This document shows, in pieces, positions 1 to 64,000 of a stretch of DNA of 64,000 nucleotides. The translations under genes were made by a program, and so were the position numbers. This stretch comes from Candidatus Thorarchaeota archaeon. Its GTDB lineage: Archaea > Asgardarchaeota > Thorarchaeia > Thorarchaeales > Thorarchaeaceae. The DNA lies in the NCBI GenBank assembly GCA_011364985.1, contig RDOC01000002.1:64001-128000 (forward strand), read 5' to 3'. The number at the start of each line of letters is the position of its first letter. Positions within the stretch are counted from its first letter, which is position 1. The notes below the pieces were generated by a model that was given only the letters and a program-made list of their open reading frames with translations, did not search any database and was not told the DNA's origin.

Positions 1-474
1 GCAGGAGTCATTCTTGGTCATACTGCAGTTATTCATGCTGGATTGAATGCCGTACAGACGCAGAGTTATGGTTCAGAAGCAAGAGGAACTGCAGCAAAGA
101 GCGAGATTATTCTGAGTAACAGCCCTATAAGATATCCAAAAGTACGTGAGGCAGATTATAGCATTCTTATGTCACAGAAAGCATTTGATATGTATCTTGA
201 TGGGGCCAAGAAAGAAAGTGTCTTGATTGTAGATCCAGACCTTGTAGATAGTCAAGGCATTATAGATTATGAAATCGTAGAGATTCCAGCAATGAGAGTA
301 GCTGATGAGATGGGGTTGAGAGTGATATCAAATATGGTAATGATAGGGGCCTTTGTAAAGAAATCAGGTGTATTCGGAGTAGATGCATTAGAATTATCGC
401 TCAAGGATTTTGTAAGCTCAAATGCATTAGAAAAGGACATTGAAGCTGTTAGAGCTGGAGCAAATCTTGTTTAA
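1..474 (+). CDS. korC: 2-oxoacid:ferredoxin oxidoreductase gamma subunit (5'-truncated by window edge)
   Basis: Frame is open from base 1 (AGVILGHTAVIHAGL...). Motifs QTQSYGSEARG and NMVMIGA are typical of POR/KOR gamma subunits. Confidence 0.85.
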   Translation, partial: AGVILGHTAVIHAGLNAVQTQSYGSEARGTAAKSEIILSNSPIRYPKVREADYSILMSQKAFDMYLDGAKKESVLIVDPDLVDSQGIIDYEIVEIPAMRVADEMGLRVISNMVMIGAFVKKSGVFGVDALELSLKDFVSSNALEKDIEAVRAGANLV

Positions 475-749
475 CCGCCATGTACCAAAGGTAAAATGAT
501 GATTATGTCTCCTTGACTCACTTTTGAATCGAGACCGCCAGTTAAGCCAATGTCTGTTTCATTGAGAAGAACTAATGTATCGCGATCAATTAAATCAGGA
601 GTGCTCCAGAAATGCTGGATTTCTGTGAATTTTCCAACAAGCGTTTGCAGTACTTCACGTAGAATTGTGTCGTCACCGATTTCGACATCATACCGAGATA
701 ATTTGACATGGACTGCAATTGAGCCGCGAAGTATTATTGTGACGCTCAT
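471..749 (-). CDS. MoaD/ThiS/SAMP/Urm1-family ubiquitin-like (beta-grasp) protein
   Basis: 92 aa; C-terminal LVLLNETDI...GDIIIILPLVHGG with di-glycine end. Confidence 0.9.
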   Translation of the reverse strand: MSVTIILRGSIAVHVKLSRYDVEIGDDTILREVLQTLVGKFTEIQHFWSTPDLIDRDTLVLLNETDIGLTGGLDSKVSQGDIIIILPLVHGG

Positions 750-876
750 GGGTATCAGACTCTTGAATGGAAAGAGATTTTGATAAAGGAACCGGCATGG
801 ACATACCTCCTGACTTGTTTAGCTAAATAACTCGTTTGTACCGAGGGATTTTCTTATCTTAGACTTCTGTACTGAT

Positions 877-2376
877 ATGGCCATGGACTGTGAAGATATC
901 CCACCGAATAATGAAGCAATGAGTCATGCGGCTCGCTTGTTTGGTCTGAAAGAGACCAACAATGACTCCGTACGTCTAGTGAAAATTCTTGCAGTCCTGT
1001 TTCCATCTTTTGCAATTTCGTTTCAGATTAGTACAACTTTTTATATGATATTTATTGCAGAAACGTTGGGAGGAGGAGATTACGTTGCAGGTCTGACTCT
1101 GGTTGGCGTGCTTGTGATCATCAGTCTCGGTGCACAGACCATATTTGATTATCCCACTGGAGCAGTTGGAGACTGGATAGGTCAACGGTATATCATTGCC
1201 TCGGCACTTTTATGCTATTCAATTGCCTTTGGAATCACTTCAACCGTTGACAGTACAACACCATTTCCGGTCTTTGTTGCAATATATGCTCTAATGGGAA
1301 TTGGATCTGCTCAAGAAAGTGGTGCCTTTCAGGCATGGTTCGATTCGAATTGGAGAATTGCTATGCCCTATGATGAAGATCGCAAAATCTATGGTGTGTT
1401 TTGGGGACGCATAGGTATGGTTTGGCAGGTTTCATCGACTCTTGTACTGATCCCAGGGTCTTGGCTAGCATTGGTCCTTAACCGGCAGTGGGTGTTTCAG
1501 CTGCAGGCGATACTGTCTGCTGTCTTGGCTATGACTGTTCTCCGCCTTGTGAAGGACCTTCCTGGGGTAAGAAACGAAACAGATGACCGGCCTTCCTTGG
1601 AAGAGTATGGTCATCTGCTTAAGGACGGTGTAAGATTCTTAGGTTCTAGTAAATTCGTGACATTCATCATCCTTGGAGAGGTGTTGATTTGGAGCACTGA
1701 TCTGGTATGGTGGAATCTGCTCCTTTTCCCATTCTATTTCATCTACTTGTTTAGTGATGTAGCTGTGTCCTCCTATAGAACTCTTGTCTTCATTCCCGAA
1801 GCATTCATGCAAGAGAGAAGTGGTATTTGGTCCCGCAGATTTGACCCGAAAATTTGGATACCCCGTTTTAGGCTGTTGCAGTTTGGAGGAGTTTTCTTCT
1901 ATATTCTACTTGCATTGATAGTGGTTGTCTTTCCTCCTCCATCATTGAATTCAATATCCCTTGTAAGTATCAAAATCCCATTTACCGAACTCTCGGTTAT
2001 TGAAATGCCAATACAGTCAGTAATACCGGTCACACTCGTCTTCTTAGTATTTGTTCTTACAAGTGCATTTGGTGGTTTTGCGCAGATTTTGACACAACGC
2101 ATTATGATCGATATTATTCCTAATCGAATAAGAAATAGTATGTATTCCTTACAGCCAACTCTAATCATGTTAACTTCAATGCCACTCATCGCATTTTTCG
2201 GATGGATTATTCCCGAAACTGGTTTTCCACCGGTTTTCATTTTGTGTGCTCTTATTACATTTGCCGGAGCTATGCTAATCAGGATTGCATTTTCTCATCC
2301 AATACCAAAAGCTGAAGCAATAGTCCAAGCGACAAAAGAAGAAAAAAGAGAGATAGATGAAATGGATGTGGTGTAG
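877..2376 (+). CDS. MFS transporter
   Basis: About 12 hydrophobic segments; motif A-like DYPTGAVGDWIGQR; GSAQESGAFQAW. Confidence 0.85.
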   Translation: MAMDCEDIPPNNEAMSHAARLFGLKETNNDSVRLVKILAVLFPSFAISFQISTTFYMIFIAETLGGGDYVAGLTLVGVLVIISLGAQTIFDYPTGAVGDWIGQRYIIASALLCYSIAFGITSTVDSTTPFPVFVAIYALMGIGSAQESGAFQAWFDSNWRIAMPYDEDRKIYGVFWGRIGMVWQVSSTLVLIPGSWLALVLNRQWVFQLQAILSAVLAMTVLRLVKDLPGVRNETDDRPSLEEYGHLLKDGVRFLGSSKFVTFIILGEVLIWSTDLVWWNLLLFPFYFIYLFSDVAVSSYRTLVFIPEAFMQERSGIWSRRFDPKIWIPRFRLLQFGGVFFYILLALIVVVFPPPSLNSISLVSIKIPFTELSVIEMPIQSVIPVTLVFLVFVLTSAFGGFAQILTQRIMIDIIPNRIRNSMYSLQPTLIMLTSMPLIAFFGWIIPETGFPPVFILCALITFAGAMLIRIAFSHPIPKAEAIVQATKEEKREIDEMDVV

Positions 2377-2502
2377 ACTTGGTTAATTAGTATATTTACT
2401 GGTCCGTGATTATGCTAGAATCCAATTTCTCTTTTTTGGGTCTTTAAATCGGGAAACCCTGACTGATTTTTGATTCATACTACTTGCAAAGGATGATTTC
2501 TT

Positions 2503-3441
2503 ATGACCGTCGTTGGAATATCTCAGCAACCAGAAGCTGAAGAACAGCAGCATCTCCTCTCAAGAATTGGTCTCTTGCCATTGGCAGGACTTCTCTTCGC
2601 GGTGGCCGTCGTTTGGCGGTTTGTAGATGTAGTTGTCTTGCATTTGGGGGACTCATGGCTAAACATTATGCCGTCCAAGCTCTTTCCGCTATTAATCATT
2701 GTAGGAGCCTTCTGGAAGTATAGAAGAACGGAAGTAGTGTCTGTTCTTGGTCTTTCCAAAGGCAAATTCTTCAAGACACAAATGATATTGGGAGTTGTCC
2801 TATCTGGTACATGGTATCTACTACTTGATGTAATTCCTCAAGTTGTCTATGCCACCTTCTTTGACTCAGCATATCAATTAGGCTTCCAAATAGCAGATGC
2901 TGATTTACTATTCTATTCCTTGATCTTCTTTATCACTAACGGCTTCCTTGAAGAAATCCTCTTTAGAGGCGTCCTTCAAAATAGCTTTAGGATGAAAATA
3001 GGTGTGGTTGGCGGGATTGTATTATCTGGAGTTCTCTTTGGAGTCTGGCATGCCATCTGGCCGATAATCAATGGAATTGACAGTCTATTCTCTGTGGGAC
3101 AAGCAGTATCTATGGTTGTCTTTTCTGCAGTCTTTGGGACTTTGTACGGTGTCTATTACGAGAAGTTCTCAAGTGGACGTACATTGGTTGCCCTCATAGT
3201 CTCTCATACTTTCATGGACTTCGTCAATGAGCATCTGAAGTTTGGACCAGAGCTACTTGTGCCTGGTCCGGATTACGTCTATACAAATCCATCAATTTTG
3301 GGTATCACTATCTTGTTTTTTCTGATAGGGTATTTTGCGATGATTCTATTCTTTTGGAAGTTCAAGGTAGAAGATGTCAACGAAAAATGGAGCGGTTTTG
3401 TGAGTCATCTAAAGATGAGATTTGGAGGAGATAGCATATAA
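2503..3441 (+). CDS. CPBP (Abi/CAAX type II) intramembrane glutamic endopeptidase
   Basis: Motifs EEILFRG, FGVWH and SHTFMD in a multi-TM protein. Confidence 0.9.
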   Translation: MTVVGISQQPEAEEQQHLLSRIGLLPLAGLLFAVAVVWRFVDVVVLHLGDSWLNIMPSKLFPLLIIVGAFWKYRRTEVVSVLGLSKGKFFKTQMILGVVLSGTWYLLLDVIPQVVYATFFDSAYQLGFQIADADLLFYSLIFFITNGFLEEILFRGVLQNSFRMKIGVVGGIVLSGVLFGVWHAIWPIINGIDSLFSVGQAVSMVVFSAVFGTLYGVYYEKFSSGRTLVALIVSHTFMDFVNEHLKFGPELLVPGPDYVYTNPSILGITILFFLIGYFAMILFFWKFKVEDVNEKWSGFVSHLKMRFGGDSI

Positions 3442-4115
3442 TGCAAACCGAAATAGCCTTCATTTCATCGGGGCTTTCAACGATTGTGTCTACAATTCTG
3501 GCCACATATTTAATACAGAAGTGGTATCATCAGAAAGCACGTCTGCCCTTTGATCTTCCATTAATGTTTGGTGTAGTATTTGTCGCAAGTGCACTAAGCC
3601 AATTCTTCAAGTCGGCCACATTGATTGGGTTCGTTCCTGATACTCTTGAAATGTTTAGACTTAGGACGTTTATCATTGCTTGGGTGTATATACCTTGGTC
3701 ACTGGTATTGATGAGACTTCTGTGGCCAAGCGGCAAGAGATGGCATCTTAGACTCTGGGGGGTACTAACTGCCGTTTCTGTAGGGGTGTCATTGTTTGCT
3801 CCAACCCAAGCAATAATGCAGACTTACCACACAATATGGATTTTGATAATCATTATTGGTGTGATAGTCACATTTTCGGTCACTTGGAAGACAGGTCGTC
3901 TAAAGGAAGTGAGAAGTGAGCTTGTAGTCCTTGCCTCTATTTTGGCTGTTATTAGTCAAGTTGGTCAGATTGTATGGGCTGCTGCAGGGTTGACATGGAT
4001 TGGAGATATGTTTACCGTATTCAGTGTAACGCTTTATACGATTGCACTAATCAATCCTTGGCACAAGAAAGAGATCGCTTCGTCTAGTCCCGAACCAGTG
4101 CATGTAACGGGATGA
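3441..4115 (+). CDS. Hypothetical 7-TM membrane protein
   Basis: Seven hydrophobic segments; start overlaps the CPBP stop (TAATG); GGAGG upstream. Confidence 0.7.
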   Translation: MQTEIAFISSGLSTIVSTILATYLIQKWYHQKARLPFDLPLMFGVVFVASALSQFFKSATLIGFVPDTLEMFRLRTFIIAWVYIPWSLVLMRLLWPSGKRWHLRLWGVLTAVSVGVSLFAPTQAIMQTYHTIWILIIIIGVIVTFSVTWKTGRLKEVRSELVVLASILAVISQVGQIVWAAAGLTWIGDMFTVFSVTLYTIALINPWHKKEIASSSPEPVHVTG

Positions 4116-4173
4116 AGGACAAGACTGGCGTTTCATCGAGTTCAGGGAAGGTCAGATTCTTCTTTTCTCAAGT

Positions 4174-5148
4174 CTAAGATTCTAGCGATTCTAATGATTT
4201 TCTCAACACTTCTGGGTTAATTGCGCCAGCCTTGTGAACCTTACCTGTTTCAGTATCATTGAGTGTCAATTCAGCTGGACTGAAAAGCAATGGGTCAACT
4301 TTGTAGAAGTCAAAATCAAAACTCTTGAACAGATCATAGAAAGGGACTCCATATTGGGAAGAGGCTGAGGCAGGGGCTTTTTTAATTAAAGAGGAAATAT
4401 CATCAGTAGCATCACCATGTACGTAGAGAAATACTCTACCACCGTAAAGGATGCAGTCATTGCACATCCCCATGGCTCTAGCATCGTTCTTGGCAGCAGG
4501 AGCCACCGGAGCAACTCCATATCCTTTTCTTATCTTCTGAGTCCTAAAGCCAAGTGTATGTAGTTTGTGCAATCCCACTTCTAGGACTCTGGCAGAGATC
4601 TGTACAGATCCTGCTTTGCTTGCCGTTGGCGCAACTACACAATGAAGATTCGAAGGAACTATTCCGCATTTCTCGGCAATGAAATCAGTTACTTTCGTAG
4701 ACGGCAATACATTGGATTCGAGTACTATTACAGCTTCATTAAAATCATCTTGATATTCTAACTCATCAAATAGCTCTTTCTCTACACAAGCAAGTGCCCT
4801 TGCAGGACCGGACGCCATCGCAACGAAATCATCAACCTTGATTCTCCATCCTGCGAGTTGAGAACCTAAGGTGGCAATCGAAGGCTTATCCGTGCCCACA
4901 ATAACAGCAGGCAATGTTATATTGTCGATGTGAGTATGTGCAAAACGAACTGCACCCAATCCTCCCATGGATATTTCGCCAATCAGACGCCCAGCCTCTT
5001 CACTTCCACTGACCTCGATTCCTGCATCGACTATTGTTGTTCCATTAGGTTGTTCGATAACAGAACAACTAAGGTTATCCTCTAATTTTAGCATCTCTTT
5101 GAAGATGATTAGAGCATTCTGGTTGACACTGGTCTCCATGTTTTCCAT
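4174..5148 (-). CDS. mch: Methenyltetrahydromethanopterin cyclohydrolase
   Basis: Motifs LGSQLAGW, SGPARALA, GSVQISAR, NDCILYGG, DFYKVDPLLFSPA. Confidence 0.95.
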   Translation of the reverse strand: MENMETSVNQNALIIFKEMLKLEDNLSCSVIEQPNGTTIVDAGIEVSGSEEAGRLIGEISMGGLGAVRFAHTHIDNITLPAVIVGTDKPSIATLGSQLAGWRIKVDDFVAMASGPARALACVEKELFDELEYQDDFNEAVIVLESNVLPSTKVTDFIAEKCGIVPSNLHCVVAPTASKAGSVQISARVLEVGLHKLHTLGFRTQKIRKGYGVAPVAPAAKNDARAMGMCNDCILYGGRVFLYVHGDATDDISSLIKKAPASASSQYGVPFYDLFKSFDFDFYKVDPLLFSPAELTLNDTETGKVHKAGAINPEVLRKSLESLES

Positions 5149-5151
5149 CCT

Positions 5152-6006
5152 CTATGACATGTGTTTGTTGGTCTTTGTTTGTAGGAAAATCTCTAGACGT
5201 GGATTATCTTCTGAAAAATCTCCAATGAACTTAGTCCATTGCTCCTTTGTGCTGATATTATCATCTAGGAAGTCTGGTCGTTTCGATTTGAGATAGCGCA
5301 GATAGTAGCCAATGAATTCATTGTTGGCAGTATCATTCAACCTGTATGTTGGGAGTATAGACTTGACTGTACCAATGCAAATGATTAGTCCTCTGGTTGC
5401 TTCTACACCAATTCTCTCATCTACATTTCCACACAGGATTATTGTACCACCCATCATTCGAGCAGCAGCTAGAGGCCCTATGTCTCCCCCTATGACAATG
5501 AAACCCCGACACATATGGGACGCCAGTTCGGAAGCTACGTTTCCCTTTACGTAGACCCGTCCACCTGTCATGCCGGTCTTGCTGCCCCGATATGCAGAAC
5601 ACAGGTTATGATCTGCGTCACCTTCGATTTGTATGTTTCCTCCAGCCATCTCGGCAGCAGTCCACGAACCTACAGAACCAATTACATGAATTCTGCCCGA
5701 TTTCATATTAGCGCCAAGGTGCATTCCTGCATTGCCCTCGATCTTGATTCGTCCTCCATCCATCCCTTTACCAATCATCTTTACCTGATTCAAGTTGCCG
5801 CTAAGGAGAATCTCGGTTTCCTTGGCAGTCGGTCCTGCAGTTCCATCTATGTCAAAGAATTCGGATAGGTGATGAATACTGTTTCCTTGAATGACCGGCA
5901 TATCTCGAATCTCGTGTAGACTCCTTCTTGCAAAACTGCTTGGCGTTATGGACTCTGCCTCGATAGGCAAATCCAATGTTGCTCTTAGTTTCATATGCAC
6001 AGTCAT
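5152..6006 (-). CDS. fwdC: Formylmethanofuran dehydrogenase subunit C
   Basis: N-terminal PIEAESITP and repeated GxxMxGGxIxIxG beta-helix units (GKGMDGGRIKIEGNAG; GMTGGRVYVKGN). Confidence 0.92.
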   Translation of the reverse strand: MTVHMKLRATLDLPIEAESITPSSFARRSLHEIRDMPVIQGNSIHHLSEFFDIDGTAGPTAKETEILLSGNLNQVKMIGKGMDGGRIKIEGNAGMHLGANMKSGRIHVIGSVGSWTAAEMAGGNIQIEGDADHNLCSAYRGSKTGMTGGRVYVKGNVASELASHMCRGFIVIGGDIGPLAAARMMGGTIILCGNVDERIGVEATRGLIICIGTVKSILPTYRLNDTANNEFIGYYLRYLKSKRPDFLDDNISTKEQWTKFIGDFSEDNPRLEIFLQTKTNKHMS

Positions 6007-6121
6007 ATAATGCCCCTTCGAACTTGGACTTTCTCAACTTTCTAATAAAAACTGTGAACAGCATTCTGGTTGAAGATACAGAAAAAAGGAGCGATATATA
6101 TTTTCAAGCCTAGCTAGGGTT

Positions 6122-7027
6122 GTGAAGAGATTGAAAATCAATGGCGTAGAGATTGAGGATACTTACGCAGAAGCGTTTAGTATGCATATGAATCGAACGC
6201 TGATTACGGCCTACGATTCAGAGTGGGCCCGCATCACCGCACTGGAAGCTACTGGATTTGGAACTTCGATCATCATGTCGCCGGCAGAGGCTGGGATAGA
6301 GTATGTTTTGAATGATGAGGCAACTCCGGATGGTCGACCAGGAGTCAGGGTCATTTTTGCTACAGCAAGGAAAGAGGACCTTCAACAGCAGCTTCTGGCA
6401 CGTTTAGGACAGTGTGTTCTTAGTAGTCCTACAGCTTCTGCCTTTGATGCAACACCTGATCCAAGAGATTCGTATGAGATTGGCAAGAAACTAGCAATGT
6501 TTGGAGACGGCTATGAGATTAAGAAAGGACCTATTGATGGCCGTGTGCTTTGGCTAATTCCTCGTATGAGTGGAACTTGCGTCATTCAGAATACCTTCAA
6601 TAGCGTCCGTGGAGTGGCAGGTGGAAACATCATTTACTTCTGTGAGAATCTTAGTAGTGCAATGGGAAGCGGAAAAGCTGCAGTAAGGGCTATTGAACAG
6701 GTTGAAGGAGTGTACACTCCATTTCCCGGAGGGTTGGTTGGGGCAGGATCGAAGCCATCATCCAAATATAAAGGATTGAAAGCTTCAACAAATGAAGCAT
6801 TTTGCCCGAGTATTAGGGCGATAGTACCGAACACACAAGTTCCCAAGAAATGCGAGTTTGTGATGGAGATAGTAATCAACGGTCTCACCGAGAGTATGGT
6901 AGCAGAAGCAATGAGAACAGCAATTGAAGTGGTATGTCGATATACTGGAATCATCAAGATAACTGCAGGCAACTATGGAGGAAGGATTGGAAAATATCAG
7001 ATAGAGTTGCATGATCTGTTATCGTAG
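6122..7027 (+). CDS. ftr: Formylmethanofuran--tetrahydromethanopterin N-formyltransferase
   Basis: INGVEIEDTYAEAF, TPDGRPG, GVAGGN, ASTNEAFCP, AGNYGGRIG. Confidence 0.95.
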   Translation: MKRLKINGVEIEDTYAEAFSMHMNRTLITAYDSEWARITALEATGFGTSIIMSPAEAGIEYVLNDEATPDGRPGVRVIFATARKEDLQQQLLARLGQCVLSSPTASAFDATPDPRDSYEIGKKLAMFGDGYEIKKGPIDGRVLWLIPRMSGTCVIQNTFNSVRGVAGGNIIYFCENLSSAMGSGKAAVRAIEQVEGVYTPFPGGLVGAGSKPSSKYKGLKASTNEAFCPSIRAIVPNTQVPKKCEFVMEIVINGLTESMVAEAMRTAIEVVCRYTGIIKITAGNYGGRIGKYQIELHDLLS

Positions 7028-7161
7028 ATCATCTCTGATTCTGAAAAGCCTTGGAGGTTTTCCGATGACCATCATTAAGTCAAGTCTTGCAACAAGAAGC
7101 AGATGTTTTCATCAAAGGCTTTATAATGTTCAAGATTGGGATTTCACTTGAGGATGCAGCC

Positions 7162-7389
7162 ATGTCGCAAAATATGCCAATCAAGGCTCTAGAGGCGGTT
7201 TTGAATGATGTGATTTCTATAAAGCTGAAGGATCAGAGAATTTTTCGAGGACGCTTAACAAGATGCGATATGTACATGAACCTCACATTGAGTGATGCAG
7301 AAGAGTTAGAAAACAACGAGATTAGGGCAAAATATGGTGAACTCCTTCTCAGGGGTAACAACATACTGTGGATTCAGATACCTGAATAA
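7162..7389 (+). CDS. Sm/LSm-family RNA-binding protein
   Basis: Sm1 (GRLTRCDMYMNLTLSDAEE) and Sm2 (LLLRGNNILWI) motifs. The ATG at 7162 is the likely start rather than 7087. Confidence 0.92.
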   Translation: MSQNMPIKALEAVLNDVISIKLKDQRIFRGRLTRCDMYMNLTLSDAEELENNEIRAKYGELLLRGNNILWIQIPE

Positions 7390-7397
7390 GAACTGCC

Positions 7398-9416
7398 TTA
7401 TCTTTCAATCTCTCGACGATATCGTTCGACAAGTTCGATTAGTTCTTCTTCGCCTTTTTGCCGTGCCTGTTCTTTTACTTTCAGTATGAAACGATGAAAC
7501 TGCTGTTCAAACTTCTTTTTACTTATGAAAGCGAACTCATCAATTCTTTGTAATTCCACCTTGTCAGCAGATATCACTGGAACTGCAGCCTTTACCAATG
7601 CATCCTCGGAAAGATGTGACAAAGGAGAGTCGGTTATTACGGCACGAACTCCCTGTTCGATTAGTAATCCTGCCGTTTGAGAACCTCCTCCGCTTGCATC
7701 CTCAAACAAAACGATATCTCCGAATCTTATGCCAACTTTCTTATTGTATTCTTGAATGCTTTCTTTTGTGAAGTGCGGAATCAGTTTGATAGCAAGCATA
7801 TCACCACGCATTTCCAAGTGCTTCACTCCTTTTATGAGCTTCAATCTATCTTCCAGCATCTTGATGCGTTTGTGCAGTCCGTCAGTTTCTCTTCGCATCT
7901 GTTTAAGTTCGGATTCTTTCTTTGCCAGCTCTCTGTCGCGTTTGATTCTCCAATAATTCTTTTTATTGATGATTTCGAGGCTATGAGCAAGCTCACTCTC
8001 TCTGAACTTCAGATATTCCACAACTCGGAGATGATCTTCAAGTTTCTCGTGGAGAATCTCGTTCTCGGATTCAACTTCCTCATATTTCGATTTTAGTAGA
8101 TCATATTTTTCCTGAGTGAGGGGTTCTTCAACTTGAGGAGGTTCAGGTTCTACTTCCACCTCTTCGGATTCTTTATGGAGAAGGATGGAGATTGCCTCAG
8201 CCATTGGCATTCCCTTGATAACAAGAGCTTTGAGCTGATTCCTGTCTATCACCAGCTGCTTGTCTCTGACTTTGCGATCGATTTGTTCCAGTTTTGGAAG
8301 AAGACTGCGGTATGCGTAGACTGCAGCAGTAAGCGCGTCCCGTTCGTGAGCGTTTCTGATACGCCCTGAATCCGAAAACTCCCTCGCGATTTCCTGTTTG
8401 TCAGCTACTGAGATTTCCTTTTTGGGGACAAACAACTCAGTATTTAGTATGCTTGCGATTTTCTTTACAAAATTAGGGACAGTATTGACATCGGTTGCAA
8501 CCATAACAGGAATTCCGCGCTCGTAGACTTCTCTTATGATGTCCGCTCTAGTAAGTGATTTTGCACTGAGAAGAAATGGATTATGTCCGGAAAGAGGAAG
8601 CAAGCATATCGCTGCTGTTGATCCGGGGTCGATTCCCAAGATGAAGTATTTCGGACGAATTTGAGCTGCGGTAGGTTTGGGCTCCAGAGGCAGAAACTCA
8701 GCTCTTTTTCGTACAGGTGAGATAAGAACCTTAAAATCTCCTCCGCGTTTGGATTCAATTAGGTCGCGAATGACAGGAAGTGGTGCAAATGCTATGATAC
8801 ATGCACTTGAATATCCAAAATCGGATTCTCTGATATCAATGTCATAATCAATTCCTGCCTCCTTTACTTGGGACTCAATGAAACGAGTCATCTGCTGTAT
8901 TACCGAGTGCACCTTTCGCCGAAAACGGTTTGCGCTTTGGCCTCCTCGGCCTGGTTTTCTTCCTCTTGTAATCTTTATCTCAGTCTGTTCCCCAAAACAT
9001 TCGAGTCTATGACCCACACCTAGAAAAGTCAATTGAGCTACAATACGTGCAGCATCAAGAGGCGCAATCTTTCCACGCGCACTCAAACCGTGACATTTGG
9101 CAAGCCGTTTTAGAGACATCTGATGCGGAGGAACGCCTGTCACTTGAACCATCTGTGTTTCTGGTGGAATGCGATTTACGAAGCGGAATAATGACTTGCT
9201 ATCTGAAACAACTTCAAAGATATTATCAGTGCTTATCCATTTTGGACGAATTTCACGAATTATCCTCAAGAGATTACTTCGTGATATCTCAGGATATTCA
9301 TTGAGAATAGTGCCTCCTTTCATTATAACACAGGCAAACTTTGGACTTGTCTTTGATTTGGGGCTATGAGATGGAAGTGTATCGAAACCGATGATGAATT
9401 CGTTTTCATCGCCCAT
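7398..9416 (-). CDS. DUF460-family protein (RNase H-like fold domain plus long coiled coil)
   Basis: GRKPGRGGQSANRFRR, ILGIDPGSTAA, NAHERDALTAA, C-terminal coiled coil and DASGGG. Start is uncertain (ORF extends to 9461). Confidence 0.8.
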   Translation of the reverse strand: MGDENEFIIGFDTLPSHSPKSKTSPKFACVIMKGGTILNEYPEISRSNLLRIIREIRPKWISTDNIFEVVSDSKSLFRFVNRIPPETQMVQVTGVPPHQMSLKRLAKCHGLSARGKIAPLDAARIVAQLTFLGVGHRLECFGEQTEIKITRGRKPGRGGQSANRFRRKVHSVIQQMTRFIESQVKEAGIDYDIDIRESDFGYSSACIIAFAPLPVIRDLIESKRGGDFKVLISPVRKRAEFLPLEPKPTAAQIRPKYFILGIDPGSTAAICLLPLSGHNPFLLSAKSLTRADIIREVYERGIPVMVATDVNTVPNFVKKIASILNTELFVPKKEISVADKQEIAREFSDSGRIRNAHERDALTAAVYAYRSLLPKLEQIDRKVRDKQLVIDRNQLKALVIKGMPMAEAISILLHKESEEVEVEPEPPQVEEPLTQEKYDLLKSKYEEVESENEILHEKLEDHLRVVEYLKFRESELAHSLEIINKKNYWRIKRDRELAKKESELKQMRRETDGLHKRIKMLEDRLKLIKGVKHLEMRGDMLAIKLIPHFTKESIQEYNKKVGIRFGDIVLFEDASGGGSQTAGLLIEQGVRAVITDSPLSHLSEDALVKAAVPVISADKVELQRIDEFAFISKKKFEQQFHRFILKVKEQARQKGEEELIELVERYRREIER

Positions 9417-9532
9417 GGTCTCAGCACTCACTAAAGATTCCGTCGGATTGGCTATAAGCATTCAGATAGAATCAGGAATGTATCAGGAGAGTAAACCAGT
9501 ATATCCAAACAATAACTATAATAAAGGATACT

Positions 9533-9856
9533 TTGAGCAACGTGCCAGACTCCTGCGAGGTGTTACAACTGTCAGAATCACTATTGGTTAGCGACGAGGA
9601 TGCAATCTTACGTATTGGGCGCGCGTTGTCATCCAAGACACGACTGAAAATACTGAAACTTTTGCTTGAGAAAGACAAGGACGCAAATGTGACAGAAGTT
9701 GCAAGGCATCTTGGTGGTACTGAAGCAAATGCTAGTGCACAAATCAAGATCCTGTATGATGCAGGACTTTTGGAGTGCCGTTATGAACCTGGACAACACG
9801 GGTTAAAGAAAATATCAAAGACGAAGATCAAAAAGATTACGATCGACTTGGACTAA
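9533..9856 (+). CDS. ArsR-family winged-helix transcriptional regulator
   Basis: RALSSKTRLKILKLL...NVTEVARHLG...SAQIKILYDAGLL. Confidence 0.85.
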   Translation: MSNVPDSCEVLQLSESLLVSDEDAILRIGRALSSKTRLKILKLLLEKDKDANVTEVARHLGGTEANASAQIKILYDAGLLECRYEPGQHGLKKISKTKIKKITIDLD

Positions 9857-9867
9857 TCATAATATGA

Positions 9868-9938
9868 ATCCCCTTTGGAGTATTCCAATTAGGAAGTCCT
9901 GAAGCTGGAAGATAGCATTTCTTTGTTCCAAAGGGGAT
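9868..9938. terminator. 12-bp perfect inverted repeat between convergent genes (terminator or small structured RNA)
   Basis: ATCCCCTTTGGA (9868-9879) / TCCAAAGGGGAT (9927-9938). Confidence 0.4.
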
Positions 9939-9957
9939 ACTTATTCTTTGGGTTTTG

Positions 9958-10548
9958 TTAACTATCTTCTTTTATGAGATGAGCTTTCCATTGGCCGATT
10001 CGTTTTAGGATATTGTCACGTTCGTCGTTACGGATAAGTCTTTTACCTCGAGCACGAAGAAACTTCAATACAACATCCATATCATGAGCAACTCTTTCGT
10101 TTACCAAAGGATTTGGCAGGAGGTAATCCTTTGCTGCTTGGACATACTCAGCAAGCACCTCTGCAGGAGATTCTCCTGTTTGTAGTTCTTGCTGGATTGG
10201 GTCCAGCACCCTAGCAATTCTTGTTTCGGGAGTTGATGATGATTCAGCTTCGAGAAGAGGTGTTTCCTGTGTGTCTACCTTTTCTGGATGCGCAACTGAA
10301 ATAGCACTCGCCGTTTCTGATTCTGGGTACTCCTTGTACGCATCTGAAAGTATGTCATCTTGTGTAGTATCTACTTTGGAAACCTTTGCAAAAATAGGTA
10401 ACACGGATTGTTCTGATTCTTCGTCAGCGTTTCTTTCTGCAATATTCAAACGACGTTTCAATTCATGAAGTTGATTGAAAAGCTCTACAAGTCCTGCTTG
10501 CATATTGTCTATCAGTTCTCGAAGGTCTTCAAGACTTTCATTTGGCAT
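9958..10548 (-). CDS. Hypothetical protein (N-terminal coiled coil, acidic linker, C-terminal helical domain)
   Basis: 196-aa ORF with GGGGGT SD-like site; same strand as and downstream of herA. Confidence 0.7.
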   Translation of the reverse strand: MPNESLEDLRELIDNMQAGLVELFNQLHELKRRLNIAERNADEESEQSVLPIFAKVSKVDTTQDDILSDAYKEYPESETASAISVAHPEKVDTQETPLLEAESSSTPETRIARVLDPIQQELQTGESPAEVLAEYVQAAKDYLLPNPLVNERVAHDMDVVLKFLRARGKRLIRNDERDNILKRIGQWKAHLIKEDS

Positions 10549-10634
10549 AATATTACCCCCTGCAGGAATCAGAAGTACTGTTCAGGCCGTTCAGTATTAC
10601 TATGTTTTTGACTCTTGTGGCATGGTATCGTCTT

Positions 10635-12152
10635 TCATGCTTTCTTGTCTGCCTTCCTTAGAGCATCTAACAAGCTCTGTACGGTGTCTTTTGGTTCATA
10701 TTTTCTCTTCCGTATTTTGACAAAAGCAGGAACAGAAACGACTTCACCCACAAACAATGCTTCGCCAACTTCGAGTGTTGTTATCGCATCTAATGCGGCC
10801 TTGTCTATTCCTTCGCTGCTTCTTCCGATATGGTCAAGGTCATAGGGATTAGTCGTCCGTAGAATAGCTTGATTGCTACATTGACTCAATACGGTGGTTG
10901 AGAGTTTTACAGGTCTTTGAGAGATGAGGCATAATAACGCGTGGAATTTTCTTCCTTCTCTGGCCATAGTTTCTATGCGTGTTTTTGGAAGAGCCAGCTC
11001 ATGCCTGCTTTCAGGGCAGAATTGATGTGCCTCTTCTAGAATCAACAGGAATGGAGGAATTTCGCCTCGTCGCCTTAGAAATAGGAGTTCATTTACAAGA
11101 TGTGAAACTACAATCTGTTTCTTCCTGAGACTGATGAAATCGCTCAAATCGATAAGCGTTAGTTTACCTGGTTGTATTGTTTTGCTGATATCAGGTATCG
11201 ATTCTTTCCCAAAGAGACCTGTTTCTTCAAGGTTGATTAGCCATCCTACAAGTGCCTCGCGGGTGTTTTTACTGATTGTTTCGTCCATTCGAACGTAATC
11301 AATAATATCGTTCAATGTGAACCCGTGCTTCATTTGAGCACTCATCTTAGAAATGATGCGTTTTAGGTCCCGGACTTGAATTGAACTCATATCAGCGACC
11401 AAGGAACCAATTGCTTCAGCAGATAATGAACGAACGGCAACTTGAAAATGCGATCCTCGTATATACTCGATTTCAAACGTATCTGAATCCACACCTAAAT
11501 CCATCGGAGCAATATCCTTCAAGTATGAATATTCTCCATGTACATCTACAACAACAACGGCCATTCTCCCGTTCTCTTTCGTGCGTGCTAGCAACTCTTC
11601 TAGTAAGACGGAAACAAAATATGACTTGCCGGCCCCGCTCATTGCAAGGATAGCTAGGTGTTTTGACAACAGGCGGTCAATTGATGGTGTGAATTCTAGC
11701 TCATGATGTGCCAATATACCAAGTTTCGGTCCTTGATTATCAAGATGCAAGAAAGCAGAGAGGATGTCATCATCAACTCGATGCACTGAAGCACCAGGAG
11801 AAACGGCAAAATATGGACGAAGGGCCTTATCATCTACCCAAAAACCTAGAACTTGCGCATGAGCAATCGTATATTGCCATCTATCTGTTGGAAAAATAGA
11901 GCGAAGAGGTTCTCCTCTGGACTGATACTCCCTTACTGCTTCTGCGTGTTGATAATATCGATTTGTCCGAATAAGATCACTGATTCTGGCGATTACTACT
12001 CCTTCTTCTGCAGCAACTGACACGAATTCTCCTCTTCGAGCAGAGATAAGAGATTCCTCGGTTTCCACAACAAATGAGAAGAGCATTACACTTGGTGTGT
12101 CTTGCTCGCAGATTACGGTGCCAATTCTGGAATAAGACATCTCTTTAGTCAT
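10635..12152 (-). CDS. herA: HerA bipolar DNA helicase/translocase
   Basis: N-terminal HAS barrel, Walker A AMSGAGKS, DVHGEY, Walker B LEEAH, REGRKF, SQRP; directly follows nurA. Confidence 0.92.
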   Translation of the reverse strand: MTKEMSYSRIGTVICEQDTPSVMLFSFVVETEESLISARRGEFVSVAAEEGVVIARISDLIRTNRYYQHAEAVREYQSRGEPLRSIFPTDRWQYTIAHAQVLGFWVDDKALRPYFAVSPGASVHRVDDDILSAFLHLDNQGPKLGILAHHELEFTPSIDRLLSKHLAILAMSGAGKSYFVSVLLEELLARTKENGRMAVVVVDVHGEYSYLKDIAPMDLGVDSDTFEIEYIRGSHFQVAVRSLSAEAIGSLVADMSSIQVRDLKRIISKMSAQMKHGFTLNDIIDYVRMDETISKNTREALVGWLINLEETGLFGKESIPDISKTIQPGKLTLIDLSDFISLRKKQIVVSHLVNELLFLRRRGEIPPFLLILEEAHQFCPESRHELALPKTRIETMAREGRKFHALLCLISQRPVKLSTTVLSQCSNQAILRTTNPYDLDHIGRSSEGIDKAALDAITTLEVGEALFVGEVVSVPAFVKIRKRKYEPKDTVQSLLDALRKADKKA

Positions 12153-12153
12153 A

Positions 12154-13320
12154 TCAGGCTCCTCCGAAGGGATTTCGTGACCGTCTTTTCTCCAAGGTTG
12201 TGTATGTTAATCCAGAAAGTGCCATTAGCCTATCAATAATGAGTTGTGCTTCATTCATCGATATCTTTGCTCTGGCATCAGCCTCCAGTATTGGAGTTGG
12301 AATACCATATTCTAGATGTTGCCAAGAGAGTGGAAAAATAGCTGATAGGGCTTTGTCAATACGTCCTATAGGGTCGTTACTTCCAGCAAGGACTTCGATT
12401 CTCAGTGGAAGGTCATCAGCGGCTGTTCTCAAGTATGTAATCCAGATTGAAGAGGCCCATTCGGATAGGTCATTTGAGAGTGTTTTTGAGTTTTGGTCCA
12501 ATTCCGTTGAGTATTTGAAGGCAAAGGTTCGCTCCCCAGTGTCTAGGAATGCATCTAGTAGGTCACAATCTCTTGAGATTCGCAAAAGCCATCTATAATC
12601 AACACCTTGCATCTTCTCAAAGGTAGTAGGGTTGCGTAGGAGATGCGGCAGCAGGTCTCCGAGTAGACTTACAATGCGCGTCGAACGACTATCTTTAATA
12701 ATGCCGACCAGAATAGTATTCTTCTTCATAGCTTTAGAATAGAGCTGCTTGTAAAGAGCTGCGACTTCTTGGAACTTTGCATACACAATGGACCCAGTTT
12801 GAGGGCGGTCTCGTGGATGATAAAAGAGAGATCCATCGACGAGAATCAAATCAGTCTCGAATTTATCAAGAACTGCAATTGTAATTCTCAATTCGGCAGC
12901 CATACGTTCCAATGATGCTAGCTGATCAAGTTCCGGACCAGGCAGTGTCAGCATGACTGGGGTTATGTTTGGCTCTGGAAATGCCTTTGGAAAGAAATCG
13001 ACATGAAGACCTTCTTTCGGACCAAAATGAAATATGACAGCTATACCACGTGTTAGTACTAGATCCATAGATCTGAATCTCTTCCTGACAAGACCGCCAT
13101 CTATTCCGGCAATACGCAATCCTGATAGATCTACAGGCGCGATAGTTTTTGAGAACTCGGGTTCTGCAATACTTGCGGTAATAGCTGGAAACTTGCTCAA
13201 ATCAATTGATTGTTTGAGTTCTCGTAAAACAGAGCCAAAGCGGTTCCGTGTGGATTCGATTCTTTCGATCTCCTCGACTAATTTAGCAAGCATTGTGTCG
13301 AGGCTTTTGTCCACTGTCAA
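12154..13320 (-). CDS. nurA: NurA 5'-3' nuclease
   Basis: AGIDGG, LVDGSL, GIIKDS, YGIPTPILEAD; adjacent to herA. Confidence 0.9.
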   Translation of the reverse strand: MTVDKSLDTMLAKLVEEIERIESTRNRFGSVLRELKQSIDLSKFPAITASIAEPEFSKTIAPVDLSGLRIAGIDGGLVRKRFRSMDLVLTRGIAVIFHFGPKEGLHVDFFPKAFPEPNITPVMLTLPGPELDQLASLERMAAELRITIAVLDKFETDLILVDGSLFYHPRDRPQTGSIVYAKFQEVAALYKQLYSKAMKKNTILVGIIKDSRSTRIVSLLGDLLPHLLRNPTTFEKMQGVDYRWLLRISRDCDLLDAFLDTGERTFAFKYSTELDQNSKTLSNDLSEWASSIWITYLRTAADDLPLRIEVLAGSNDPIGRIDKALSAIFPLSWQHLEYGIPTPILEADARAKISMNEAQLIIDRLMALSGLTYTTLEKRRSRNPFGGA

Positions 13321-14990
13321 TTCCCTCTCTGTCTTTTGTATTCCAGAGCAGCCCTAATAAGACCCAAGTAGATTGGATGTGGAGCATCTGGTCGGGATCT
13401 AAACTCTGGATGAAACTGTACACCAATCCAATAGGGATGTTTTGTATACTCGATCGCATTGATTATTCGTCTTTCAGAATCATAAGCAGAGACTATCAAA
13501 CCTTCGTTCTTCATCTTACTGATATATCGGTCAATAAGATGGTAGCGATGTCTAAATCGCTCGCGGGTTTGCACACTACCATAGAGAGAATACAACTTTG
13601 TGTTCTCGACAATTTCCACCTGATGACCACCCAGACGCATTGTCCCGCCCTTATCCGACTTTATCTTCTGCTCATCCATTAAATCAACAACGGGATACAG
13701 GCTATCGGGTTCTACCTCGGTAGTATGAGCTCCTTTCCACTTCATCACGTTTCTAGCAAAGGCAACCGTCCCAAGTTGAGCTCCGAAACAGATGCCAAGA
13801 AATGGCAAGTCAGTTTCTAGGGTGATAGCCGCAGCACAAATCATTCCTTCAGCTCCACGAGAACCAAATCCCGGAGTAAGAAGAACGCCATCTACATGCT
13901 GAAGCTCCTTTCTTAGGTCATTCTCTTCACAATGCTCTTGTGTTTCGATCCATTTGATGTTCAGATTTACACTGTTAGAAATTGCCGCGTGCATCAGAGC
14001 CTCGCTAATGCTTTTGTAGGAATCACTGAGAAGAGTGTATTTTCCAGGCATGGCAATGGCAACTGTTTCGTATGCTGCATCAAAAGGTTCAAGCATCTTT
14101 TCCCAAGGGGCAATATCTGGATTTCGTGATTGCATATCCAGATGCTTAGTAAGTGTGGTACCAAGACCTTGCTCTTCAAAGGCGAGCGGTAATCTGTAAA
14201 TAATCTGGATATCTGGATTTGACACTACCCTGTCCTCTGGAACATTGCAGAACAATGCTATCTTTTCAACTGCAGATTCTGGTAATGGTCTTTCAGCCCT
14301 ACAAATAATGAAATCAGGTTGAAGGCCTAAGCCCTGAAGAGTATGGACACTGTGCTGCGTCGGTTTTGTCTTGAACTCTCCGACTGATGCAATATATGGA
14401 ACAAGGGTAACGTGTACAAACGCACTCCGTTGCCGGCCAACTTCTCGAACAAGTTGGCGAACTGCCTCTAGGAAAGGCATTGCCTCGATATCACCCACTG
14501 TTCCACCAATTTCCACCAAGAGAATATCAGGTTCTTGTTCATCTACTACCTGCCAAATTCGTTCCTTTATTCTATCAATTATATGGGGTATTATCTGAAC
14601 AGTTCGGCCAAGATAGGTACCTTTTCGTTCTTCGAGAATAACAGAGATGTAGATCTGGCCCGATGTTATGTTTTGAGATGGATGAACATTCATACCTGTA
14701 AAACGCTCATAGGTGCCAAAATCCAGGTCTATTTCACATATTGGAAATCTGAACCCCTCTACTGGTTCGAAGATCCAAGTTTTGTCAGTTACAAAGACTT
14801 CTCCATGTTCAATAGGATTTAGGGTACCAGGATCTACATTCAGATAGGGATCTATTTTCATGATTCTAATGTTGTAGCCTCTGAACTGAAACAATTTCGC
14901 AATAGAAGCAGTTGTGACGCCCTTACCGATTCCTGAGAGTACTCCACCTGTTACAAAAACGAACCGTGTATTGCTTTTCTTTCGATTCAA
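13317..14990 (-). CDS. pyrG: CTP synthase
   Basis: FVTGGVLSGIGKG, KIDPYLNVDPGT, KTKPTQHS, GICFGAQ, QFHPE. Likely TTG start at 14990 (ORF track extends to 15092). Confidence 0.97.
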   Translation of the reverse strand: MNRKKSNTRFVFVTGGVLSGIGKGVTTASIAKLFQFRGYNIRIMKIDPYLNVDPGTLNPIEHGEVFVTDKTWIFEPVEGFRFPICEIDLDFGTYERFTGMNVHPSQNITSGQIYISVILEERKGTYLGRTVQIIPHIIDRIKERIWQVVDEQEPDILLVEIGGTVGDIEAMPFLEAVRQLVREVGRQRSAFVHVTLVPYIASVGEFKTKPTQHSVHTLQGLGLQPDFIICRAERPLPESAVEKIALFCNVPEDRVVSNPDIQIIYRLPLAFEEQGLGTTLTKHLDMQSRNPDIAPWEKMLEPFDAAYETVAIAMPGKYTLLSDSYKSISEALMHAAISNSVNLNIKWIETQEHCEENDLRKELQHVDGVLLTPGFGSRGAEGMICAAAITLETDLPFLGICFGAQLGTVAFARNVMKWKGAHTTEVEPDSLYPVVDLMDEQKIKSDKGGTMRLGGHQVEIVENTKLYSLYGSVQTRERFRHRYHLIDRYISKMKNEGLIVSAYDSERRIINAIEYTKHPYWIGVQFHPEFRSRPDAPHPIYLGLIRAALEYKRQRGN

Positions 14991-15152
14991 GTGAGAGGTC
15001 CCTTCTGCAGATGCTGCTAAGTCTTCAAGACTGCTGACGTCCTTGATAAATCTCGTATAAATGGTTCGTTGAAGCAGCCAATTTGGAGCCAAATGTATAC
15101 GAGAACAAGAGTCTTATCAGTCAGCGATTAGACTAGGAATTGTGCCAATGCT

Positions 15153-15710
15153 ATGTCCGACTTGACTGATACAAAGGAAATAATAGAACGCTTTGAAATG
15201 TGCTTCTTGAATGAATCAAGGGGCTGTGAGTTTAGAGCTGATGTCCCTCAGTTTGTTGTAGCTGGCCAGAATTATGGACCCTTCAAAGCTGGAGACAGAA
15301 GTACGTTACCAAATTGGGTTATCGAGAAGCTTGCCTTAAACGGAATTGCAGATGTCCTCCCAAATGAAGCATATGAGTCACTGAGAAGATTGCAGAATCT
15401 TCGTTATGCTGAAGACAAACAGCCACATAAATTGCAGCCATTTCCTCCCTACCTCTATTCTGCACTAAAGAGGAAATTGGTCAGACTTCAGAGTGATAAA
15501 ACCTCGCTGGATCCGCAACGGTATGAAGAAATCGGGATAGCACAGAGTAATATGGAAGTATTAATGGAAACACGGCTATCAAAGATAATGCGTGTAGCAA
15601 AATCAGGAGCACAGCAAGACAAGCGAAAGCATATGGCTTATGAAGAAAGATGGTTAGCAGACAAGCTAAACGATCTACTCTCTGCTTGGCGCGAATTGCT
15701 GACAAAATAG
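15153..15710 (+). CDS. GINS complex subunit (Gins23/Psf2-type, B-A domain order)
   Basis: N-terminal YGPFKAGDRSTLPNW beta domain, then helical LQPFPPYLY...RLSKI...EE; directly upstream of mcm, the usual gins23-mcm arrangement. Confidence 0.82.
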   Translation: MSDLTDTKEIIERFEMCFLNESRGCEFRADVPQFVVAGQNYGPFKAGDRSTLPNWVIEKLALNGIADVLPNEAYESLRRLQNLRYAEDKQPHKLQPFPPYLYSALKRKLVRLQSDKTSLDPQRYEEIGIAQSNMEVLMETRLSKIMRVAKSGAQQDKRKHMAYEERWLADKLNDLLSAWRELLTK

Positions 15711-15921
15711 TAGTCTGGCCTAAAAGTCATGAGAAGAATCTGTTATCTGTGTCTAAACACCTTATCCGATGTCACTCACTTTTTAAATAGGACAGGCAGA
15801 CTCTAAGTTATCCACTCTGATTTAACGAGAGCGGTATTAATATCTCGACCTAATGAATATAGAATTGAAGGTCGTATGTTTGGACCGCGAGGTCAAGAAG
15901 CTTTGGGATGCCTTGGAAAAC

Positions 15922-17994
15922 ATGACAGTAGAAATGGACTCCTTGCAGGAGAGATTTGAGGAATTCCTACGCACCTATAAGGACAATCAAGGAAGCACCG
16001 TATATTGGTCGCGAGTTCAGCAGTTGTCAATAGAAGGTGAAACATCATTAGTGGTAGATTTTGAGGATCTATCAAGCTTTGATTTAGTATTTCTTGATAG
16101 TGCATCTGAAGATCCGCAATCATTTCTAGAAACTGCGAACAATGCTCTCGTATCCATACTAAGAATAGAAGATCCCGATTACGTCAAGCGTATAGGAGAA
16201 GATACAATACAGGTTCGAATCGTAAATTATAGCGAAAATGTACCATTGAGGTACATACGGTCGAAACACATTGGTCGTTTAATTCGTATTTCTGGTATTA
16301 TGATGCGTGCAAGTGAGGTGAAACCGCTTCTAATCAGTGCAAGGTTCCTGTGCAGAGTTTGTATGACAGAAATTCCTCAGGAGCAAGAAGAAGGAAGATA
16401 TACTGAACCACCTCTTTGTCCTACTTGTGGAAAGAGAACTCCAATGAGACTATTACTGGAAAAATCACGATTTATCGATTGGCAGAAGGTTCGAATTCAA
16501 GAATCGCCTGATGAATTACCCCCAGGTCAAATGCCACGTTCGGTTGATGTTGTGCTTAAAGGGGATATAGTTGATGTATCCAGACCAGGGGATTTAGTAA
16601 AAATAACTGGTTTACTTCAGACAACTCCTGATTTTAGCAGAAGAGGTGGAAGACTTGCAACATTCAATGTATTCATCGAAGCAAATGGTGTCGAGATTAC
16701 TGAAAAGGAGTACGAACAAATTGAGATTTCTGAAGAGGACATGAAACGAATCGAAAATCTAGCTGAGGATCCCTATGTTCACCAACGTATCATCAACTCA
16801 ATTGCACCTTCAATCCAAGGCCATCTTCGAATCAAGGAATCGATTGCTCTGTTGCTATTTGGAGGCGTGGATAAGGCATTTGATGATGGTACGAAACTTA
16901 GGGGAAAATCGAATATTTTGATGATAGGCGATCCGGGAACAGGGAAAAGCCAGATTCTAAAGTTTGTGGCAGGACTTGCAACAAGAGGACTCTATACATC
17001 AGGGAAAGGAACAACAGCTGCTGGTCTCACCGCTGCTGTAGTTCATGACAGTGAAACAGGAGCAATGACCCTTGAAGCTGGAGCTCTTGTTTTGGCTGAT
17101 CAAGGAATTGCATGCATTGATGAGTTTGACAAAATGGACCCTAATGACCGAACAGCAATACATGAGGCAATGGAGCAACATACAGTAAGCATTGCCAAAG
17201 CAGGAATTGTTGCAACATTGAATGCTAGAACCTCGATACTTGCAGCAGCAAATCCTACTCTAGGCAGATACGAACCGTCGCTTTCTGTTCAGGATAACAT
17301 AAAGCTGCCTTTTACTATTCTCTCCCGTTTTGATTTGATTTGGATCATGGTTGACACTGTCGAAGCAACAAGGGATCGAAAATTGGCTAGCTTCATCCTA
17401 GGTATGCATCAGGGGAAACCACCCTATGAAAAGGATGAAGACCCACCTTTGCATCCAGATTTTCTTAAGAAGTATATAGGCCACGCTAATAACCATGTGA
17501 AACCTGTCTTGAGTCAAGAAGCTGCGAAGGTGATTGAGGACTTCTATGTGGAATTGCGCAGAGAAGCAGAAGGAGGGGCAGCACCAGTTCCAATCACGGC
17601 GCGACAACTGGAGTCTCTCGTTAGATTAGCTGAGGCAAGAGCTAAGATGGCCCTTCGATCAAAGGTCACAAAAGAAGATGCTGAAGCATCACTCAATCTA
17701 ATGGAAGAATCGCTGAAGATGGTCGCTATTGATCCAATTACAGGAAAGAGAGACATCGATCGAATCGTTTCAAAGATGAGTGCGGCCCAGAGAAGTATTT
17801 CTGATGTCATTATCAAGACAATGAGAGATCTAGAGTCGGAAGGTATGTCTAGAGTTGATAAGGAGGCCGTGGTACAAAGGGCTATTGCAATAGGACACTC
17901 ACGTGAGAGAGCAGAGGAGATAATCGAAAGACTCCTAGCTGATGGAACTCTTTTCAGTCCACGTGAAGGAAAGATTAGTCTCTCCCAGAAGTAG
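15922..17994 (+). CDS. mcm: Replicative helicase MCM (no intein)
   Basis: C4 zinc finger, GDPGTGKSQ, IDEFDKM, AAANP, SRFD, ITARQLES. Start is either 15853 or 15922. Confidence 0.97.
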   Translation: MTVEMDSLQERFEEFLRTYKDNQGSTVYWSRVQQLSIEGETSLVVDFEDLSSFDLVFLDSASEDPQSFLETANNALVSILRIEDPDYVKRIGEDTIQVRIVNYSENVPLRYIRSKHIGRLIRISGIMMRASEVKPLLISARFLCRVCMTEIPQEQEEGRYTEPPLCPTCGKRTPMRLLLEKSRFIDWQKVRIQESPDELPPGQMPRSVDVVLKGDIVDVSRPGDLVKITGLLQTTPDFSRRGGRLATFNVFIEANGVEITEKEYEQIEISEEDMKRIENLAEDPYVHQRIINSIAPSIQGHLRIKESIALLLFGGVDKAFDDGTKLRGKSNILMIGDPGTGKSQILKFVAGLATRGLYTSGKGTTAAGLTAAVVHDSETGAMTLEAGALVLADQGIACIDEFDKMDPNDRTAIHEAMEQHTVSIAKAGIVATLNARTSILAAANPTLGRYEPSLSVQDNIKLPFTILSRFDLIWIMVDTVEATRDRKLASFILGMHQGKPPYEKDEDPPLHPDFLKKYIGHANNHVKPVLSQEAAKVIEDFYVELRREAEGGAAPVPITARQLESLVRLAEARAKMALRSKVTKEDAEASLNLMEESLKMVAIDPITGKRDIDRIVSKMSAAQRSISDVIIKTMRDLESEGMSRVDKEAVVQRAIAIGHSRERAEEIIERLLADGTLFSPREGKISLSQK

Positions 17995-18023
17995 GTAATT
18001 GACAATATCAGGGGACGAGAATC

Positions 18024-20264
18024 ATGCAAATCAAGGAACTTGCCATTAATCACAGGATTACAAGTCTACTTGAGAACAATGGCATTTCTGAGCTTTTTCC
18101 CCCTCAGATAATGGCCTTTGAAACAGGCGTATTGAACGGGAAGAATTTGGTATTGGCAGTACCGACCAGTGCTGGAAAGACCCTTGTTGCTGAGATTTGC
18201 ATGATGAAAGCTATTCTAGAAGGACGTGGAAAAGCGCTCTATCTTGTCCCACTTAGGTCTCTAGCCCGTGAGAAGTATGCTGATTTCAGGAAGTATGATT
18301 CACTTGGCATCCGGACTGCGATGTCAGTAGGGGATTACGACTCGCCGGGTGTAAGAATACGCGAAGCAGATATTATCGTACTGACAACTGAGCGAGCCGA
18401 TTCGCTTGTTCGGCACAAAGTAGAATGGCTTAATGAAACTGGAGTGATTGTTGTTGATGAGATTCATCTTGTTAATGACCCAAAACGAGGACCCACTTTA
18501 GAAATGGTTCTTGCCAAGTTGCTGAAAGCAATTCCAAATGTGCAGATTGTTGCATTGAGTGCAACAATTTCTAATGCTGAAGACATTGCTGGGTGGCTTG
18601 CTGCTGAGTTAGTAATAAGCGATTGGCGTCCCATACCACTTGCAGAAGGAGTATTTCTAGATGACCAAATTTCATTCAGCAGTGGGAAGAGAAAAATAAT
18701 TCAAAGAAAAAGGAAAGAAGACTCAGCAGATATTGTTTGTGACATACTTGATGAAGGAGGACAGGCACTTGTCTTTGTTTCAAATCGTAAGTCCACTGTG
18801 GCCGTGGCCAGAAGACTTGCGCCTTCAGTCAAGCCCTATCTGAAACAGGATACTCAAGAAAGATTGGCAGCAATAGCAAAAAGAATCGCCAGAAAGCCTT
18901 CAGCACCTGAGGCTTCCAAGAATCTAGGCAGATTAATGATGTCAGGGGTGGCTTTTCATCATGCTGGTCTTGACAATACGGAAAGAGCGTTTGTAGAAGA
19001 CTCATTCAAACAGAACCTTCTGAAAGTTGTTGTAGCAACTCCTACTTTGGCTGCTGGAATAAATCTCCCTGCAAGAAGAGTATTGATTCGGGACTATAGA
19101 CGTTTTGAACAGGGTCGTGGTAGCCTTCCAATTCCGATACTTGAGTACAAACAGATGGCAGGCCGTGCAGGAAGACCAAAGTATGACCAATACGGTGAGG
19201 CAATTCTTATTGCTCGGTCTGAACAGGAACAGAACTTTCTGACTGAAAGGTATTTGCTTTCTGATCCTGAGATGATCACATCGAAACTGGCCTCCCCCGA
19301 AGCTGTTCGATTCCATGTATTATCGTCTATAGCGACAGAGATGACTCAGACACGTTCTGAAATAGATGACTTGGTTGGAAAGACTTTCTTCTCCTATCAA
19401 TTTGAACGAGAAGAAATAGACTTCCATATATCATCAGCCCTTTCCTACTTGGAAGAAGGAGAGCTAATTCAGACTGACAATGACAAGTCATACAAAGCTA
19501 CACTTCTAGGAAAAAGAACATCTAGGCTCTACATAGATCCTTCAACAACCATTCTTTTCAGGGATGCACTAACTGGAACCAAATCGATTTCTCAGCTGGG
19601 AATGTTACACTTGATTTGCCATAGTATCGACCAGCCTACAACTTACGTATCAAGAGCAGAAATCGAGGATTACGAGTTTTTTGTTGATGACCATATTTCA
19701 GACTTTCTGGTGGACTTTCCGGATAGTTGGGAATTATCTGAGAATTATGCGGAGTTCCTATCCGAAGTGAAGACAGCTCGGCTTCTGATATACTGGATTT
19801 CGGAAAAATCTGAAATAGATATGACAGAAGACTTTGGTGTCGGAATGGGTGATATTCATCGGTACGTGCAGAGTGCTGAGTGGCTTACCTATGCTGCATC
19901 TGAGATTGCGAAAACGATGAATGTGAAACATCATTTAGCTGATTTACACACCCTTTATTTACAGATGAAGTATGGAGTAAAGGAAGACATACTTGATCTT
20001 GTTGGACTAAGAGGCATTGGTCGTGTCAGAGGACGAATGTTGAGCAGTCATGGATTGAAGACAGTTGCGGATTTGTATCATGTTGCAGTTGAAGAACTTG
20101 CACGCATTCCAACAATTGGCACTTCGGTAGCCGAATCTGTTAAGCGTCAATTGGGCATTGAAATCAAGTTACAGGACCAAGAGACAGAGGACAATGAATA
20201 TGTAGATGACTCTCTTGACTCCATACAGACACTACTTGAGGACTTCGAACCAAAGGATTTCTAA
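18024..20264 (+). CDS. hel308: Ski2-like DEAD/DEAH DNA helicase Hel308
   Basis: PTSAGKT, DEIH, SAT, TPTLAAGINLPA, QMAGRAGRP, C-terminal HhH (GIGRVRGR). Confidence 0.93.
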   Translation: MQIKELAINHRITSLLENNGISELFPPQIMAFETGVLNGKNLVLAVPTSAGKTLVAEICMMKAILEGRGKALYLVPLRSLAREKYADFRKYDSLGIRTAMSVGDYDSPGVRIREADIIVLTTERADSLVRHKVEWLNETGVIVVDEIHLVNDPKRGPTLEMVLAKLLKAIPNVQIVALSATISNAEDIAGWLAAELVISDWRPIPLAEGVFLDDQISFSSGKRKIIQRKRKEDSADIVCDILDEGGQALVFVSNRKSTVAVARRLAPSVKPYLKQDTQERLAAIAKRIARKPSAPEASKNLGRLMMSGVAFHHAGLDNTERAFVEDSFKQNLLKVVVATPTLAAGINLPARRVLIRDYRRFEQGRGSLPIPILEYKQMAGRAGRPKYDQYGEAILIARSEQEQNFLTERYLLSDPEMITSKLASPEAVRFHVLSSIATEMTQTRSEIDDLVGKTFFSYQFEREEIDFHISSALSYLEEGELIQTDNDKSYKATLLGKRTSRLYIDPSTTILFRDALTGTKSISQLGMLHLICHSIDQPTTYVSRAEIEDYEFFVDDHISDFLVDFPDSWELSENYAEFLSEVKTARLLIYWISEKSEIDMTEDFGVGMGDIHRYVQSAEWLTYAASEIAKTMNVKHHLADLHTLYLQMKYGVKEDILDLVGLRGIGRVRGRMLSSHGLKTVADLYHVAVEELARIPTIGTSVAESVKRQLGIEIKLQDQETEDNEYVDDSLDSIQTLLEDFEPKDF

Positions 20265-21316
20265 AAGTGAACCCCCTTAAGATTAGCCTTGAGCTGGTCA
20301 AATAGTGCTTTGTTGTTTTCAGTGCAAGTTTCGCTTTCAGTATGAGTGTCTTTGAACCTAGTAATAGGTGAACCGGAGAGCTCTTCAAGGAGATTTCTCG
20401 TTCCTTTTGCTACTGTGTCTAGATTATATCCTCCTTCAAGAAAAACTGCAATCCTTCCATCACAGTGTTCTTCCGCAAGAGAATGAAGAAAGGAGTTCAT
20501 CATTGCATAGCCAGAGGTTGTCAAGCCTAATGAGGTAAGTGGATCATCGAAATGGCCATCGTATCCGGCAGAAACCAGTATGAATTCAGGTTTATATGAA
20601 ATACAGAGAGGAATAATGACTTCTTGAAATGCGAGTCTATATGACTTGTCACCTGCCCCAGGGTACATCGAAATATTCACATTGTATCCCTTTCCCTTTC
20701 CAGTGCCAATCTCATTGGGAAACCCAGTTCCTGGAAAAAGTGTACGTCCATCTTGATGCATTCCAACATAGAGTACATGATTAGTGGAGTAGAAAGCATT
20801 CTGAGTCCCATTCCCATGATGTGCATCGTAGTCAAGGATGAGAACTCGTTGCAATTCGTGTTTATCATGGAGATGATGAGCAGCCACTGCAATACTGTTG
20901 ATAAAACAGAAGCCAAGGGCTCTGTTAAATTCCGCATGATGCCCTGGCGGTCGGCAAAGTAAATAGGCATTCTCGGTCTTCTTTTCGATTATCCTATCGA
21001 CAGCTAGAATACCTCCTCCTGCAGCCATAATTGCCGCATCATAGGTGTATTTGTTGACTGCTGTGTCAAGCGTGAAAAATCCGCCTCCAGCAGCGGATTT
21101 TGATTTTATGAGATTGAGATAATTCTCATCGTGAAGCGGGGTGATTTCTTCAATTATTGCAGGTTTAGGTTCAATCAAATGTATCTTTGATCCGCTTAAG
21201 AGACCGCTCTTAGTAACGTAATCCAGCGATGCTGTGAGGCGTTCTGGTCGCTCTGGGTGTCCTTTGCTCATTATATGTTTCGTGAATATGTCGTGGAAGA
21301 CTAAGTCAGTACCCAT
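20261..21316 (-). CDS. Zn-dependent histone deacetylase-family (HDAC/AcuC/AphA) protein
   Basis: HPERPERL, RPPGHHA, DYDAHHGNGTQ, SAGYD, EGGY. Confidence 0.93.
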   Translation of the reverse strand: MGTDLVFHDIFTKHIMSKGHPERPERLTASLDYVTKSGLLSGSKIHLIEPKPAIIEEITPLHDENYLNLIKSKSAAGGGFFTLDTAVNKYTYDAAIMAAGGGILAVDRIIEKKTENAYLLCRPPGHHAEFNRALGFCFINSIAVAAHHLHDKHELQRVLILDYDAHHGNGTQNAFYSTNHVLYVGMHQDGRTLFPGTGFPNEIGTGKGKGYNVNISMYPGAGDKSYRLAFQEVIIPLCISYKPEFILVSAGYDGHFDDPLTSLGLTTSGYAMMNSFLHSLAEEHCDGRIAVFLEGGYNLDTVAKGTRNLLEELSGSPITRFKDTHTESETCTENNKALFDQLKANLKGVHF

Positions 21317-21390
21317 TTTCGATGCACCAGGTGAAAATTTGTTTCTTGCAATAAGACGGGAAATTATATCTGATAAGTGTGTTATTCTAT

Positions 21391-21408
21391 TTGGAACACG
21401 TGTACCAA
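21391..21408. promoter_or_regulatory. Near-perfect palindrome TTGGAACACGTGTACCAA between divergent HDAC and tRNA-Pro promoters
   Basis: One mismatch from a perfect 18-bp palindrome. Shares the core of the GAACACGTGTTC copies at 58.1-58.65 kb. Confidence 0.5.
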
Positions 21409-21486
21409 CTATCTAGTATTAATGGGCAAATAATAGCAAATGTAATAACGTTTATTTTGGGTACAGGAATCACTCAGCTGGTATAT

Positions 21487-21624
21487 GGGTCGGTAGTCTA
21501 GCTTGGTATGATTCTTGCTTGGGGCGGCTCTTGGCCTCAAGCCTCAAGCCACAATATGCAAGAGATCGGGTGTTCAAATGTATTCGGGAACTCCTGAATA
21601 CTGAAAATCGCCCCCGGCCCACCA
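21487..21624 (+). tRNA. tRNA-Pro(GGG) with two introns (37/38: 21525-21556; 59/60: 21579-21607), CCA encoded
   Basis: Acceptor GGGTCGG/CCGGCCC, D arm GTCT..TGAT, anticodon stem CTTGC/GCAAG with GGG at 21521-21523, T stem GGGTG/CGCCC. Removing both BHB-flanked inserts gives a canonical cloverleaf. Confidence 0.9.
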
Positions 21625-21654
21625 TATTTCTTTCACCGATTTGGCAATTCTTAA

Positions 21655-22218
21655 TCAGTTCAACGGTACTTCCCATACTGTTTCATAGATTGGACCAGAT
21701 GGCATAAGCGTGCTTTTAGTCATTCTGAAAGATGAAACTAGCATGTCTCCTATTTGTTCCATGGCAAGTGCCTCAAGATTGTTAAGTATCGAATCTCGGT
21801 TCTTAATCCTATGAACACGTGCAATTGTGGCATGGGCGTGAAAGCGTTTATCCCGCCCGTAACCAATCTCTTCCAGTTTTGTCTCGACTGCTAACTTGAG
21901 CTGATTGATTTTCTTTTCACCTTGTGTGACCCCAATCCAAATTACTCGCGGGTTTCTTTTGGTTGGGAAAGCGCCAACCCCCTCTATCCGTATCTTGAAC
22001 TTGCTGAGTTCAATGCTGGATAGGGCGCCACGAATCTGTTGAATTCTTGAGATTTGTGTATCGCCAAAGAAACGAAGCGTGAAATGAATGTTCTCTCTCT
22101 CTACAATCTTGACTTTCATTGCATCTGTATCAAGTTTTCCCTGTATTCGAACTATATTTGAGAGAAGAGAAGAATCTTCTATATCCAAGCTTAGGAAGGC
22201 TCTCATTGTATTGGACAA
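21655..22218 (-). CDS. thpR: RNA 2',3'-cyclic phosphodiesterase (2H family, 2'-5' RNA ligase-like)
   Basis: MRAFLSLD, two HxT motifs (HFTLRFFG, HATIAR), PRVIWIG, GPIYE. Likely TTG start at 22218 after GAGGTG. Confidence 0.92.
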   Translation of the reverse strand: MSNTMRAFLSLDIEDSSLLSNIVRIQGKLDTDAMKVKIVERENIHFTLRFFGDTQISRIQQIRGALSSIELSKFKIRIEGVGAFPTKRNPRVIWIGVTQGEKKINQLKLAVETKLEEIGYGRDKRFHAHATIARVHRIKNRDSILNNLEALAMEQIGDMLVSSFRMTKSTLMPSGPIYETVWEVPLN

Positions 22219-22384
22219 ATTGTCACCTCGATTGATGTATGGAGTAGTAATCTCCATCTATTAATAATAGCCTCTAGGATTCTAAGCAACTCTTAAAGGA
22301 GATTTCAGCCTGCAAGGAGAATGGAAGCTGCAGAAGAAATCGAGTATATCACCCTTTCAACTAGTTATATCTGGTGAAATAGAA

Positions 22385-22924
22385 ATGAAACTTGTAATAA
22401 TGACTGGAATGCCAGGGGCTGGCAAGAGTGAGGTAGCAGATGCATTCAGAAGAGCGGGATTTCCAGTGATTGTGATGGGAGATGTAATCCGAAAGGAGGT
22501 TATGAAACGGGGTTTGACACAGACTCCTGAAAACAACAGGAAGATAATGCTTGATCTTAGAGAGAAGGAGGGGTTCGGAGCCGTAGCCAAGTATTGCTTG
22601 GAGGAACTTAGAAGTATCGATTCGTCGATCATCGTTATAGAAGGATGTAGAAGTCTCGCCGAAGTAGATGTGTTCGACAGTTGTGCCGACAGTGTACTAA
22701 TAGTATGTGTCCATTCATCTCCTAAGATAAGATATCAACGACTCTGTCAGCGTGGTCGTGATGATGACCCGCAGGATTGGGGCACTTTCAGAGAACGTGA
22801 CATCAGAGAGATTTCTGTTGGACTAGGTGGAGTGATTGCTTTGAGTGATATTATGATAGTAAACGATGGCAGTATTGGTGAACTTCGTAAAGAGTCGGAT
22901 GCCATTGTAAAGAGCTTGGTATAA
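22385..22924 (+). CDS. UPF0200 P-loop kinase (adenylate/dephospho-CoA kinase-like)
   Basis: TGMPGAGKS, MGDVIR, RGRDDD, RDIREI. Confidence 0.85.
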   Translation: MKLVIMTGMPGAGKSEVADAFRRAGFPVIVMGDVIRKEVMKRGLTQTPENNRKIMLDLREKEGFGAVAKYCLEELRSIDSSIIVIEGCRSLAEVDVFDSCADSVLIVCVHSSPKIRYQRLCQRGRDDDPQDWGTFRERDIREISVGLGGVIALSDIMIVNDGSIGELRKESDAIVKSLV

Positions 22925-23350
22925 ATGATTATCAAAATCTCCTCTCCAGTTTTCCCAACGGAAGATGAAACAAAGGTTATCTCTGCAGCAATTAGTTTCT
23001 TTGAAACGGCAGAAGCAGTTTATCATCAGGATATACAGGAAGTTTCTGTAACGGCTACAGAAAGAAAGGCTTTGGAAGTAATAAGAAGTATTGTTCATTC
23101 TATGCGAGTTATAGACGCTGTAAGAGCAACAATTCTACGAAATCGGATAGGTCTGGAAACACGATTTATTATTGACAAACAAGCAGCATATCATGGGAAG
23201 TTCAAATTAATCGATGATAGAGAAGAAGAACCCTCCCTTGGGGCTGTCGAGATAAGAATTCGCTTTGAACATGAGAAAGAATTTGAAGATTTCATGAAAT
23301 GGTTTGTTCCCCCTACAAAAGATGGAAAGATTGTTCAATCTAAACTCTAA
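22925..23350 (+). CDS. UPF0201/DUF54 putative RNA-binding protein
   Basis: PVFPTEDETKV and DKQAA motifs; the usual neighbour of UPF0200. Confidence 0.8.
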   Translation: MIIKISSPVFPTEDETKVISAAISFFETAEAVYHQDIQEVSVTATERKALEVIRSIVHSMRVIDAVRATILRNRIGLETRFIIDKQAAYHGKFKLIDDREEEPSLGAVEIRIRFEHEKEFEDFMKWFVPPTKDGKIVQSKL

Positions 23351-24389
23351 TGGTTACGATATCTCTAATGAGACCGCTGTGCACTCGGATTGGTATGTGA
23401 TAGGCGCATTTGAATCCAAGATCATTAGCAATCTCAGGTATTCTCATTTTGTTACTTCCAGCTATGCATAGCATTCCATTTGGCTTCAATATTTTGGGGA
23501 TTGCTGCAAGAAATTCGGTAACCAGATTAGTGGCCTCGCTACCCCTTGTTGAACTTGCTCTTCCGTAAGGGGGGTCAGTGACAATGCTATCGCAGAAATG
23601 TTGTGCGATAGGAGGAACTCGTGCATCTCCTTGTATCAGTGAGAAAAGGGTATGTTTCTGGTGAATGAGATTTAACTTGGAACCCATTAGTTGGCGCCAA
23701 TTCAAATCCATACCTATGGTTTTCGCACCCAAAGCTGCAAGTTCTAACAGAATTCCGCCACTCCCCGAGAAAGGATCATAGGCAATCTTTCCAGACATGA
23801 CGCCGGCGAGATTGCACATGACTCTCGCAAGTTGTGCGTTCATCATTGACGGATGAAAGAATGGTTTCTTGGCTGAGTTCTTGTTCATGAGTTTCTTTCT
23901 GCTATCAGACTTGTAGCTGCGACACACCTTGACACCATTTGAAGTCAATAGAACGAGAATCTTGGCATTTGGTCGTTTTGCATCAATCTTTGCCTTGGTA
24001 AGGTGTTTGATTTTGGTTCCAAGAAGATTAGTTATCTGTTGTCTATATTCATTCATACCTTTGGATACTAGGGATTGTGTACGAACACAGAATGTTTCGG
24101 TTGGCTGAATGCTGGATGCTAATTTCTTCTCTGGAATCCATTCTATATCTTCATTAAGAGCAGAAGATTCCGCGATTATGTATCCAGCTTCCTTAATCAT
24201 TGCTGCTCTGAAAAGAAGAAAAGCAAGATTATGTTTGCCTGTATTGAAGACAACTAGATTCTGATTCCAAGTTAATTCAGCTTCGAAATTCGCTAAATGT
24301 AGAATTGATTCGAATTCTGCCCGTGCAAGTGCTGGTTCTTCTCCAGACAAAATGGCAAAGCATTTGGTCACTAGCAAATCACTGCTCAC
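23340..24389 (-). CDS. THUMP-domain tRNA (guanine-10 N2) methyltransferase, Trm11/TrmG10 family
   Basis: LSGEEPALARAE, PFFHPSMM, DPFSGSGG, TDPPYG, VHSGLIR. Confidence 0.88.
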   Translation of the reverse strand: MSSDLLVTKCFAILSGEEPALARAEFESILHLANFEAELTWNQNLVVFNTGKHNLAFLLFRAAMIKEAGYIIAESSALNEDIEWIPEKKLASSIQPTETFCVRTQSLVSKGMNEYRQQITNLLGTKIKHLTKAKIDAKRPNAKILVLLTSNGVKVCRSYKSDSRKKLMNKNSAKKPFFHPSMMNAQLARVMCNLAGVMSGKIAYDPFSGSGGILLELAALGAKTIGMDLNWRQLMGSKLNLIHQKHTLFSLIQGDARVPPIAQHFCDSIVTDPPYGRASSTRGSEATNLVTEFLAAIPKILKPNGMLCIAGSNKMRIPEIANDLGFKCAYHIPIRVHSGLIRDIVTIRV

Positions 24390-25150
24390 ACAATTAAGTT
24401 ATCTCCTCCAAGAAATATTCTTTGCATTTCTCCATATAGAGACTCCATTCCTGACATTGATCTTGCTGATACGGGAATAACGTGACTCTCGTTTCCAATA
24501 TCATTTAGCATTTGGAGAATTGCGGTGGAGTATTCACGGACAAGGCCATCTGAGAATTCCTCAAGGACACCTTCAAGGAGGTAGGAATCATCTGACCAGC
24601 TTACAATCTCTTCGATCTGCTCTTCAATAAGAATGTCAGGTTTGCTAAGTATGTTGAGTTGGGGTAATACAAAACGTATGTGAATTGAAAGACCTAGAAG
24701 CATTGACGAAAGGTATCCAGCTGGAGTTCTGGCAATATTCGAATCAAGTAGATAGAGTGAAAGCGCTGGGTCTGCATCTCTGATACTTGAAACCATAAGT
24801 GGACCAGAATTTCGATAGGCAAAAAGCTCCATTTGTCCAGGGCAATCAACAATAACGTAGTCTCGACCCATTTCGATAATCTCTTCTCTGAGTTCTCCTA
24901 TTTGTCCCACAGCCATATCCAACGAAGCAACCAGTGCTCCATTTGGACCTAGATTGAAGCTATTCATGACTTCCCCATAATCAACATATTCCCTGATATC
25001 AATATCACTTGTATACGGAGGATTTTCAATTCCTGGATCCAGATTGACCACGGTCACGCTCATATCAGCTGTGACTAACCACTTCTCCAAAGAGGCAGTC
25101 ATCATGGACTTTCCGCTCCCAGCAGTACCAACTATGAAAGTGAAGAGCAT
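24386..25150 (-). CDS. GPN-loop GTPase
   Basis: GTAGSGKS, NLDPG, LGPNG, DCPGQMELF. Confidence 0.93.
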   Translation of the reverse strand: MLFTFIVGTAGSGKSMMTASLEKWLVTADMSVTVVNLDPGIENPPYTSDIDIREYVDYGEVMNSFNLGPNGALVASLDMAVGQIGELREEIIEMGRDYVIVDCPGQMELFAYRNSGPLMVSSIRDADPALSLYLLDSNIARTPAGYLSSMLLGLSIHIRFVLPQLNILSKPDILIEEQIEEIVSWSDDSYLLEGVLEEFSDGLVREYSTAILQMLNDIGNESHVIPVSARSMSGMESLYGEMQRIFLGGDNLIV

Positions 25151-25263
25151 CGATTTAACCGATTGAAAGGCAAGCTTCGTTTCTCTTTGAGTGCTTCGGT
25201 ATCGCCCAATACCAAATCAGCTACTGCACAAGTCTTATCTGAGATGAAACATCGGTTTCTAGT

Positions 25264-26004
25264 ATGGATGATAGTGAGGCTACCCAGAAGCTTGCAGAAG
25301 CCATAGCTGGAGAAATCTGCCTTGCTGAGAATGACCCTGGTGCGGTCATGAAACGATGGCGGGAACGATTCCAAGTATCTCAAAAACAATTGGCAAAACA
25401 TCTCGAAGTATCACCCTCTGTGATAAGTGACTATGAAAGCGGAAGAAGGAAATCGCCCAGAGTTGAAACAATTAAGAAATTCATTGAGGGCCTACTTGAA
25501 CTTGATGCTGCAAGTGGAGGCCGTGTAGTCATGGCACTTGAGAAACTTGTCGCACCAGAAATTGCATCGGAGGCGATTCTAGATAGCCGGGAATTTGGAC
25601 TTCCGGTTCCAGCACGTTTGTTAGTAGAGTATCTTGATTGTAAGGTATTAACGCATATTAATTTGCTAAATCGTGATATATATGGCTATACTGCCTTGGA
25701 TAGCGTAAAGGCAATCGTTAGTATGACCCCCCAACAACTCTTACGTCTATATGGAGGAACAACTCAACGGGCTGCCATACTTTCGAATGTTTCAACTGGT
25801 AGGTCTCCAATGGTAGCAATAAAAGCAAGTCAGATTGGAACATCATCTGCAGTCAAACCGGCTGTTGTAATCCTTCAGGGAGTGAACGATTTGGATCCTT
25901 TGGCTGTGAAAATCGCTGATAGTATACACCTGCCTCTCTGCCTATCGGATATGGAATCTGATGAGTTGATACATCAGATTCGAACCTTCAATCCTCAGAT
26001 ATAA
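25264..26004 (+). CDS. Archaeal XRE-type HTH transcriptional regulator (COG1709-like)
   Basis: IAGEI, SPSVISDYESGRRKSP, GYTALDSVKAI, VSTGRSPMVAIK. Confidence 0.85.
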   Translation: MDDSEATQKLAEAIAGEICLAENDPGAVMKRWRERFQVSQKQLAKHLEVSPSVISDYESGRRKSPRVETIKKFIEGLLELDAASGGRVVMALEKLVAPEIASEAILDSREFGLPVPARLLVEYLDCKVLTHINLLNRDIYGYTALDSVKAIVSMTPQQLLRLYGGTTQRAAILSNVSTGRSPMVAIKASQIGTSSAVKPAVVILQGVNDLDPLAVKIADSIHLPLCLSDMESDELIHQIRTFNPQI

Positions 26005-26027
26005 TTCGGAGAAGGAGAACGAAGTAC

Positions 26028-27323
26028 GTGAACTTCGAAACAGAAATAAATGACCCGATTCATGGGTTCATTGGACTTACTGATATTGAAGCTAGAATAA
26101 TCAATTCCGAAACTTATCAAAGACTCAGACGGATAAAACAGCTATCAGGTGGTCACTTTGTCTATCCAACTGCTGAACATACAAGATTCGGGCATTGCAT
26201 TGGTGCAATGTATTTGGCCGGTATGATGGGCAGACGCCTTCTTGCTCCACTAGGGCTTGGAAATGACGCACTTCAAGAAGTTAGAATTGCTGGACTACTT
26301 CACGACATCGGGCATGGGCCCTTTAGTCACGTTTTTGAGGAAGTCCTTGTTGAACGTAGAGGATGGAATCATGAAGACGTAACTGAATGGATAATACGAA
26401 AAAGCGAGCTTGGTGAGTTGCTCGAATACGGTGGGATTTCGCGTAACCGAATTGCAGATCTTGTTCGTGGAAAACGAAAAAGAAAAAACGATTCGGTCGT
26501 TAGTTCAATAGTAGCAGGACAAGTTGATGCTGATAAGATGGACTATCTCATCCGAGACTCGTTTTACTGTGGAGTAAATTATGGCCTTGTTGACATCCAT
26601 CGCCTAATTAATAGTCTTGAGGCGTCTGATGACTTGATTCTTCAATTTGATTTGGCGGCACGTGGAGCTCTTGAATCATTTCTTGTGGCGCGCTATGAAA
26701 TGTTTCTCAACGTCTATTATCATAAAACCGTGCGAAGTGTTGAGATTATGCTTGTAAAAATGATGCATGCAGCAGATAGCGTTCTGAATTTGACAGGGTT
26801 TTCAACACCAGAGGAGTTTCTCTTGCTTGATGATATGTCGTTAATATCTCAAATCAGAAGAATAGACCCATCCGAATCGGAGAATGCAAAAGAGGCTGTG
26901 AAAATGGTGAGCATGTTGGATACAAGGACTCTTTACAAATCTGCATTTGAGAAAGTACTTCATACCGATGATCAATTCATTTCAAAGCTCCTTACAAAGC
27001 GAAAGGTACGTGAGAGTATTGAGGAAGAAATCGCAGAGGCAGCAGGAGTTCCATCTGAGAAGGTTATAGTAGATGTACCAACGCTTCCATCAGTGCCATA
27101 TGATCCTCATCAGCTCAATCCTATGGAGATTAAGATCTTTGAAATCGTTGATGGAAAAAAGATACCACATAATTTCTCGGAATATTCAAATATCGCAGAT
27201 ATGATGAAAGTATATCTTGATGTGATTAGAGTCTATACCTACGACGAACATCGAAAAGAGGTGGGACAAGCGGCGAGAGAAATATTCCAAGAAGTACCAG
27301 AAGCTGCTTTGATTCATATGTAG
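26028..27323 (+). CDS. HD-domain phosphohydrolase (dNTP triphosphohydrolase/SAMHD1-like family)
   Basis: DPIHG, QRLRRIKQL, HTRFGH, LLHDIGHGPFSH, DADKMDYL, VYYHK. Confidence 0.9.
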   Translation: MNFETEINDPIHGFIGLTDIEARIINSETYQRLRRIKQLSGGHFVYPTAEHTRFGHCIGAMYLAGMMGRRLLAPLGLGNDALQEVRIAGLLHDIGHGPFSHVFEEVLVERRGWNHEDVTEWIIRKSELGELLEYGGISRNRIADLVRGKRKRKNDSVVSSIVAGQVDADKMDYLIRDSFYCGVNYGLVDIHRLINSLEASDDLILQFDLAARGALESFLVARYEMFLNVYYHKTVRSVEIMLVKMMHAADSVLNLTGFSTPEEFLLLDDMSLISQIRRIDPSESENAKEAVKMVSMLDTRTLYKSAFEKVLHTDDQFISKLLTKRKVRESIEEEIAEAAGVPSEKVIVDVPTLPSVPYDPHQLNPMEIKIFEIVDGKKIPHNFSEYSNIADMMKVYLDVIRVYTYDEHRKEVGQAAREIFQEVPEAALIHM

Positions 27324-27433
27324 TATTAAATCCAGAACAGCTGAAATCAACAGCAGAAAAAGGCTGTGTGGTGGTTATATAGTAAGCTCCTAGATTCTAC
27401 TTTGGACCAGCTAATAGGTCTGGAGCTGAATCA

Positions 27434-28381
27434 TTGACTAACGAACTGACTGAAACACTTCAGAACATTAAGATGATTACTGGCGTAGAAAATGTGGTCC
27501 TTATCCAAAAGGATGGTTTACCTGTGGCCAGTGCAGGAGTTTGGTTCAGCAAGGAGGAAGTCTTTGCCGTTGCATCTTCTACTTGTGCGATTTATGGGGT
27601 TGCGCGGTTAGTTCATGGCGATTTTGAGTATTTATTGATGGAATCAGAAACTTCCAAGGTGTTTCTTGCGTCATTACCCAATGATACTGATTACTTCCTC
27701 ACTGTTACTACAGCGCCGAGAGTAAATCTGGCTGCACTATTCATCGAAATGAAAGATAGTCTCTTCCGTGTTTCCTTCCTTTTACGACAACACATAGATG
27801 ACAGACTTCCTCCTCTACGTTCGTATAGCAATCATGAAACACAAAGAATATTGAAAGGCTTTTCAGTTGCTGAGGGACAAGATACTAAGTATAGCACCTC
27901 TAGATCAATAATCTCTTTTGATCGGTCTCAGGCCTTGGCACTTCGTGCGCTTTTGAAACAGGTACATGATAGCATTCCAAACACTGATTCTGTGTTTCTT
28001 TCACTTAATGGAGGGGTACGTTTGTCCTTGGAGGGATTTACAAATGATAGACTAGCAGCCATGTCCTTCGCTTTGCATGATGCATCTGAACGCGTTGTAA
28101 GAACATTGAGAAACGGCTCACTGCAGACCGTTCTTTGTGAAACCGAAAGCATACGGCATTTCATATATGCTGTGCCCAATGGTGTATTCAGTCTATGGGT
28201 TGATCGAAGTAGTCAGAAGCTTGGACTGATGCGTTTGTTACTCAAACACTACATTGAGGAGATTAGAAGAGTTTTACAGGCTTGTCATGAAATGAAATCT
28301 GCTGTACCAGACGACTTGAAGGAGCTGCTTCTCGGAGAGATAGGAAACGGCAGCATGATGCTTGCGAGGAGAGAACCATGA
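27434..28381 (+). CDS. Tandem roadblock/LC7 (MglB/LAMTOR-like) domain protein
   Basis: Two units with the roadblock pattern: GVENVVLIQKDGLPVAS...NLAALFIEMK and NTDSVFLSLNGGVRL...RLAAMSFAL...KLGLMRLLLK. Confidence 0.8.
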   Translation: MTNELTETLQNIKMITGVENVVLIQKDGLPVASAGVWFSKEEVFAVASSTCAIYGVARLVHGDFEYLLMESETSKVFLASLPNDTDYFLTVTTAPRVNLAALFIEMKDSLFRVSFLLRQHIDDRLPPLRSYSNHETQRILKGFSVAEGQDTKYSTSRSIISFDRSQALALRALLKQVHDSIPNTDSVFLSLNGGVRLSLEGFTNDRLAAMSFALHDASERVVRTLRNGSLQTVLCETESIRHFIYAVPNGVFSLWVDRSSQKLGLMRLLLKHYIEEIRRVLQACHEMKSAVPDDLKELLLGEIGNGSMMLARREP

Positions 28382-29298
28382 CATATTCTATAATGCGTTT
28401 GATTGAGTTGGTTGAAAATGATTTTCCTCTTTTGCTTAATGCAGTAATGAGCAGGCTGCCAATACTTGTTGCGGGGAATGATGTTGAGCTGGTTGATGAT
28501 GTGACGGAGAGTTTGAGCATGCTGGCCCCCCATCGTCATAAACTAGTGTTCTGGCGTGACTTCACGTCTGAGAATGAGATTTTGTCCGTGTGGGAAGAGG
28601 AAAAACATGATTATGAGGTGAGCAGAACAATTGTATGTGGTTTGTCCTCAAACCTCAGACTGGCCTTGGATAGAATCACTCGATTTGCGGGATGGATTTT
28701 GGGTATTCCACTTGGAAACACTGTTCTAGGTGTAGATGTGGACGATGGTTTGCTTCAAACAGTGATAAACAGAATTCTGCAAACATCTCAGAATTGCGGC
28801 ATCTTGCGTATTGATACTCCATCATCGATGAATTTCTCTTTGATAGAAACTCATCATAGCAGTCTTGACATTGAAAAGAGAATTGTAACTAAGATACTGA
28901 CTAGAAAGAAACAATCGCTTGAGAGAATAAGACGACTTCTAATGAAATCACTCAGAGGACTTGAAGTTTCCAATCATGTTGTTAATGCCATACTGAAATT
29001 GGATAATGAATCGGAGAAGCTTACACAGGATGTTTTTGATGAGGAGATAAGTAACTACGTTCACGCTGCACGAAGAGCTGTTACTCTTCTCTCAAGAATA
29101 AGGCTTGCACGGGAGTTGGGTGCATCGACATTTCTTACTGAAAGGAATTTGTTTGAGGCAATAGGTTGGGACAGTGGAGAACTCTCTGATTTGATTCAGC
29201 TCATTCACGCAGAATGGCATGAAGATTTCTCCGACTGTGTCAAGGCTGGTGCGCTTTCTGGACTAGGTGCATGGGTGGATAGTATGTGGGGAACATAA
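28378..29298 (+). CDS. Hypothetical protein with a DENN/folliculin-C-terminal-like core
   Basis: LLNAVMSRLPILVAGNDVELVDDVTESLSMLAP follows the helix-strand-helix pattern of the cDENN core. Translationally coupled (ATGA overlap) to the roadblock gene. Confidence 0.55.
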   Translation: MTYSIMRLIELVENDFPLLLNAVMSRLPILVAGNDVELVDDVTESLSMLAPHRHKLVFWRDFTSENEILSVWEEEKHDYEVSRTIVCGLSSNLRLALDRITRFAGWILGIPLGNTVLGVDVDDGLLQTVINRILQTSQNCGILRIDTPSSMNFSLIETHHSSLDIEKRIVTKILTRKKQSLERIRRLLMKSLRGLEVSNHVVNAILKLDNESEKLTQDVFDEEISNYVHAARRAVTLLSRIRLARELGASTFLTERNLFEAIGWDSGELSDLIQLIHAEWHEDFSDCVKAGALSGLGAWVDSMWGT

Positions 29299-29315
29299 TG
29301 GAGGATGAGAATTAA

Positions 29316-29894
29316 GTGATTATTGATTATGGAAACAGAACGATTGGCCTGAAAATAGTCTTCTTTGGGCCTGCTATGAGTGGAAAGACGACAGCAATCA
29401 GATGGCTTTTCTCAAGTCTGGACTATGCAGAGAACTTGACCTCAATAGAGAATACTGTTGGTCGTACGATGTTCTGTGATTTTGGAACTATTCCATTCTC
29501 TCTTGGGGATAGTTGGACGATTAATTCACATATATGGTCTGCAACAGGACAAGATTTTTATCGCTCCACAAGAGAAGTTGTTCTTGTGGGAGCCGATGGT
29601 GTTGTGTTTATGGTCGATTCTCAAGAACACCTACTCGAAGAGAATCTTGCCAGCTGGAATGAGCTTATGACAATGGTTGCAGAGGAGGAACGTCCATTGC
29701 CAATAGTGGTATGTCTCAACAAGCAAGATCTGCCTAGAGCAATCAAAGAGGAAGAAATTCGGGCTCACCTTAGGCTTCCATCTTCGATTCCAGTATTTAG
29801 AAGTATAGCAAGTGAAGGGCAGAATATTCTTGAGGCCTTTCAGGTTCTATTTCAGAATGCAATGCGTGCCAATGTACTTGCCCAACCCTTGTGA
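29316..29894 (+). CDS. MglA-like small GTPase (Ras superfamily)
   Basis: KIVFFGPAMSGKTT, GRTMFCDF, SATGQ, GADGVVFMVDS, NKQD. Confidence 0.9.
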   Translation: MIIDYGNRTIGLKIVFFGPAMSGKTTAIRWLFSSLDYAENLTSIENTVGRTMFCDFGTIPFSLGDSWTINSHIWSATGQDFYRSTREVVLVGADGVVFMVDSQEHLLEENLASWNELMTMVAEEERPLPIVVCLNKQDLPRAIKEEEIRAHLRLPSSIPVFRSIASEGQNILEAFQVLFQNAMRANVLAQPL

Positions 29895-30032
29895 CAGGCC
29901 TGCTTTCTTTTGACGAAGAGATTCATAGGGAATATTATGCTTTCATCCTCAGGAAGACTTTAAGGGTATTACAAATGAAATGAGGCTCAGCACTGCTAAT
30001 TGTGCCGTGACTCTTGCTGGATAGGACTCTCA

Positions 30033-30980
30033 ATGGATTTTGATCTTTGGACAGAGAAATATAGACCGCCCACCTTGAAAGAGATTGTCGGGCAAGAACA
30101 TGTGATTGAAAGTCTAATGAGGTTTGTACATAGTCAAAACGTGCCTCATTGCCTTTTTGCAGGACCACCAGGTACGAGTAAAACAACAGCAGCTATAGCA
30201 ATGGCAAGAGATTTGTTTGGTAACACGTTTGATAGGAACTTTATGGAGTTAAATGCAAGTGATGAACGAGGTATTGATGTTGTAAGAAATCAAATCAAAA
30301 ACTTCGCTCGTACGATGCCGGCTGGTGACCTTCCGTTCAAGATACTTGTCCTCGATGAGGCAGACCATCTAACAACTGACGCACAGCATGCTCTACGAAG
30401 AACCATGGAATCATACTCGGTTTCATGTCGAATGATTCTGATATGCAACTACTCTAGTAGAATTATACCACCGATTCAGTCACGATGCGCCATCTTCAGA
30501 TTTGCGCGCTTAGAAGATAATGCGATAACTGAAAGGTTAGACCATATTGCAAAACAGGAGAAAGTAACTCTCTTGAAATCAGGTAGAGATGCAATCTTGT
30601 ATTTGTCAGAAGGCGATATGAGAGCGGCAATCAATCTACTTCAGGCTGCATCCTCGACAGGAGAGAAGATAAGCAATAGAATTGTTTTTTCGATTTCTGG
30701 ACATGCAGACCCTTCTACAGTAAGAAAAGTGCTTGACAAGGTGACATCAGGCAATTTCGATGATGCCTTGGAATTGCTGAAGTCATTGCTATATGAACAA
30801 GGAATTTCTCCTTTGGATTTGATAAGACAGATACATAGAGAGATCCTGCGGCTTGAAATCTCGCAGGAAAGGAGAATGACTCTTCTAGAGAAATCGGCTG
30901 AAACCGAGTTCAGAATAGCTGAAGGAGCCAGTGGAGAGGTGCAGCTTGCTGCTCTATTGGCGTATGTGGGGTTGGAGTAA
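30033..30980 (+). CDS. rfcS: Replication factor C small subunit
   Basis: WTEKYRP, GPPGTSKTT, ELNASDERG, LDEAD, SRC motif. ATG at 30033. Confidence 0.95.
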   Translation: MDFDLWTEKYRPPTLKEIVGQEHVIESLMRFVHSQNVPHCLFAGPPGTSKTTAAIAMARDLFGNTFDRNFMELNASDERGIDVVRNQIKNFARTMPAGDLPFKILVLDEADHLTTDAQHALRRTMESYSVSCRMILICNYSSRIIPPIQSRCAIFRFARLEDNAITERLDHIAKQEKVTLLKSGRDAILYLSEGDMRAAINLLQAASSTGEKISNRIVFSISGHADPSTVRKVLDKVTSGNFDDALELLKSLLYEQGISPLDLIRQIHREILRLEISQERRMTLLEKSAETEFRIAEGASGEVQLAALLAYVGLE

Positions 30981-30987
30981 GAATCAA

Positions 30988-32199
30988 ATGAAGAATAAAG
31001 GGCTTCCTTGGAATGAGCAACACCGGCCAACTAGCTTGGATAGTCTTGTAGGAAATACTGCAACTATTAACGAGATTCGAAATTGGATCAGCTCATGGAT
31101 AGGCGGACAGCCTGTGAGAAATGCTGCATTACTAGTAGGACCACCAGGTAGTGGCAAGACAGCAACAGTGGGTGCACTATCTCATGACTATGACTTGGAA
31201 CTTGTGGAGTTCAACTCAAGTGACAAGCGAAATAAAAATACCATAGAAACGTTCGTTTGGAGAGCTGCTACGCAGCAGACTTTAGATGGACGACTACGAT
31301 TGATATTGCTTGATGAAGTGGATGGTCTCTCTGGTACAAGTGATAGAGGCGGTGTAGGTGCAATCTCGAAAGTAATCGAGCAAACCGTTCATCCAATAAT
31401 AATGACTGCGAATGATCGGGAAAGCCCTCGATTGAAGGATTTATTGAAGAAATGTCAGATTTTTGTTTTCAATCCAATTGATTCTGTTGATATGTTCGAC
31501 CTGCTTGAGAGAATAGCAAAGTATCATAATGCTGATTTATCTAGAGAAACGATTGAAGAACTTGCAGAGCAAGCAGATGGAGATCTTCGAGCAGCAATAT
31601 CAGATTTGGAAACACTAGTGGAAGGGAAGAAAACCAGAGAAGTCGATGTGCTACCAGTAAGAGACGTACGAAGAGGAATCGAAGGGGTATTTCGTAGACT
31701 CTTTATGACAACTGATGCCTCTGCCGCTAAGAGAGTAATATCTGAGCTGGATGTGGATTACAATCAGTTGCTTCTTTGGGTGGAAGAGAATATGCACTTG
31801 CATTTAACTACACCGTTAGAACTAGACGATGGTTTTGAAGCCCTTTCATTGGCAGATCTCTCAGTAGGAAGGATAATGAAAGAGCAAAACTGGAGGCTTC
31901 TTGCGTACGTATACGATTTTCTTTCAGGAGGAGTTGCAGGAAGTAGAAAGACGAGTCCCTATAGGCGTCTTGATTATACAGAACCCACATGGCCATGGTT
32001 AGTATTTCAAGGAAATAGAAGAATGGACAAGAATTACACTCTTCTCTCAACACTTGCAAGGATTGCAGACATTTCTACACAAAGAGCTGGTCGGACCTAT
32101 GTTGATACCATTACTGAAATTGTCAAAAGAAACCCTTCACAAGGGCAAAGATTCGCTAGGTGGTTAGATGTTAGGAAAGACGTCTTCGAAATGAAATGA
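30988..32199 (+). CDS. rfcL: Replication factor C large subunit
   Basis: PWNEQHRP, GPPGSGKT, NSSDKR, LDEVDG, GDLRAAI; follows rfcS. Confidence 0.92.
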   Translation: MKNKGLPWNEQHRPTSLDSLVGNTATINEIRNWISSWIGGQPVRNAALLVGPPGSGKTATVGALSHDYDLELVEFNSSDKRNKNTIETFVWRAATQQTLDGRLRLILLDEVDGLSGTSDRGGVGAISKVIEQTVHPIIMTANDRESPRLKDLLKKCQIFVFNPIDSVDMFDLLERIAKYHNADLSRETIEELAEQADGDLRAAISDLETLVEGKKTREVDVLPVRDVRRGIEGVFRRLFMTTDASAAKRVISELDVDYNQLLLWVEENMHLHLTTPLELDDGFEALSLADLSVGRIMKEQNWRLLAYVYDFLSGGVAGSRKTSPYRRLDYTEPTWPWLVFQGNRRMDKNYTLLSTLARIADISTQRAGRTYVDTITEIVKRNPSQGQRFARWLDVRKDVFEMK

Positions 32200-33034
32200 A
32201 ATCATCACGAATAAATGATAGAGCTGTATTGTATCGTTCAATGAAGCTGACTTGTCTTTCTACGGTCTTCTGAATGCGTTTGAGAGCGGATTTGCTTCTT
32301 CTCATAATAATCGGTGTAACTGCTTCAACAAGGACAAGAAATTCCGGTGGGGCAGGATTAATTCCATTTGTAATTTCATATGTATGATTGAGAATTCTAT
32401 CAATGATATTAGGCTCAAAGTGGCCTTCTCCAATTTGTGTTAATAATCTGACAATTTTCCGTATCAATTTCCAAAGAAAATTCGTTCCATAGAAATCAAT
32501 TAGGGTTGTGTTTTTATGTGCAATAACGGAAGCGTTTAGAATTGTGGTTGATGTTGGGCGATTTTCATCGGGTTTGGATAATAAGCCAAAGTCATGAAAT
32601 CCAATAATTGTCTGAATACTGGACTGCATTGTTTCTACATTAAGCGTTCGTCCTCGAGTTGGAAGATAGTATCTATAATGACGCATAAGAATGTCAAATC
32701 TTGGTTTGAAATCAGCTGGAGCTTTACAATATGCCCATAACGTGATATCATCTGGCAAGAATCTGTTTATCCTATCAATTTCCAGAGGTCTTTCTGTTTG
32801 GATTGCTACAATCTGTCCATAGCTATGCACACCACGATCTGTTCGCCCTGAAAGCTGAATCGATTCGGTATTGTGTGATTCGCTACTCCATTCTTCGATA
32901 GCTTCAATTATCTCACCTTGAATAGTAGAAAATCCGGGCTGATATTGGGATCCGAAGTAATTTGTTCCCAGATAGAAAAGACGACAAATATAGGTATCCA
33001 AACAGAAAAACCTCCTATGAGTCCCACAAATCAA
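32171..33034 (-). CDS. truA: tRNA pseudouridine(38-40) synthase
   Basis: YLGTNYFGSQYQP, SGRTDRGVH, RHYRY, FLWKLIRK. Confidence 0.92.
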   Translation of the reverse strand: MICGTHRRFFCLDTYICRLFYLGTNYFGSQYQPGFSTIQGEIIEAIEEWSSESHNTESIQLSGRTDRGVHSYGQIVAIQTERPLEIDRINRFLPDDITLWAYCKAPADFKPRFDILMRHYRYYLPTRGRTLNVETMQSSIQTIIGFHDFGLLSKPDENRPTSTTILNASVIAHKNTTLIDFYGTNFLWKLIRKIVRLLTQIGEGHFEPNIIDRILNHTYEITNGINPAPPEFLVLVEAVTPIIMRRSKSALKRIQKTVERQVSFIERYNTALSFIRDDFISFRRRLS

Positions 33035-33311
33035 AAAGGTTTCTGAACGAGCGTGCGCGTAGGTCCTCTATCCGGTATCGATAGATTTTGATTCGGCCGA
33101 ATATTTTCTCCTCAACAAGACCAGAATCGATTAGGACTTCAAGATGCGATTTTGTAGAGCTGTGATTCAATGACACTCTCCTGCACAATTCAGAGATATT
33201 CAATTCATTCGATGTGGCCAGCTCCTTGAGTATCTTGATACGGCCTTTTGAAGAAAACAACTCTTCAATTGGTATTCTCGATAAGGGGTTCTGTGTATCT
33301 GTGATTGAAAT
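33015..33311 (-). CDS. Small ArsR-like winged-helix protein downstream of cdc6
   Basis: LFSSKGRIKIL...ELNISELCRRV.LNH...HLEVL..GLVEEKIFGRIKIY. The frame is open upstream to an ATT/ATC next to a GGAGG SD, so the start is uncertain. Confidence 0.8.
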   Translation of the reverse strand: MSITDTQNPLSRIPIEELFSSKGRIKILKELATSNELNISELCRRVSLNHSSTKSHLEVLIDSGLVEEKIFGRIKIYRYRIEDLRARSFRNLFDLWDS

Positions 33312-33320
33312 GACCTCCTA

Positions 33321-34514
33321 TTATTCAAGAATGTCCAGAAGGTAGTCCTCTAGCATCTCTGCAGGAACATCTGAAAGCCCAATAAGAGTAGTCTGTCCCC
33401 GTTGACCAGCTCCGGACCGTTTTGTATCAACAAGTCGGTGAGCAGTTAAATCTTGGACCCACTCCCAAACTTGAGTATGTGCCCGTGGTTCTTCGGAGTA
33501 CTCCTCACAAACGGTTCGATACATTTCTTCGAGTTCGCCCATAGTAATGTAAGCACTTCGAATTTCCCTGAGCTGTCTTGCTGCTGCCAAGAGAAGCAAT
33601 ATGTTTTGTCTTGGAAGCGTGGCGAAAACTTCCTTTCTTAGCTCAGGATGGGTGTCAGCCTTTGCATGGCGAGCGTAATCAGGAATCACTCTTCTTGATG
33701 TCTCACGATCAGCTTGTTTTCCAGACCGCCATAGTAGCTCTATTGCGTATCTTGCATCTCCACGTTCGGATGCAATATCGCAAATAATCTGAAGCGTTTC
33801 ATCCATGACTGTGTCTTTTTCAAATGCCATTTGGACCCTTTCTTTTAGAATGTCATATAGGGCTTCGGAGCTGTATTTCTGAAATCTCAAGAGATTTCTT
33901 TGTAATGTGCTAAGTGTACTAGAGTCTAATATATCTTCATCAAGGGGAATCTTCCTTCCTATTGCGATTATCGAGAGTCTCTGAGGAGCATTTAGCCGAT
34001 TGTCCATTAGCCGAGTCAAATCGTAAAGGATGTCTGCGCCACGTTGTTTAATGAAATAGTCCAATTCATCAAGGATCAGGAGAAGGTATGAGTCTTCTTC
34101 GTCTAGTACTTCAACAATCATATCTAAAAGCTCTTCTGGGGAATGACCACGTCGCGGAAATCTAGGTCTGAATTCGCGAAGCATACGGAGGTAGACAAGG
34201 TATGCGCTCTTGCTCACTCTGCAATTGATGTGAAGCTTGTTGAGTCTGATCCCCCTTCGAGTCGCTGCAAGTACCATTTGTTCTGCGAAAAGCTTGGCAA
34301 CGGCTGTCTTTCCTGTACCAACAGGGCCTTCGATTATGAATCTATGACTAGTCTGACCTGGTGATGTTATGAGAGTCTTGAAGCTCTGAGCAAGTGTTCT
34401 TAGTTCCTCTTCTCGATGAGGAAGTGATTCTGGGATATAATCAACAGACAGGAGCTGTTCTGATTTGAAAACACTCTTCCTACTCAATTCATCCTCAATG
34501 AAGTCATGACTCAT
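33321..34514 (-). CDS. cdc6: Orc1/Cdc6 replication initiator
   Basis: LSVDYIPESLPHREEE, GPVGTGKT, INC, LDELD, GDARYAI, C-terminal wHTH (GQRGQT). Confidence 0.95.
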   Translation of the reverse strand: MSHDFIEDELSRKSVFKSEQLLSVDYIPESLPHREEELRTLAQSFKTLITSPGQTSHRFIIEGPVGTGKTAVAKLFAEQMVLAATRRGIRLNKLHINCRVSKSAYLVYLRMLREFRPRFPRRGHSPEELLDMIVEVLDEEDSYLLLILDELDYFIKQRGADILYDLTRLMDNRLNAPQRLSIIAIGRKIPLDEDILDSSTLSTLQRNLLRFQKYSSEALYDILKERVQMAFEKDTVMDETLQIICDIASERGDARYAIELLWRSGKQADRETSRRVIPDYARHAKADTHPELRKEVFATLPRQNILLLLAAARQLREIRSAYITMGELEEMYRTVCEEYSEEPRAHTQVWEWVQDLTAHRLVDTKRSGAGQRGQTTLIGLSDVPAEMLEDYLLDILE

Positions 34515-34728
34515 CGTAATCAAATTCAAAGCAAATAGCTATCTTAAAAGTATTATGAGAAATGTACACTTAACCGTATTCTTAGATAGGGGATTCCCGA
34601 AAGTAATATTGGCGAGTTCTTTACTCAAGATCCATATCATCGTCACAGGAGACTCATGGGGGTCAGAGCAATCATTACTCGCCATGAGAAGAATGTAAGA
34701 ATCAGGCCTTAAGTATGATGTCATAGAT

Positions 34729-34803
34729 TGGTGCGACCGCCGGGATTCGAACCCGAGTCGCAGGCTTGGGAAGCCTGCATCATAACCCCTAGACAACGGT
34801 CGC
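34729..34803 (-). tRNA. tRNA-Gly(CCC), intronless, CCA encoded
   Basis: Reverse complement GCGACCGTTGTCTAGGGGTTATGATGCAGGCTTCCCAAGCCTGCGACTCGGGTTCGAATCCCGGCGGTCGCACCA folds as a canonical cloverleaf. Confidence 0.96.
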
Positions 34804-35010
34804 AATTCCGAAACACGATTATATCTGGTCGTAATTTAAGATTGTTGATATAATATTCGTATGGCAATTCAGTGAGAATCTTCCGTTTTGACGTTCATTT
34901 GTTGATGAGGGAGCATCGGCAAACTATGAAATGTAACCGGTCTTTGTAATGAACCAAATCTCAATCCTTATCTTGAGATTGCTTTCAGCTGAATACTTGG
35001 AAGTCTGGAT

Positions 35011-36150
35011 ATGTCTGAAGAAAAGAAAAGAACCTATTTTTGGCAAGGAAATCAGGCATGTGCAGAAGCAGCAATATCTGCAGGATGTAGGTTCTTCGCA
35101 GGCTACCCGATTACTCCAGCTTCTGAGATAGCAGAAATCATGGCCAAGAGGCTTCCTGAAGTTGGAGGAACATACCTTCAGATGGAAGATGAGATAGGGG
35201 CTATTTCAGCAATAGTTGGGGCTTCATGGGGAGGCATGCTTTCCATGACTGCAACATCTGGGCCAGGTTTTAGCCTGATGCAGGAAAATATAGGTTATGC
35301 AATCATGACCGAAACCCCTTGTGTAATCATTGATGTTCAGCGAGCTGGACCCAGTACAGGACAAGCAACGAAGGTGGCCCAAGGGGATTTTATGCAAGCA
35401 AGGTGGGGCACACACGGAGACCATGAGAGTATTGTACTGGCACCAAATTCGGCTCAGGAGTGTTATGAACTCACTCTGAGGGCTTTTCAAATCTCAGAAA
35501 GCATTAGACACCCAGTTATTCTTCTATCAGATGAAGTGGTAGCACATTCACGTGAAGGTGTCGTAGTAAAGCCAAATGATGATGTACAAGTTCATCGTAG
35601 GTTTGCTAGGAAAAATGAACCACATTTTGGAGGAATTGATGCAAAGAAACAAGCCATAATGCCAAGATTCGGAGATGGCCATGATTTGCTTGTCACTGGT
35701 TCAACTCATGATAAGGAAGGTTTTAGAAAAACATCCGATCCAGAAGCCCATAATGCACTTGTCCGACGACTCGCATTGAAAATTCAGAACAATCGATCTT
35801 TACTGACCGATTTCGTGGTTTCAGGTCCTGAAACAGGTGACTGGGGAATAATCTCGTATGGATGTACATCAAGATCTGTTGAGGAACTTATAGCAACCAA
35901 TTCCAGCAAACTGGCAATTAGATCATTTAGACCCAGAGGAATATGGCCATTCCCTGATGTGGAAATGCGCGAATTTGCGCAATCGGTCGACCGATTATTG
36001 GTCCCTGAACTTAGTCTCGGACAATTATCAAGAGAAGTATCTAGATCTGTGGGATCTGACAAGGAGATAGTGTCATTGACCAAGATTGGTGGTGGGTTAT
36101 TAATCGAACCAGATGAGCTGTTAAGAAAGATATCGGAAGAGCTTTCGTAA
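35011..36150 (+). CDS. korA: 2-oxoacid:ferredoxin oxidoreductase alpha subunit
   Basis: GNQACAE, AGYPITPASE, QMEDE, TATSGPGFSLMQE, QRAGPSTG. Confidence 0.93.
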   Translation: MSEEKKRTYFWQGNQACAEAAISAGCRFFAGYPITPASEIAEIMAKRLPEVGGTYLQMEDEIGAISAIVGASWGGMLSMTATSGPGFSLMQENIGYAIMTETPCVIIDVQRAGPSTGQATKVAQGDFMQARWGTHGDHESIVLAPNSAQECYELTLRAFQISESIRHPVILLSDEVVAHSREGVVVKPNDDVQVHRRFARKNEPHFGGIDAKKQAIMPRFGDGHDLLVTGSTHDKEGFRKTSDPEAHNALVRRLALKIQNNRSLLTDFVVSGPETGDWGIISYGCTSRSVEELIATNSSKLAIRSFRPRGIWPFPDVEMREFAQSVDRLLVPELSLGQLSREVSRSVGSDKEIVSLTKIGGGLLIEPDELLRKISEELS

Positions 36151-38483
36151 ATCGTGATTTCATTCTGCAGTGATACAGCTTGCTGTTCTTGATTGTCAAT
36201 AATCAGGACGATGCTGGTTCGCATCCATACTATCGTTCTAAACGACTTGTTAAGAGAAATACACCATGCTGTAGTGATTTCGAAAAGAATTTGATGCTCT
36301 CCGGGTTGTACCCACACAGGCAGAATAAATGGGATTTCTGTGAATGTACTATGATTATTCAAGGAAATGACTGGTATTTTGAAACTATCGAGGAATATTC
36401 GTGTGCTAACAGATGATATAGATGTACCATTATCATATTGCAAAGAAACCGTTAGGTTGGCTATTTCGTTGTAGTATACTGGGCTAATTGTTACTAATCC
36501 ATCTATGGACCCCTGAATTTGGACTTCGATCTCAGGAGTTTCCAAAAGGGTATATGTTACGTTTACTATCGAAATCATTAGTACATGAATACCAAGAGAA
36601 ACGTTGTTAGGTATTATGACCGAAATTCTCGCTTGTTTGTCAGTCATTACAGAAAATGAAAAAGAGAACTCATCCGTGAAATCATCAATCATAATCCTAA
36701 GAGATTGATTGAAAGAAAACTCAGAATCCAGAGTGAACGCTAATGACAGATTCGATCCTCTGATAGCATTCCATGACGTTTGAGCAGGTGAGAAAAGAAC
36801 AGGATATTGTATTGGGATTTCGATTGGGATTGTAGTTTCTGCTAGGTAAATTGAAGGATTTGTTTCTATAAGAATAGCAAGGTGGTGTATTCCAACTTGG
36901 GTATCTGTGGACACTAACCAATCAATATATGAAATGCCTTGCATATTTGTTGTGCCGATTCCTAAAGTAGCACCAGTTTCATTAATCAATCGTAGATTAG
37001 CTCCCTCAATGGGATCTCCCTGAGCATTTCCAACTCTTATAGCAGCCTCGGAAACATGGCCTAGGACTGTGGGTTGCACAATGTCATAGGAAACATTCGC
37101 GGAGAAGAAGATGGTAATGCTCTTAATATAGTCTAAAGATTCGTGATATAGCGTTCCATTACTTGTAGCTCTTATTAATCCAGAACCGAAAAACGTGTTT
37201 GGGATATTCAGCAAGGCCCGAATAGCCCCACTGACATTGGTTGCATGAAGACTGCTAGCAATTATCATGGTTTCATTTGATATTTCAATGAGAATTGGAT
37301 ATGACTTGATGCTTGTGTCGATTGTTGAGTCTGCGATTTCAATATCGATGACTAAGAATGCTCCACTTGTAGGGTTCTCGGAACAAGTTAAGGATAGAGT
37401 GACGTTTCTGCGAATCGCCTCTATGAGGATTGTTGATGTGCTTGATTGATACAAGGAATTGTGTGCTGTGATATTAACAGACCATATTCCTGGTGGAACT
37501 TCAAAGGGAATTGAAGCAGAATAGAATCCATTGCCAACATTGTCCATTGTTCCACTTGAAAATGAGGTCTGCCAGATTACAAGACTGTCATTCAATCTGG
37601 ATTCTGCCATATTTGTGTGAAGTATTGTAATATTGACCAATTCTGAATGATCTTCATAAGGATTTTCACATAGTATTATATTCGGAGATGATATGACTGT
37701 TATATTCGAGTGGGCAGGAAGGACAGTAATTGGAAGTGAGTCTGAGAATGGAGAGAAAGCTAGTGTACCATTGCCTGATATTGCGAGACTATAGCTTCCT
37801 GGGGGACCAAAGCTATTGCTCCAGTTCAAGGATAGGAATCCATTTGTATCTGTGATAAAATCTTGGGTGAAAACTTCAGTTGATGATTCATCGAAAACTG
37901 CAAGTGATACAGGGCTATTTGACAATACTATGTTACTGTTGTGAATGCTATTGATTCTGAATTTGAGTGTGCAATTGCTATTAAACTCGATATTTGTTGA
38001 TGATTCAGGAAGCACCTCCAGAGAACCTCTTGTAATGTTGATTGGAATTGTATCGCCGCCGCCCTGAGAATACCCGTCATATATTTCTACATTGAATATT
38101 ACATAGGCTACAGATCCATCTATGCCAGGGGAAGCGCAGTCAGGGCGAATCGTGTGTGATGAACTAAGATAGCGTATGTCGGGCAGAGCTCCAATATAGT
38201 AACTATCTGCAAAAACAACTCCTTGATCTGTTACGATTGAAAATGAAACATAACACCATCCATCTTGACTAAAGTCTGCTATTAGCTTGGCAACCATATC
38301 TATTGTTTCGCCAACTTCATAGACCAGTTTGTCGGTTTCAAAGTAGTAAAATTCGAAATAGTATGCTGTGACAGGAGCTGCGATACAAAGAATTGTTAGA
38401 ATTGAAACGGATACGATTACAATAGTCTGGTTATTCAAATAACACACCAAATGGAAGTCTTGACTATCCCTAAAAAACAGCAC
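35784..38483 (-). CDS. Large secreted beta-rich (Ig-like repeat) surface protein; 3' end overlaps korA antisense
   Basis: N-terminal hydrophobic signal-like segment, FETDKLVYEVGETI, many N-x-S/T sequons, S/T/N-rich beta repeats. Start may be TTG 38438. Confidence 0.7.
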   Translation of the reverse strand: MLFFRDSQDFHLVCYLNNQTIVIVSVSILTILCIAAPVTAYYFEFYYFETDKLVYEVGETIDMVAKLIADFSQDGWCYVSFSIVTDQGVVFADSYYIGALPDIRYLSSSHTIRPDCASPGIDGSVAYVIFNVEIYDGYSQGGGDTIPINITRGSLEVLPESSTNIEFNSNCTLKFRINSIHNSNIVLSNSPVSLAVFDESSTEVFTQDFITDTNGFLSLNWSNSFGPPGSYSLAISGNGTLAFSPFSDSLPITVLPAHSNITVISSPNIILCENPYEDHSELVNITILHTNMAESRLNDSLVIWQTSFSSGTMDNVGNGFYSASIPFEVPPGIWSVNITAHNSLYQSSTSTILIEAIRRNVTLSLTCSENPTSGAFLVIDIEIADSTIDTSIKSYPILIEISNETMIIASSLHATNVSGAIRALLNIPNTFFGSGLIRATSNGTLYHESLDYIKSITIFFSANVSYDIVQPTVLGHVSEAAIRVGNAQGDPIEGANLRLINETGATLGIGTTNMQGISYIDWLVSTDTQVGIHHLAILIETNPSIYLAETTIPIEIPIQYPVLFSPAQTSWNAIRGSNLSLAFTLDSEFSFNQSLRIMIDDFTDEFSFSFSVMTDKQARISVIIPNNVSLGIHVLMISIVNVTYTLLETPEIEVQIQGSIDGLVTISPVYYNEIANLTVSLQYDNGTSISSVSTRIFLDSFKIPVISLNNHSTFTEIPFILPVWVQPGEHQILFEITTAWCISLNKSFRTIVWMRTSIVLIIDNQEQQAVSLQNEITIYESSSDIFLNSSSGSINNPPPILVNDTISLSDPTDLDTSLDNCPRLSSGTNNRSTDCANSRISTSGNGHIPLGLNDLIASLLELVAISSSTDLDVHPYEIIPQSPVSGPETTKSVSKDRLF

Positions 38484-38544
38484 ATGATTGCAACGACAAC
38501 TTTAATTCTGGACTAGATGGAGGTTAGTTGAGTCGAAGACTTGG

Positions 38545-38922
38545 ATGGGTAAACATATGGTTGTACGGCTGAAAAATACTGTAATAGAATCAATTGAAGA
38601 TGCTGATACCAAACGATTGAAACTGATACATATTGTTTCCAAGGACGAAGGGGCTGCTATTACTCTTGAATTGCCGGAAGCTCTCTGTGAAACCTTGAAT
38701 ACAAATGATTCAGTGACTGTTACCTTAGATTCGAAAGCGTTGACAAAAGGAGAGAACTCTAGGCTGTATATGGAGGCAAGAGTTTTCAGAACAGATGGAG
38801 AAGATGAATTGAATGTCATTGCAGCTGCAGGTGGACTCAGACTAACCTTACTGATGAATAAACCTACTACTGTGCAAAAAGCCACATTTGATGCCGATAA
38901 GCTCTTTTTTGTAATACAGTAG
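38545..38922 (+). CDS. RNA polymerase subunit Rpo8/Rpb8-like (OB fold)
   Basis: About 120 aa beta-rich; LYMEARVFR...AAGGLRLTL matches the Rpb8 YxMxGxVY...GGLL pattern. Confidence 0.7.
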   Translation: MGKHMVVRLKNTVIESIEDADTKRLKLIHIVSKDEGAAITLELPEALCETLNTNDSVTVTLDSKALTKGENSRLYMEARVFRTDGEDELNVIAAAGGLRLTLLMNKPTTVQKATFDADKLFFVIQ

Positions 38923-39101
38923 ATTTCTCAAGGTCTTGAAGTTATATGTCTTATGATTAGTTACAGTGACCCCTCTTTCTGTCTAGGCTTTCTAAACCTG
39001 TGAGACAGTATATGGAATTCACTCTATGGAACTAATGGTCCTAGAGAAGGGATTAAGCTATTCTGAAAGCCAGTTAGGATTTCGTACCGCTCAAATCTTG
39101 G

Positions 39102-40136
39102 GTGTGGTCTTTGATTGATGAAATATTCAAGGTGATTCAAGATTCGCCATGGTTGTGTCCTGATTGTTCTGGGATGCTTGTGGTGAATCAAGGGTTTTTT
39201 GTGTGTACTGAATGTGGTTTAGCTGTTTCAAGAGAATATGTCATTCCTACCTACCAAATGGGAGAACAAAGGGGAACTGACACACCTGATGCAAGTGTAT
39301 TCGTGTCTCTCGGAAATAGAATGCATATTGTTGATGGACTTGGGAGTTATATTGGATTTCACAAAGAAAGATATTTCCAGGATGCGCATGGTCAAGTGCT
39401 TTCGTCACGAATGCAAAAGAAGTTTAAACGGCTTAAGACAGTCTATAGTACGCGCATTAGAATTGGAAAAGACGAGGCAAAGTATAGAGCACTCAGAACT
39501 CTCAATCACGTTTCAAAATTACTGATGCTAAATGAACAAGTGCGTGATAGGACAGCTTATCTCTACAAGAAGATAGTTTCGGAATCTTCGAACAAAGTTA
39601 CAAATAACATCCTTCTCATTGCAGTTTGTCTTCTTATGGCTGTTAGAGAATTCAAGGAGGGGGCTCCGATAACACTTGAAGAAATAGCCAGCACTTTTGA
39701 GAAATGTGGACATAGGGTTAATGTAAGAGCTATCGTAAGAGAAGCATTGCGACTTAAGTCTATAATGGGTGTGGCTCCAGAAATTCGGAAACCCGAAGAT
39801 TATGTTCCACGAGTTCTCTCAATGCTAATGAATAGCAGAAGAGTTGTTGACAAGGTCATTTCACGAGGATGGGATCCAAGAAGCTATGAGAATGCTCTGC
39901 GTGACAAAATCCTTGAATTACTGGAACTGATTCCAGCTTCGAAACGGGGCGGCCGAAATCCATTCATTTTCACTGTTTCAGCAGCGTATGCCAGTGATCG
40001 ATTAATTGCAGAGAAGCATAATAGACGTTCTGTATTGACCCAAAAGCTCACCTCAAGCGCCACAGAAGTAGCTGAATATAGTATTCGAGATCATTTTGGG
40101 ATGATGAAGCAAGTCGTGGCAATGTCCGATGAGTGA
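39102..40136 (+). CDS. Divergent transcription factor B (TFIIB) paralogue
   Basis: Zn ribbon CPDC...CTECG, GLGSYIG, two cyclin repeats (PITLEEIA; GRNP; TQKLTSSATEVAEYSIRDHF). Confidence 0.85.
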   Translation: MWSLIDEIFKVIQDSPWLCPDCSGMLVVNQGFFVCTECGLAVSREYVIPTYQMGEQRGTDTPDASVFVSLGNRMHIVDGLGSYIGFHKERYFQDAHGQVLSSRMQKKFKRLKTVYSTRIRIGKDEAKYRALRTLNHVSKLLMLNEQVRDRTAYLYKKIVSESSNKVTNNILLIAVCLLMAVREFKEGAPITLEEIASTFEKCGHRVNVRAIVREALRLKSIMGVAPEIRKPEDYVPRVLSMLMNSRRVVDKVISRGWDPRSYENALRDKILELLELIPASKRGGRNPFIFTVSAAYASDRLIAEKHNRRSVLTQKLTSSATEVAEYSIRDHFGMMKQVVAMSDE

Positions 40137-41841
40137 ACTTGAAATGATTGAAAAAGAAATAAAGATTGTAATCTGTTCAAAAAATAGATGCAAGGATTGT
40201 CAGCATGCCTCCGGTCTTGAATGCATGAATCTTGTAGAATTGCAAGACAATACAGATTTACGAATCGTCCTTCTAGTAGAGCAAAGCAAGGGGCTCATAC
40301 ACTTCAGCAAGCTTGTTCGACTACCGAAACGAGCTCCATGGTACAGCAACAGCTGGGATACTGTCTATGTTCACAAGGGAAGAATATTAGATGATCCTAA
40401 TGCTATTGTTGATTTCTATTCAACTGATCCCTATCTTTCCGTATTCTTCAAAGAAGAAAACAGTGGTGACCTATTCTATGAAGCATATCCTATTGTCCGT
40501 TCACCAATTGAAACAGCACTTGTAGAACAACTCGGACGCGATTTGTCACAGATTTTGGAGAAAGAATCTTCAGTTAGAGTAAAGCTAACAAATAGACTTG
40601 AGAGGCTTGCCTTGGCAGTTTCAAAGAAGATTTCAAAATTATTACCAGAAATTAATGATAGCACCCGTAGTAGAATATCAAGCATTGTTGCAAATGAGTC
40701 AACTGTAATTGGCCCGATGATTCCTCTTCTTCTGGATGACGAAGTTGAAGAGATATACCTTGACAGACCATGTAGCTCTCTATATTTTGACCATGCAAGA
40801 CATGGACGTAGTAGAACTTCACTGATACTTGATATGGATATTATTTCCCGTCTTGTAACCTTATTTAGAGCCGAAAGTAATTTGCATTTGGACCGAAAAA
40901 ATCCTTCCTTGAAGACGGATCTGAGTCTTCTTGGAAACTTACTTAGAGTGTCTGTTGGTGCTCCGCCTCTAGCTTCAGATGGCTTTCATTTGGAAATACG
41001 TCGTGCTCGCAAGAAACCATTGTCTTTGCTTGATTTGATAAAGAATGGAACGCTTACTCTAGAAGCAGCCTCCATTCTTATGCTTGCTCTTGGTTGTAGA
41101 TTCAACATTACGATAACTGGTGAGCCAGGATCAGGTAAAACTACCCTCTTGAACGCCTTGGATATGAGCAGCCCTCGTACTTGGAGAAAAGTCTACATTG
41201 AAGATGCTATAGAAAGCAGAACTCAATTGACGCACCATCAACTGAGAATCAGGGTTGATCCTGTTGACGAAGCTAATAGTAGATATAACAAGGACGTAGA
41301 GATTGTCAAGAGTTTACATAGATCGCCCGATTATTTAATACTGGGCGAAATACAGACAATGGAGCATAGTAGGTCCTTATTTCAAGCCATGGCAGCAGGT
41401 TTGCGCACAATCCAAACTTGTCATAGTTATTCTGCAGCAAGTCTGATTTCAAGGTGGGTATACAATCATCGAATAGAAGAATCAAGTCTAGCAATGATGG
41501 ATCTAATAGTGACTCTAAATAGACCAATCCCGGGTGAATCTTTGAGAAGAGTTGTCGAGATTGCAGAAGTGAAGAAGAGGATAGATGATGGGTTCTTACG
41601 TTTTGGAGGCTTGAATATACTCTATTCTGTTGTAGTCTCCAAACCGATCAGTTGGGCGGAAGATGGGGCGTTTCGGTTCCATGCCAACCAAGATGGATTC
41701 GAAAACCATATTCCTGCTTTTGAAATCATTGTGAAGATTCTTCGAGAAAACGTTCTTTCAATTACAGAAGAGAATAGCTTCCATTTGAGCGAGAAGCTCT
41801 GGGAATATGGACATCCCTTGAAGATTGTCGGTAGTGAATAA
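40129..41841 (+). CDS. Type II/IV secretion system ATPase (VirB11/TadA/FlaI family)
   Basis: PLLLDDEVEEIYLD, Walker A GEPGSGKTT, Asp box IED, RSPDYLILGEI, His box TCHS, RRVVEIAE. Confidence 0.9.
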   Translation: MSELEMIEKEIKIVICSKNRCKDCQHASGLECMNLVELQDNTDLRIVLLVEQSKGLIHFSKLVRLPKRAPWYSNSWDTVYVHKGRILDDPNAIVDFYSTDPYLSVFFKEENSGDLFYEAYPIVRSPIETALVEQLGRDLSQILEKESSVRVKLTNRLERLALAVSKKISKLLPEINDSTRSRISSIVANESTVIGPMIPLLLDDEVEEIYLDRPCSSLYFDHARHGRSRTSLILDMDIISRLVTLFRAESNLHLDRKNPSLKTDLSLLGNLLRVSVGAPPLASDGFHLEIRRARKKPLSLLDLIKNGTLTLEAASILMLALGCRFNITITGEPGSGKTTLLNALDMSSPRTWRKVYIEDAIESRTQLTHHQLRIRVDPVDEANSRYNKDVEIVKSLHRSPDYLILGEIQTMEHSRSLFQAMAAGLRTIQTCHSYSAASLISRWVYNHRIEESSLAMMDLIVTLNRPIPGESLRRVVEIAEVKKRIDDGFLRFGGLNILYSVVVSKPISWAEDGAFRFHANQDGFENHIPAFEIIVKILRENVLSITEENSFHLSEKLWEYGHPLKIVGSE

Positions 41842-41925
41842 TAATTTATGTAGTACTCAAATAATCCATGAATTTGGGGGTATTTAAAACATAAAGAACA
41901 TAGACAAAAGCATAGGTATGAATAG

Positions 41926-42129
41926 ATGAAGGCAATCAAAAATCCTCTCAAAGATGAAAGGGGAGGTCCATTGGTAGAAGAAAGCTTACTTCTTGGTCTT
42001 GCTGTGATTACCATTTCGATAGTGATTGCAGTTATTTTTCAGGCGACAGGTTGGGCACAAAATGTAGTTGCTGGGTTGCTTCAGCTATTAGAAGACAGCT
42101 GGAATGGTGTGACACATTTACTTCCTTAG
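41926..42129 (+). CDS. Flp/type IV pilin-like small protein
   Basis: Class III-like leader LKDERG|GPLVEE with Glu at +5, followed by a hydrophobic helix; 67 aa. Confidence 0.75.
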   Translation: MKAIKNPLKDERGGPLVEESLLLGLAVITISIVIAVIFQATGWAQNVVAGLLQLLEDSWNGVTHLLP

Positions 42130-42270
42130 TTTTGCCGTAAATTCATTATAACTATGAGACCCTTACATCTAAGAATAGAAACATACTTGATGAATCAATT
42201 ATAATAGATGCGGGGAAACCCTTATTTGTGGTTAGAGAGGTGCTCTCGCGCTCCAGACTGGCGCAATCAG

Positions 42271-42379
42271 GCTCCGGTAGATATGCTGTAATTTCATTCA
42301 GCATTACCGAGTGTAGTCCGGCCCAGCATGGGGGACTCTCGATCCCCCGACCCGGGTTCAAATCCCGGCCGGAGCACCA
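42271..42379 (+). tRNA. tRNA-Glu(CTC) with a 31-nt intron at position 10/11 (42281-42311), CCA encoded
   Basis: Acceptor GCTCCGG/CCGGAGC, anticodon arm GGGGA-CT-CTC-GA-TCCCC, T arm CCGGG-TTCAAAT-CCCGG. Removing the insert restores GCTCCGGTAG|TGTAGTCCGG. Confidence 0.9.
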
Positions 42380-42384
42380 ATTCT

Positions 42385-44349
42385 TCAACTGATTATGTTT
42401 CTTTTGTAAATTAGTGGAATTCCTACTATAATTATGGATAGTAGAATACTCAATGTGAGTCCAGATACACCGACACCTTGGGCTGCTAGTGCATCTGCCT
42501 CAGAAACAACTATCATAATATTTCCGTAGCATGAAGCAATTGTGGGCTGGACCTTAGTCTGGTAGTGAAGAATATGAGTGCCAATTCCTAATATGGGAAG
42601 ATGAATACTAACAAATCCATTTTCTTGAGATGTTGCCGTCATTGTGATTTTATTCCATGTATAACTGAAATCTACGTCTTTCAAATAGGTACCATTAAGA
42701 CCACGAATCATGAAGTTTACGATGATTTCCTGCGCTGGTGGAGTAATCTCGTAGCTGTCGGTCTGAATCGTTACAGGCATAACTCTTGTCACGACAAAAG
42801 GATAGGAAAGATTAGCTGACAGTTCTAATCCTGATTGTGTCCCGTAGTAGAATAGAGTGAAGACGTAGACATTTTCAATTACTGGAGCAACAAGATGAAT
42901 TTCAGCAACGCCTTCTGAATTCGTTGTGAAGATTTCTATTGTTTCGTTATCGAGACCCTTAAGTTCAATCAATCTCTCGGATATTCCACCGTTATGGTCC
43001 TTCAATTTGACTTCAAATGATATACCTTGTGAAGGAGATGCATATCCAAGGATGCTATTGGATATGATTACTAGATTTGGTTGAGACCATACGACAACAT
43101 CTTGGAAGTGAGTCGTATTTGAAATGTAGTTGTTGCCTGTGATTCTGATTTCTAGTGAATGTGAGCCTATGCAATCCTTGAATGCAAATGGAACATCTAC
43201 ATAGGTTAAACTATAGGCAATTCTTGTAGACATTTCCTCGCCTGATAACAGGTCATGTAGGTTAACTACAGAATTTGGAATATACCTACCTAAGGTATCA
43301 GAAACTTCAATTCTGAATATGTTATCGATTCCTAAAACTACATTGGTCGGAATTTTCGTATCTAAAAGAACTGGACTAATTACATTGAAGTTGACTTCGA
43401 TATAGGTAGCTGCATTACGATCTGTACCATTGTATTCTATTCTAACAGTATTTGGTCCAAGAAAGAATCTGGAATCTATGCTGATTTGGACCATGGCGTC
43501 CCCATTTTGGTTTGTTGTTATGGAATCAAAGAGAGCATTGTTAATAAGTAAGTCTAAGACAGAATTCGGAGTCCGGCCTTCGTGTGTTTCAAGATGTAGT
43601 TGAAATTCCAAAGTATCTGCCAAATTGACATTAGCAGGAAGAGAAGTATCCAAGTCTATGACACTTTCGATTTGTTCAACAGTGTATTGCAGAGAAATCT
43701 CAGCTTCAGAATGATGTGATTCTAAGCTTTGTTCAAACTTGACCAAAAAATCATTGATACCTAATGAGCTCCAAGTCAAATTGCACTGGAACATGAAGAA
43801 TGCGTATCCAGTTTCATTTGTTGTACTGGATGCCATTTCGGATGCAATTGAAAATAGAGAAACTTGTGCTCCGGCTATGGGTTCATTCATGTCATTTAGA
43901 AGTGTGAGTTCAAGGAGAAAGTAGTCGTTGGGATGCAGTGTTTCTGAGTAGTGTTCAATGATTATTTGTGATCTTGAGAGTATATGGATATAAGCCCATT
44001 GAGAAGAAGATGCAAGAGCTAGAGATTCATTTCCCAAGAAAGTTACGTTCACAGGTGTTATGCCCAAAGGATGATTCGATGGAATACTCCATATTATTGA
44101 CGCATAGCCCTCTTGATTTGTTAGCGCAGAACCTAGGCATACGTCCAAAATAGCATCATAGAAGCTAATGACTTGATCAGGAACGGGATCACCATACGTC
44201 CCATTTTGCAACAATTGTGCAGATAGAAGTATCTCATCTCCTCTGACCACAATAACCTCGCCTTCTGCATGAACATCTGTGGCATTAGATATTGATATGA
44301 CTATCAAACCAACAATACCAATGACTAATAGAGTAAGAAATCGTTTCAT
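42385..44349 (-). CDS. Membrane-anchored Ig-like repeat surface protein
   Basis: Signal peptide (MKRFLTLLVIGIVG...), repeated TNxxGxA beta units, C-terminal TM helix plus basic tail (YKRN). Confidence 0.8.
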   Translation of the reverse strand: MKRFLTLLVIGIVGLIVISISNATDVHAEGEVIVVRGDEILLSAQLLQNGTYGDPVPDQVISFYDAILDVCLGSALTNQEGYASIIWSIPSNHPLGITPVNVTFLGNESLALASSSQWAYIHILSRSQIIIEHYSETLHPNDYFLLELTLLNDMNEPIAGAQVSLFSIASEMASSTTNETGYAFFMFQCNLTWSSLGINDFLVKFEQSLESHHSEAEISLQYTVEQIESVIDLDTSLPANVNLADTLEFQLHLETHEGRTPNSVLDLLINNALFDSITTNQNGDAMVQISIDSRFFLGPNTVRIEYNGTDRNAATYIEVNFNVISPVLLDTKIPTNVVLGIDNIFRIEVSDTLGRYIPNSVVNLHDLLSGEEMSTRIAYSLTYVDVPFAFKDCIGSHSLEIRITGNNYISNTTHFQDVVVWSQPNLVIISNSILGYASPSQGISFEVKLKDHNGGISERLIELKGLDNETIEIFTTNSEGVAEIHLVAPVIENVYVFTLFYYGTQSGLELSANLSYPFVVTRVMPVTIQTDSYEITPPAQEIIVNFMIRGLNGTYLKDVDFSYTWNKITMTATSQENGFVSIHLPILGIGTHILHYQTKVQPTIASCYGNIMIVVSEADALAAQGVGVSGLTLSILLSIIIVGIPLIYKRNIIS

Positions 44350-44618
44350 TGGATTACCTTCGATTGAGCTAGTTGGCTACTATACTTGATGAGATGAACT
44401 CTCATTCCTTGTTGCAGCACAATTTCACAAGATGTGCGGCAGTTCCTTCTTTACGTTCTTCACACTCATTTTTAACCTCCTACAAATCCGGCTTCATATC
44501 TATTGAAAAAACAGAAGTCTGGGGGAGTTCATATGTGTTAGAAAGAACAGGAGCTTGGTCATGATTGTAGTACTTAGTATCCACGGATACTGCTGTTGAT
44601 GAAGCGAGTGATGTATTA

Positions 44619-47600
44619 ATGACTAGGTGTAAGAAAAGAAGAACAACCCATGATACTTCCGAAGAAGCAGTTTTACGGAGTACTTGGATTATTGAGGTTC
44701 TTTGGATTGTGACCACTCTGATTAGTTCACTCTACCTGCTTCTTGCATACCTATTGCCACTTGCTAATGTTACTGGTTCCCTCTACTTTCAGTTCAAATT
44801 CCAGATAGAGATTCTAGTCTGTATTGTCCCTCTTAGTCTGTCAATCATTATGACATTTGGTAGATTCGAGAGGAAAGAAATACTGATTACTATAAAGAAT
44901 GACATACTTGTTTTTAGTGTGGATAATCGATTGATTGGAATAAGTTGTCTTGATATTCTAACGGTGCCAGGATCTGTACGAATAGAAGATAGAAACCAGC
45001 CGGAGTATGATACGACATTTCTTTTAGCATTACGAGCTGGAATAAATGCCAGAGTTACTATGAGTTACGAAATTGGTGTTCAGAATAATGAACCGTTTCT
45101 TCGAATCTTCATTACTGCCTTAGGAAATGAGTTAGATGAAATAACTAGTAGAATTAGAACAGAAGCTACTAGAGCCGAAGCAATATTCTTAGCTTCATTT
45201 AATAATATTGAACTGAATCAGCTAAACAATATTGAATTAAGAAAAGCTGTGCTTTCCCATCTTGGAAAGGAATTTCGCGAATCGAATCGAATCACTCTTG
45301 ATGATTTCCCAGAGCATCAGACATTTCTCGTTTTGGAAGGAAAACCACGAGTAATGCCTTTGTATGATGCGTCTCAAGTGGGGACATTCATTTCGACTGT
45401 ATTGAAGCAAGGATATACAGCCAGTTTGTCCTGTGTCTTTTCTAGAGCCAAACCTGGAAGAGAACGAAGAAGACTTGAAGGAGAATGGAAATCGATACGT
45501 GCAAAGGAAAAGAGAAACGAAGACTCCTTGGAAGATCAGGCAACAAAGAAGAGGCTTCTTCGCCATTACAATGAGATTCAAGGAAAGGAAGCTTGGTTTG
45601 ATGTATCTGTGGCATTATCCATTGTTGGAGATAATGGGGATCATCTTCGGCAATCAGAAGAAGGTCTTTTGGGGTTATTTTACTCTATATGGGGTGGAGA
45701 TGAAACTATTGATTTGAGAAGAAGAAAATTGAATCGGAGAACGGCCTATCGAATGCTTGCAAGACGACATTTGAAATCTCAAAGGATGCATGTAAGCCGT
45801 CTTGCTGCTTTTGTTAATACACCGGTACAGCAATTGCCAGTAATTGCAGCTTCTCTTCTGCCCACATTTTCAATACCTCCAAATCAAGTTGTTGATAATG
45901 AACTTATAATAGGCAAGGTTTCTTTTGGAGGTCATAGGCTTAACGATGTAGGACTTAAAATTGAATGGCTACGAGAACATATCGCAGTACTTGGAGCAAC
46001 AGGGACAGGAAAGACTACCCTTGTGAAACAGCTAATGGCAGAACTTGGTGCAAAAACCGACATACCATGGTGGATTTTTGATATCAAAGGATCTGAATAT
46101 ATTGATTTGATGAATTCATGTCGTGGAGATATTCACGTTTTACGTCCTGGAGTCGATTCTTCCTTTGTAATTGATTTAATGGATTCCGAAATTGATTCCA
46201 TTGAAAGGCATGCACATACAACCTTTGCGATTTTAAAAGAACTACTTAGGGAAAGAGGGACATCATCAGAGCTAACCCCAGCAATGGAGAGACTACTTCG
46301 TTCTGCTGTTCTCTCAGTAGCAAGATCTGAACAAAATGAGAACTCGATACAGGCTCTTGTTCAGAAGATAGTGGAGTTATCAGATAAAGATCGAGTAGGA
46401 AGTATGACTAAGGATGCTCTCTTGAATCGTCTGGAAATCTTGTCACGAGAACCTCTCGGAGCTATTCTTGCTGGAGGTTCTTCCGCGATTAAGATTTCGG
46501 ATATGATGGAAAAACGAGTGATATTTGACCTACATCATGTAGCTATGGTTGGAGGAATGGAAGCAGCCAGACTGCTTTACAATCTTATTGCCAAAAGAAT
46601 TTTTGATTATGCCCTTCATAGAGGAATCACACCAGGGCTTCAACATGTTGTTGTTCTTGAAGAAGCTAGCAATTTGGTGCCAGAAAGCTATTCTCGTGAC
46701 ACTGCAGCTGATGTTACAACAGGAGAATCAATGGTGATGCTGCTTAGGGCTACAGGACAGGGAGTTGTTGTAATCTCTACGAGACCAAATATATCATCTA
46801 ATATTCTTGCAAACACATCTACAAAGATAACCTTTAGACTACCCTATGATAGCTCTATTGGCAGCAGATTCATGTCGCTTGATGAAACTCAAGAAAGGTA
46901 CCTTAGAGTTTTGAAAAGAGGTCATGCTTTGGTGATACTCCCTGGTACTGAAACCTTCGAGATGTTGACGTATCCTTTTGAAACATCGTTGACTTCAGAA
47001 GTAGTGCCAAGTAGAATATCAATGGAACATGAACAACCTATGGTCAGCACAGAGAATGAAATATCTTCACATGATGCTATTGAATATAAGAAACGACTTG
47101 TTGAATCTGAAATAGAAGAAAAGATTACGAAACATGGCACTGTCTTTGACCGAATTGGAGAAGTTGGAAATCATGTTGTAGCTTTTCTCGCATCAAGAGG
47201 AATGGCCACACAAAAGCAAATCCAAGCGCTTTTGACAACGATTGACTTCGGAATTGAGGATGAAGATATCAATGAGATGATCCGTGATCTTGTATCTCTT
47301 GGGACTATTGAAAGAGAAGCATTGTCACTAGTATCTGGAGGCTTTGTCTTTACACTTCCCGGTTGTGGTCTTGAAGCAGTAAAGGCTGCAATAATTGATT
47401 ATATTGTAAATCGTTTAGGATCATATTATCAGGAACAAGAGGAGAAAAGTAAAGGTGGACTAGATCTCCTTATCGATGATAAGGCCATTCTTATTCTACC
47501 TGAACATTTGAAAGCATCATCAATTGAAAAAGTACTTCATAGTATCAGAAGCCGAATGAATGTTCTAGGTAACAGCTTCGCAGAATTGATTGTGGTTGTA

Positions 47601-48419
47601 AGGGGGAGTGTTGCTGCGGCAAAGCTACGAGAAATGATGGATATTTCTGAGGATTTTGATGTTGTGAATGTTGTATCTGCATTTCCAAGTTCTTTAGACA
47701 ATATGATAGAGAAACTGATTCCTAGAATAGACCAAAAAGAAGTTCAGACAAAACAATCTTGTCTTGAATCATCTGAACCGGAATCTGAACAAATCGATCT
47801 TATTGGATCTATCCATGAGATGGGTACTGCTACTAGTCGAGCTATACAAATGAGGCTTTGGTTTCAGCTCATGCAGGATTTCATCGACCTTTCCGATGGA
47901 CAAGTGGAATGGTCAGTGCTGTTGGAGTTCATTAACACAACTGCTATGCAATCCTTGAAAGGAAGATCTACACTATTGAATGCAGAAGAAGGAAAGCGCG
48001 CCTTAACTGAGTTGCTTGCTGATGAAGTCCTTATTGCGGTTCGAGTTGGCAGTGGATTTGACTTCGTAGATCTGTCTGAAGGATTATGGGTTTTGAATTC
48101 TGTAGTTCTGGAAGGGCTACGAAATCGTGTCCTCGATGTGATTGAAACTGAACTGAAAAGGAGAAGAATGCAGGTCTTCAAGGGTCATGGATACTATGAC
48201 TTCTGTGCGAATGGGGTATCCTATGTTGTCTTTCCTAATCAGCAGCAATTGAATACTCTATTACATTTACAAAGTGATATTGCCTGCAGAACTTGCAAGT
48301 CCAGACAAATTGTCTGCCTTCTTACAGCAGCTGAGTATTTGGAAGATAATGTAGTTATGCCACAAAACATGCATTTGTTTGACTTTTCGGAGTATGTATC
48401 TGCTGTAGGTGTTTCCTGA
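44619..48419 (+). CDS. Membrane-anchored VirB4/HerA-like (DUF87) ATPase with large N- and C-terminal extensions
   Basis: Two N-terminal TM segments, HIAVLGATGTGKTT, FDIKGSEY, VVLEEA, STRP, wHTH-like segments after the ATPase domain. Confidence 0.82.
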   Translation: MTRCKKRRTTHDTSEEAVLRSTWIIEVLWIVTTLISSLYLLLAYLLPLANVTGSLYFQFKFQIEILVCIVPLSLSIIMTFGRFERKEILITIKNDILVFSVDNRLIGISCLDILTVPGSVRIEDRNQPEYDTTFLLALRAGINARVTMSYEIGVQNNEPFLRIFITALGNELDEITSRIRTEATRAEAIFLASFNNIELNQLNNIELRKAVLSHLGKEFRESNRITLDDFPEHQTFLVLEGKPRVMPLYDASQVGTFISTVLKQGYTASLSCVFSRAKPGRERRRLEGEWKSIRAKEKRNEDSLEDQATKKRLLRHYNEIQGKEAWFDVSVALSIVGDNGDHLRQSEEGLLGLFYSIWGGDETIDLRRRKLNRRTAYRMLARRHLKSQRMHVSRLAAFVNTPVQQLPVIAASLLPTFSIPPNQVVDNELIIGKVSFGGHRLNDVGLKIEWLREHIAVLGATGTGKTTLVKQLMAELGAKTDIPWWIFDIKGSEYIDLMNSCRGDIHVLRPGVDSSFVIDLMDSEIDSIERHAHTTFAILKELLRERGTSSELTPAMERLLRSAVLSVARSEQNENSIQALVQKIVELSDKDRVGSMTKDALLNRLEILSREPLGAILAGGSSAIKISDMMEKRVIFDLHHVAMVGGMEAARLLYNLIAKRIFDYALHRGITPGLQHVVVLEEASNLVPESYSRDTAADVTTGESMVMLLRATGQGVVVISTRPNISSNILANTSTKITFRLPYDSSIGSRFMSLDETQERYLRVLKRGHALVILPGTETFEMLTYPFETSLTSEVVPSRISMEHEQPMVSTENEISSHDAIEYKKRLVESEIEEKITKHGTVFDRIGEVGNHVVAFLASRGMATQKQIQALLTTIDFGIEDEDINEMIRDLVSLGTIEREALSLVSGGFVFTLPGCGLEAVKAAIIDYIVNRLGSYYQEQEEKSKGGLDLLIDDKAILILPEHLKASSIEKVLHSIRSRMNVLGNSFAELIVVVRGSVAAAKLREMMDISEDFDVVNVVSAFPSSLDNMIEKLIPRIDQKEVQTKQSCLESSEPESEQIDLIGSIHEMGTATSRAIQMRLWFQLMQDFIDLSDGQVEWSVLLEFINTTAMQSLKGRSTLLNAEEGKRALTELLADEVLIAVRVGSGFDFVDLSEGLWVLNSVVLEGLRNRVLDVIETELKRRRMQVFKGHGYYDFCANGVSYVVFPNQQQLNTLLHLQSDIACRTCKSRQIVCLLTAAEYLEDNVVMPQNMHLFDFSEYVSAVGVS

Positions 48420-48455
48420 TTCTTTGGAGACATATATAGTTAGACTTTTCTTTGG

Positions 48456-49259
48456 TTAAATGGCAATTCGAGTGCAAAGTACCTTTCTACCTCGAAGAAG
48501 CCCGGATAGAACATCCTTCTTTTGAAGATTGAATATTGCTATGTCGATTCCAGAATTGGACAGCCAAAAAAGCTCTTGGAGCTTCTTTGTCATTCCTCCA
48601 GTAACATCAGTGGCAGAAGAGGGCCCAGCCATTCTTAGTATTTGTTCTTTGTTCGATTGATCAATAAGAGGAACCAGTTTAGCTGAAGAATCAAGGTGTG
48701 GATCGCCTTCAAAGATGCCGTCGACGTCTGTTCCCATATATAGGGCATTGGCTTTGAGCCGCTTGGCAAGGTATGCAGCAATTGTGTCGCCACTTAAAAT
48801 TGAAGCTCCAAGAATATTGTCAAAGCATACATCACCATGTAGTATTACAATGATACCAGAGTCTATTGTTCTCTGAATGGATGTGATAGCAAAACTTTCG
48901 ATTATCCTGTCATTGAGCAAAACAAGAGAAAATGGAGAAAGTATAACGCTTTGAAGGTTATTAGCCTTCAAGATTGATTCTACCTCTAAAGAGAGTATAC
49001 TCATATTATGACGAATGTGTGGAATACCTCTAATCAACTGCCTTTTGTCTGTAGAAACATCGGAATAACCGTATGAATGTGCAGCCTGATGTCCATGTGC
49101 TCCCCCTCCAAGAACAAGGATAAGTTTTCCAGTGTAGTCTTTGATTTCCTTGGCTATTAGCGTTAGATTTGCTATATTGACTTTCGGAGGAACAGATGAT
49201 TTGTGTGTTATGACAGACCCGCCAAGCTTTACAATGATGAGTTTCTTTGCTTGAGGCAT
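48456..49259 (-). CDS. ipk: Isopentenyl phosphate kinase (amino-acid kinase family)
   Basis: VKLGGSVITHK, GGGAHGH, HGDV, SGD, DVTGGM. ATG at 49259. Confidence 0.9.
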   Translation of the reverse strand: MPQAKKLIIVKLGGSVITHKSSVPPKVNIANLTLIAKEIKDYTGKLILVLGGGAHGHQAAHSYGYSDVSTDKRQLIRGIPHIRHNMSILSLEVESILKANNLQSVILSPFSLVLLNDRIIESFAITSIQRTIDSGIIVILHGDVCFDNILGASILSGDTIAAYLAKRLKANALYMGTDVDGIFEGDPHLDSSAKLVPLIDQSNKEQILRMAGPSSATDVTGGMTKKLQELFWLSNSGIDIAIFNLQKKDVLSGLLRGRKVLCTRIAI

Positions 49260-49396
49260 TTGCTTAGTCAAGGCAGAAGGCCTTCTTATGGATATTCCCA
49301 TGTAATAAGTGGAATCTGATTTCAAACACAAGACAACCTTTTTATCCGTATCCAATTCCGTAGCTTTGGATACCTCAAGTGAGGATGAATTGCCGA

Positions 49397-49708
49397 ATGA
49401 CTCAAAAAGCAAGGATTCGATTGTCGAGCACAAGTACTGAACACCTTGATAGTGTGTGTAATCAAATCAAGAGAATTACTCGTAAGACAGGTGTTCGTAT
49501 GGCCGGTCCAATCCCATTGCCAACCCGAAAAATGGTAGTTCCGACTCGGAAGACGCCATGTGGACAGGGTTCTGAGTCATGGGATAAATGGGAAATGAGA
49601 GTCCATAAGCGTCTGATAGATATAGATGCTGATGAACGAGCCATTCGGCAGATTATGCGTGTTCGTATTCCTGATTCCGTTTACATTGAGATTGAGCTGA
49701 CAGGGTAG
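49397..49708 (+). CDS. rpsJ: 30S ribosomal protein uS10
   Basis: [36 protein letters not shown]. Confidence 0.97.
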
Positions 49709-49795
49709 TTAATGCTTTCCTTGTCTTGACACAAACTCTTTTTGTACAAACTCTGTTTTCTATATGTTTGAATAAGACAGAGGCGTTTCGAGAAG

Positions 49796-51619
49796 ATGTG
49801 TGGGATTATTGGTGTTGTCCAAAAACGTGGTCAAGTAGCTCCATTTTTACATCAGGCTTTGAAACGTCTTGAGTATAGAGGGTATGACTCTGTAGGGGTT
49901 ACTACCATTTCCAACAACGAATTGTCAATGAAGAAGGATAAAGGTAAGATAGAAGAAGTCCATGTGAAACTAAATCTAGATGATATGCCCGGGAATATTG
50001 GAATTGGACATACTAGATGGGCGACTCATGGAATTCCTTCCATGTATAATTCCCATCCTCATTTTGATTGTAAAAATCAGATTGCTGTTGTTCACAACGG
50101 CGTCATAGACAATTTCCTAGAATTGAGATCCGAGCTGAGCTCCAAGGGACATGAGTTTAGTTCGGAAACAGATACCGAAGTCATTCCGCATATGATTGAG
50201 GAGGGTATGGCTGAAGGACACAGCTTAGTTGATGCATTGAAAGAAGTTACGAAACGTATTGAAGGTACTTACGCGATTGTGGCGATGTCTACTCAAGAAT
50301 CTGATAAGATTGTATGTACACGTGATGGTAATCCTCTTGTAATAGGTAGGAAAGAAGGGGCTTCGTATGTTTCATCGGATATTCCCGCCTTCTTGCCAAT
50401 GACAGATGACATGATTCTTCTCCTTGATGGAGAGATTGCAGTGCTAAGTGCAGGTGGAGTAGAGATTCGTAAACTATCAGATGATTCTCTGGTTGATAGA
50501 GAAACTATCAAGATAAGCTGGACAGCAGATCAAGCTGAGAAAGGTGGATTTCCTCATTTTATGCTAAAGGAAATTCATGAACAGCCTGATGCCATAAGAA
50601 ATACTCTTCGTCTACGTTTTGATACGATACAAAAGGCTGCTAAAATGATACAGGAAGCTAGACGGGTCTACTTCTTAGCAATGGGTACATCTGGTCATGC
50701 AGCGCTTGCCGGTCGTCATATGTTTGCTGCACTCTCAGGTATATTGCCTATATTTGAGCTTGCCAGTGATTTTCAGGATATAGTTTATGGATCTCTGTCA
50801 GAAAAGGATTGTATTGTTGCAATAACTCAATCGGGAGAAACAACTGACACAATAGTATCAGCAAAGTATGCGAAGAGTTTTGGAACAAAGGTATTAGCAA
50901 TCACAAATGTAGTGGGCAGTTCGATAACAAGAATTGCAGATTATACTGTAATTACTCAGGCAGGACCAGAAATTGGTGTTGCGGCAACAAAGACATTTAT
51001 GGTGCAGCTAACAGTCCTAGCTCAAATTGCCTTAGCTGCGTCTGAACAGACTGGATTTCTAGCAGAATATCTAATAGAGAAGAAACGAAAGTGTCTTCAA
51101 GAATTACCAGATTTGGTATCTCAAGTTATTTCAAGAAATGAGGAAATTGCGAGACGTCTTGCTGGAGAGCTATATAAGCGTTCAAGTCTACTCTTTCTTG
51201 GAAGAGGAGTATCGATTGCCACAGCAGAAGAAGGTGCTTTAAAGCTCAAGGAGATTGCTTACAATCATGCTGAAGCATATTCTGCTGGAGAATCAAAGCA
51301 TGGACCAATCGCACTTGTTGAGAAAGGATACCCTGTTGTTTTTGTTGCACCAAGAGATGAAACAAGAAATCGGATAATTGGAAATGTGATGGAAATGAAA
51401 GCACGTGGTGCCTCTATTATTTCTGTTTTAGAAAGAGGAGACCAAGAGCTTGGGGATTTGTCCGACTATTCGTTTGTTGTTCCAGAAGGCATTGAACCCG
51501 AGTTTTCGACAATGCCATACGTAGTACCACTTCAGCTATTTAGCTACTACATGGCGAGAAGAAAAGGGTTTGACCCTGACAAACCTCGAAATCTGGCAAA
51601 GTCGGTAACAGTCCTTTGA
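49796..51619 (+). CDS. glmS: Glutamine--fructose-6-phosphate aminotransferase
   Basis: MCGIIG, LEYRGYDS, GHTRWATHG, QSGET, PRNLAKSVTV. Confidence 0.97.
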   Translation: MCGIIGVVQKRGQVAPFLHQALKRLEYRGYDSVGVTTISNNELSMKKDKGKIEEVHVKLNLDDMPGNIGIGHTRWATHGIPSMYNSHPHFDCKNQIAVVHNGVIDNFLELRSELSSKGHEFSSETDTEVIPHMIEEGMAEGHSLVDALKEVTKRIEGTYAIVAMSTQESDKIVCTRDGNPLVIGRKEGASYVSSDIPAFLPMTDDMILLLDGEIAVLSAGGVEIRKLSDDSLVDRETIKISWTADQAEKGGFPHFMLKEIHEQPDAIRNTLRLRFDTIQKAAKMIQEARRVYFLAMGTSGHAALAGRHMFAALSGILPIFELASDFQDIVYGSLSEKDCIVAITQSGETTDTIVSAKYAKSFGTKVLAITNVVGSSITRIADYTVITQAGPEIGVAATKTFMVQLTVLAQIALAASEQTGFLAEYLIEKKRKCLQELPDLVSQVISRNEEIARRLAGELYKRSSLLFLGRGVSIATAEEGALKLKEIAYNHAEAYSAGESKHGPIALVEKGYPVVFVAPRDETRNRIIGNVMEMKARGASIISVLERGDQELGDLSDYSFVVPEGIEPEFSTMPYVVPLQLFSYYMARRKGFDPDKPRNLAKSVTVL

Positions 51620-51661
51620 GGACCTTAAATACACCAATCATGATTATATGTGTGAATCCAG

Positions 51662-51910
51662 ATGCAGGGAGTACTTCTTAGTCCGCTCTTAGACTTTGCA
51701 AATTTAATAGCTGCATATTTCGCAGAGATTTGGGACTTTCTCATTTTCATTGGAAGAATATCAGCCGTAATAGTAGTCTTGGTTGGGGCTATTCTCTGGT
51801 TTACTGAAGTCAATTGTTCCAAAGGGAAGAGCTTGGTCATGAGTGGAGTCTTGCTTGCCATTATAGTGCAGTACTTTGTGACTTATCCTCCAGGTTTCAT
51901 ATTAGGCTAA
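51662..51910 (+). CDS. Small two-TM protein, VirB2/TrbC/CedA1-like pattern
   Basis: 82 aa; hydrophobic helix (VIVVLVGAILWFT), basic loop (SKGK), second hydrophobic helix (LVMSGVLLAIIV). Confidence 0.5.
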   Translation: MQGVLLSPLLDFANLIAAYFAEIWDFLIFIGRISAVIVVLVGAILWFTEVNCSKGKSLVMSGVLLAIIVQYFVTYPPGFILG

Positions 51911-51928
51911 TCTCTGATCAATAGATTA

Positions 51929-53131
51929 TCAAAGTAGCTCCCTGATTATAATGTGAAGAGCTTCTATCATACGGTCTATGTCTGATTTGGTATTGTATGC
52001 ATGAATAGATATTTGCACTAGACCTTCACTTGCCATAGGTTTGATTAGAGGATGAGCACATAAAAGCCCACTTCTTACTGCTATGTTGGAATCATCAAGA
52101 AACATGGCTACCTCATGACAATTGATACCAGTATCATGTCCAATATTAAAGCCAAGTATCGTTCCATACTTTCTTCCTGATCCATAGAGTTGCACCTCTT
52201 TGAGTTCGGAGAATCGTTTCTCAAGATGACTCCAGAGACTTCTTAGATGATTAATGATATTCCGAATACCAAGATTTCGGGTGTAGGCTAAGGATTCACC
52301 AAGGCCAACAATAGCAGGAATGTTGAGTGTTCCAGCTTCGAATTTGTCAGGTTGCAATGATAATTCGTAGGATTTTGGTTCAACGTTGGCGACAGCAGAC
52401 CCTCCCAGAATCCCTGGTATATGAGATTCTCCAATCTCTGATTTAATCCATTGGATTGCTAGACCAGGAGGCCCCATTAGTCCAATATTCCCTGAGAAGA
52501 GGACAACATCAGCTCCCAAATTTTGAGGCTTGAAATCAAGGAAACCAATTGACCGTGTGGCATCAGTGAGGAGAAGAGCTTGTTTCTCATTAGTTATTTT
52601 GCTAATTTGATTAATAGGATTGGTAGTACCAGTTCCAACAGTAACATGACCTACAGCGACAATGCCAGTCTTTTCGTCGATTTTCCTTTCAAGAAAAGCC
52701 ATGTCAAGTGTGCCTTCGACATCTATTGGTATTACTTCAATCTCAAGCTTTAGAACTTCGGCAATTCGAAGAAGACTCACAAGAACGGAGTTTTCTTCAT
52801 TCTGAGAGATTATAATCTTTGACCGTTCTTTATTTTGACCATAGACTCCATATGCAAAGGATGCTACTGCAGTAGGAATAGACTTCTGAAAGGATAGTTG
52901 GTATTGATTAGTAGCAAGATGTTTGGCTAGATTTCGGCGTACATCCTCTGTTTTTGAACCACCTTGTACAGCTAGATTATGTGCCCCTCTTCGAGATGAA
53001 ACAGCAATTGTCTCAAGAAATTTTTTTGTGCCTTCTGCGGAAATTCTTGGTACGAGAGTGGTACTAATAGAATCGAAATAGGCGAGATTTGGTATTGAGT
53101 CATAGACTCCGAAGTCAGACTTGAGGTTCAT
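51929..53131 (-). CDS. SufS/aminotransferase class V-like protein lacking the PLP lysine
   Basis: Overall SufS pattern (KFEAGTLNI, IAVRSGLLCAHP, AYNT), but FSGNIG replaces the usual SGHK. Confidence 0.8.
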   Translation of the reverse strand: MNLKSDFGVYDSIPNLAYFDSISTTLVPRISAEGTKKFLETIAVSSRRGAHNLAVQGGSKTEDVRRNLAKHLATNQYQLSFQKSIPTAVASFAYGVYGQNKERSKIIISQNEENSVLVSLLRIAEVLKLEIEVIPIDVEGTLDMAFLERKIDEKTGIVAVGHVTVGTGTTNPINQISKITNEKQALLLTDATRSIGFLDFKPQNLGADVVLFSGNIGLMGPPGLAIQWIKSEIGESHIPGILGGSAVANVEPKSYELSLQPDKFEAGTLNIPAIVGLGESLAYTRNLGIRNIINHLRSLWSHLEKRFSELKEVQLYGSGRKYGTILGFNIGHDTGINCHEVAMFLDDSNIAVRSGLLCAHPLIKPMASEGLVQISIHAYNTKSDIDRMIEALHIIIRELL

Positions 53132-53200
53132 TCAACCATTCTCCCTGATTCTCAATTAGGAAGCTCCTTTAATATTGACGTTGTTTGTGACTATTGCAAT

Positions 53201-54214
53201 ATGGCTATCATTGATCCAATCGAAGGTTTCTTCATCGTAACTAATGAAGGTCTGATTTTCGAGGTTAAAGGAAATGTTCAACCTAAAGACAGGATAATAG
53301 CATATCTACGGTATATTCCAGATGAGAAAGGTAATCGGATAAGCAATAATGGAATGAAATACAGGAAAGTGTATGAATTTGCAGAAAGAGAAGAATTCCT
53401 CAGACAGTATTATCCTCAATATCTTTGGAACAGCGAAATACACGGTCGTGTTATTCAGGCAGTACCTGTAGATTCTATTGCTTTTGTGCTGAATCCTGTT
53501 GATAGTATGCGACAAATGAGAAACATGAAACATCAGATGTCACAATCACAAAATGCTGCTCGGGAATTAGCTGAGATACTTGTGGAAACGGCGGATATTG
53601 ATTGGTCTAGTATTGGAATTACGGGATCTCATCTTGTCGGTCTGGAAACTAGCGCCTCTGATATTGATCTTGTAGTCTATGGGAGCTTTTCGGCCAGAAA
53701 GCTTTACTCGCGATTACATACTGGGCATACAATTCCAAGTATTATGAAGTATCGAGGGGAACAACTTGAAAAGCATCTTCGCTTTAGATGGGCAAGACTA
53801 CCGAAGTGGATGACAAAGCTAAGGAAGATTGAATCAGAGAAATGCCTTCAAGGATTGTTTTCTTCGTACGAGTTCTACATCCGAGCTGTTAAACTGCCAA
53901 ATGAGATGGATTGGTCGTTTTATGATTTATTTTTCGAGAGTAAAGGTGAGCACGTTGTTGAAGGTAGAGTGCTTTCTGATTTAGACTCGATCTTCACACC
54001 ATGTGTATATTCCATTGAATGCGTAGAATTTGCAGACCTTCAATATCTTGTAAGTTATAGAGGCCGTTTTGCAGAACATGTTAAGAAAGGTATGAAAATT
54101 CAAGCTAAGGGAATGTTAGAAATGGTGATGGACAACTCAGGGAAGAAGTATATGCAGCTTGTCCTTGGAGAAAGACCATCGGATTATCTCGTGCCTTTGT
54201 CAAAGCAAATTTGA
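53201..54214 (+). CDS. Archaeal nucleotidyltransferase-domain protein (COG1665-like)
   Basis: EGFF...FEVKG, AYLRY, GITGS..G....SDIDLVVYG, SYRGRFAE. Confidence 0.8.
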   Translation: MAIIDPIEGFFIVTNEGLIFEVKGNVQPKDRIIAYLRYIPDEKGNRISNNGMKYRKVYEFAEREEFLRQYYPQYLWNSEIHGRVIQAVPVDSIAFVLNPVDSMRQMRNMKHQMSQSQNAARELAEILVETADIDWSSIGITGSHLVGLETSASDIDLVVYGSFSARKLYSRLHTGHTIPSIMKYRGEQLEKHLRFRWARLPKWMTKLRKIESEKCLQGLFSSYEFYIRAVKLPNEMDWSFYDLFFESKGEHVVEGRVLSDLDSIFTPCVYSIECVEFADLQYLVSYRGRFAEHVKKGMKIQAKGMLEMVMDNSGKKYMQLVLGERPSDYLVPLSKQI

Positions 54215-54246
54215 TCATGGCGATTTTTGTTTTACACATACACACA

Positions 54247-54695
54247 GTTCACAGGGAATTGTTGTGAATGGCGCCTTTTTTGTGAATATATTTTAGAAAA
54301 GATTGTTCTAATTACTCTGATATGCTGAAACTCAGCCCATAGAGTTGTTTTTATGTGTGAATGGACACACCCCTTCGTTTCCAATGGAACTAAGAAAGGA
54401 GAGAAATGAATCGCTTTCTCATTATTCACAAGCATGATAATTTAGTGAATATCTTAATAAATGGATAAAAAGTCTTAAATCGTTTGAAAGAAGATTATAA
54501 TCCTCTTTTTTCGCTTATAAGGAATAAGAAGCTGTTAAAGAGAAAAAAATGGAGTAGACATCTTGCTAATGTGTATCAATACATTATCTTGCTGTTATTC
54601 TGGTATAGATGATTCACATACTCACACTTATTTGGAGAATCGAGCTAGAGTATTGTGAATGAACTGATATTAAGAAATTGCACACTTGGGTGAAT
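54247..54695. repeat. Dispersed array of TGTGAAT/ATTCACA heptamers in an AT-rich intergenic region
   Basis: Exact copies at 54263, 54281, 54356, 54424(-), 54612(-), 54654; near copies at 54247(-), 54444, 54689. Confidence 0.65.
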
Positions 54696-54699
54696 ATGT

Positions 54700-55320
54700 T
54701 TGACTGGAGAAGAACGGACTAATTATGTGTATGAGTTTACGTATAATTCAGGACCTGGTCTTCGAGAGATATTCCAGTGTAAGTTTGTTAGACCTGATGA
54801 GGCTCTGACACGTTTTAGAAGAATCCTTTCGCTTACAGAAGCCCCATTCGATTTCAAAATAGTAGTTCAAGATGAATCTAATGGAGAAGAATCTAGCTTT
54901 CAGGTGAAAGGTGGAAGCATAGATGAAATGTTTGAGAAATTCAAAGTATTTTTGGAAACAAGTACTGGCTATTCCTTTGTAACAGAACCAGAAGATACTA
55001 CTGATTTGGAATTGAAAGATGTTACTTTCGATTCGATGAGTAGTTATGAGAAGATGCACATCATTATCTATGCATCATTTAAACATGGTAAATTCTCTTC
55101 CTTAGATGTTGCCGAAATATATCAGGCAACCTTTAATGAGGATCTTCCAAAGAGCACGGCCTCGACGTATTTGGCTAGAATGTGGAATGGAGGAAAAGGG
55201 CATCTTGAAAGATATGGTAATCGTTCAGGGTATATCTATCGATTAAAAACAGAGATTAGTGAAGTTAGGAAAGAAACCGAAAGAGCCGAAGAAATTCTTG
55301 CGTCTATCCAAATCAAATAG
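54700..55320 (+). CDS. Hypothetical protein with C-terminal winged-helix-like DNA-binding domain
   Basis: FSSLDVAEIYQATFNEDLPKSTASTYLARM...LERYGNRSGYIYRL. Confidence 0.7.
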   Translation: MTGEERTNYVYEFTYNSGPGLREIFQCKFVRPDEALTRFRRILSLTEAPFDFKIVVQDESNGEESSFQVKGGSIDEMFEKFKVFLETSTGYSFVTEPEDTTDLELKDVTFDSMSSYEKMHIIIYASFKHGKFSSLDVAEIYQATFNEDLPKSTASTYLARMWNGGKGHLERYGNRSGYIYRLKTEISEVRKETERAEEILASIQIK

Positions 55321-55353
55321 AAGCAAGAGCTTGTAGTATTTCAACGGGCTTAT

Positions 55354-56670
55354 TTAAATTCGAATTCTGTGTTCTTCAAGGAAGATGTCTGTTTTCTCAA
55401 GCTCTCTTAGAATTGGTTGATAAAGTTCAGGCGATACTGGTCGATGCACACCCGTCAAATTAATCTCACCTTCGAGAATCATCCGAGTGGCTATTGCAAC
55501 GGGTAGTGCAACGGTTCGTGACATTGAACTGTCCCCATTTGGAATGCCATAATCAATCATAGTTGATGTTATTCGTTCTGCATGATCAGAAAATTCAGCA
55601 ATGAACTCGTGATGCATCACAAGCATATCACGTTCTCCTGTACTATATTGTAGCTTTTCTTCAAATAGGAAACAAAGAGCATCAAGGTTTGTATTGATAC
55701 CAAGAGGTATAGCTTGATGCTCAAATAAACCAAGCCATTTAAGGCGAGAAATTATCGGATCGTCAACGGAGAGGTCTGTCTTTTTGGCTGTTGCTTTTCT
55801 TAGATCATGTTCCTTCGTTCCAACTAGACACCTCATTAAATCAGCATAAGTCATTTTTTCGAAACTTGTTTCTTCCAAATTAAGAAGACCGATATCTGTT
55901 ATTTTCTTCATTGTGGTACACCAGCCGAGGTTTCTGAGTGTACCCCTTAGCATTGTCTTTGTTTCTGGTATTTTGTAGATGTCAATGTAAGACATGCTAT
56001 CTCTATTTGGATAACCCTCGAATTTCCCAAGATTTGGAATTTCTATAATCTCATAATTATCGAAGAGTTCAAGACCAGGTATTTTGATCTGCTTTCCATT
56101 TCGGAGAAAGTGTGCATCATTTCGTCCTGCTAGGAGAACTCCTCTTGGACTCCAAGAGAGTTTGTAGCCGAAGGGATTGTTATTAGCCTCTGGAGCAGGA
56201 AGACCACCAGTGAAGGATGTAAAGCTTCGGATTTCTCCGTCATTCTTGTGGATTTCATCAATAATTTTCTGTGCACTCATATGGTCAATTCCTGGGTCAA
56301 CGCCGCATTCATTCAAAAGAATGATACCAGCTGCGTTTGCCTCGTCCTCCAAGCCGCGCATTTCATCGGAGATGTAGGATGTCGTACAAAAATGTGTTTT
56401 ATTCTTAATTGCAATTTTGGCTGCCTTGACATGATATGTGTATGGTAGTAACGAACATACAAGATCTGCTTTGTTAGTCAATTCATCAAGAAGTTTGTCA
56501 TCAGTTTTTATGTTGAATGCAACAGACTCAGCGTTCTTGCATCCCTCAATTAACCTGTCTGCTTTGTTTTTTGTACGACTTGCTACAATTACATGAAAAC
56601 CATGATTAGTCAAATATTGTACAAAGGGATGAGCAACAAGACCAGCTCCTAGACAGAGTACTTTCTTCAA
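55354..56670 (-). CDS. Saccharopine dehydrogenase (glutamate-forming; LYS9/AASS-SDH type)
   Basis: LGAGLV, SLLPY, TTSY, GVDPGIDHM, GGLPAPEANNNPFGYKLSWSPRG, YPNRDS, RGTLR. Confidence 0.93.
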   Translation of the reverse strand: MKKVLCLGAGLVAHPFVQYLTNHGFHVIVASRTKNKADRLIEGCKNAESVAFNIKTDDKLLDELTNKADLVCSLLPYTYHVKAAKIAIKNKTHFCTTSYISDEMRGLEDEANAAGIILLNECGVDPGIDHMSAQKIIDEIHKNDGEIRSFTSFTGGLPAPEANNNPFGYKLSWSPRGVLLAGRNDAHFLRNGKQIKIPGLELFDNYEIIEIPNLGKFEGYPNRDSMSYIDIYKIPETKTMLRGTLRNLGWCTTMKKITDIGLLNLEETSFEKMTYADLMRCLVGTKEHDLRKATAKKTDLSVDDPIISRLKWLGLFEHQAIPLGINTNLDALCFLFEEKLQYSTGERDMLVMHHEFIAEFSDHAERITSTMIDYGIPNGDSSMSRTVALPVAIATRMILEGEINLTGVHRPVSPELYQPILRELEKTDIFLEEHRIRI

Positions 56671-57986
56671 TGTTGATTCTCCTCGTTTGAAAGGTGCCTT
56701 TGTAGGTATTCGTAGTTTTTCGTTAGTTTTCCTTGGTAGACAATGACAGCATCTTTGATTTCTTCAGGAAGTTGGAGTTCGTCAAAGGGAACTGTGAAAT
56801 CTGCCTTCGCCAGTGAAGGTATGAAATCCAAAAGGGTTTTGCTAAAGGAAGTAGATGATTCCCGTGGAAGTTCGCAAGGTAGATTGTCAATAGCTATAAC
56901 AAGTATTCCGTCACCATCTACGACAGGTTCTGTTGTATCTTTTGACACAATGTATGAGAAAGCTGGATTGTCAGGTGTTGTAGATTGAAGCGTGATTTCA
57001 ATAGCTCCGTTTATATCACAGGAAATATCGCCAATCGCTTCAAGTCTTCTATTATCATCATTCCAATGTTCTTGGATAAAATCTTTTGTAATAAGGCGAG
57101 GGTATTTTGAGGACCAGTATATGCAATTCATGAGAACTGTGAGGTACGGTATATATCTATGGAATATACCATTATATTTGGAAGCTCCAAATTCGTAATA
57201 ATCTTGTAGTTCGAATTTGGCATTCGGATCTTTTGGTTCTACAAGATGTTCTTCCTTGAAAATACATTTGTAAAGCTTGTCCTTACTCTTTGGCAGATTT
57301 GGAAGTAAGTCTGGTGGCACTTGTTCATGTGGGAGAATATCAAATATTCTTTGCGCACCTTGTGATACGTTTCCATACCCAGAGAAGCCAACTACAAAGG
57401 GAGTCATACTTTCAGGGAGACCATTTCTTTCAATTCGTTCCTTTACACTATGAAATACATCTTGGAGCTCGTTCAGATCCTTGCATTGTAACGTCGGTTT
57501 CATCCCTGTAAAGGGATTTGGTCTGATACCGCGCTTTTCCATTCTTTGACCCAAGGTTCGAAGAGTATCCGATACTCCTGCTATGCCAGCCCAATTTCCA
57601 AAGTAAATTAATCGCCGTCCCTTTGAATCTAATATACGTTCATAATCAATTAGTGTTGCACCGGTATTCAAGATTCGTTTGAGCATAGGCATGTTTTGTT
57701 TCTGTCCTTTGATTGTATGACTAAAGAAAATATAGACAATATCTTTCTCAAAGAAATCAATTGGCATTTCTTTGATGCCTAAAACAATGGGAATCCTGCT
57801 GCCTTTCAGAATTGCGGAATTTGCTCCTGCTAATTTGTATTCTTCCTCGGAAAATGTACGTTGAGCACTCGGTTCAATGATGAATTTTATGCCATGTTGG
57901 CTTGAGAGATATTTTACATGTTCAGGTACTACCGCTACTCTTGTTTCAAAGGCCTTCTCTTCCTTTCTAAGACCTATTGTATTCAT
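56667..57986 (-). CDS. Lysine-ketoglutarate reductase (AASS LKR domain; AlaDh/PNT fold)
   Basis: ETRVAVVP, GIKE, FFSHTIKGQ, LIDYE, GYGNVSQGA, NCIYW, DISCD, IDNLPCELP. GGAGG SD before ATG 57986. Confidence 0.9.
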   Translation of the reverse strand: MNTIGLRKEEKAFETRVAVVPEHVKYLSSQHGIKFIIEPSAQRTFSEEEYKLAGANSAILKGSRIPIVLGIKEMPIDFFEKDIVYIFFSHTIKGQKQNMPMLKRILNTGATLIDYERILDSKGRRLIYFGNWAGIAGVSDTLRTLGQRMEKRGIRPNPFTGMKPTLQCKDLNELQDVFHSVKERIERNGLPESMTPFVVGFSGYGNVSQGAQRIFDILPHEQVPPDLLPNLPKSKDKLYKCIFKEEHLVEPKDPNAKFELQDYYEFGASKYNGIFHRYIPYLTVLMNCIYWSSKYPRLITKDFIQEHWNDDNRRLEAIGDISCDINGAIEITLQSTTPDNPAFSYIVSKDTTEPVVDGDGILVIAIDNLPCELPRESSTSFSKTLLDFIPSLAKADFTVPFDELQLPEEIKDAVIVYQGKLTKNYEYLQRHLSNEENQH

Positions 57987-58128
57987 ATACTTTCCTCCAA
58001 GCTGATTTGCATTTACCAAGTTAGGACAAGGCCGTGGGATTGAATACTATGCTTTAACCTTTCCATATCAGAAATGTATTACTCAAGCTAAAATCGGAAC
58101 AGGTGTTCCAAGTAGTTTGCTGAGAGAT

Positions 58129-58407
58129 ATGACAAGATTCCTGTATCTATATGATTGCAAAAAGGCACGTGAATTCAATGCACGTAGAGTTTCTTTCACA
58201 AAGGAGCTTTATGGATATTTGTATAGTTGGAAAACAAAGAGTGGATTTAAGCAAAAGAAAAAAAGAGGTCTTATAGATCAATGCCTAGGTGCAGAGGTTG
58301 TAACAGATTCAGCAATTCTTGTTCCAGAGTCTTGTAAACACCTATTTGATAATCTATTTGCATCCTATTCCGATATTCTGAATGCGGAAGTGTTTCAAGT
58401 CGTGTAA
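58129..58407 (+). CDS. Small basic hypothetical protein, possible Cas2/VapD-like ferredoxin fold
   Basis: FLYLYD beta strand, helix RRVSFTKELYGY, GLI...DSAILVP. ATG at 58129. Confidence 0.55.
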   Translation: MTRFLYLYDCKKAREFNARRVSFTKELYGYLYSWKTKSGFKQKKKRGLIDQCLGAEVVTDSAILVPESCKHLFDNLFASYSDILNAEVFQVV

Positions 58408-58418
58408 AGAAAAGCATG

Positions 58419-58654
58419 GAACACGTGTTCGAACAGGGATAGTACCCCTTCGTTTCTGATAGAGAATATCAAAAGTATGACTAATATATTTAGATACCAA
58501 CAAATATAAATACTGGTTTTCTAAATTGCATTTATCTCCATTTTTATTATTAAATATATCAATGCTGTAATTCTCCATTTTCATTAATTCGACCGGAAAC
58601 CAAGGGGTATGATCGTATGGCAAAACACTATTCTGTAAATTAGAACACGTGTTC
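58419..58654. other. Candidate archaeal replication origin (inverted ORB-like boxes, AT-rich DUE, flanking palindromes)
   Basis: CTCTATCAGAAACGAAGGGGTA (minus, 58443-58464) and TTCGACCGGAAACCAAGGGGTA (plus, 58588-58609) flank a 123-bp ~80% AT spacer. GAACACGTGTTC at 58419 and 58643. Confidence 0.65.
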
Positions 58655-58770
58655 AAAATGTATTATTCGTATTATAATACTAAGACCTTTTCCAAAACCA
58701 CAAGGTTGATACAGACCTCTTAGGGGTGGAAAATCATTGACTACAAAGAGTTAATTGGAGGCAGCATTTC

Positions 58771-60663
58771 TTGACAAAAGCAACGGTACTTCTGGAAGAT
58801 GCACCTGGAAAAGAGATTCTTCTTCTTGCTAACGAAGCAATTGCTCGTGGAGTATTTGAAGCTGGAGTACGACTCGTTGCAGTCTACCCTGGAACTCCAA
58901 GCAGCGAAATAGGTAATAATCTGACCTTTATGGCTCCTCACATACCCAATTTCTATTTCGAATTTAGTGCAAATGAAAAAGTTGCACTTGAGGTAGCAGG
59001 TGCTGCAGCAGTTGCTGGCGTACGTGCTATGATGATTTGCAAGGGTCCAGGTTTGAATGTGGCCGCCGATCCCTTCTTTTCTCTTGCCTATGTGGGTGTG
59101 AGGGGAGGAATGGTCATCTTAGTCGCAGATGACCCTAGCATGTGGAGCTCTCAAAACGAAAATGATAGTCGATATTATGCATTGATGGGCAACATACCTA
59201 TGCTTGAACCAAGCGATCCTTCCGAGGCAAAAGCCATGCTCTTGCAAGCCTATGAACTATCGGAGATGCTTGAGCTCCCAGTGCTACTTAGAACCACAAC
59301 TCGTGTCAACCACACACGAGCACCTGTAATCTTTGGCAAAATCAAGGAGCGACCGGAAACTATACACTTTATCAAAGACCCTTTCCGTTTCGTACCACTC
59401 CCTTCTGTTGCACGCAAACGACATCCCATTCTTCTAGAAACCATAGAGCGAGCAAAGGAAATCTCAGAATCTTCCCCTCTGAACTTCACACAAGGAAGCG
59501 GAGAGCTTGGAATTATCACAAGCGGAGTTTCTTACAACTATGTCCTTGAAGCACTACTCTCAATAGATTGCAAAGCTGAGATACTCAAATTGGGTTTAAC
59601 CCACCCAGTTCCTGATAAAACAATTGCAGATTTTCTTAGACGGCATAGAAGGGTTGTTGTTGTCGAAGAGTTGGAACCTTTCTTAGAAACTCATGTTCGG
59701 CGCATTGCCCAGCTGAATAAGATCGAAGTCGAAATCATGGGGAAAGAACAGGGCTATTTTCCCCGGGTTTTTGAATATAGTCCACGCATAGTGATTGAAG
59801 GATTAACCAAGGCTATTAATTGTAATACACCTATTAACTGGCAGGAAATTGACGACCGCTTGAAGGACTTACCCACACTTCCACCCCGTCCACCTTTGTT
59901 ATGTGCTGGTTGTCCACACAGGGCAAGCTACTATGCTATTCGTACAGCGACAAGAGGAAAAGCTATCTATCCTTCTGATATTGGCTGTTATACCCTAAGC
60001 ATTGCGCCACCATTAGAAACAGCTGACATCCTCTTTGACATGGGTTCTTCTATAACAACAGCATGTGGAATTGCTAAGGTCACTAAACAGGATGTCATCG
60101 CTACTATCGGTGATAGTACATTCTTTGCTTCTGCTCTTCCTGGAATTGCCAGTGCAGTCTACAACGAACATCCAATTAGCGTCGTTGTTCTCGACAATAG
60201 AACAACAGCCATGACAGGGCATCAACCCCACCCTGGTACAGGTGTCACAGGAATGCAAAAGCAAGTTACGCCTCTTGATATTTCTCAAGTATGCAAAGGT
60301 CTTGGTGTCAAATATGTGAAAGTCGTAAATCCTTTCGATTCTATAGCTGACCTAGTTGCTGAGGTTCGTAAGATGGTAAGCTGGGTTAGAAATAACAGCT
60401 TGCCTGCGGTACTTGTTTCAAAAGAACCTTGTGCGCTTTTGACAGCAGCTGAACGTAGACGTACTGGTGATTTTGCGCCAAAATATTACGTAGATGAAAA
60501 GCTATGCAATGCCTGTAAGCGCTGTTTGAATAGATTGTCTTGTCCTGCCATGTACCAAGATCCTAAAACCGAAAAAGCAGTAATAGACGAGACTCTTTGC
60601 AATTTGTGTGGCACATGCATTGCAGTATGCCCTCAAGGTGCGATCAAACGAGAGGTGGAGTAA
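58771..60663 (+). CDS. iorA: Indolepyruvate:ferredoxin oxidoreductase alpha subunit
   Basis: NEAIARG, YPGTPSSE, NEKVALE, SSQNEND, LCAGCPHR, DIGCY, GDSTF, C-terminal 2x[4Fe-4S] motifs. Confidence 0.95.
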   Translation: MTKATVLLEDAPGKEILLLANEAIARGVFEAGVRLVAVYPGTPSSEIGNNLTFMAPHIPNFYFEFSANEKVALEVAGAAAVAGVRAMMICKGPGLNVAADPFFSLAYVGVRGGMVILVADDPSMWSSQNENDSRYYALMGNIPMLEPSDPSEAKAMLLQAYELSEMLELPVLLRTTTRVNHTRAPVIFGKIKERPETIHFIKDPFRFVPLPSVARKRHPILLETIERAKEISESSPLNFTQGSGELGIITSGVSYNYVLEALLSIDCKAEILKLGLTHPVPDKTIADFLRRHRRVVVVEELEPFLETHVRRIAQLNKIEVEIMGKEQGYFPRVFEYSPRIVIEGLTKAINCNTPINWQEIDDRLKDLPTLPPRPPLLCAGCPHRASYYAIRTATRGKAIYPSDIGCYTLSIAPPLETADILFDMGSSITTACGIAKVTKQDVIATIGDSTFFASALPGIASAVYNEHPISVVVLDNRTTAMTGHQPHPGTGVTGMQKQVTPLDISQVCKGLGVKYVKVVNPFDSIADLVAEVRKMVSWVRNNSLPAVLVSKEPCALLTAAERRRTGDFAPKYYVDEKLCNACKRCLNRLSCPAMYQDPKTEKAVIDETLCNLCGTCIAVCPQGAIKREVE

Positions 60664-61281
60664 ATGACCTGTAATATCGATAATGCAGTCAATATTGTAA
60701 TTTCGGGAGTTGGCGGCCAAGGTGTCCTTACTCTTGCTGAAATTTTGGCCAAGTCTGCATTATCACAGTCCTATAATGTGCGAGTCGGAGAAATTCATGG
60801 AATGGCTCAAAGAGGTGGTCATGTTGTTTGTACGGTCAGGATTGGAAAGAATGCATACGGACCAGTCGTTGATGCCGGTACTGCACAATTACTAATCGGT
60901 TTCGAACCTATTGAAACCCTTAGAGAAATACAGACTATAGCAAAAGATGGTCATGTCTTAATGAATTCTCATATCTTATATCCGGTTGCTGTATCTATGG
61001 GTCAAGTAGAATATCCAAAGCATGAAGAAATAGTTACCAATATTAAGAAATTCACAAATAATCTTGTTGAAATCGATGCAATGAAATTGGCCATTCAGGC
61101 TGGAAGTTCTCGTTCTCTTAATATGGTAATGTTTGGAGGGCTTATTGGAACCGGTATCATCCCAATATCGGAAGAAAGCGCTCTGAAGGAAATACGCAAT
61201 GCATTTCCAAAGAAATTCGAGATAGTCAATACCACAGCATTCCAACTTGGTTTACAAGCAGTGCAATCCGTATCCCAATGA
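60664..61281 (+). CDS. iorB: Indolepyruvate:ferredoxin oxidoreductase beta subunit
   Basis: GVGGQG, EIHGMAQRGG, NMVMFG; adjacent to iorA. Confidence 0.95.
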   Translation: MTCNIDNAVNIVISGVGGQGVLTLAEILAKSALSQSYNVRVGEIHGMAQRGGHVVCTVRIGKNAYGPVVDAGTAQLLIGFEPIETLREIQTIAKDGHVLMNSHILYPVAVSMGQVEYPKHEEIVTNIKKFTNNLVEIDAMKLAIQAGSSRSLNMVMFGGLIGTGIIPISEESALKEIRNAFPKKFEIVNTTAFQLGLQAVQSVSQ

Positions 61282-61304
61282 TTTGTATTACTAGTATCAC
61301 AACA

Positions 61305-63650
61305 CTAGTTCATAGATGCAACTAATACTTGACCGAGCGAAACACCACCATCCCCAGGTGGTACATTTCTGTGAAGGAGTAGCTTTAGATTTCTATTACT
61401 TACATACCTTGCGATTGATTGACTGATAATGCGATTCAAGGCAACACCCCCAGAAAAAGCTACAAATTCAACATGATTCTTCTCGGCATTATCGCACGCA
61501 ATCTTTGCCAAAGAATGACCCAAATGCCATTGCGCCGAAAATGCCAATTTATCGCAATGAATTCCTTCTTTCTTGTATTTCAATATCTGCTTTAGTGATT
61601 CAGTTGTATCTAATTCCACGATTCCCTCTGACTCAAGAAACATTGCCTTTATTTTGGGTCCGGATCTTGCTGCTATTGATTCAAGTTTCATAGGACATTC
61701 TCCATCATAAGAGTTTTCATAACATACGTCTAAAGCCACAGATAGTGCGTCGAGAAAGCGACCAGTACTCGTACTCTCTATATTATTCAAGTTACGCAAC
61801 CATGCATCCTTCAAAATTCTGTAGGTTTCTTCATTGAGAGAAACATTCGCTGCTATTCTTTTTCCATAAGCCATCCCCAATACTTCATCCATCTCCAATT
61901 CTTCACCCATAATTCCTAGTAAAGCCCGAACAGCAAACCTTGCGGAAAGGTCTCCACCTGGATATAATACTGGTTTCAGCCCTCCAACTCGCTCATAGGT
62001 TTGTGCGTTCCCATAGAGAACATCTCCTCCCCATCCGGTACCATCTGGACCGTAACCATAGCCATCTGCTGTAATACAAGTAATATTTGTATCAGCAGCA
62101 AGACCGTTATCTGCTAGGATCGATGCCAAGTGGGCATGATGGTGCTGTACGCGAATTAAGGGAACATCTCTATCACGAGCTAGTCTTTCGGCGAATTCTG
62201 TCGTCAGGAATTCGGGATGAAGATCACAGGCAATCTTATCTAAACTTTGTACATCTAGCAGATGCATCATATGATTAATACTATTTTCAAGAAAATGAAC
62301 ATTCTCTAGTTGATCAATATCGCCTATATGCTGTGTTACATATGCCCTGCCAGCTTTTACAATTGCAGCTGTCACCTTTTCTTCTGGGCCCACACCCATA
62401 ATTATTAGCGACGAAGAAATTCCTTCTAATGGGATTGGGTCTGGAACATATCCTCTTGCACGTCGAATGAAAACAGGAGTCTGTTGAGTCACAAATTTAA
62501 TTACAGAATCATCAACTCTCTGGTAAATCCTCCTATTATGTATTAAGAAATAATCTGCAACATCATTCAACTCAGATATTATAGTTTTGGAATCAATATA
62601 CATTGGCACACCAGTTGGATTGGCACTTGTCATTACTAGAGCCGGCTCTTTAAGCAAGTCAAAAAGTAAGTGATGTACTGGGGCATAGGGCAACATGACT
62701 CCCACAGTATCCAGACTGGGAGATATCACATCTAGCGATCCCTGTGGTATTACAGTTGATATATTTTCAATATGGTTGTACTTTCTCACAAGCACTACCG
62801 GTCTTCGCCAAGACTGAAGAAGATCGATTTCTTCCCTTGTTGGACTGAGCATCTCTCTTAGAGTACGAATGTTTCGAACCATAATAGCAAAAGGACGTTC
62901 TAATCGACCTTTTCTTTTTCTAAGCAATTCAATTGGAGATACATCTGTTGTCTTTGTAACCAGATGAGTTCCACCAATGCCCTGCAATGCAATAATCGCT
63001 CCCTCCGAAATCAGCTTTGCTGCAAGGACAATAGCATTTCTCTTCCTACTTCCATTACGCTCCGAATCAACCAACTGATAAAGGGGCCCACATTTCTCAC
63101 ATGCAGTTGTTTGAGCATGATACCGACGGTCTAGAGGATTCGTATAACCTGTATTACAATCATTACAAAGGGGAAAATCGATCATAGTTGTATTTTGGCG
63201 ATCATAAGGCAATGATGTGATTGTCGAATACCTTGGTCCACACGCGGCACATGATGTGAAAGGATATCCATACCATCGGGAGCTCGAATCTCTCATGTCA
63301 GAGATACATGACTTGCATATCGCAATATCAGGAGGAATATCCGGAGCAACTTCTTTGCCCTTTTTTATGGATGATTTTTCGATGAAGAATCTGTCAAACA
63401 TCCCTGTGACATCTTTCCATTCTACGATAACTGAATCGACTCGAGATATTGATGGTGGTTTCGTCTTTATTTTGTCAATTAACTGGAGAATTAATGGTTT
63501 CTCGCCTTCCACAACAATTCTAACTCCGGCATCACCTAGATTCAGAACATACCCAGTCAGTGCGAAACTTGTAGCCAAGCGATAGACAAATGGCCTAAAT
63601 CCAACACCTTGTACAATCCCCTTGACATGTATTACAGCTTGGTGAGTCAC
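61305..63650 (-). CDS. hypF: Hydrogenase maturation carbamoyltransferase
   Basis: GIVQGVGFRPF acylphosphatase domain, Zn fingers (CAACGPRY), QHHHAH, PPGDGGVSLGQ. Confidence 0.97.
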   Translation of the reverse strand: MTHQAVIHVKGIVQGVGFRPFVYRLATSFALTGYVLNLGDAGVRIVVEGEKPLILQLIDKIKTKPPSISRVDSVIVEWKDVTGMFDRFFIEKSSIKKGKEVAPDIPPDIAICKSCISDMRDSSSRWYGYPFTSCAACGPRYSTITSLPYDRQNTTMIDFPLCNDCNTGYTNPLDRRYHAQTTACEKCGPLYQLVDSERNGSRKRNAIVLAAKLISEGAIIALQGIGGTHLVTKTTDVSPIELLRKRKGRLERPFAIMVRNIRTLREMLSPTREEIDLLQSWRRPVVLVRKYNHIENISTVIPQGSLDVISPSLDTVGVMLPYAPVHHLLFDLLKEPALVMTSANPTGVPMYIDSKTIISELNDVADYFLIHNRRIYQRVDDSVIKFVTQQTPVFIRRARGYVPDPIPLEGISSSLIIMGVGPEEKVTAAIVKAGRAYVTQHIGDIDQLENVHFLENSINHMMHLLDVQSLDKIACDLHPEFLTTEFAERLARDRDVPLIRVQHHHAHLASILADNGLAADTNITCITADGYGYGPDGTGWGGDVLYGNAQTYERVGGLKPVLYPGGDLSARFAVRALLGIMGEELEMDEVLGMAYGKRIAANVSLNEETYRILKDAWLRNLNNIESTSTGRFLDALSVALDVCYENSYDGECPMKLESIAARSGPKIKAMFLESEGIVELDTTESLKQILKYKKEGIHCDKLAFSAQWHLGHSLAKIACDNAEKNHVEFVAFSGGVALNRIISQSIARYVSNRNLKLLLHRNVPPGDGGVSLGQVLVASMN

Positions 63651-64000
63651 TTACCAAGACCTCAATTAGGTTTCACATCTCTCCAGATATTAATACAATG
63701 AAGTGACAACAATTCTATTGTTCAATAGAAATACAATATAGAAACAAATTCAGGTTTCGATATACTTATCCTCAATGGAACACGTATATTACATTGGACA
63801 AGATCTCATAGGGTCTCTTAAGGGTATATTTGTACTAGTTTATGATGAACCTTGCGGACAACACACGACGATTCAAGAACCATTGTATTCGAACCTGAAA
63901 CGACACCTTCCATTCTTGCCACAATCCCAGACTGCTTAAGAGTCATTCTTCAAGAGATGTCAGAAAGCACAAAAAGAAAAGGCAAATCTATTCTGATTTC

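Follow-up and report, generated by a model that had tools for sequence, protein, structure and literature searches.

The three-gene locus

The window analysed here is a stretch of 64,000 nucleotides from a Candidatus Thorarchaeota archaeon (assembly GCA_011364985.1, contig RDOC01000002.1, positions 64,001 to 128,000 of the forward strand), and all coordinates are counted from its first letter. It carries, on the forward strand, gene 1 (27434-28381; an open reading frame of 315 aa with a TTG start), encoding a tandem Roadblock protein, gene 2 (28378-29298; 306 aa, ATG start), encoding a predicted stand-alone DENN/folliculin C-terminal-lobe protein, and gene 3 (29316-29894; 192 aa, GTG start), encoding a small GTPase whose motifs place it in the group-1 MglA type. 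The tight linkage described in an earlier note on this DNA was confirmed in full: genes 1 and 2 overlap by ATGA at 28378-28381, and genes 2 and 3 are separated by 17 bp (29299-29315), within which a ribosome-binding-site-like GGAGG (29300-29304, forward strand) lies 11 nt 5' of the GTG of gene 3. The three proteins are small and have no predicted membrane span. The trio is the Thorarchaeote copy of a three-gene small-GTPase switch kept together by many Asgard archaea.

Promoter and terminator scans of the locus, which used a bacterial consensus, gave results at chance level. The flanking HD-domain, HTH and GPN genes were considered as further parts of the operon and rejected, as they are kept nearby almost only in Thorarchaeia. 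Elsewhere, the genome also encodes two other MglA-like GTPases, five other Roadblock proteins and several Rab-like GTPases with an Asp-type G3.

A tandem Roadblock protein

The presence of two Roadblock domains in the single chain of gene 1, as claimed in the earlier note, was borne out by profile and structure methods alike. The Pfam family Robl_LC7 matches twice (E 3e-10), the two halves align to each other over 118 columns when compared as profiles with hhalign (82% probability, E 1e-5, 15% identity), and the AF2 model (pLDDT 78, pTM 0.74) contains two complete Roadblock folds joined by a ~40-residue linker, with the five-strand, three-helix fold present in both halves. A Foldseek search with this model retrieved a Thor Roadblock protein (E 7e-7), a Ragulator subunit (3e-6) and MglB (1e-5). 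Domain 1 (residues 1-120; 27434-27793, forward strand) reaches VIA Z scores of 13.0 against MK-D1 Roadblock3, 12.9 against MglB and 11.0 against an MP1-p14 chain, and domain 2 (residues 161-282; 27914-28279, forward strand) has an MglB-like LGLxR helix start and profile E values of 5e-10 to an MK-D1 Roadblock, 2e-5 to CvnB5 and 0.006 to MglB. Compared with 26 distant members, domain 1 shows higher conservation than domain 2 (mean identity 40% vs 25%), so that a pseudo-dimer formed by the two would be asymmetric. The pTM of 0.74, taken together with the length of the linker, suggests that the halves are packed in a fixed arrangement in the model, and gene 1 is a probable single-chain MglB-like pseudo-dimer. 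Beyond domain 2, a short C-terminal helix (residues 293-300; 28310-28333, forward strand) is predicted with low confidence; its acidic-hydrophobic pattern is loosely kept in the family and, by analogy, it is a possible counterpart of the MglB Ct-helix.

A group-1 MglA-type GTPase

Gene 3 shows G1 at residues 18-25 with Ala20, Arg50-Thr51, Asp55, a G3 running from Ser75 to Gln79 and an NKxD G4, and the MglA-type motifs that had first been noticed in it (GRT and SATGQ) are both present. Group-1 MglA proteins are defined by an intrinsic Arg next to the G2 Thr (PMC4316618), their marks being this Arg-Thr pair, a G3 Thr in place of Asp and a retained Gln (PMC4316618; PMC3000849); Ser in place of the G3 Thr is tolerated in MglA, and the MglA group has been described as exclusively prokaryotic. 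By phmmer, gene 3 matches MglA with an E value of 2.6e-30 as against 4e-10 for Rab7, and its family profile, searched against the PDB, gives about 1e-43 to 3e-43 for MglA, 1e-14 to 3e-14 for Rab11 and 1e-12 for the solved Thor-Rab. R50, T51, D55 and Q79 are invariant in all 49 family members, in which the first G3 residue is Ser (39) or Thr (10). Asp, as found in Rab and Rag, occurs at this position in none of the 49, and gene 3 further differs from these GTPases in being a single-domain protein of 192 aa with no fused C-terminal Roadblock. In a quick tree whose bacterial rows were chosen by likeness to the query, the operon GTPases form a clade of their own beside bacterial MglA (SH-aLRT 97) and, under midpoint rooting, stand together with MglA apart from the Rab-like paralogues of the genome (SH-aLRT 92). 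As judged from profiles, motif counts and this tree, gene 3 is a group-1 MglA-type GTPase and not a Rab-like or Rag GTPase.

Within group 1 the family is a variant, with a SATGQ-type G3 and Ala20 instead of the canonical TVPGQ and Gly21. TVPGQ is present in 68 of 72 bacterial MglAs; of the 66 P-loop motifs most common among these 72, 61 have Gly at the Ras Gly12 position. Ala20, which corresponds to Gly21 of MglA and Gly12 of Ras, is invariant in the family; substitutions at the MglA Gly21 position lower hydrolysis, and GAP action on gene 3 may therefore be weak.

A DENN C-terminal lobe without longin domain

The earlier note had likened a peptide of gene 2, present at residues 19-51, to DENN proteins and folliculin. 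This resemblance failed at the level of sequence searches, in which gene 2 reached no Pfam family at the cut-off (the best being only Njmu-R1, E 0.085) and a PDB profile search gave no match, but it was upheld by structure. Language-model features assigned gene 2 to C9orf72-like, SPA and Folliculin_C clusters, and its AF2 model has a pLDDT of 91 and a pTM of 0.87. In a VIA fold search covering 48,161 solved chains, the top six rows were all DENN-family C-lobes, built of cDENN plus dDENN (Z 10.1-13.6), including DENND10 157-357 at 13.6, FLCN 345-558 at 13.1, SMCR8 and C9orf72 at 11.5 and DENND1A/B 169-367 at 10.1-10.3, and the best non-DENN row stood at 9.7; the fold check proposed in the earlier note thus returned DENN C-lobes. 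Atlas TM values to SMCR8, DENND10, AVL9 and DENN were 0.47-0.53, and the best Foldseek match was FLCN (E 5e-3). On the evidence of the model, gene 2 has a DENN fold, and is no closer to folliculin than to DENND10, the two Z scores being tied.

A reading of gene 2 as a P-loop ATPase was rejected; rows of that kind scored lower, with Z of up to 9.7, and no Walker A was seen in the family alignment. Residues 225-291 are winged-helix-like (topoisomerase VI A, Z 7.0, 62 residues), a likeness that raised a possible link to the DUF742 protein of the conservon, without Pfam support.

The absence of a longin (uDENN) part, which had also been noticed at the outset, follows from the alignments, which cover C-lobes only and begin where the model and the C-lobe each begin, residue 1-3 of the model aligning at FLCN 345, DENND10 157 and DENND1B 169. 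Family members are about 290-310 aa long, and a search for longer or longin-fused forms of the family found none, which is weak evidence. The arginine finger of DENN-type GAPs sits in the longin domain, and gene 2 is thus not a GAP in the folliculin sense, a role that the earlier note had allowed; in lacking this finger it differs from the longin GAPs (FLCN-FNIP, C9orf72-SMCR8 and GATOR1) and from Avl9-type DENN GAPs. At its C-terminus, gene 2 carries an acidic amphipathic tail (29251-29295, forward strand) with a mean hydrophobic moment of 0.37, a net charge of about -1 and a pLDDT below 50 in the monomer model. The tail contains Trp304, found in 50 of 50 family rows, and is a candidate binding motif. 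Gene 2 is the sole match to its own family profile in this genome, and its close homologues carry the names of Thorarchaeota proteins, which marks the window as DNA of an Asgard archaeon.

Conservation of the operon in Asgard archaea

Synteny of the trio across Asgard genomes, a check suggested by the earlier note, was found to be extensive: 66 of 68 loci, drawn from 10 Asgard families and many of them close kin, retain gene order and strand, with a count of 26/27 outside the home family. The two exceptions are one contig end and one moved gene 2. The arrangement is not due to chance, since the same order and strand recur in this way. Of the 301 genomes sampled, 163 gave a match to gene 2 and 168 to gene 1; the two genes occur in one and the same set of 10 families out of 30 and are nearly always single-copy. 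No homologue of gene 2 was found next to bacterial MglA at the bacterial loci checked.

The position of gene 2, which immediately precedes gene 3 at 67 of the 68 loci, in an order kept across 10 families, argues against a reading in which it regulates other GTPases, of the Rab-like RasL or Rag types, and in which an MglA module is joined to a eukaryote-like one by the operon. The genome encodes several Rab-like GTPases whose G3 is of the Asp type, eukaryotic DENNs act on Rabs and Arfs, and Liu et al. suggest a GEF that serves Rab and Rag GTPases (10.1101/2020.10.19.343400), a suggestion to which this reading comes close. We regard it as very improbable.

At five loci, genes 1 and 3 adjoin each other and gene 2 is not beside them. 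In one genome (G138) gene 2 is intact on another contig, in a second (G183) there is just a weak gene 2 match, and in three more (G022, G079 and G118), which are 80-83% complete, a Roadblock-GTPase pair, probably a paralogous copy, occurs without gene 2. The persistence of such pairs indicates that the pair is the core and the DENN gene a detachable part.

These loci also bear on the proposal of the earlier note that the Roadblock protein replaces the longin domain in trans, gene 1 docking on gene 2 so as to rebuild a two-lobed DENN, a prototype of FLCN/Ragulator. The platforms formed by Roadblock and longin folds are related, and a DENN protein resembles half of one; genes 1 and 2 overlap here and in most loci are no more than about 25 bp apart, and the absence of longin-fused forms points, weakly, in the same direction. 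However, genes 1 and 3 keep together where gene 2 does not adjoin them, the tandem Roadblock likely satisfies its dimer edge within its own chain, as far as the AF2 model goes, and a trans partner is not needed, because the isolated FLCN C-lobe shows exchange activity in vitro (PMC3438538). Separate longin-DENN fusions in Heimdallarchaeota are, moreover, better folliculin precursors. The proposal is therefore not sustained, and we judge docking in trans to be improbable.

A proposed switch with a DENN-lobe partner

The best explanation of the trio, to which we give an even chance, is a GTPase switch of the MglAB type in which a DENN lobe is the third partner. As read from its sequence, gene 3 binds GTP and carries its own catalytic residues, Arg50 and Gln79. 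MglB dimers act by orienting the intrinsic Arg of the GTPase (PMC3747258), and by analogy the two Roadblock domains of gene 1, predicted to fold into one pseudo-dimer, most likely form a single-chain GAP platform. That gene 1 acts like MglB in this way, binding the GTPase 1:1, orienting Arg50 and Gln79 and speeding hydrolysis, we consider likely. The DENN core of gene 2 would bind the GTPase's switch regions and promote GDP release or position the GTPase, and the most likely role of gene 2 is that of an exchange or positioning factor. Whether this extends to measurable exchange activity we put slightly below an even chance. Rab35 contacts DENND1B mainly through the C-lobe, and the exchange activity of the isolated FLCN C-lobe may be low and lack specificity; diverged DENNs show little conservation of the residues that bind the GTPase. 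A tested parallel is the mycobacterial conservon, in which a Roadblock GAP, a GEF and a small GTPase are encoded in one operon (PMC11343762).

Points that count against this explanation are the identity of just 10-13% between gene 2 and eukaryotic DENNs, the about 100-120 residues of gene 2 that are not superposed, and the other GTPases and Roadblock proteins of the genome, which could serve as partners. Prediction of the trio complex with gene 2 as partner, which counts neither for nor against, gave a score of 0.12 (mark 0.32). No bench test of an Asgard Roadblock-DENN-MglA operon was found in the literature searched.

The main rival makes gene 2 an effector or scaffold instead of an exchange factor, one that binds the GTP form, like RomX, or localizes the Roadblock-GTPase pair via its Trp tail, with gene 1 supplying both GAP and exchange activity; it holds this rank because Myxococcus MglA seems to have no need of a classical GEF. 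RomRX has been reported as an effector and MglB, with its Ct-helix, as having both activities (PMC13408092), and gene 1 likewise ends in a short acidic helix, the likeness of which to that of MglB is, however, loose. The tail of gene 2 is disordered yet invariant, gene 2 can be separated from the pair, the structure that its fold matches best is DENND10 in the form of a Commander subunit, and it has been argued that DENN proteins are not to be presumed GEFs (10.64898/2026.01.05.697756). Against this, switch binding in DENND1B falls mainly to the DENN C-lobe, which in FLCN-CT is exchange-active. We hold an effector or scaffold role to be rather unlikely.

Relation to known GTPase systems

The MglAB-type switch proposed here shares with MglA-MglB of Myxococcus xanthus and Thermus thermophilus (PDB 3T12, 6H5B and 6IZW) the G2 Arg-Thr, the G3 Ser/Thr-x-x-G-Q, the DF motif and the N-terminal extra strand of the GTPase, as well as a Roadblock partner encoded in the operon. 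It differs in having two Roadblock domains in one chain and not a homodimer, an Ala at the Gly21 position, a Thr replacing the Pro of G3, a DENN-fold gene between the Roadblock and GTPase genes, and GTPases that form their own clade. With FLCN-CT, C9orf72, SMCR8, DENND10 and DENND1A/B (PDB 3V42, 6NZD, 7O2W, 6LT0, 8P0V and 3TW8), gene 2 has in common the alpha/beta core and the helical part of the C-lobe, 178-209 residues being aligned at an rmsd of 3.4-5.3 (Z 10-13.6), whereas the longin domain with its arginine finger is absent, sequence identity is low, and extra helices and the conserved Trp tail are added.

Ragulator, in which a lipid-anchored LAMTOR1 holds two Roadblock heterodimers (LAMTOR2/3 and 4/5) and which works with Rag, resembles gene 1 in its Roadblock fold and its two unlike protomers, but the fold of gene 1 scores no better against it than against MglB (Z 11.0 vs 12.9), the domains are joined here in one tandem protein, and no LAMTOR1-type anchor gene was seen in the operon. 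The idea that the trio is an intermediate to Rag/Ragulator/FLCN finds no support, in that the GTPase is of the MglA type, a group described as exclusively prokaryotic, and is called distinct from Rag by Liu et al. (10.1101/2020.10.19.343400).

The actinobacterial conservon, with the Roadblock GAP MfpD, the DUF742 GEF MfpC and the GTPase MfpB (PMC11343762), also combines a Roadblock GAP, an exchange-active third protein and an MglA-family GTPase in one operon, the corresponding roles in the Asgard trio being assigned by analogy. The third protein is a DUF742 protein there and a DENN protein here; gene 2 has no DUF742 match, and the trio comes without a sensor gene. The conservon GTPases are presumably MglA group 2, members without the intrinsic Arg.

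An operon of this make-up is already known as a prediction. It is reportedly drawn in Fig. 5b of Liu et al., whose study is reported to have appeared in Nature (593:553, 2021). Their bioRxiv preprint of 2020 describes a predicted operon of Roadblock, 'Rab-like' GTPase and DENN genes conserved in most Asgard archaea, draws the analogy to folliculin and Ragulator, treats the GTPase as distinct from Rag and proposes a GEF function (10.1101/2020.10.19.343400). The three components, the linkage across Asgard lineages, and the folliculin/Ragulator analogy with the GEF proposal are the same in both accounts. The GTPase is here assigned to group-1 MglA and not to a Rab-like type, and the Roadblock protein has two domains, neither of which is stated in the accessible text of the preprint. 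The trio does not occur throughout, having been found in 163-168 of 301 sampled genomes and in 10 of 30 families, and its identity with the published operon rests on composition and spread.

With the operon already published, the Thorarchaeote copy is of value as a set for testing, in which the class of the GTPase has been corrected to MglA and specific residues are named for mutation. The DENN proteins form the largest of the eukaryotic Rab regulator families, and folliculin, C9orf72 and SMCR8 are of importance in human disease. The trio bears on the origin of eukaryotic GTPase regulators; as a cognate set of three small proteins it could show the role of the DENN lobe before it joined the longin domain, and matching Asgard GTPases to their regulators is hard, most of them not being encoded in operons (PMC10933270).

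The pilus neighbourhood

The output of the switch is probably spatial control at the cell envelope. A type II/IV secretion (pilus) ATPase gene lies 12 kb downstream of the operon (40129-41841). As MglA controls type IV pili in bacteria, this neighbour is still a lead; that the switch controls the pilus system close by is the best lead to its output, albeit an unlikely one. A fuller version is more doubtful still; in it, an MglA-type GTPase, with a single-chain Roadblock pseudo-dimer as GAP, has the DENN lobe that lacks longin as its cognate exchange factor, and the neighbouring Asgard pilus system is positioned or gated by the switch. If true, it would provide the first prokaryotic DENN with demonstrated activity, and would mean that DENN function arose on a polarity GTPase of prokaryotes and preceded the fusion with longin.

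A homologue of the pilus ATPase was found within 35 kb of gene 2, and usually 5-30 kb from it, in 55 of the 57 genomes with both genes listed on one contig, a count biased by short contigs and kinship. In a control, the gene for the RFC small subunit was also 8-21 kb away in 4/4 genomes from two families; the pilus ATPase is present as well in families where the operon was not found, and the link may be plain neighbourhood conservation. In five further genomes, from other families, the pilus ATPase homologue lies 5-13 kb from gene 2.

Genes flanking the operon

A 16S rRNA gene and gene 1, the tandem-Roadblock gene, are neighbours at nine of the twelve loci scanned (L042-L046, L050 and L068-L070, from genome families f9 and f24), with gene 1 transcribed away from the rRNA gene at a spacing of 313-532 bp, and the two genes could have a promoter region in common. 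This arrangement was absent from the window and from the loci of families other than f9 and f24. In the genomes with this neighbour (f9, f24), the operon is often found close to contig ends because the 16S rRNA gene adjoins it. On the downstream side, a hydrophobic gene of ~210 codons closely follows the GTPase gene in families f8 and f15 (L033:5808-6443 and L034:5833-6459). Genes for a GPN-loop GTPase, an HTH protein and an HD-domain hydrolase, at 24386-27323 in the window, occur near the operon throughout Thorarchaeia but seldom in other groups.

Additional MglA-like GTPase and Roadblock genes

In family f9, the strand opposite the operon bears a second MglA-like GTPase gene, a divergent one, at a distance of 0.5-2.5 kb downstream (L042:4779-5459, L045:2988-3647 and L050:5380-6066; also L161 and L162). 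Genome G000 encodes further MglA-like GTPases and Roadblock proteins at C16:141592-144918 and C17:64845-65708; its second MglA-like GTPase gene adjoins a single Roadblock gene, with two further Roadblock genes within 3 kb, and its third MglA-like GTPase bears an N-terminal extension of 100 residues. Operon-type GTPase copies stand as orphans at L073 and L077, with no Roadblock or DENN neighbour within 3 kb; a tandem-Roadblock gene is present elsewhere in the genome of L073 and was not found in that of L077. At L157-L159 (genomes G022, G118 and G079), a probably paralogous tandem-Roadblock gene is followed directly by a GTPase gene, without a DENN gene. A nitrilase-like gene adjoins this tandem-Roadblock gene at these loci and at L160 (G011), where no GTPase gene accompanies that copy within the 1.5 kb fetched.

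A pilus-like locus downstream of the operon

The window also contains a pilus-like locus (35784-48419) encoding two Ig-like surface proteins, a divergent TFB, a type II/IV secretion ATPase (40129-41841), whose gene is overlapped by that of the TFB, and a HerA/VirB4-like ATPase of 1266 aa. In many genomes the type II/IV secretion ATPase gene remains close to the operon; the RFC small subunit gene is likewise nearby in the few genomes checked.

Follow-up and report, generated by a model that had tools for sequence, protein, structure and literature searches.

A candidate Tad/Epd-like filament locus linked to a TFB paralogue and a predicted VirB4-like membrane ATPase: two probably independent modules on a Thorarchaeal chromosome

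Gene content and setting of the locus

The window analysed here, a stretch of 64 kb, originates from a Thorarchaeota MAG of 1.7 Mb which is 74% complete. All genes listed in a preliminary description of this DNA were found where it had placed them, including the core genes said to be interspersed among the candidate components, namely an intron-containing tRNA gene (near 42310-42368) as well as AA-kinase, S10 and GlmS genes. Equally in line with that description, no gene for a platform protein (T2SSF), a prepilin peptidase or a VirB6-like protein lies inside the 64-kb window. A canonical HerA-NurA gene pair is present at 10635-13320, separate from the large ATPase P0001 described below. The whole 20-kb block of interest, housekeeping genes included, is collinear at about 63 Thorarchaeal loci. 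The synteny across Thorarchaeia which had been proposed as a check is thus clearly present, yet it does not discriminate: since the housekeeping genes are equally syntenic, collinearity within Thorarchaeia is uninformative on function. At rearranged Thorarchaeal loci only two pairs are kept, that of the TFB paralogue with the ATPase following it and that of Big654 with P0001. The conserved block adjoins a Cdc6 gene.

We distinguish a module A, which consists of rpo8, a TFB paralogue, a TadA/CpaF-type ATPase and an Flp-type pilin and is found across the Asgard phylum, from a module B with P0001 at its core. Upstream of rpo8, Big899 (35784..38483, minus strand) encodes a secreted, N-glycosylation-rich repeat protein with a signal anchor and many NxS/T sites. 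Its orthologues range from 603 to 899 aa and still adjoin rpo8 in rearranged Thorarchaeal loci; no homologues were found outside Thorarchaeia, and membership of Big899 in module A or B is unproven. Big654 (42385..44349, minus strand) encodes a second secreted beta-sandwich repeat protein which possesses a signal peptide and a C-terminal TM anchor. Both had been described as Ig-like surface proteins. "Ig-like" is a description here and no family assignment, as the matches of Big899 (MG2, bMG3) and Big654 (Big_1, MG4, bMG3) all stay below the Pfam and NCBIfam thresholds. At the far end of the block, TM82 (51662..51910, plus strand) encodes an 82-aa protein predicted to form a two-TM hairpin. Its interpretation as a VirB2-like component of the system is not supported: TM82 matches neither TrbC/VirB2 nor any other Pfam or NCBIfam family, lacks a T4SS context and is multicopy, with two to five paralogues per Thorarchaeal genome in unrelated contexts, one of them among the L11/L1/L10 ribosomal genes. 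In family f12, some 21-25 kb separate TM82 from the gene of the TFB paralogue.

A filament-type ATPase, its TFB paralogue and a candidate pilin

Module A starts with rpo8 (38545..38922, plus strand), which encodes the RNA polymerase subunit Rpo8/RpoG. The profile of its orthologues finds archaeal Rpo8 (1e-4) and, more strongly, S. pombe Rpb8 (1.1e-7), and 11 of 15 orthologues match PF16992. A single copy was found in the genome, and the gene adjoins that of the TFB paralogue in Thorarchaeia and in two other Asgard families. The latter gene (39102..40136, plus strand) codes for a divergent TFB/TFIIB paralogue with a Zn ribbon and two cyclin-like repeats, the B-reader/linker being replaced by a region specific to the family; CxxC...CxxC is among the invariant residues. 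Its TFIIB repeat is recognised by Pfam at 1.9e-6, while PRK00423 yields 56 bits at a cut-off of 384; three canonical TFBs are encoded elsewhere in the genome. Full-length orthologues sharing 26-45% identity are present in 137 of 151 Asgard genomes. As noted at the outset, the stop of this gene and the start of the ATPase gene overlap, namely by 8 nt.

The ATPase (40129..41841, plus strand) is of the TadA/CpaF/FlaI type and carries an N-terminal four-Cys domain. It matches PF00437 at 6e-19 (68 bits, cut-off 24.9), the TadA family (1e-26) ranks first among the NCBIfam models, and among PDB chains it matches afGspE (5e-33), CpaF (8e-21) and FlaI (3e-18). VirB11, named in the preliminary designation "VirB11/TadA-type", is matched at only 2e-4. 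In 62 Thorarchaeal orthologues, Cys16, Cys21 and Cys24 are invariant, Cys32 is present in 97%, and the Walker A motif reads GEPGSGKT. Like the TFB paralogue, the ATPase occurs in 137 of the 151 Asgard genomes. Among 92 non-Thorarchaeal genomes which contain both genes, the distance between TFB paralogue and ATPase is below 3.5 kb in 47 and 3.5-16 kb in 24, i.e. within 16 kb in 71. The proposed tie of ATPase and pilin to a TFB of their own is therefore phylum-wide and far stronger than the window could reveal. In some other Asgard families the same operon additionally comprises genes for a ParA/TadZ-like ATPase, a TadB (PF00482, 3e-7) and a TadC-like protein.

Downstream of the ATPase gene, a 67-aa Flp-type pilin candidate with a mature part of about 54 aa is encoded (Flp67; 41926..42129, plus strand), its class III signal peptide being recognised by inspection. 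A variable leader is followed by G/A↓GPLVEESLLLGLAV (the arrow marks the predicted cut) with Glu at +5, invariant in 14 Thorarchaeal orthologues. Flp67 matches neither Pfam Flp_Fap nor the class III signal model nor any curated Flp model. Homologues were found at 12 of 15 sampled loci, and in other Asgard families those with (G/A)↓SP(L/I)VEEG adjoin TadA, TadB and TadC genes. The conserved leader and Glu +5 speak for a candidate Flp-like pilin downstream of the ATPase. A genome-wide search also revealed the expected class III (prepilin) peptidase (G000:C16:166440-166721), which scores 44.7 bits against PF01478 (cut-off 26.5) and is unlinked to the window. The outcome for the platform is twofold. 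No T2SSF protein (PF00482) was found in the 74%-complete assembly; contig C13 ends exactly at the T2SSF platform locus, which probably accounts for the absence. Relatives do possess the gene, as a 508-aa T2SSF protein is encoded in 18 of 24 genomes of the family, and within the genus assembly gaps explain no fewer than three of these six misses, the gene being broken by a 100-N gap in the genus member G003. In Thorarchaeia the platform gene is unlinked to module A, whereas in other Asgard families TadB/C reside inside the operon.

Two known systems resemble module A. For the Thermoproteales, Makarova et al. (2016) described a subclade 4D which combines an ATPase (arCOG05558), a membrane protein, a TFIIB homologue (arCOG05559) and RPB8 (PMC4858521). 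Compared by this published description, what 4D and the Thorarchaeal locus have in common is an ATPase bearing a small Cys-rich domain at its N-terminus, along with a TFIIB homologue and Rpo8/RPB8; all three are united here in one locus. It is because of this parallel that we count rpo8 as part of module A. The preliminary description correctly noted the gene but took it for an interspersed housekeeping gene, while in fact its place is within the TFB-ATPase association, which is conserved. Rpo8 has been reported only from Thermoproteota and Asgard archaea (PMC13257274), in agreement with where the Rpo8-TFB-ATPase association occurs. There are also differences. 4D is described as pilin-free, whereas the ATPase gene is followed by an Flp-type pilin gene in Thorarchaeia and additionally by TadB, TadC and ParA-like genes in other Asgard families. 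Furthermore, arCOG05559 is said to contain one cyclin-like repeat while the Asgard TFB paralogue contains both, and the second component of 4D with its 4-5 TM helices has no counterpart in the Thorarchaeal locus, the membrane platform being encoded elsewhere. With bacterial Tad/Flp (type IVc) pili and the archaeal Epd pilus, module A shares the TadA/CpaF-type ATPase, a very small pilin devoid of a globular domain, the predicted leader cleavage after G/A and Glu at +5 as well as, in other Asgard families, the TadB/TadC-type platform and the ParA/TadZ-like ATPase. It deviates from them in that position +6 of the Thorarchaeal pilin is Glu instead of Tyr and the Pfam Flp model is unmatched, in the linkage to a dedicated TFB paralogue and rpo8, and in the scattering of its components in Thorarchaeia; the Asgard filament itself is predicted from the genes. 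Module A would represent a Tad/Epd-like type IV filament locus common to the Asgard archaea, in the shape that it takes in Thorarchaeia. We consider it most likely that the TFB paralogue serves the module A regulon as its dedicated initiation factor or is itself controlled by the machinery.

The membrane-anchored ATPase P0001 and its neighbour Big654

P0001 (44619..48419, plus strand) is a DUF87 ATPase of 1266 aa with two N-terminal TM helices. By sequence, its ATPase core belongs to the HerA clade (DUF87 1e-15, HerA chains as best profile matches); searching the PDB by sequence or by profile retrieved no VirB4 chain, and the VirB4 sequence model TIGR00929 is missed with 21 bits at a cut-off of 643. 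By predicted fold, the picture differs. In a Foldseek search with an AF2 model of residues 1-800 (pLDDT 81.6) the top ten matches are TrwK/VirB4 structures, the best being full-length over about 800 columns at 3.6e-21, compared to 5.5e-15 for HerA. Structural alignment of the ATPase domain by VIA gives Z scores of 28.6 for the VirB4 CTD (rmsd 3.0 Å over 331 residues of the predicted model), 26.4 for TrwB and 26.0 for HerA, while the FtsK motor (about 213 aligned residues) and EccC-type secretion ATPases follow at Z 17 and about 17, respectively. Residues 69-800 of the model align with VirB4 residues 2-803 in VIA. The global TM score of 0.32 and the rmsd of about 16 Å for the whole chain reflect differing domain orientations, and the VirB4-like N-domain is predicted from a single AF2 model covering all 800 residues of that part. 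The C-terminal extension of about 480 aa contains two modules, of which the first combines a winged helix (about 840-916, Z about 10) with a subsequent alpha/beta domain. Since the best matches of the winged helix include protein-binding cullin WHB domains, DNA binding by this domain is not established.

We conclude from the predicted fold that P0001 is a membrane-anchored VirB3-VirB4-like ATPase with a two-domain architecture (NTD and RecA-like CTD), in agreement with the initial assignment of a TM-anchored VirB4/HerA-like protein. Grouping with soluble HerA had been named as an observation which would speak against that proposal; P0001 is distinct from the HerA of the window's HerA-NurA pair and its fold matches VirB4 better, albeit with a core of the HerA clade by sequence. 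A canonical soluble HerA (about 500 aa, NurA-linked) was rejected in view of the length of P0001, its TM anchor and the lack of a NurA neighbour. From the N-domain through the ATPase the predicted fold aligns with TrwK (R388)/VirB4, and the N-terminal two-helix membrane hairpin recalls VirB3 or VirB3-VirB4 fusions. Such fusions occur in bacterial T4SS. P0001 differs from VirB4 in missing the sequence models, in its C-terminal extension and in being a core chromosomal Asgard gene without other T4SS genes beside it. It is present as a single copy in 24 of 24 genomes of the family; the full-length family comprises 268 clusters at E <= 1e-30, whose named members are Asgard.

Big654 is transcribed divergently from P0001, and the two genes are adjacent in all Thorarchaeal loci and in G025, a genome of the sister order. 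Big654 evolves fast (27-43% identity). Module B may be pictured as a pumping ATPase of the hexameric type, anchored by its N-terminal TM hairpin, equipped with a VirB4-like N-domain and C-terminal winged-helix modules and encoded next to a membrane-anchored beta-sandwich surface protein. Most likely, it constitutes an envelope-associated translocase. As to substrate and direction of transport, both of which we infer, DNA is our best guess for the former.

Two modules and their alternatives

Outside Thorarchaeia, the pilus/TFB module and P0001 are not neighbours. Moreover, G025 (96% complete) harbours module B without A, while other Asgard families show the reverse: G026 (98% complete, a single contig) as well as G035 and G037 possess module A but lack B. 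The modules thus dissociate. The predicted co-occurrence across genomes consequently holds for TFB, ATPase and pilin but not for modules A and B with each other. We therefore regard it as fairly probable that two independent, vertically inherited chromosomal modules are placed side by side, the intervening and surrounding housekeeping genes being unrelated.

Each module could have a different role from the one favoured above. Instead of forming a pilus, module A might be the remnant of a type IV filament system, put to new use in a pathway connected with transcription, as has been suggested for 4D; jointly with the TFB paralogue and Rpo8, the ATPase would then act on chromatin or RNA polymerase and not on pilins. 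The combination of RPB8, TFIIB homologue and ATPase with Cys-rich N-domain is indeed known for the pilin-free 4D (PMC4858521; PMC13705601), a recent survey considers the T4F genes of Asgard archaea to be scattered and components of the 4D type to be remnants (PMC13705601), the Thorarchaeal platform gene is unlinked, and within Thorarchaeia the TFB paralogue is far better conserved (61-86% identity) than the ATPase (43-60%). The conserved pilin gene directly after that of the ATPase, the full Tad-type parts list co-operonic in other Asgard families and the presence of the prepilin peptidase render such a remnant quite improbable. With respect to module B, P0001 might be no DNA exchanger but an FtsK-like pump for chromosomes at the division site or an ATPase for secretion or assembly of Big654 or other envelope proteins. 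Its single-copy, vertically inherited nature in housekeeping surroundings across Asgard families would suit this, as would a layout resembling FtsK and TraB, in which a TM anchor and a pump are followed by a winged helix at the C-terminus, the structural proximity to EccC-type ATPases, the pairing with Big654 conserved in two orders and the failure to find a bona fide FtsK in the 74%-complete genome. FtsK/SpoIIIE proper was rejected, however, as P0001 scores 16.5 bits against PF01580 (cut-off 24) and its end-to-end fold match is VirB4; its absence from several Asgard families would be odd for an essential division function, and Big654 carries its own signal peptide. On balance, such a role of P0001 appears rather unlikely, and an envelope-associated translocase, presumably for DNA, is preferred.

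The locus as a whole had initially been interpreted as one domesticated apparatus resembling Ups and Ced of the Sulfolobales, serving cell contact and DNA exchange with all parts switched on by its own TFB. A TFB-linked pilus ATPase and pilin and a VirB4-like ATPase are indeed present, as in Ups and Ced, which likewise combine a chromosomal, vertically inherited type IV pilus, a TFB paralogue and a membrane-anchored HerA/VirB4-superfamily ATPase. Control of both by TFB3 is a real precedent (PMC6101594, PMC6101591), the N-domains of CedB and CedD have also been reported as VirB4-NTD-like (PMC11868833), and Flp pili are reported to serve DNA uptake in Micrococcus (PMC4322843). Yet one joint machine is distinctly unlikely. 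The Asgard pilus and ATPase modules are not co-distributed, and the linkage in Thorarchaeia extends to housekeeping genes. P0001 scores far below the cut-offs of CedB (NF041017; 15 bits, cut-off 700) and CedD (NF053655; 52-55 bits, cut-off 600), the window's canonical HerA even reaching 66.7 bits with the CedD model, and TM82 is unsupported as a CedA1-like candidate. The Thorarchaeal TFB paralogue is full length and differs from TFB3. The anticipated VirB6 channel did not turn up, PF04610 (TrbL) finding no match in this incomplete genome, nor did a simple k-mer scan detect the anticipated distinctive promoter motif common to the parts and absent from the housekeeping genes. An integrated conjugative element, or a provirus, that has decayed beside the tRNA gene would be in accordance with that gene inside the region, with its slightly lower GC content (0.39-0.40 versus 0.42-0.44 upstream) and with the occurrence of VirB4-like and T2SSE-type ATPases on mobile elements. 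This reading is close to refuted: the genes are single-copy, full-length and syntenic across all 24 genomes of the family and at about 63 Thorarchaeal loci with 40-90% identity, distant homologues reside in housekeeping contexts, and, as noted before, Pfam scans of the region reveal no integrase or relaxase ORF. Returning to the preferred reading of two independent modules, a lineage-specific functional link between them in Thorarchaeia is nevertheless conceivable since there they stay within about 20 kb of each other even after local rearrangements and inversions.

Gene content and synteny of the block

The assembly from which the window stems (1.7 Mb in 22 contigs) is 74% complete. Every gene named in the preliminary description was recovered by an ORF listing together with Pfam, NCBIfam and PDB sequence searches. 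The gene of POR alpha (35011-36150, + strand) is followed by that of the secreted surface protein Big899 (35784-38483, -), by rpo8, which encodes a 125-aa protein (38545-38922, +), by a TFB-like gene (39102-40136, +) and by a T2SSE ATPase gene (40129-41841, +), the first 8 nt of which are also the last 8 of the TFB-like gene. Downstream lie the gene of the 67-aa membrane protein Flp67 (41926-42129, +), a tRNA matched partially by Rfam (42310-42368), the gene of a further surface protein, Big654 (42385-44349, -), and that of P0001, a 1266-aa DUF87 ATPase (44619-48419, +). AA-kinase, S10 and GlmS genes separate P0001 from the gene of the 82-aa two-TM protein TM82 (51662-51910, +), which is followed by a class V aminotransferase-like gene. 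Elsewhere, the window carries a Cdc6 gene (33321-34529) and a canonical HerA-NurA pair at 10635-13320 (HerA 10635-12152, NurA 12154-13320, both on the - strand) which, within 7398-17994, is accompanied by a DUF460 protein, CTP synthase and MCM.

Two details of this region may be recorded. The tRNA, at 42271-42379, is missed by ARAGORN, and its Rfam match (32 bits) covers model positions 9-63 only; a 78-aa ORF overlapping it on the opposite strand (42152-42388) is probably spurious. Over 366 nt (35784-36150) the Big899 ORF runs antisense to the 3' end of the POR alpha gene, and a convergent overlap of 280-366 nt is present in all examined thorarchaeial relatives (loci L024, L025, L029, L033, L034 and L038). 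The antisense Big899 frame stays open in only 5% of synonymous resamplings of the POR codons of this genome.

P0001 is present as a full-length, single-copy protein in all 24 genomes of the family (40-67% identity). The whole block, in the order POR, Big899, rpo8, TFB, ATPase, Flp67, Big654, P0001, AA-kinase, S10, GlmS, TM82, SufS-like and NTP-transferase, is collinear; this holds for 17 fetched regions as well as for about 63 loci longer than 15 kb. The conservation that the preliminary description had proposed to check is thus real, but it does not discriminate: since the housekeeping genes share the same synteny, it cannot argue for a functional system. Rearranged loci are few (L110, L113, L114 and one more); the TFB-ATPase pair is kept in all but one of them and the Big654-P0001 pair in all. 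A mobile element was considered as well and rejected in view of the universal single-copy synteny.

Two probably independent modules

The preliminary description had read the surface proteins, TFB, ATPases, pilin and two-TM protein as one candidate system for cell contact and DNA uptake or exchange. Its observation holds, while its interpretation is supported in part. The comparison with other Asgard lineages shows that rpo8, the TFB-like gene, the ATPase gene and Flp67 (module A) occur without P0001 and Big654 (module B) and vice versa. A sister-order genome (G025, 96% complete) harbours P0001 and Big654; it yields no match to the module A ATPase at 1e-15, and its TFB matches are at the level of canonical TFBs only. 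Conversely, module A is present in three genomes of other families, G026 (98% complete, one contig), G037 and G035, none of which contains a match to P0001. Outside Thorarchaeia the two modules lie far apart or on different contigs. We therefore best read modules A and B as independent: module A as a Tad/Flp-like filament locus of Asgard-wide occurrence that has a TFB paralog of its own and is linked to rpo8, module B as a membrane ATPase of VirB3/4-like type that carries predicted winged-helix domains and has a surface protein as its partner. Filament formation and DNA transfer are putative, as is regulation by the TFB.

TM82, previously taken as VirB2-like, occurs as two to five near-identical paralogs per thorarchaeial genome, one of them among L11/L1/L10, HDAC and radical-SAM genes, and matches no family, VirB2 included (Pfam at E <= 5, NCBIfam); a two-helix hairpin is all that speaks for the VirB2 reading. 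Big899 is secreted, glycosylation-rich, variable in length and found only in Thorarchaeia. No shared promoter motif emerged: a crude scan of 7-mers, of little evidential weight, in the regions upstream of about 60 thorarchaeial orthologs revealed gene-specific TATA-like boxes and no 7-mer common to the candidate parts yet missing from the housekeeping genes.

Module A: a TFB paralog linked to rpo8 and a Tad-like ATPase

By sequence, the 125-aa protein is Rpo8. Its ortholog profile matches Rpb8 (1.1e-7) and archaeal Rpo8/RpoG (1e-4), PF16992 matches 11 of 15 orthologs, and no other copy was found in the genome. The adjacent TFB-like protein is the fourth, divergent TFB paralog of this genome, reaching 27 bits on one cyclin repeat compared to 60-87 bits per repeat in the three canonical TFBs. 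As for the ATPase, which had been described as of VirB11/TadA type, PDB and NCBIfam sequence searches uphold the TadA/CpaF/FlaI/afGspE type and not VirB11. It bears an N-terminal CX4CX2CX7C motif conserved in 62 thorarchaeial orthologs, and its homologs carry the precomputed annotation PF27713.

Flp67 consists of a variable leader of 13-30 residues followed by an invariant G/A↓GPLVEESLLLGLAV... segment, which in homologs of other families reads (G/A)↓SP(L/I)VEEG. With the predicted cleavage site, G/A would stand at position -1 and Glu at +5, as in Flp prepilins, and the mature part would comprise about 54 residues. As it matches no curated Flp model (Pfam at E <= 5), we describe it as Flp-like in its working rather than as a member of the family; it looks like an Flp-type prepilin and is a candidate for one. 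A prepilin peptidase, which the preliminary description had missed in the window and proposed to look for genome-wide, is indeed encoded in the genome, as a class III peptidase on contig C16. The search for a platform gene (T2SSF) had a mixed outcome: none was found in the 74% complete assembly, whereas a 508-aa T2SSF gene is present in 18 of 24 family genomes, at a locus separate from module A with the order Nre, 453-aa unknown, 508-aa T2SSF, 217-aa unknown (L054:6810-11887). Its seeming absence is probably an assembly artefact, because contig C13 of our genome ends inside the Nre gene of this very locus; in the genus member G003 (one contig) a 100-N gap (L239:1405-1504) interrupts T2SSF, and in G008 (L240) the start of the contig does so. 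That this locus repeatedly breaks assemblies hints at hypervariable or repeated DNA there.

Of the 151 genomes sampled across the phylum, 137 contain an ortholog of the TFB paralog (26-45% identity over the full length), and 137 contain the ATPase; canonical TFBs from these genomes score no better than about 1e-10. The non-thorarchaeial relatives belong to Jordarchaeia, Freyarchaeia and Atabeyarchaeia, among others. In the 92 non-thorarchaeial genomes with both genes, coordinates place TFB and ATPase less than 3.5 kb apart in 47, 3.5-16 kb apart in 24 and about 16.5 kb apart in one; in the other 20, fragmented MAGs, they lie on different contigs, consistently so in families f7 and f14. Of 15 loci fetched from other families, 12 contain a Flp67 homolog according to profile HMMs built from thorarchaeial orthologs, which also place rpo8 beside TFB in two of them. 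ORF maps reveal complete operons in some families: in the 1.4-Mb single contig of G026, rpo8 and TFB come first, and then follow the genes of a 131-aa pilin-like protein, of a ParA/MinD-like ATPase, of the TadA-like ATPase, of a 4-TM T2SSF protein (PF00482, 3e-7), of a 3-TM protein and of the Flp homolog.

At seven sampled loci from six non-thorarchaeial Asgard families, a gene of about 145 aa lies divergently beside the TFB paralog or rpo8 (L140:3693-4127, L141:9693-10133, L142:12180-12614, L143:12141-12590, L146:13325-13756, L151:7370-7849, L153:7360-7794). Its product, possibly Sm-like, has an N-terminus resembling M..AR.FFKELA...G..V.V.T..GK.Y.G.LKGYD. Possibly this gene, too, belongs to the conserved surroundings of module A.

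Part of this association is known. In the operon of Thermoproteales subclade 4D, a TFIIB homolog and RPB8 are found together with a 4-5 TM protein and with an ATPase whose small N-terminal domain is rich in Cys; the operon contains no pilins, and Makarova et al. (2016) suggested a transcription-related role (PMC4858521). A 2026 survey considers 4D a probable remnant, reports 4D-specific components in 17 Asgard genomes and finds Asgard T4F genes scattered and rarely in one locus (PMC13705601). Rpo8 has been reported only from Thermoproteota and Asgard archaea (PMC13257274). The window therefore represents the thorarchaeial version of a partly known association. Asgard archaea and Thermoproteales share the unusual linkage of TFIIB and Rpo8/RPB8; in contrast to the pilin-free subclade 4D, the Asgard module includes a conserved, predicted Flp-type pilin, which is new. 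Also new are that the association spans the whole Asgard phylum and that it forms an ordered Tad-like operon in several families, a more ordered picture than the scattered or remnant one of the survey (PMC13705601). Little has been charted so far of surface machines and gene regulation in the Asgard archaea, to which eukaryotes are more closely related than to any other known group; module A offers a tangible case, open to test, of an alternative factor of the TFIIB family that is linked throughout a lineage to a single cellular machine.

A mechanistic reading, which we consider quite unlikely, is that the linkage of rpo8, TFB and filament ATPase is ancestral to Asgard archaea and Thermoproteota and reflects direct gating of the TFB by the ATPase. 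The membrane-associated ATPase would hold or release the TFB paralog through contact between its four-Cys N-domain and the unique TFB region replacing the B-reader, Rpo8 possibly acting as docking subunit. Much like an anti-sigma switch, this would make transcription initiation depend on filament assembly or on surface contact.

Module B: a VirB4-like membrane ATPase

P0001 had been described as a TM-anchored VirB4/HerA-like ATPase. Its two TM helices and a VirB4-like predicted fold agree with this; the sequence core is of the HerA clade, and the VirB4 and CedB models are missed. For an AF2 model of residues 1-800 (48-sequence alignment, pLDDT 81.6), Foldseek places chains of R388 TrwK/VirB4 in each of its first ten ranks, with a top match of 3.6e-21 over about 800 columns, compared to 5.5e-15 for HerA and 4.7e-12 for the VirB4 C-domain alone. 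For the ATPase domain (418-790), VIA-align leaves four folds tied: DndH-C (Z 28.7), VirB4 CTD (Z 28.6, rmsd 3.0 Å, 331 residues), TrwB (Z 26.4) and HerA (Z 26.0). Residues 69-800 of the model align by VIA-align with VirB4 residues 2-803, at a high rmsd because the domain orientation differs. With its two N-terminal TM helices P0001 resembles the architecture of a VirB3-VirB4 fusion.

At the sequence level, the core matches DUF87 (1e-15) and, among profiles, HerA chains best; in the PDB, sequence and profile searches alike arrive at chains of the HerA clade, and at these solely by way of the P-loop region. Scores stay below the cut-offs for VirB4 (TIGR00929, 21 bits against 643), CedB (NF041017, 15 against 700), CedD (NF053655, 52-55 against 600) and FtsK (PF01580, 16.5 against 24). 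The CedD match is generic, since the window's canonical soluble HerA outscores P0001 on this model. The C-terminal 480 residues (pLDDT 77.6) are predicted to form two structural modules; in either of them a pattern of three helices and two strands precedes an alpha/beta domain. Only the first winged helix (about 840-916, Z about 10) is secure; Foldseek returns nothing for the extension at E <= 1e-3, and its remainder shows no clear relative.

Searched against 1.8 billion representatives, the P0001 profile matches 268 clusters (E <= 1e-30); in many of them the match starts in the TM region and extends as far as the ATPase end. Those that carry names are Helarchaeota or Promethearchaeota. Homologs in other Asgard families measure 810-980 aa, possess N-terminal TM helices and lie in housekeeping surroundings, with CBS-domain-like and amidohydrolase-like recurrent neighbours, as judged from N-terminal sequences. 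A homology search for shorter relatives of the ATPase returned thorarchaeial fragments only, and the protein atlas generic DUF87 clusters only. The partner Big654 is kept only in Thorarchaeia and the sister-order genome G025. Searches of our genome for TrbL/VirB6 (PF04610) and FtsK (PF01580) were negative or marginal, which, given its 74% completeness, does not show absence. With module B, an Asgard-wide ATPase is defined that is membrane-anchored and VirB4-like, carries predicted winged-helix domains and has no other T4SS parts beside it. Traffic of DNA or protein across the Asgard envelope, which is poorly understood, is a candidate role of P0001.

The divergent intergenic region between Big654 and P0001 (44350-44618) contains a conserved CATATGAACTCCCC-like element with TCTCCTAT and GTTTTTA, which recurs in about 45-60% of thorarchaeial loci and may be a regulator site.
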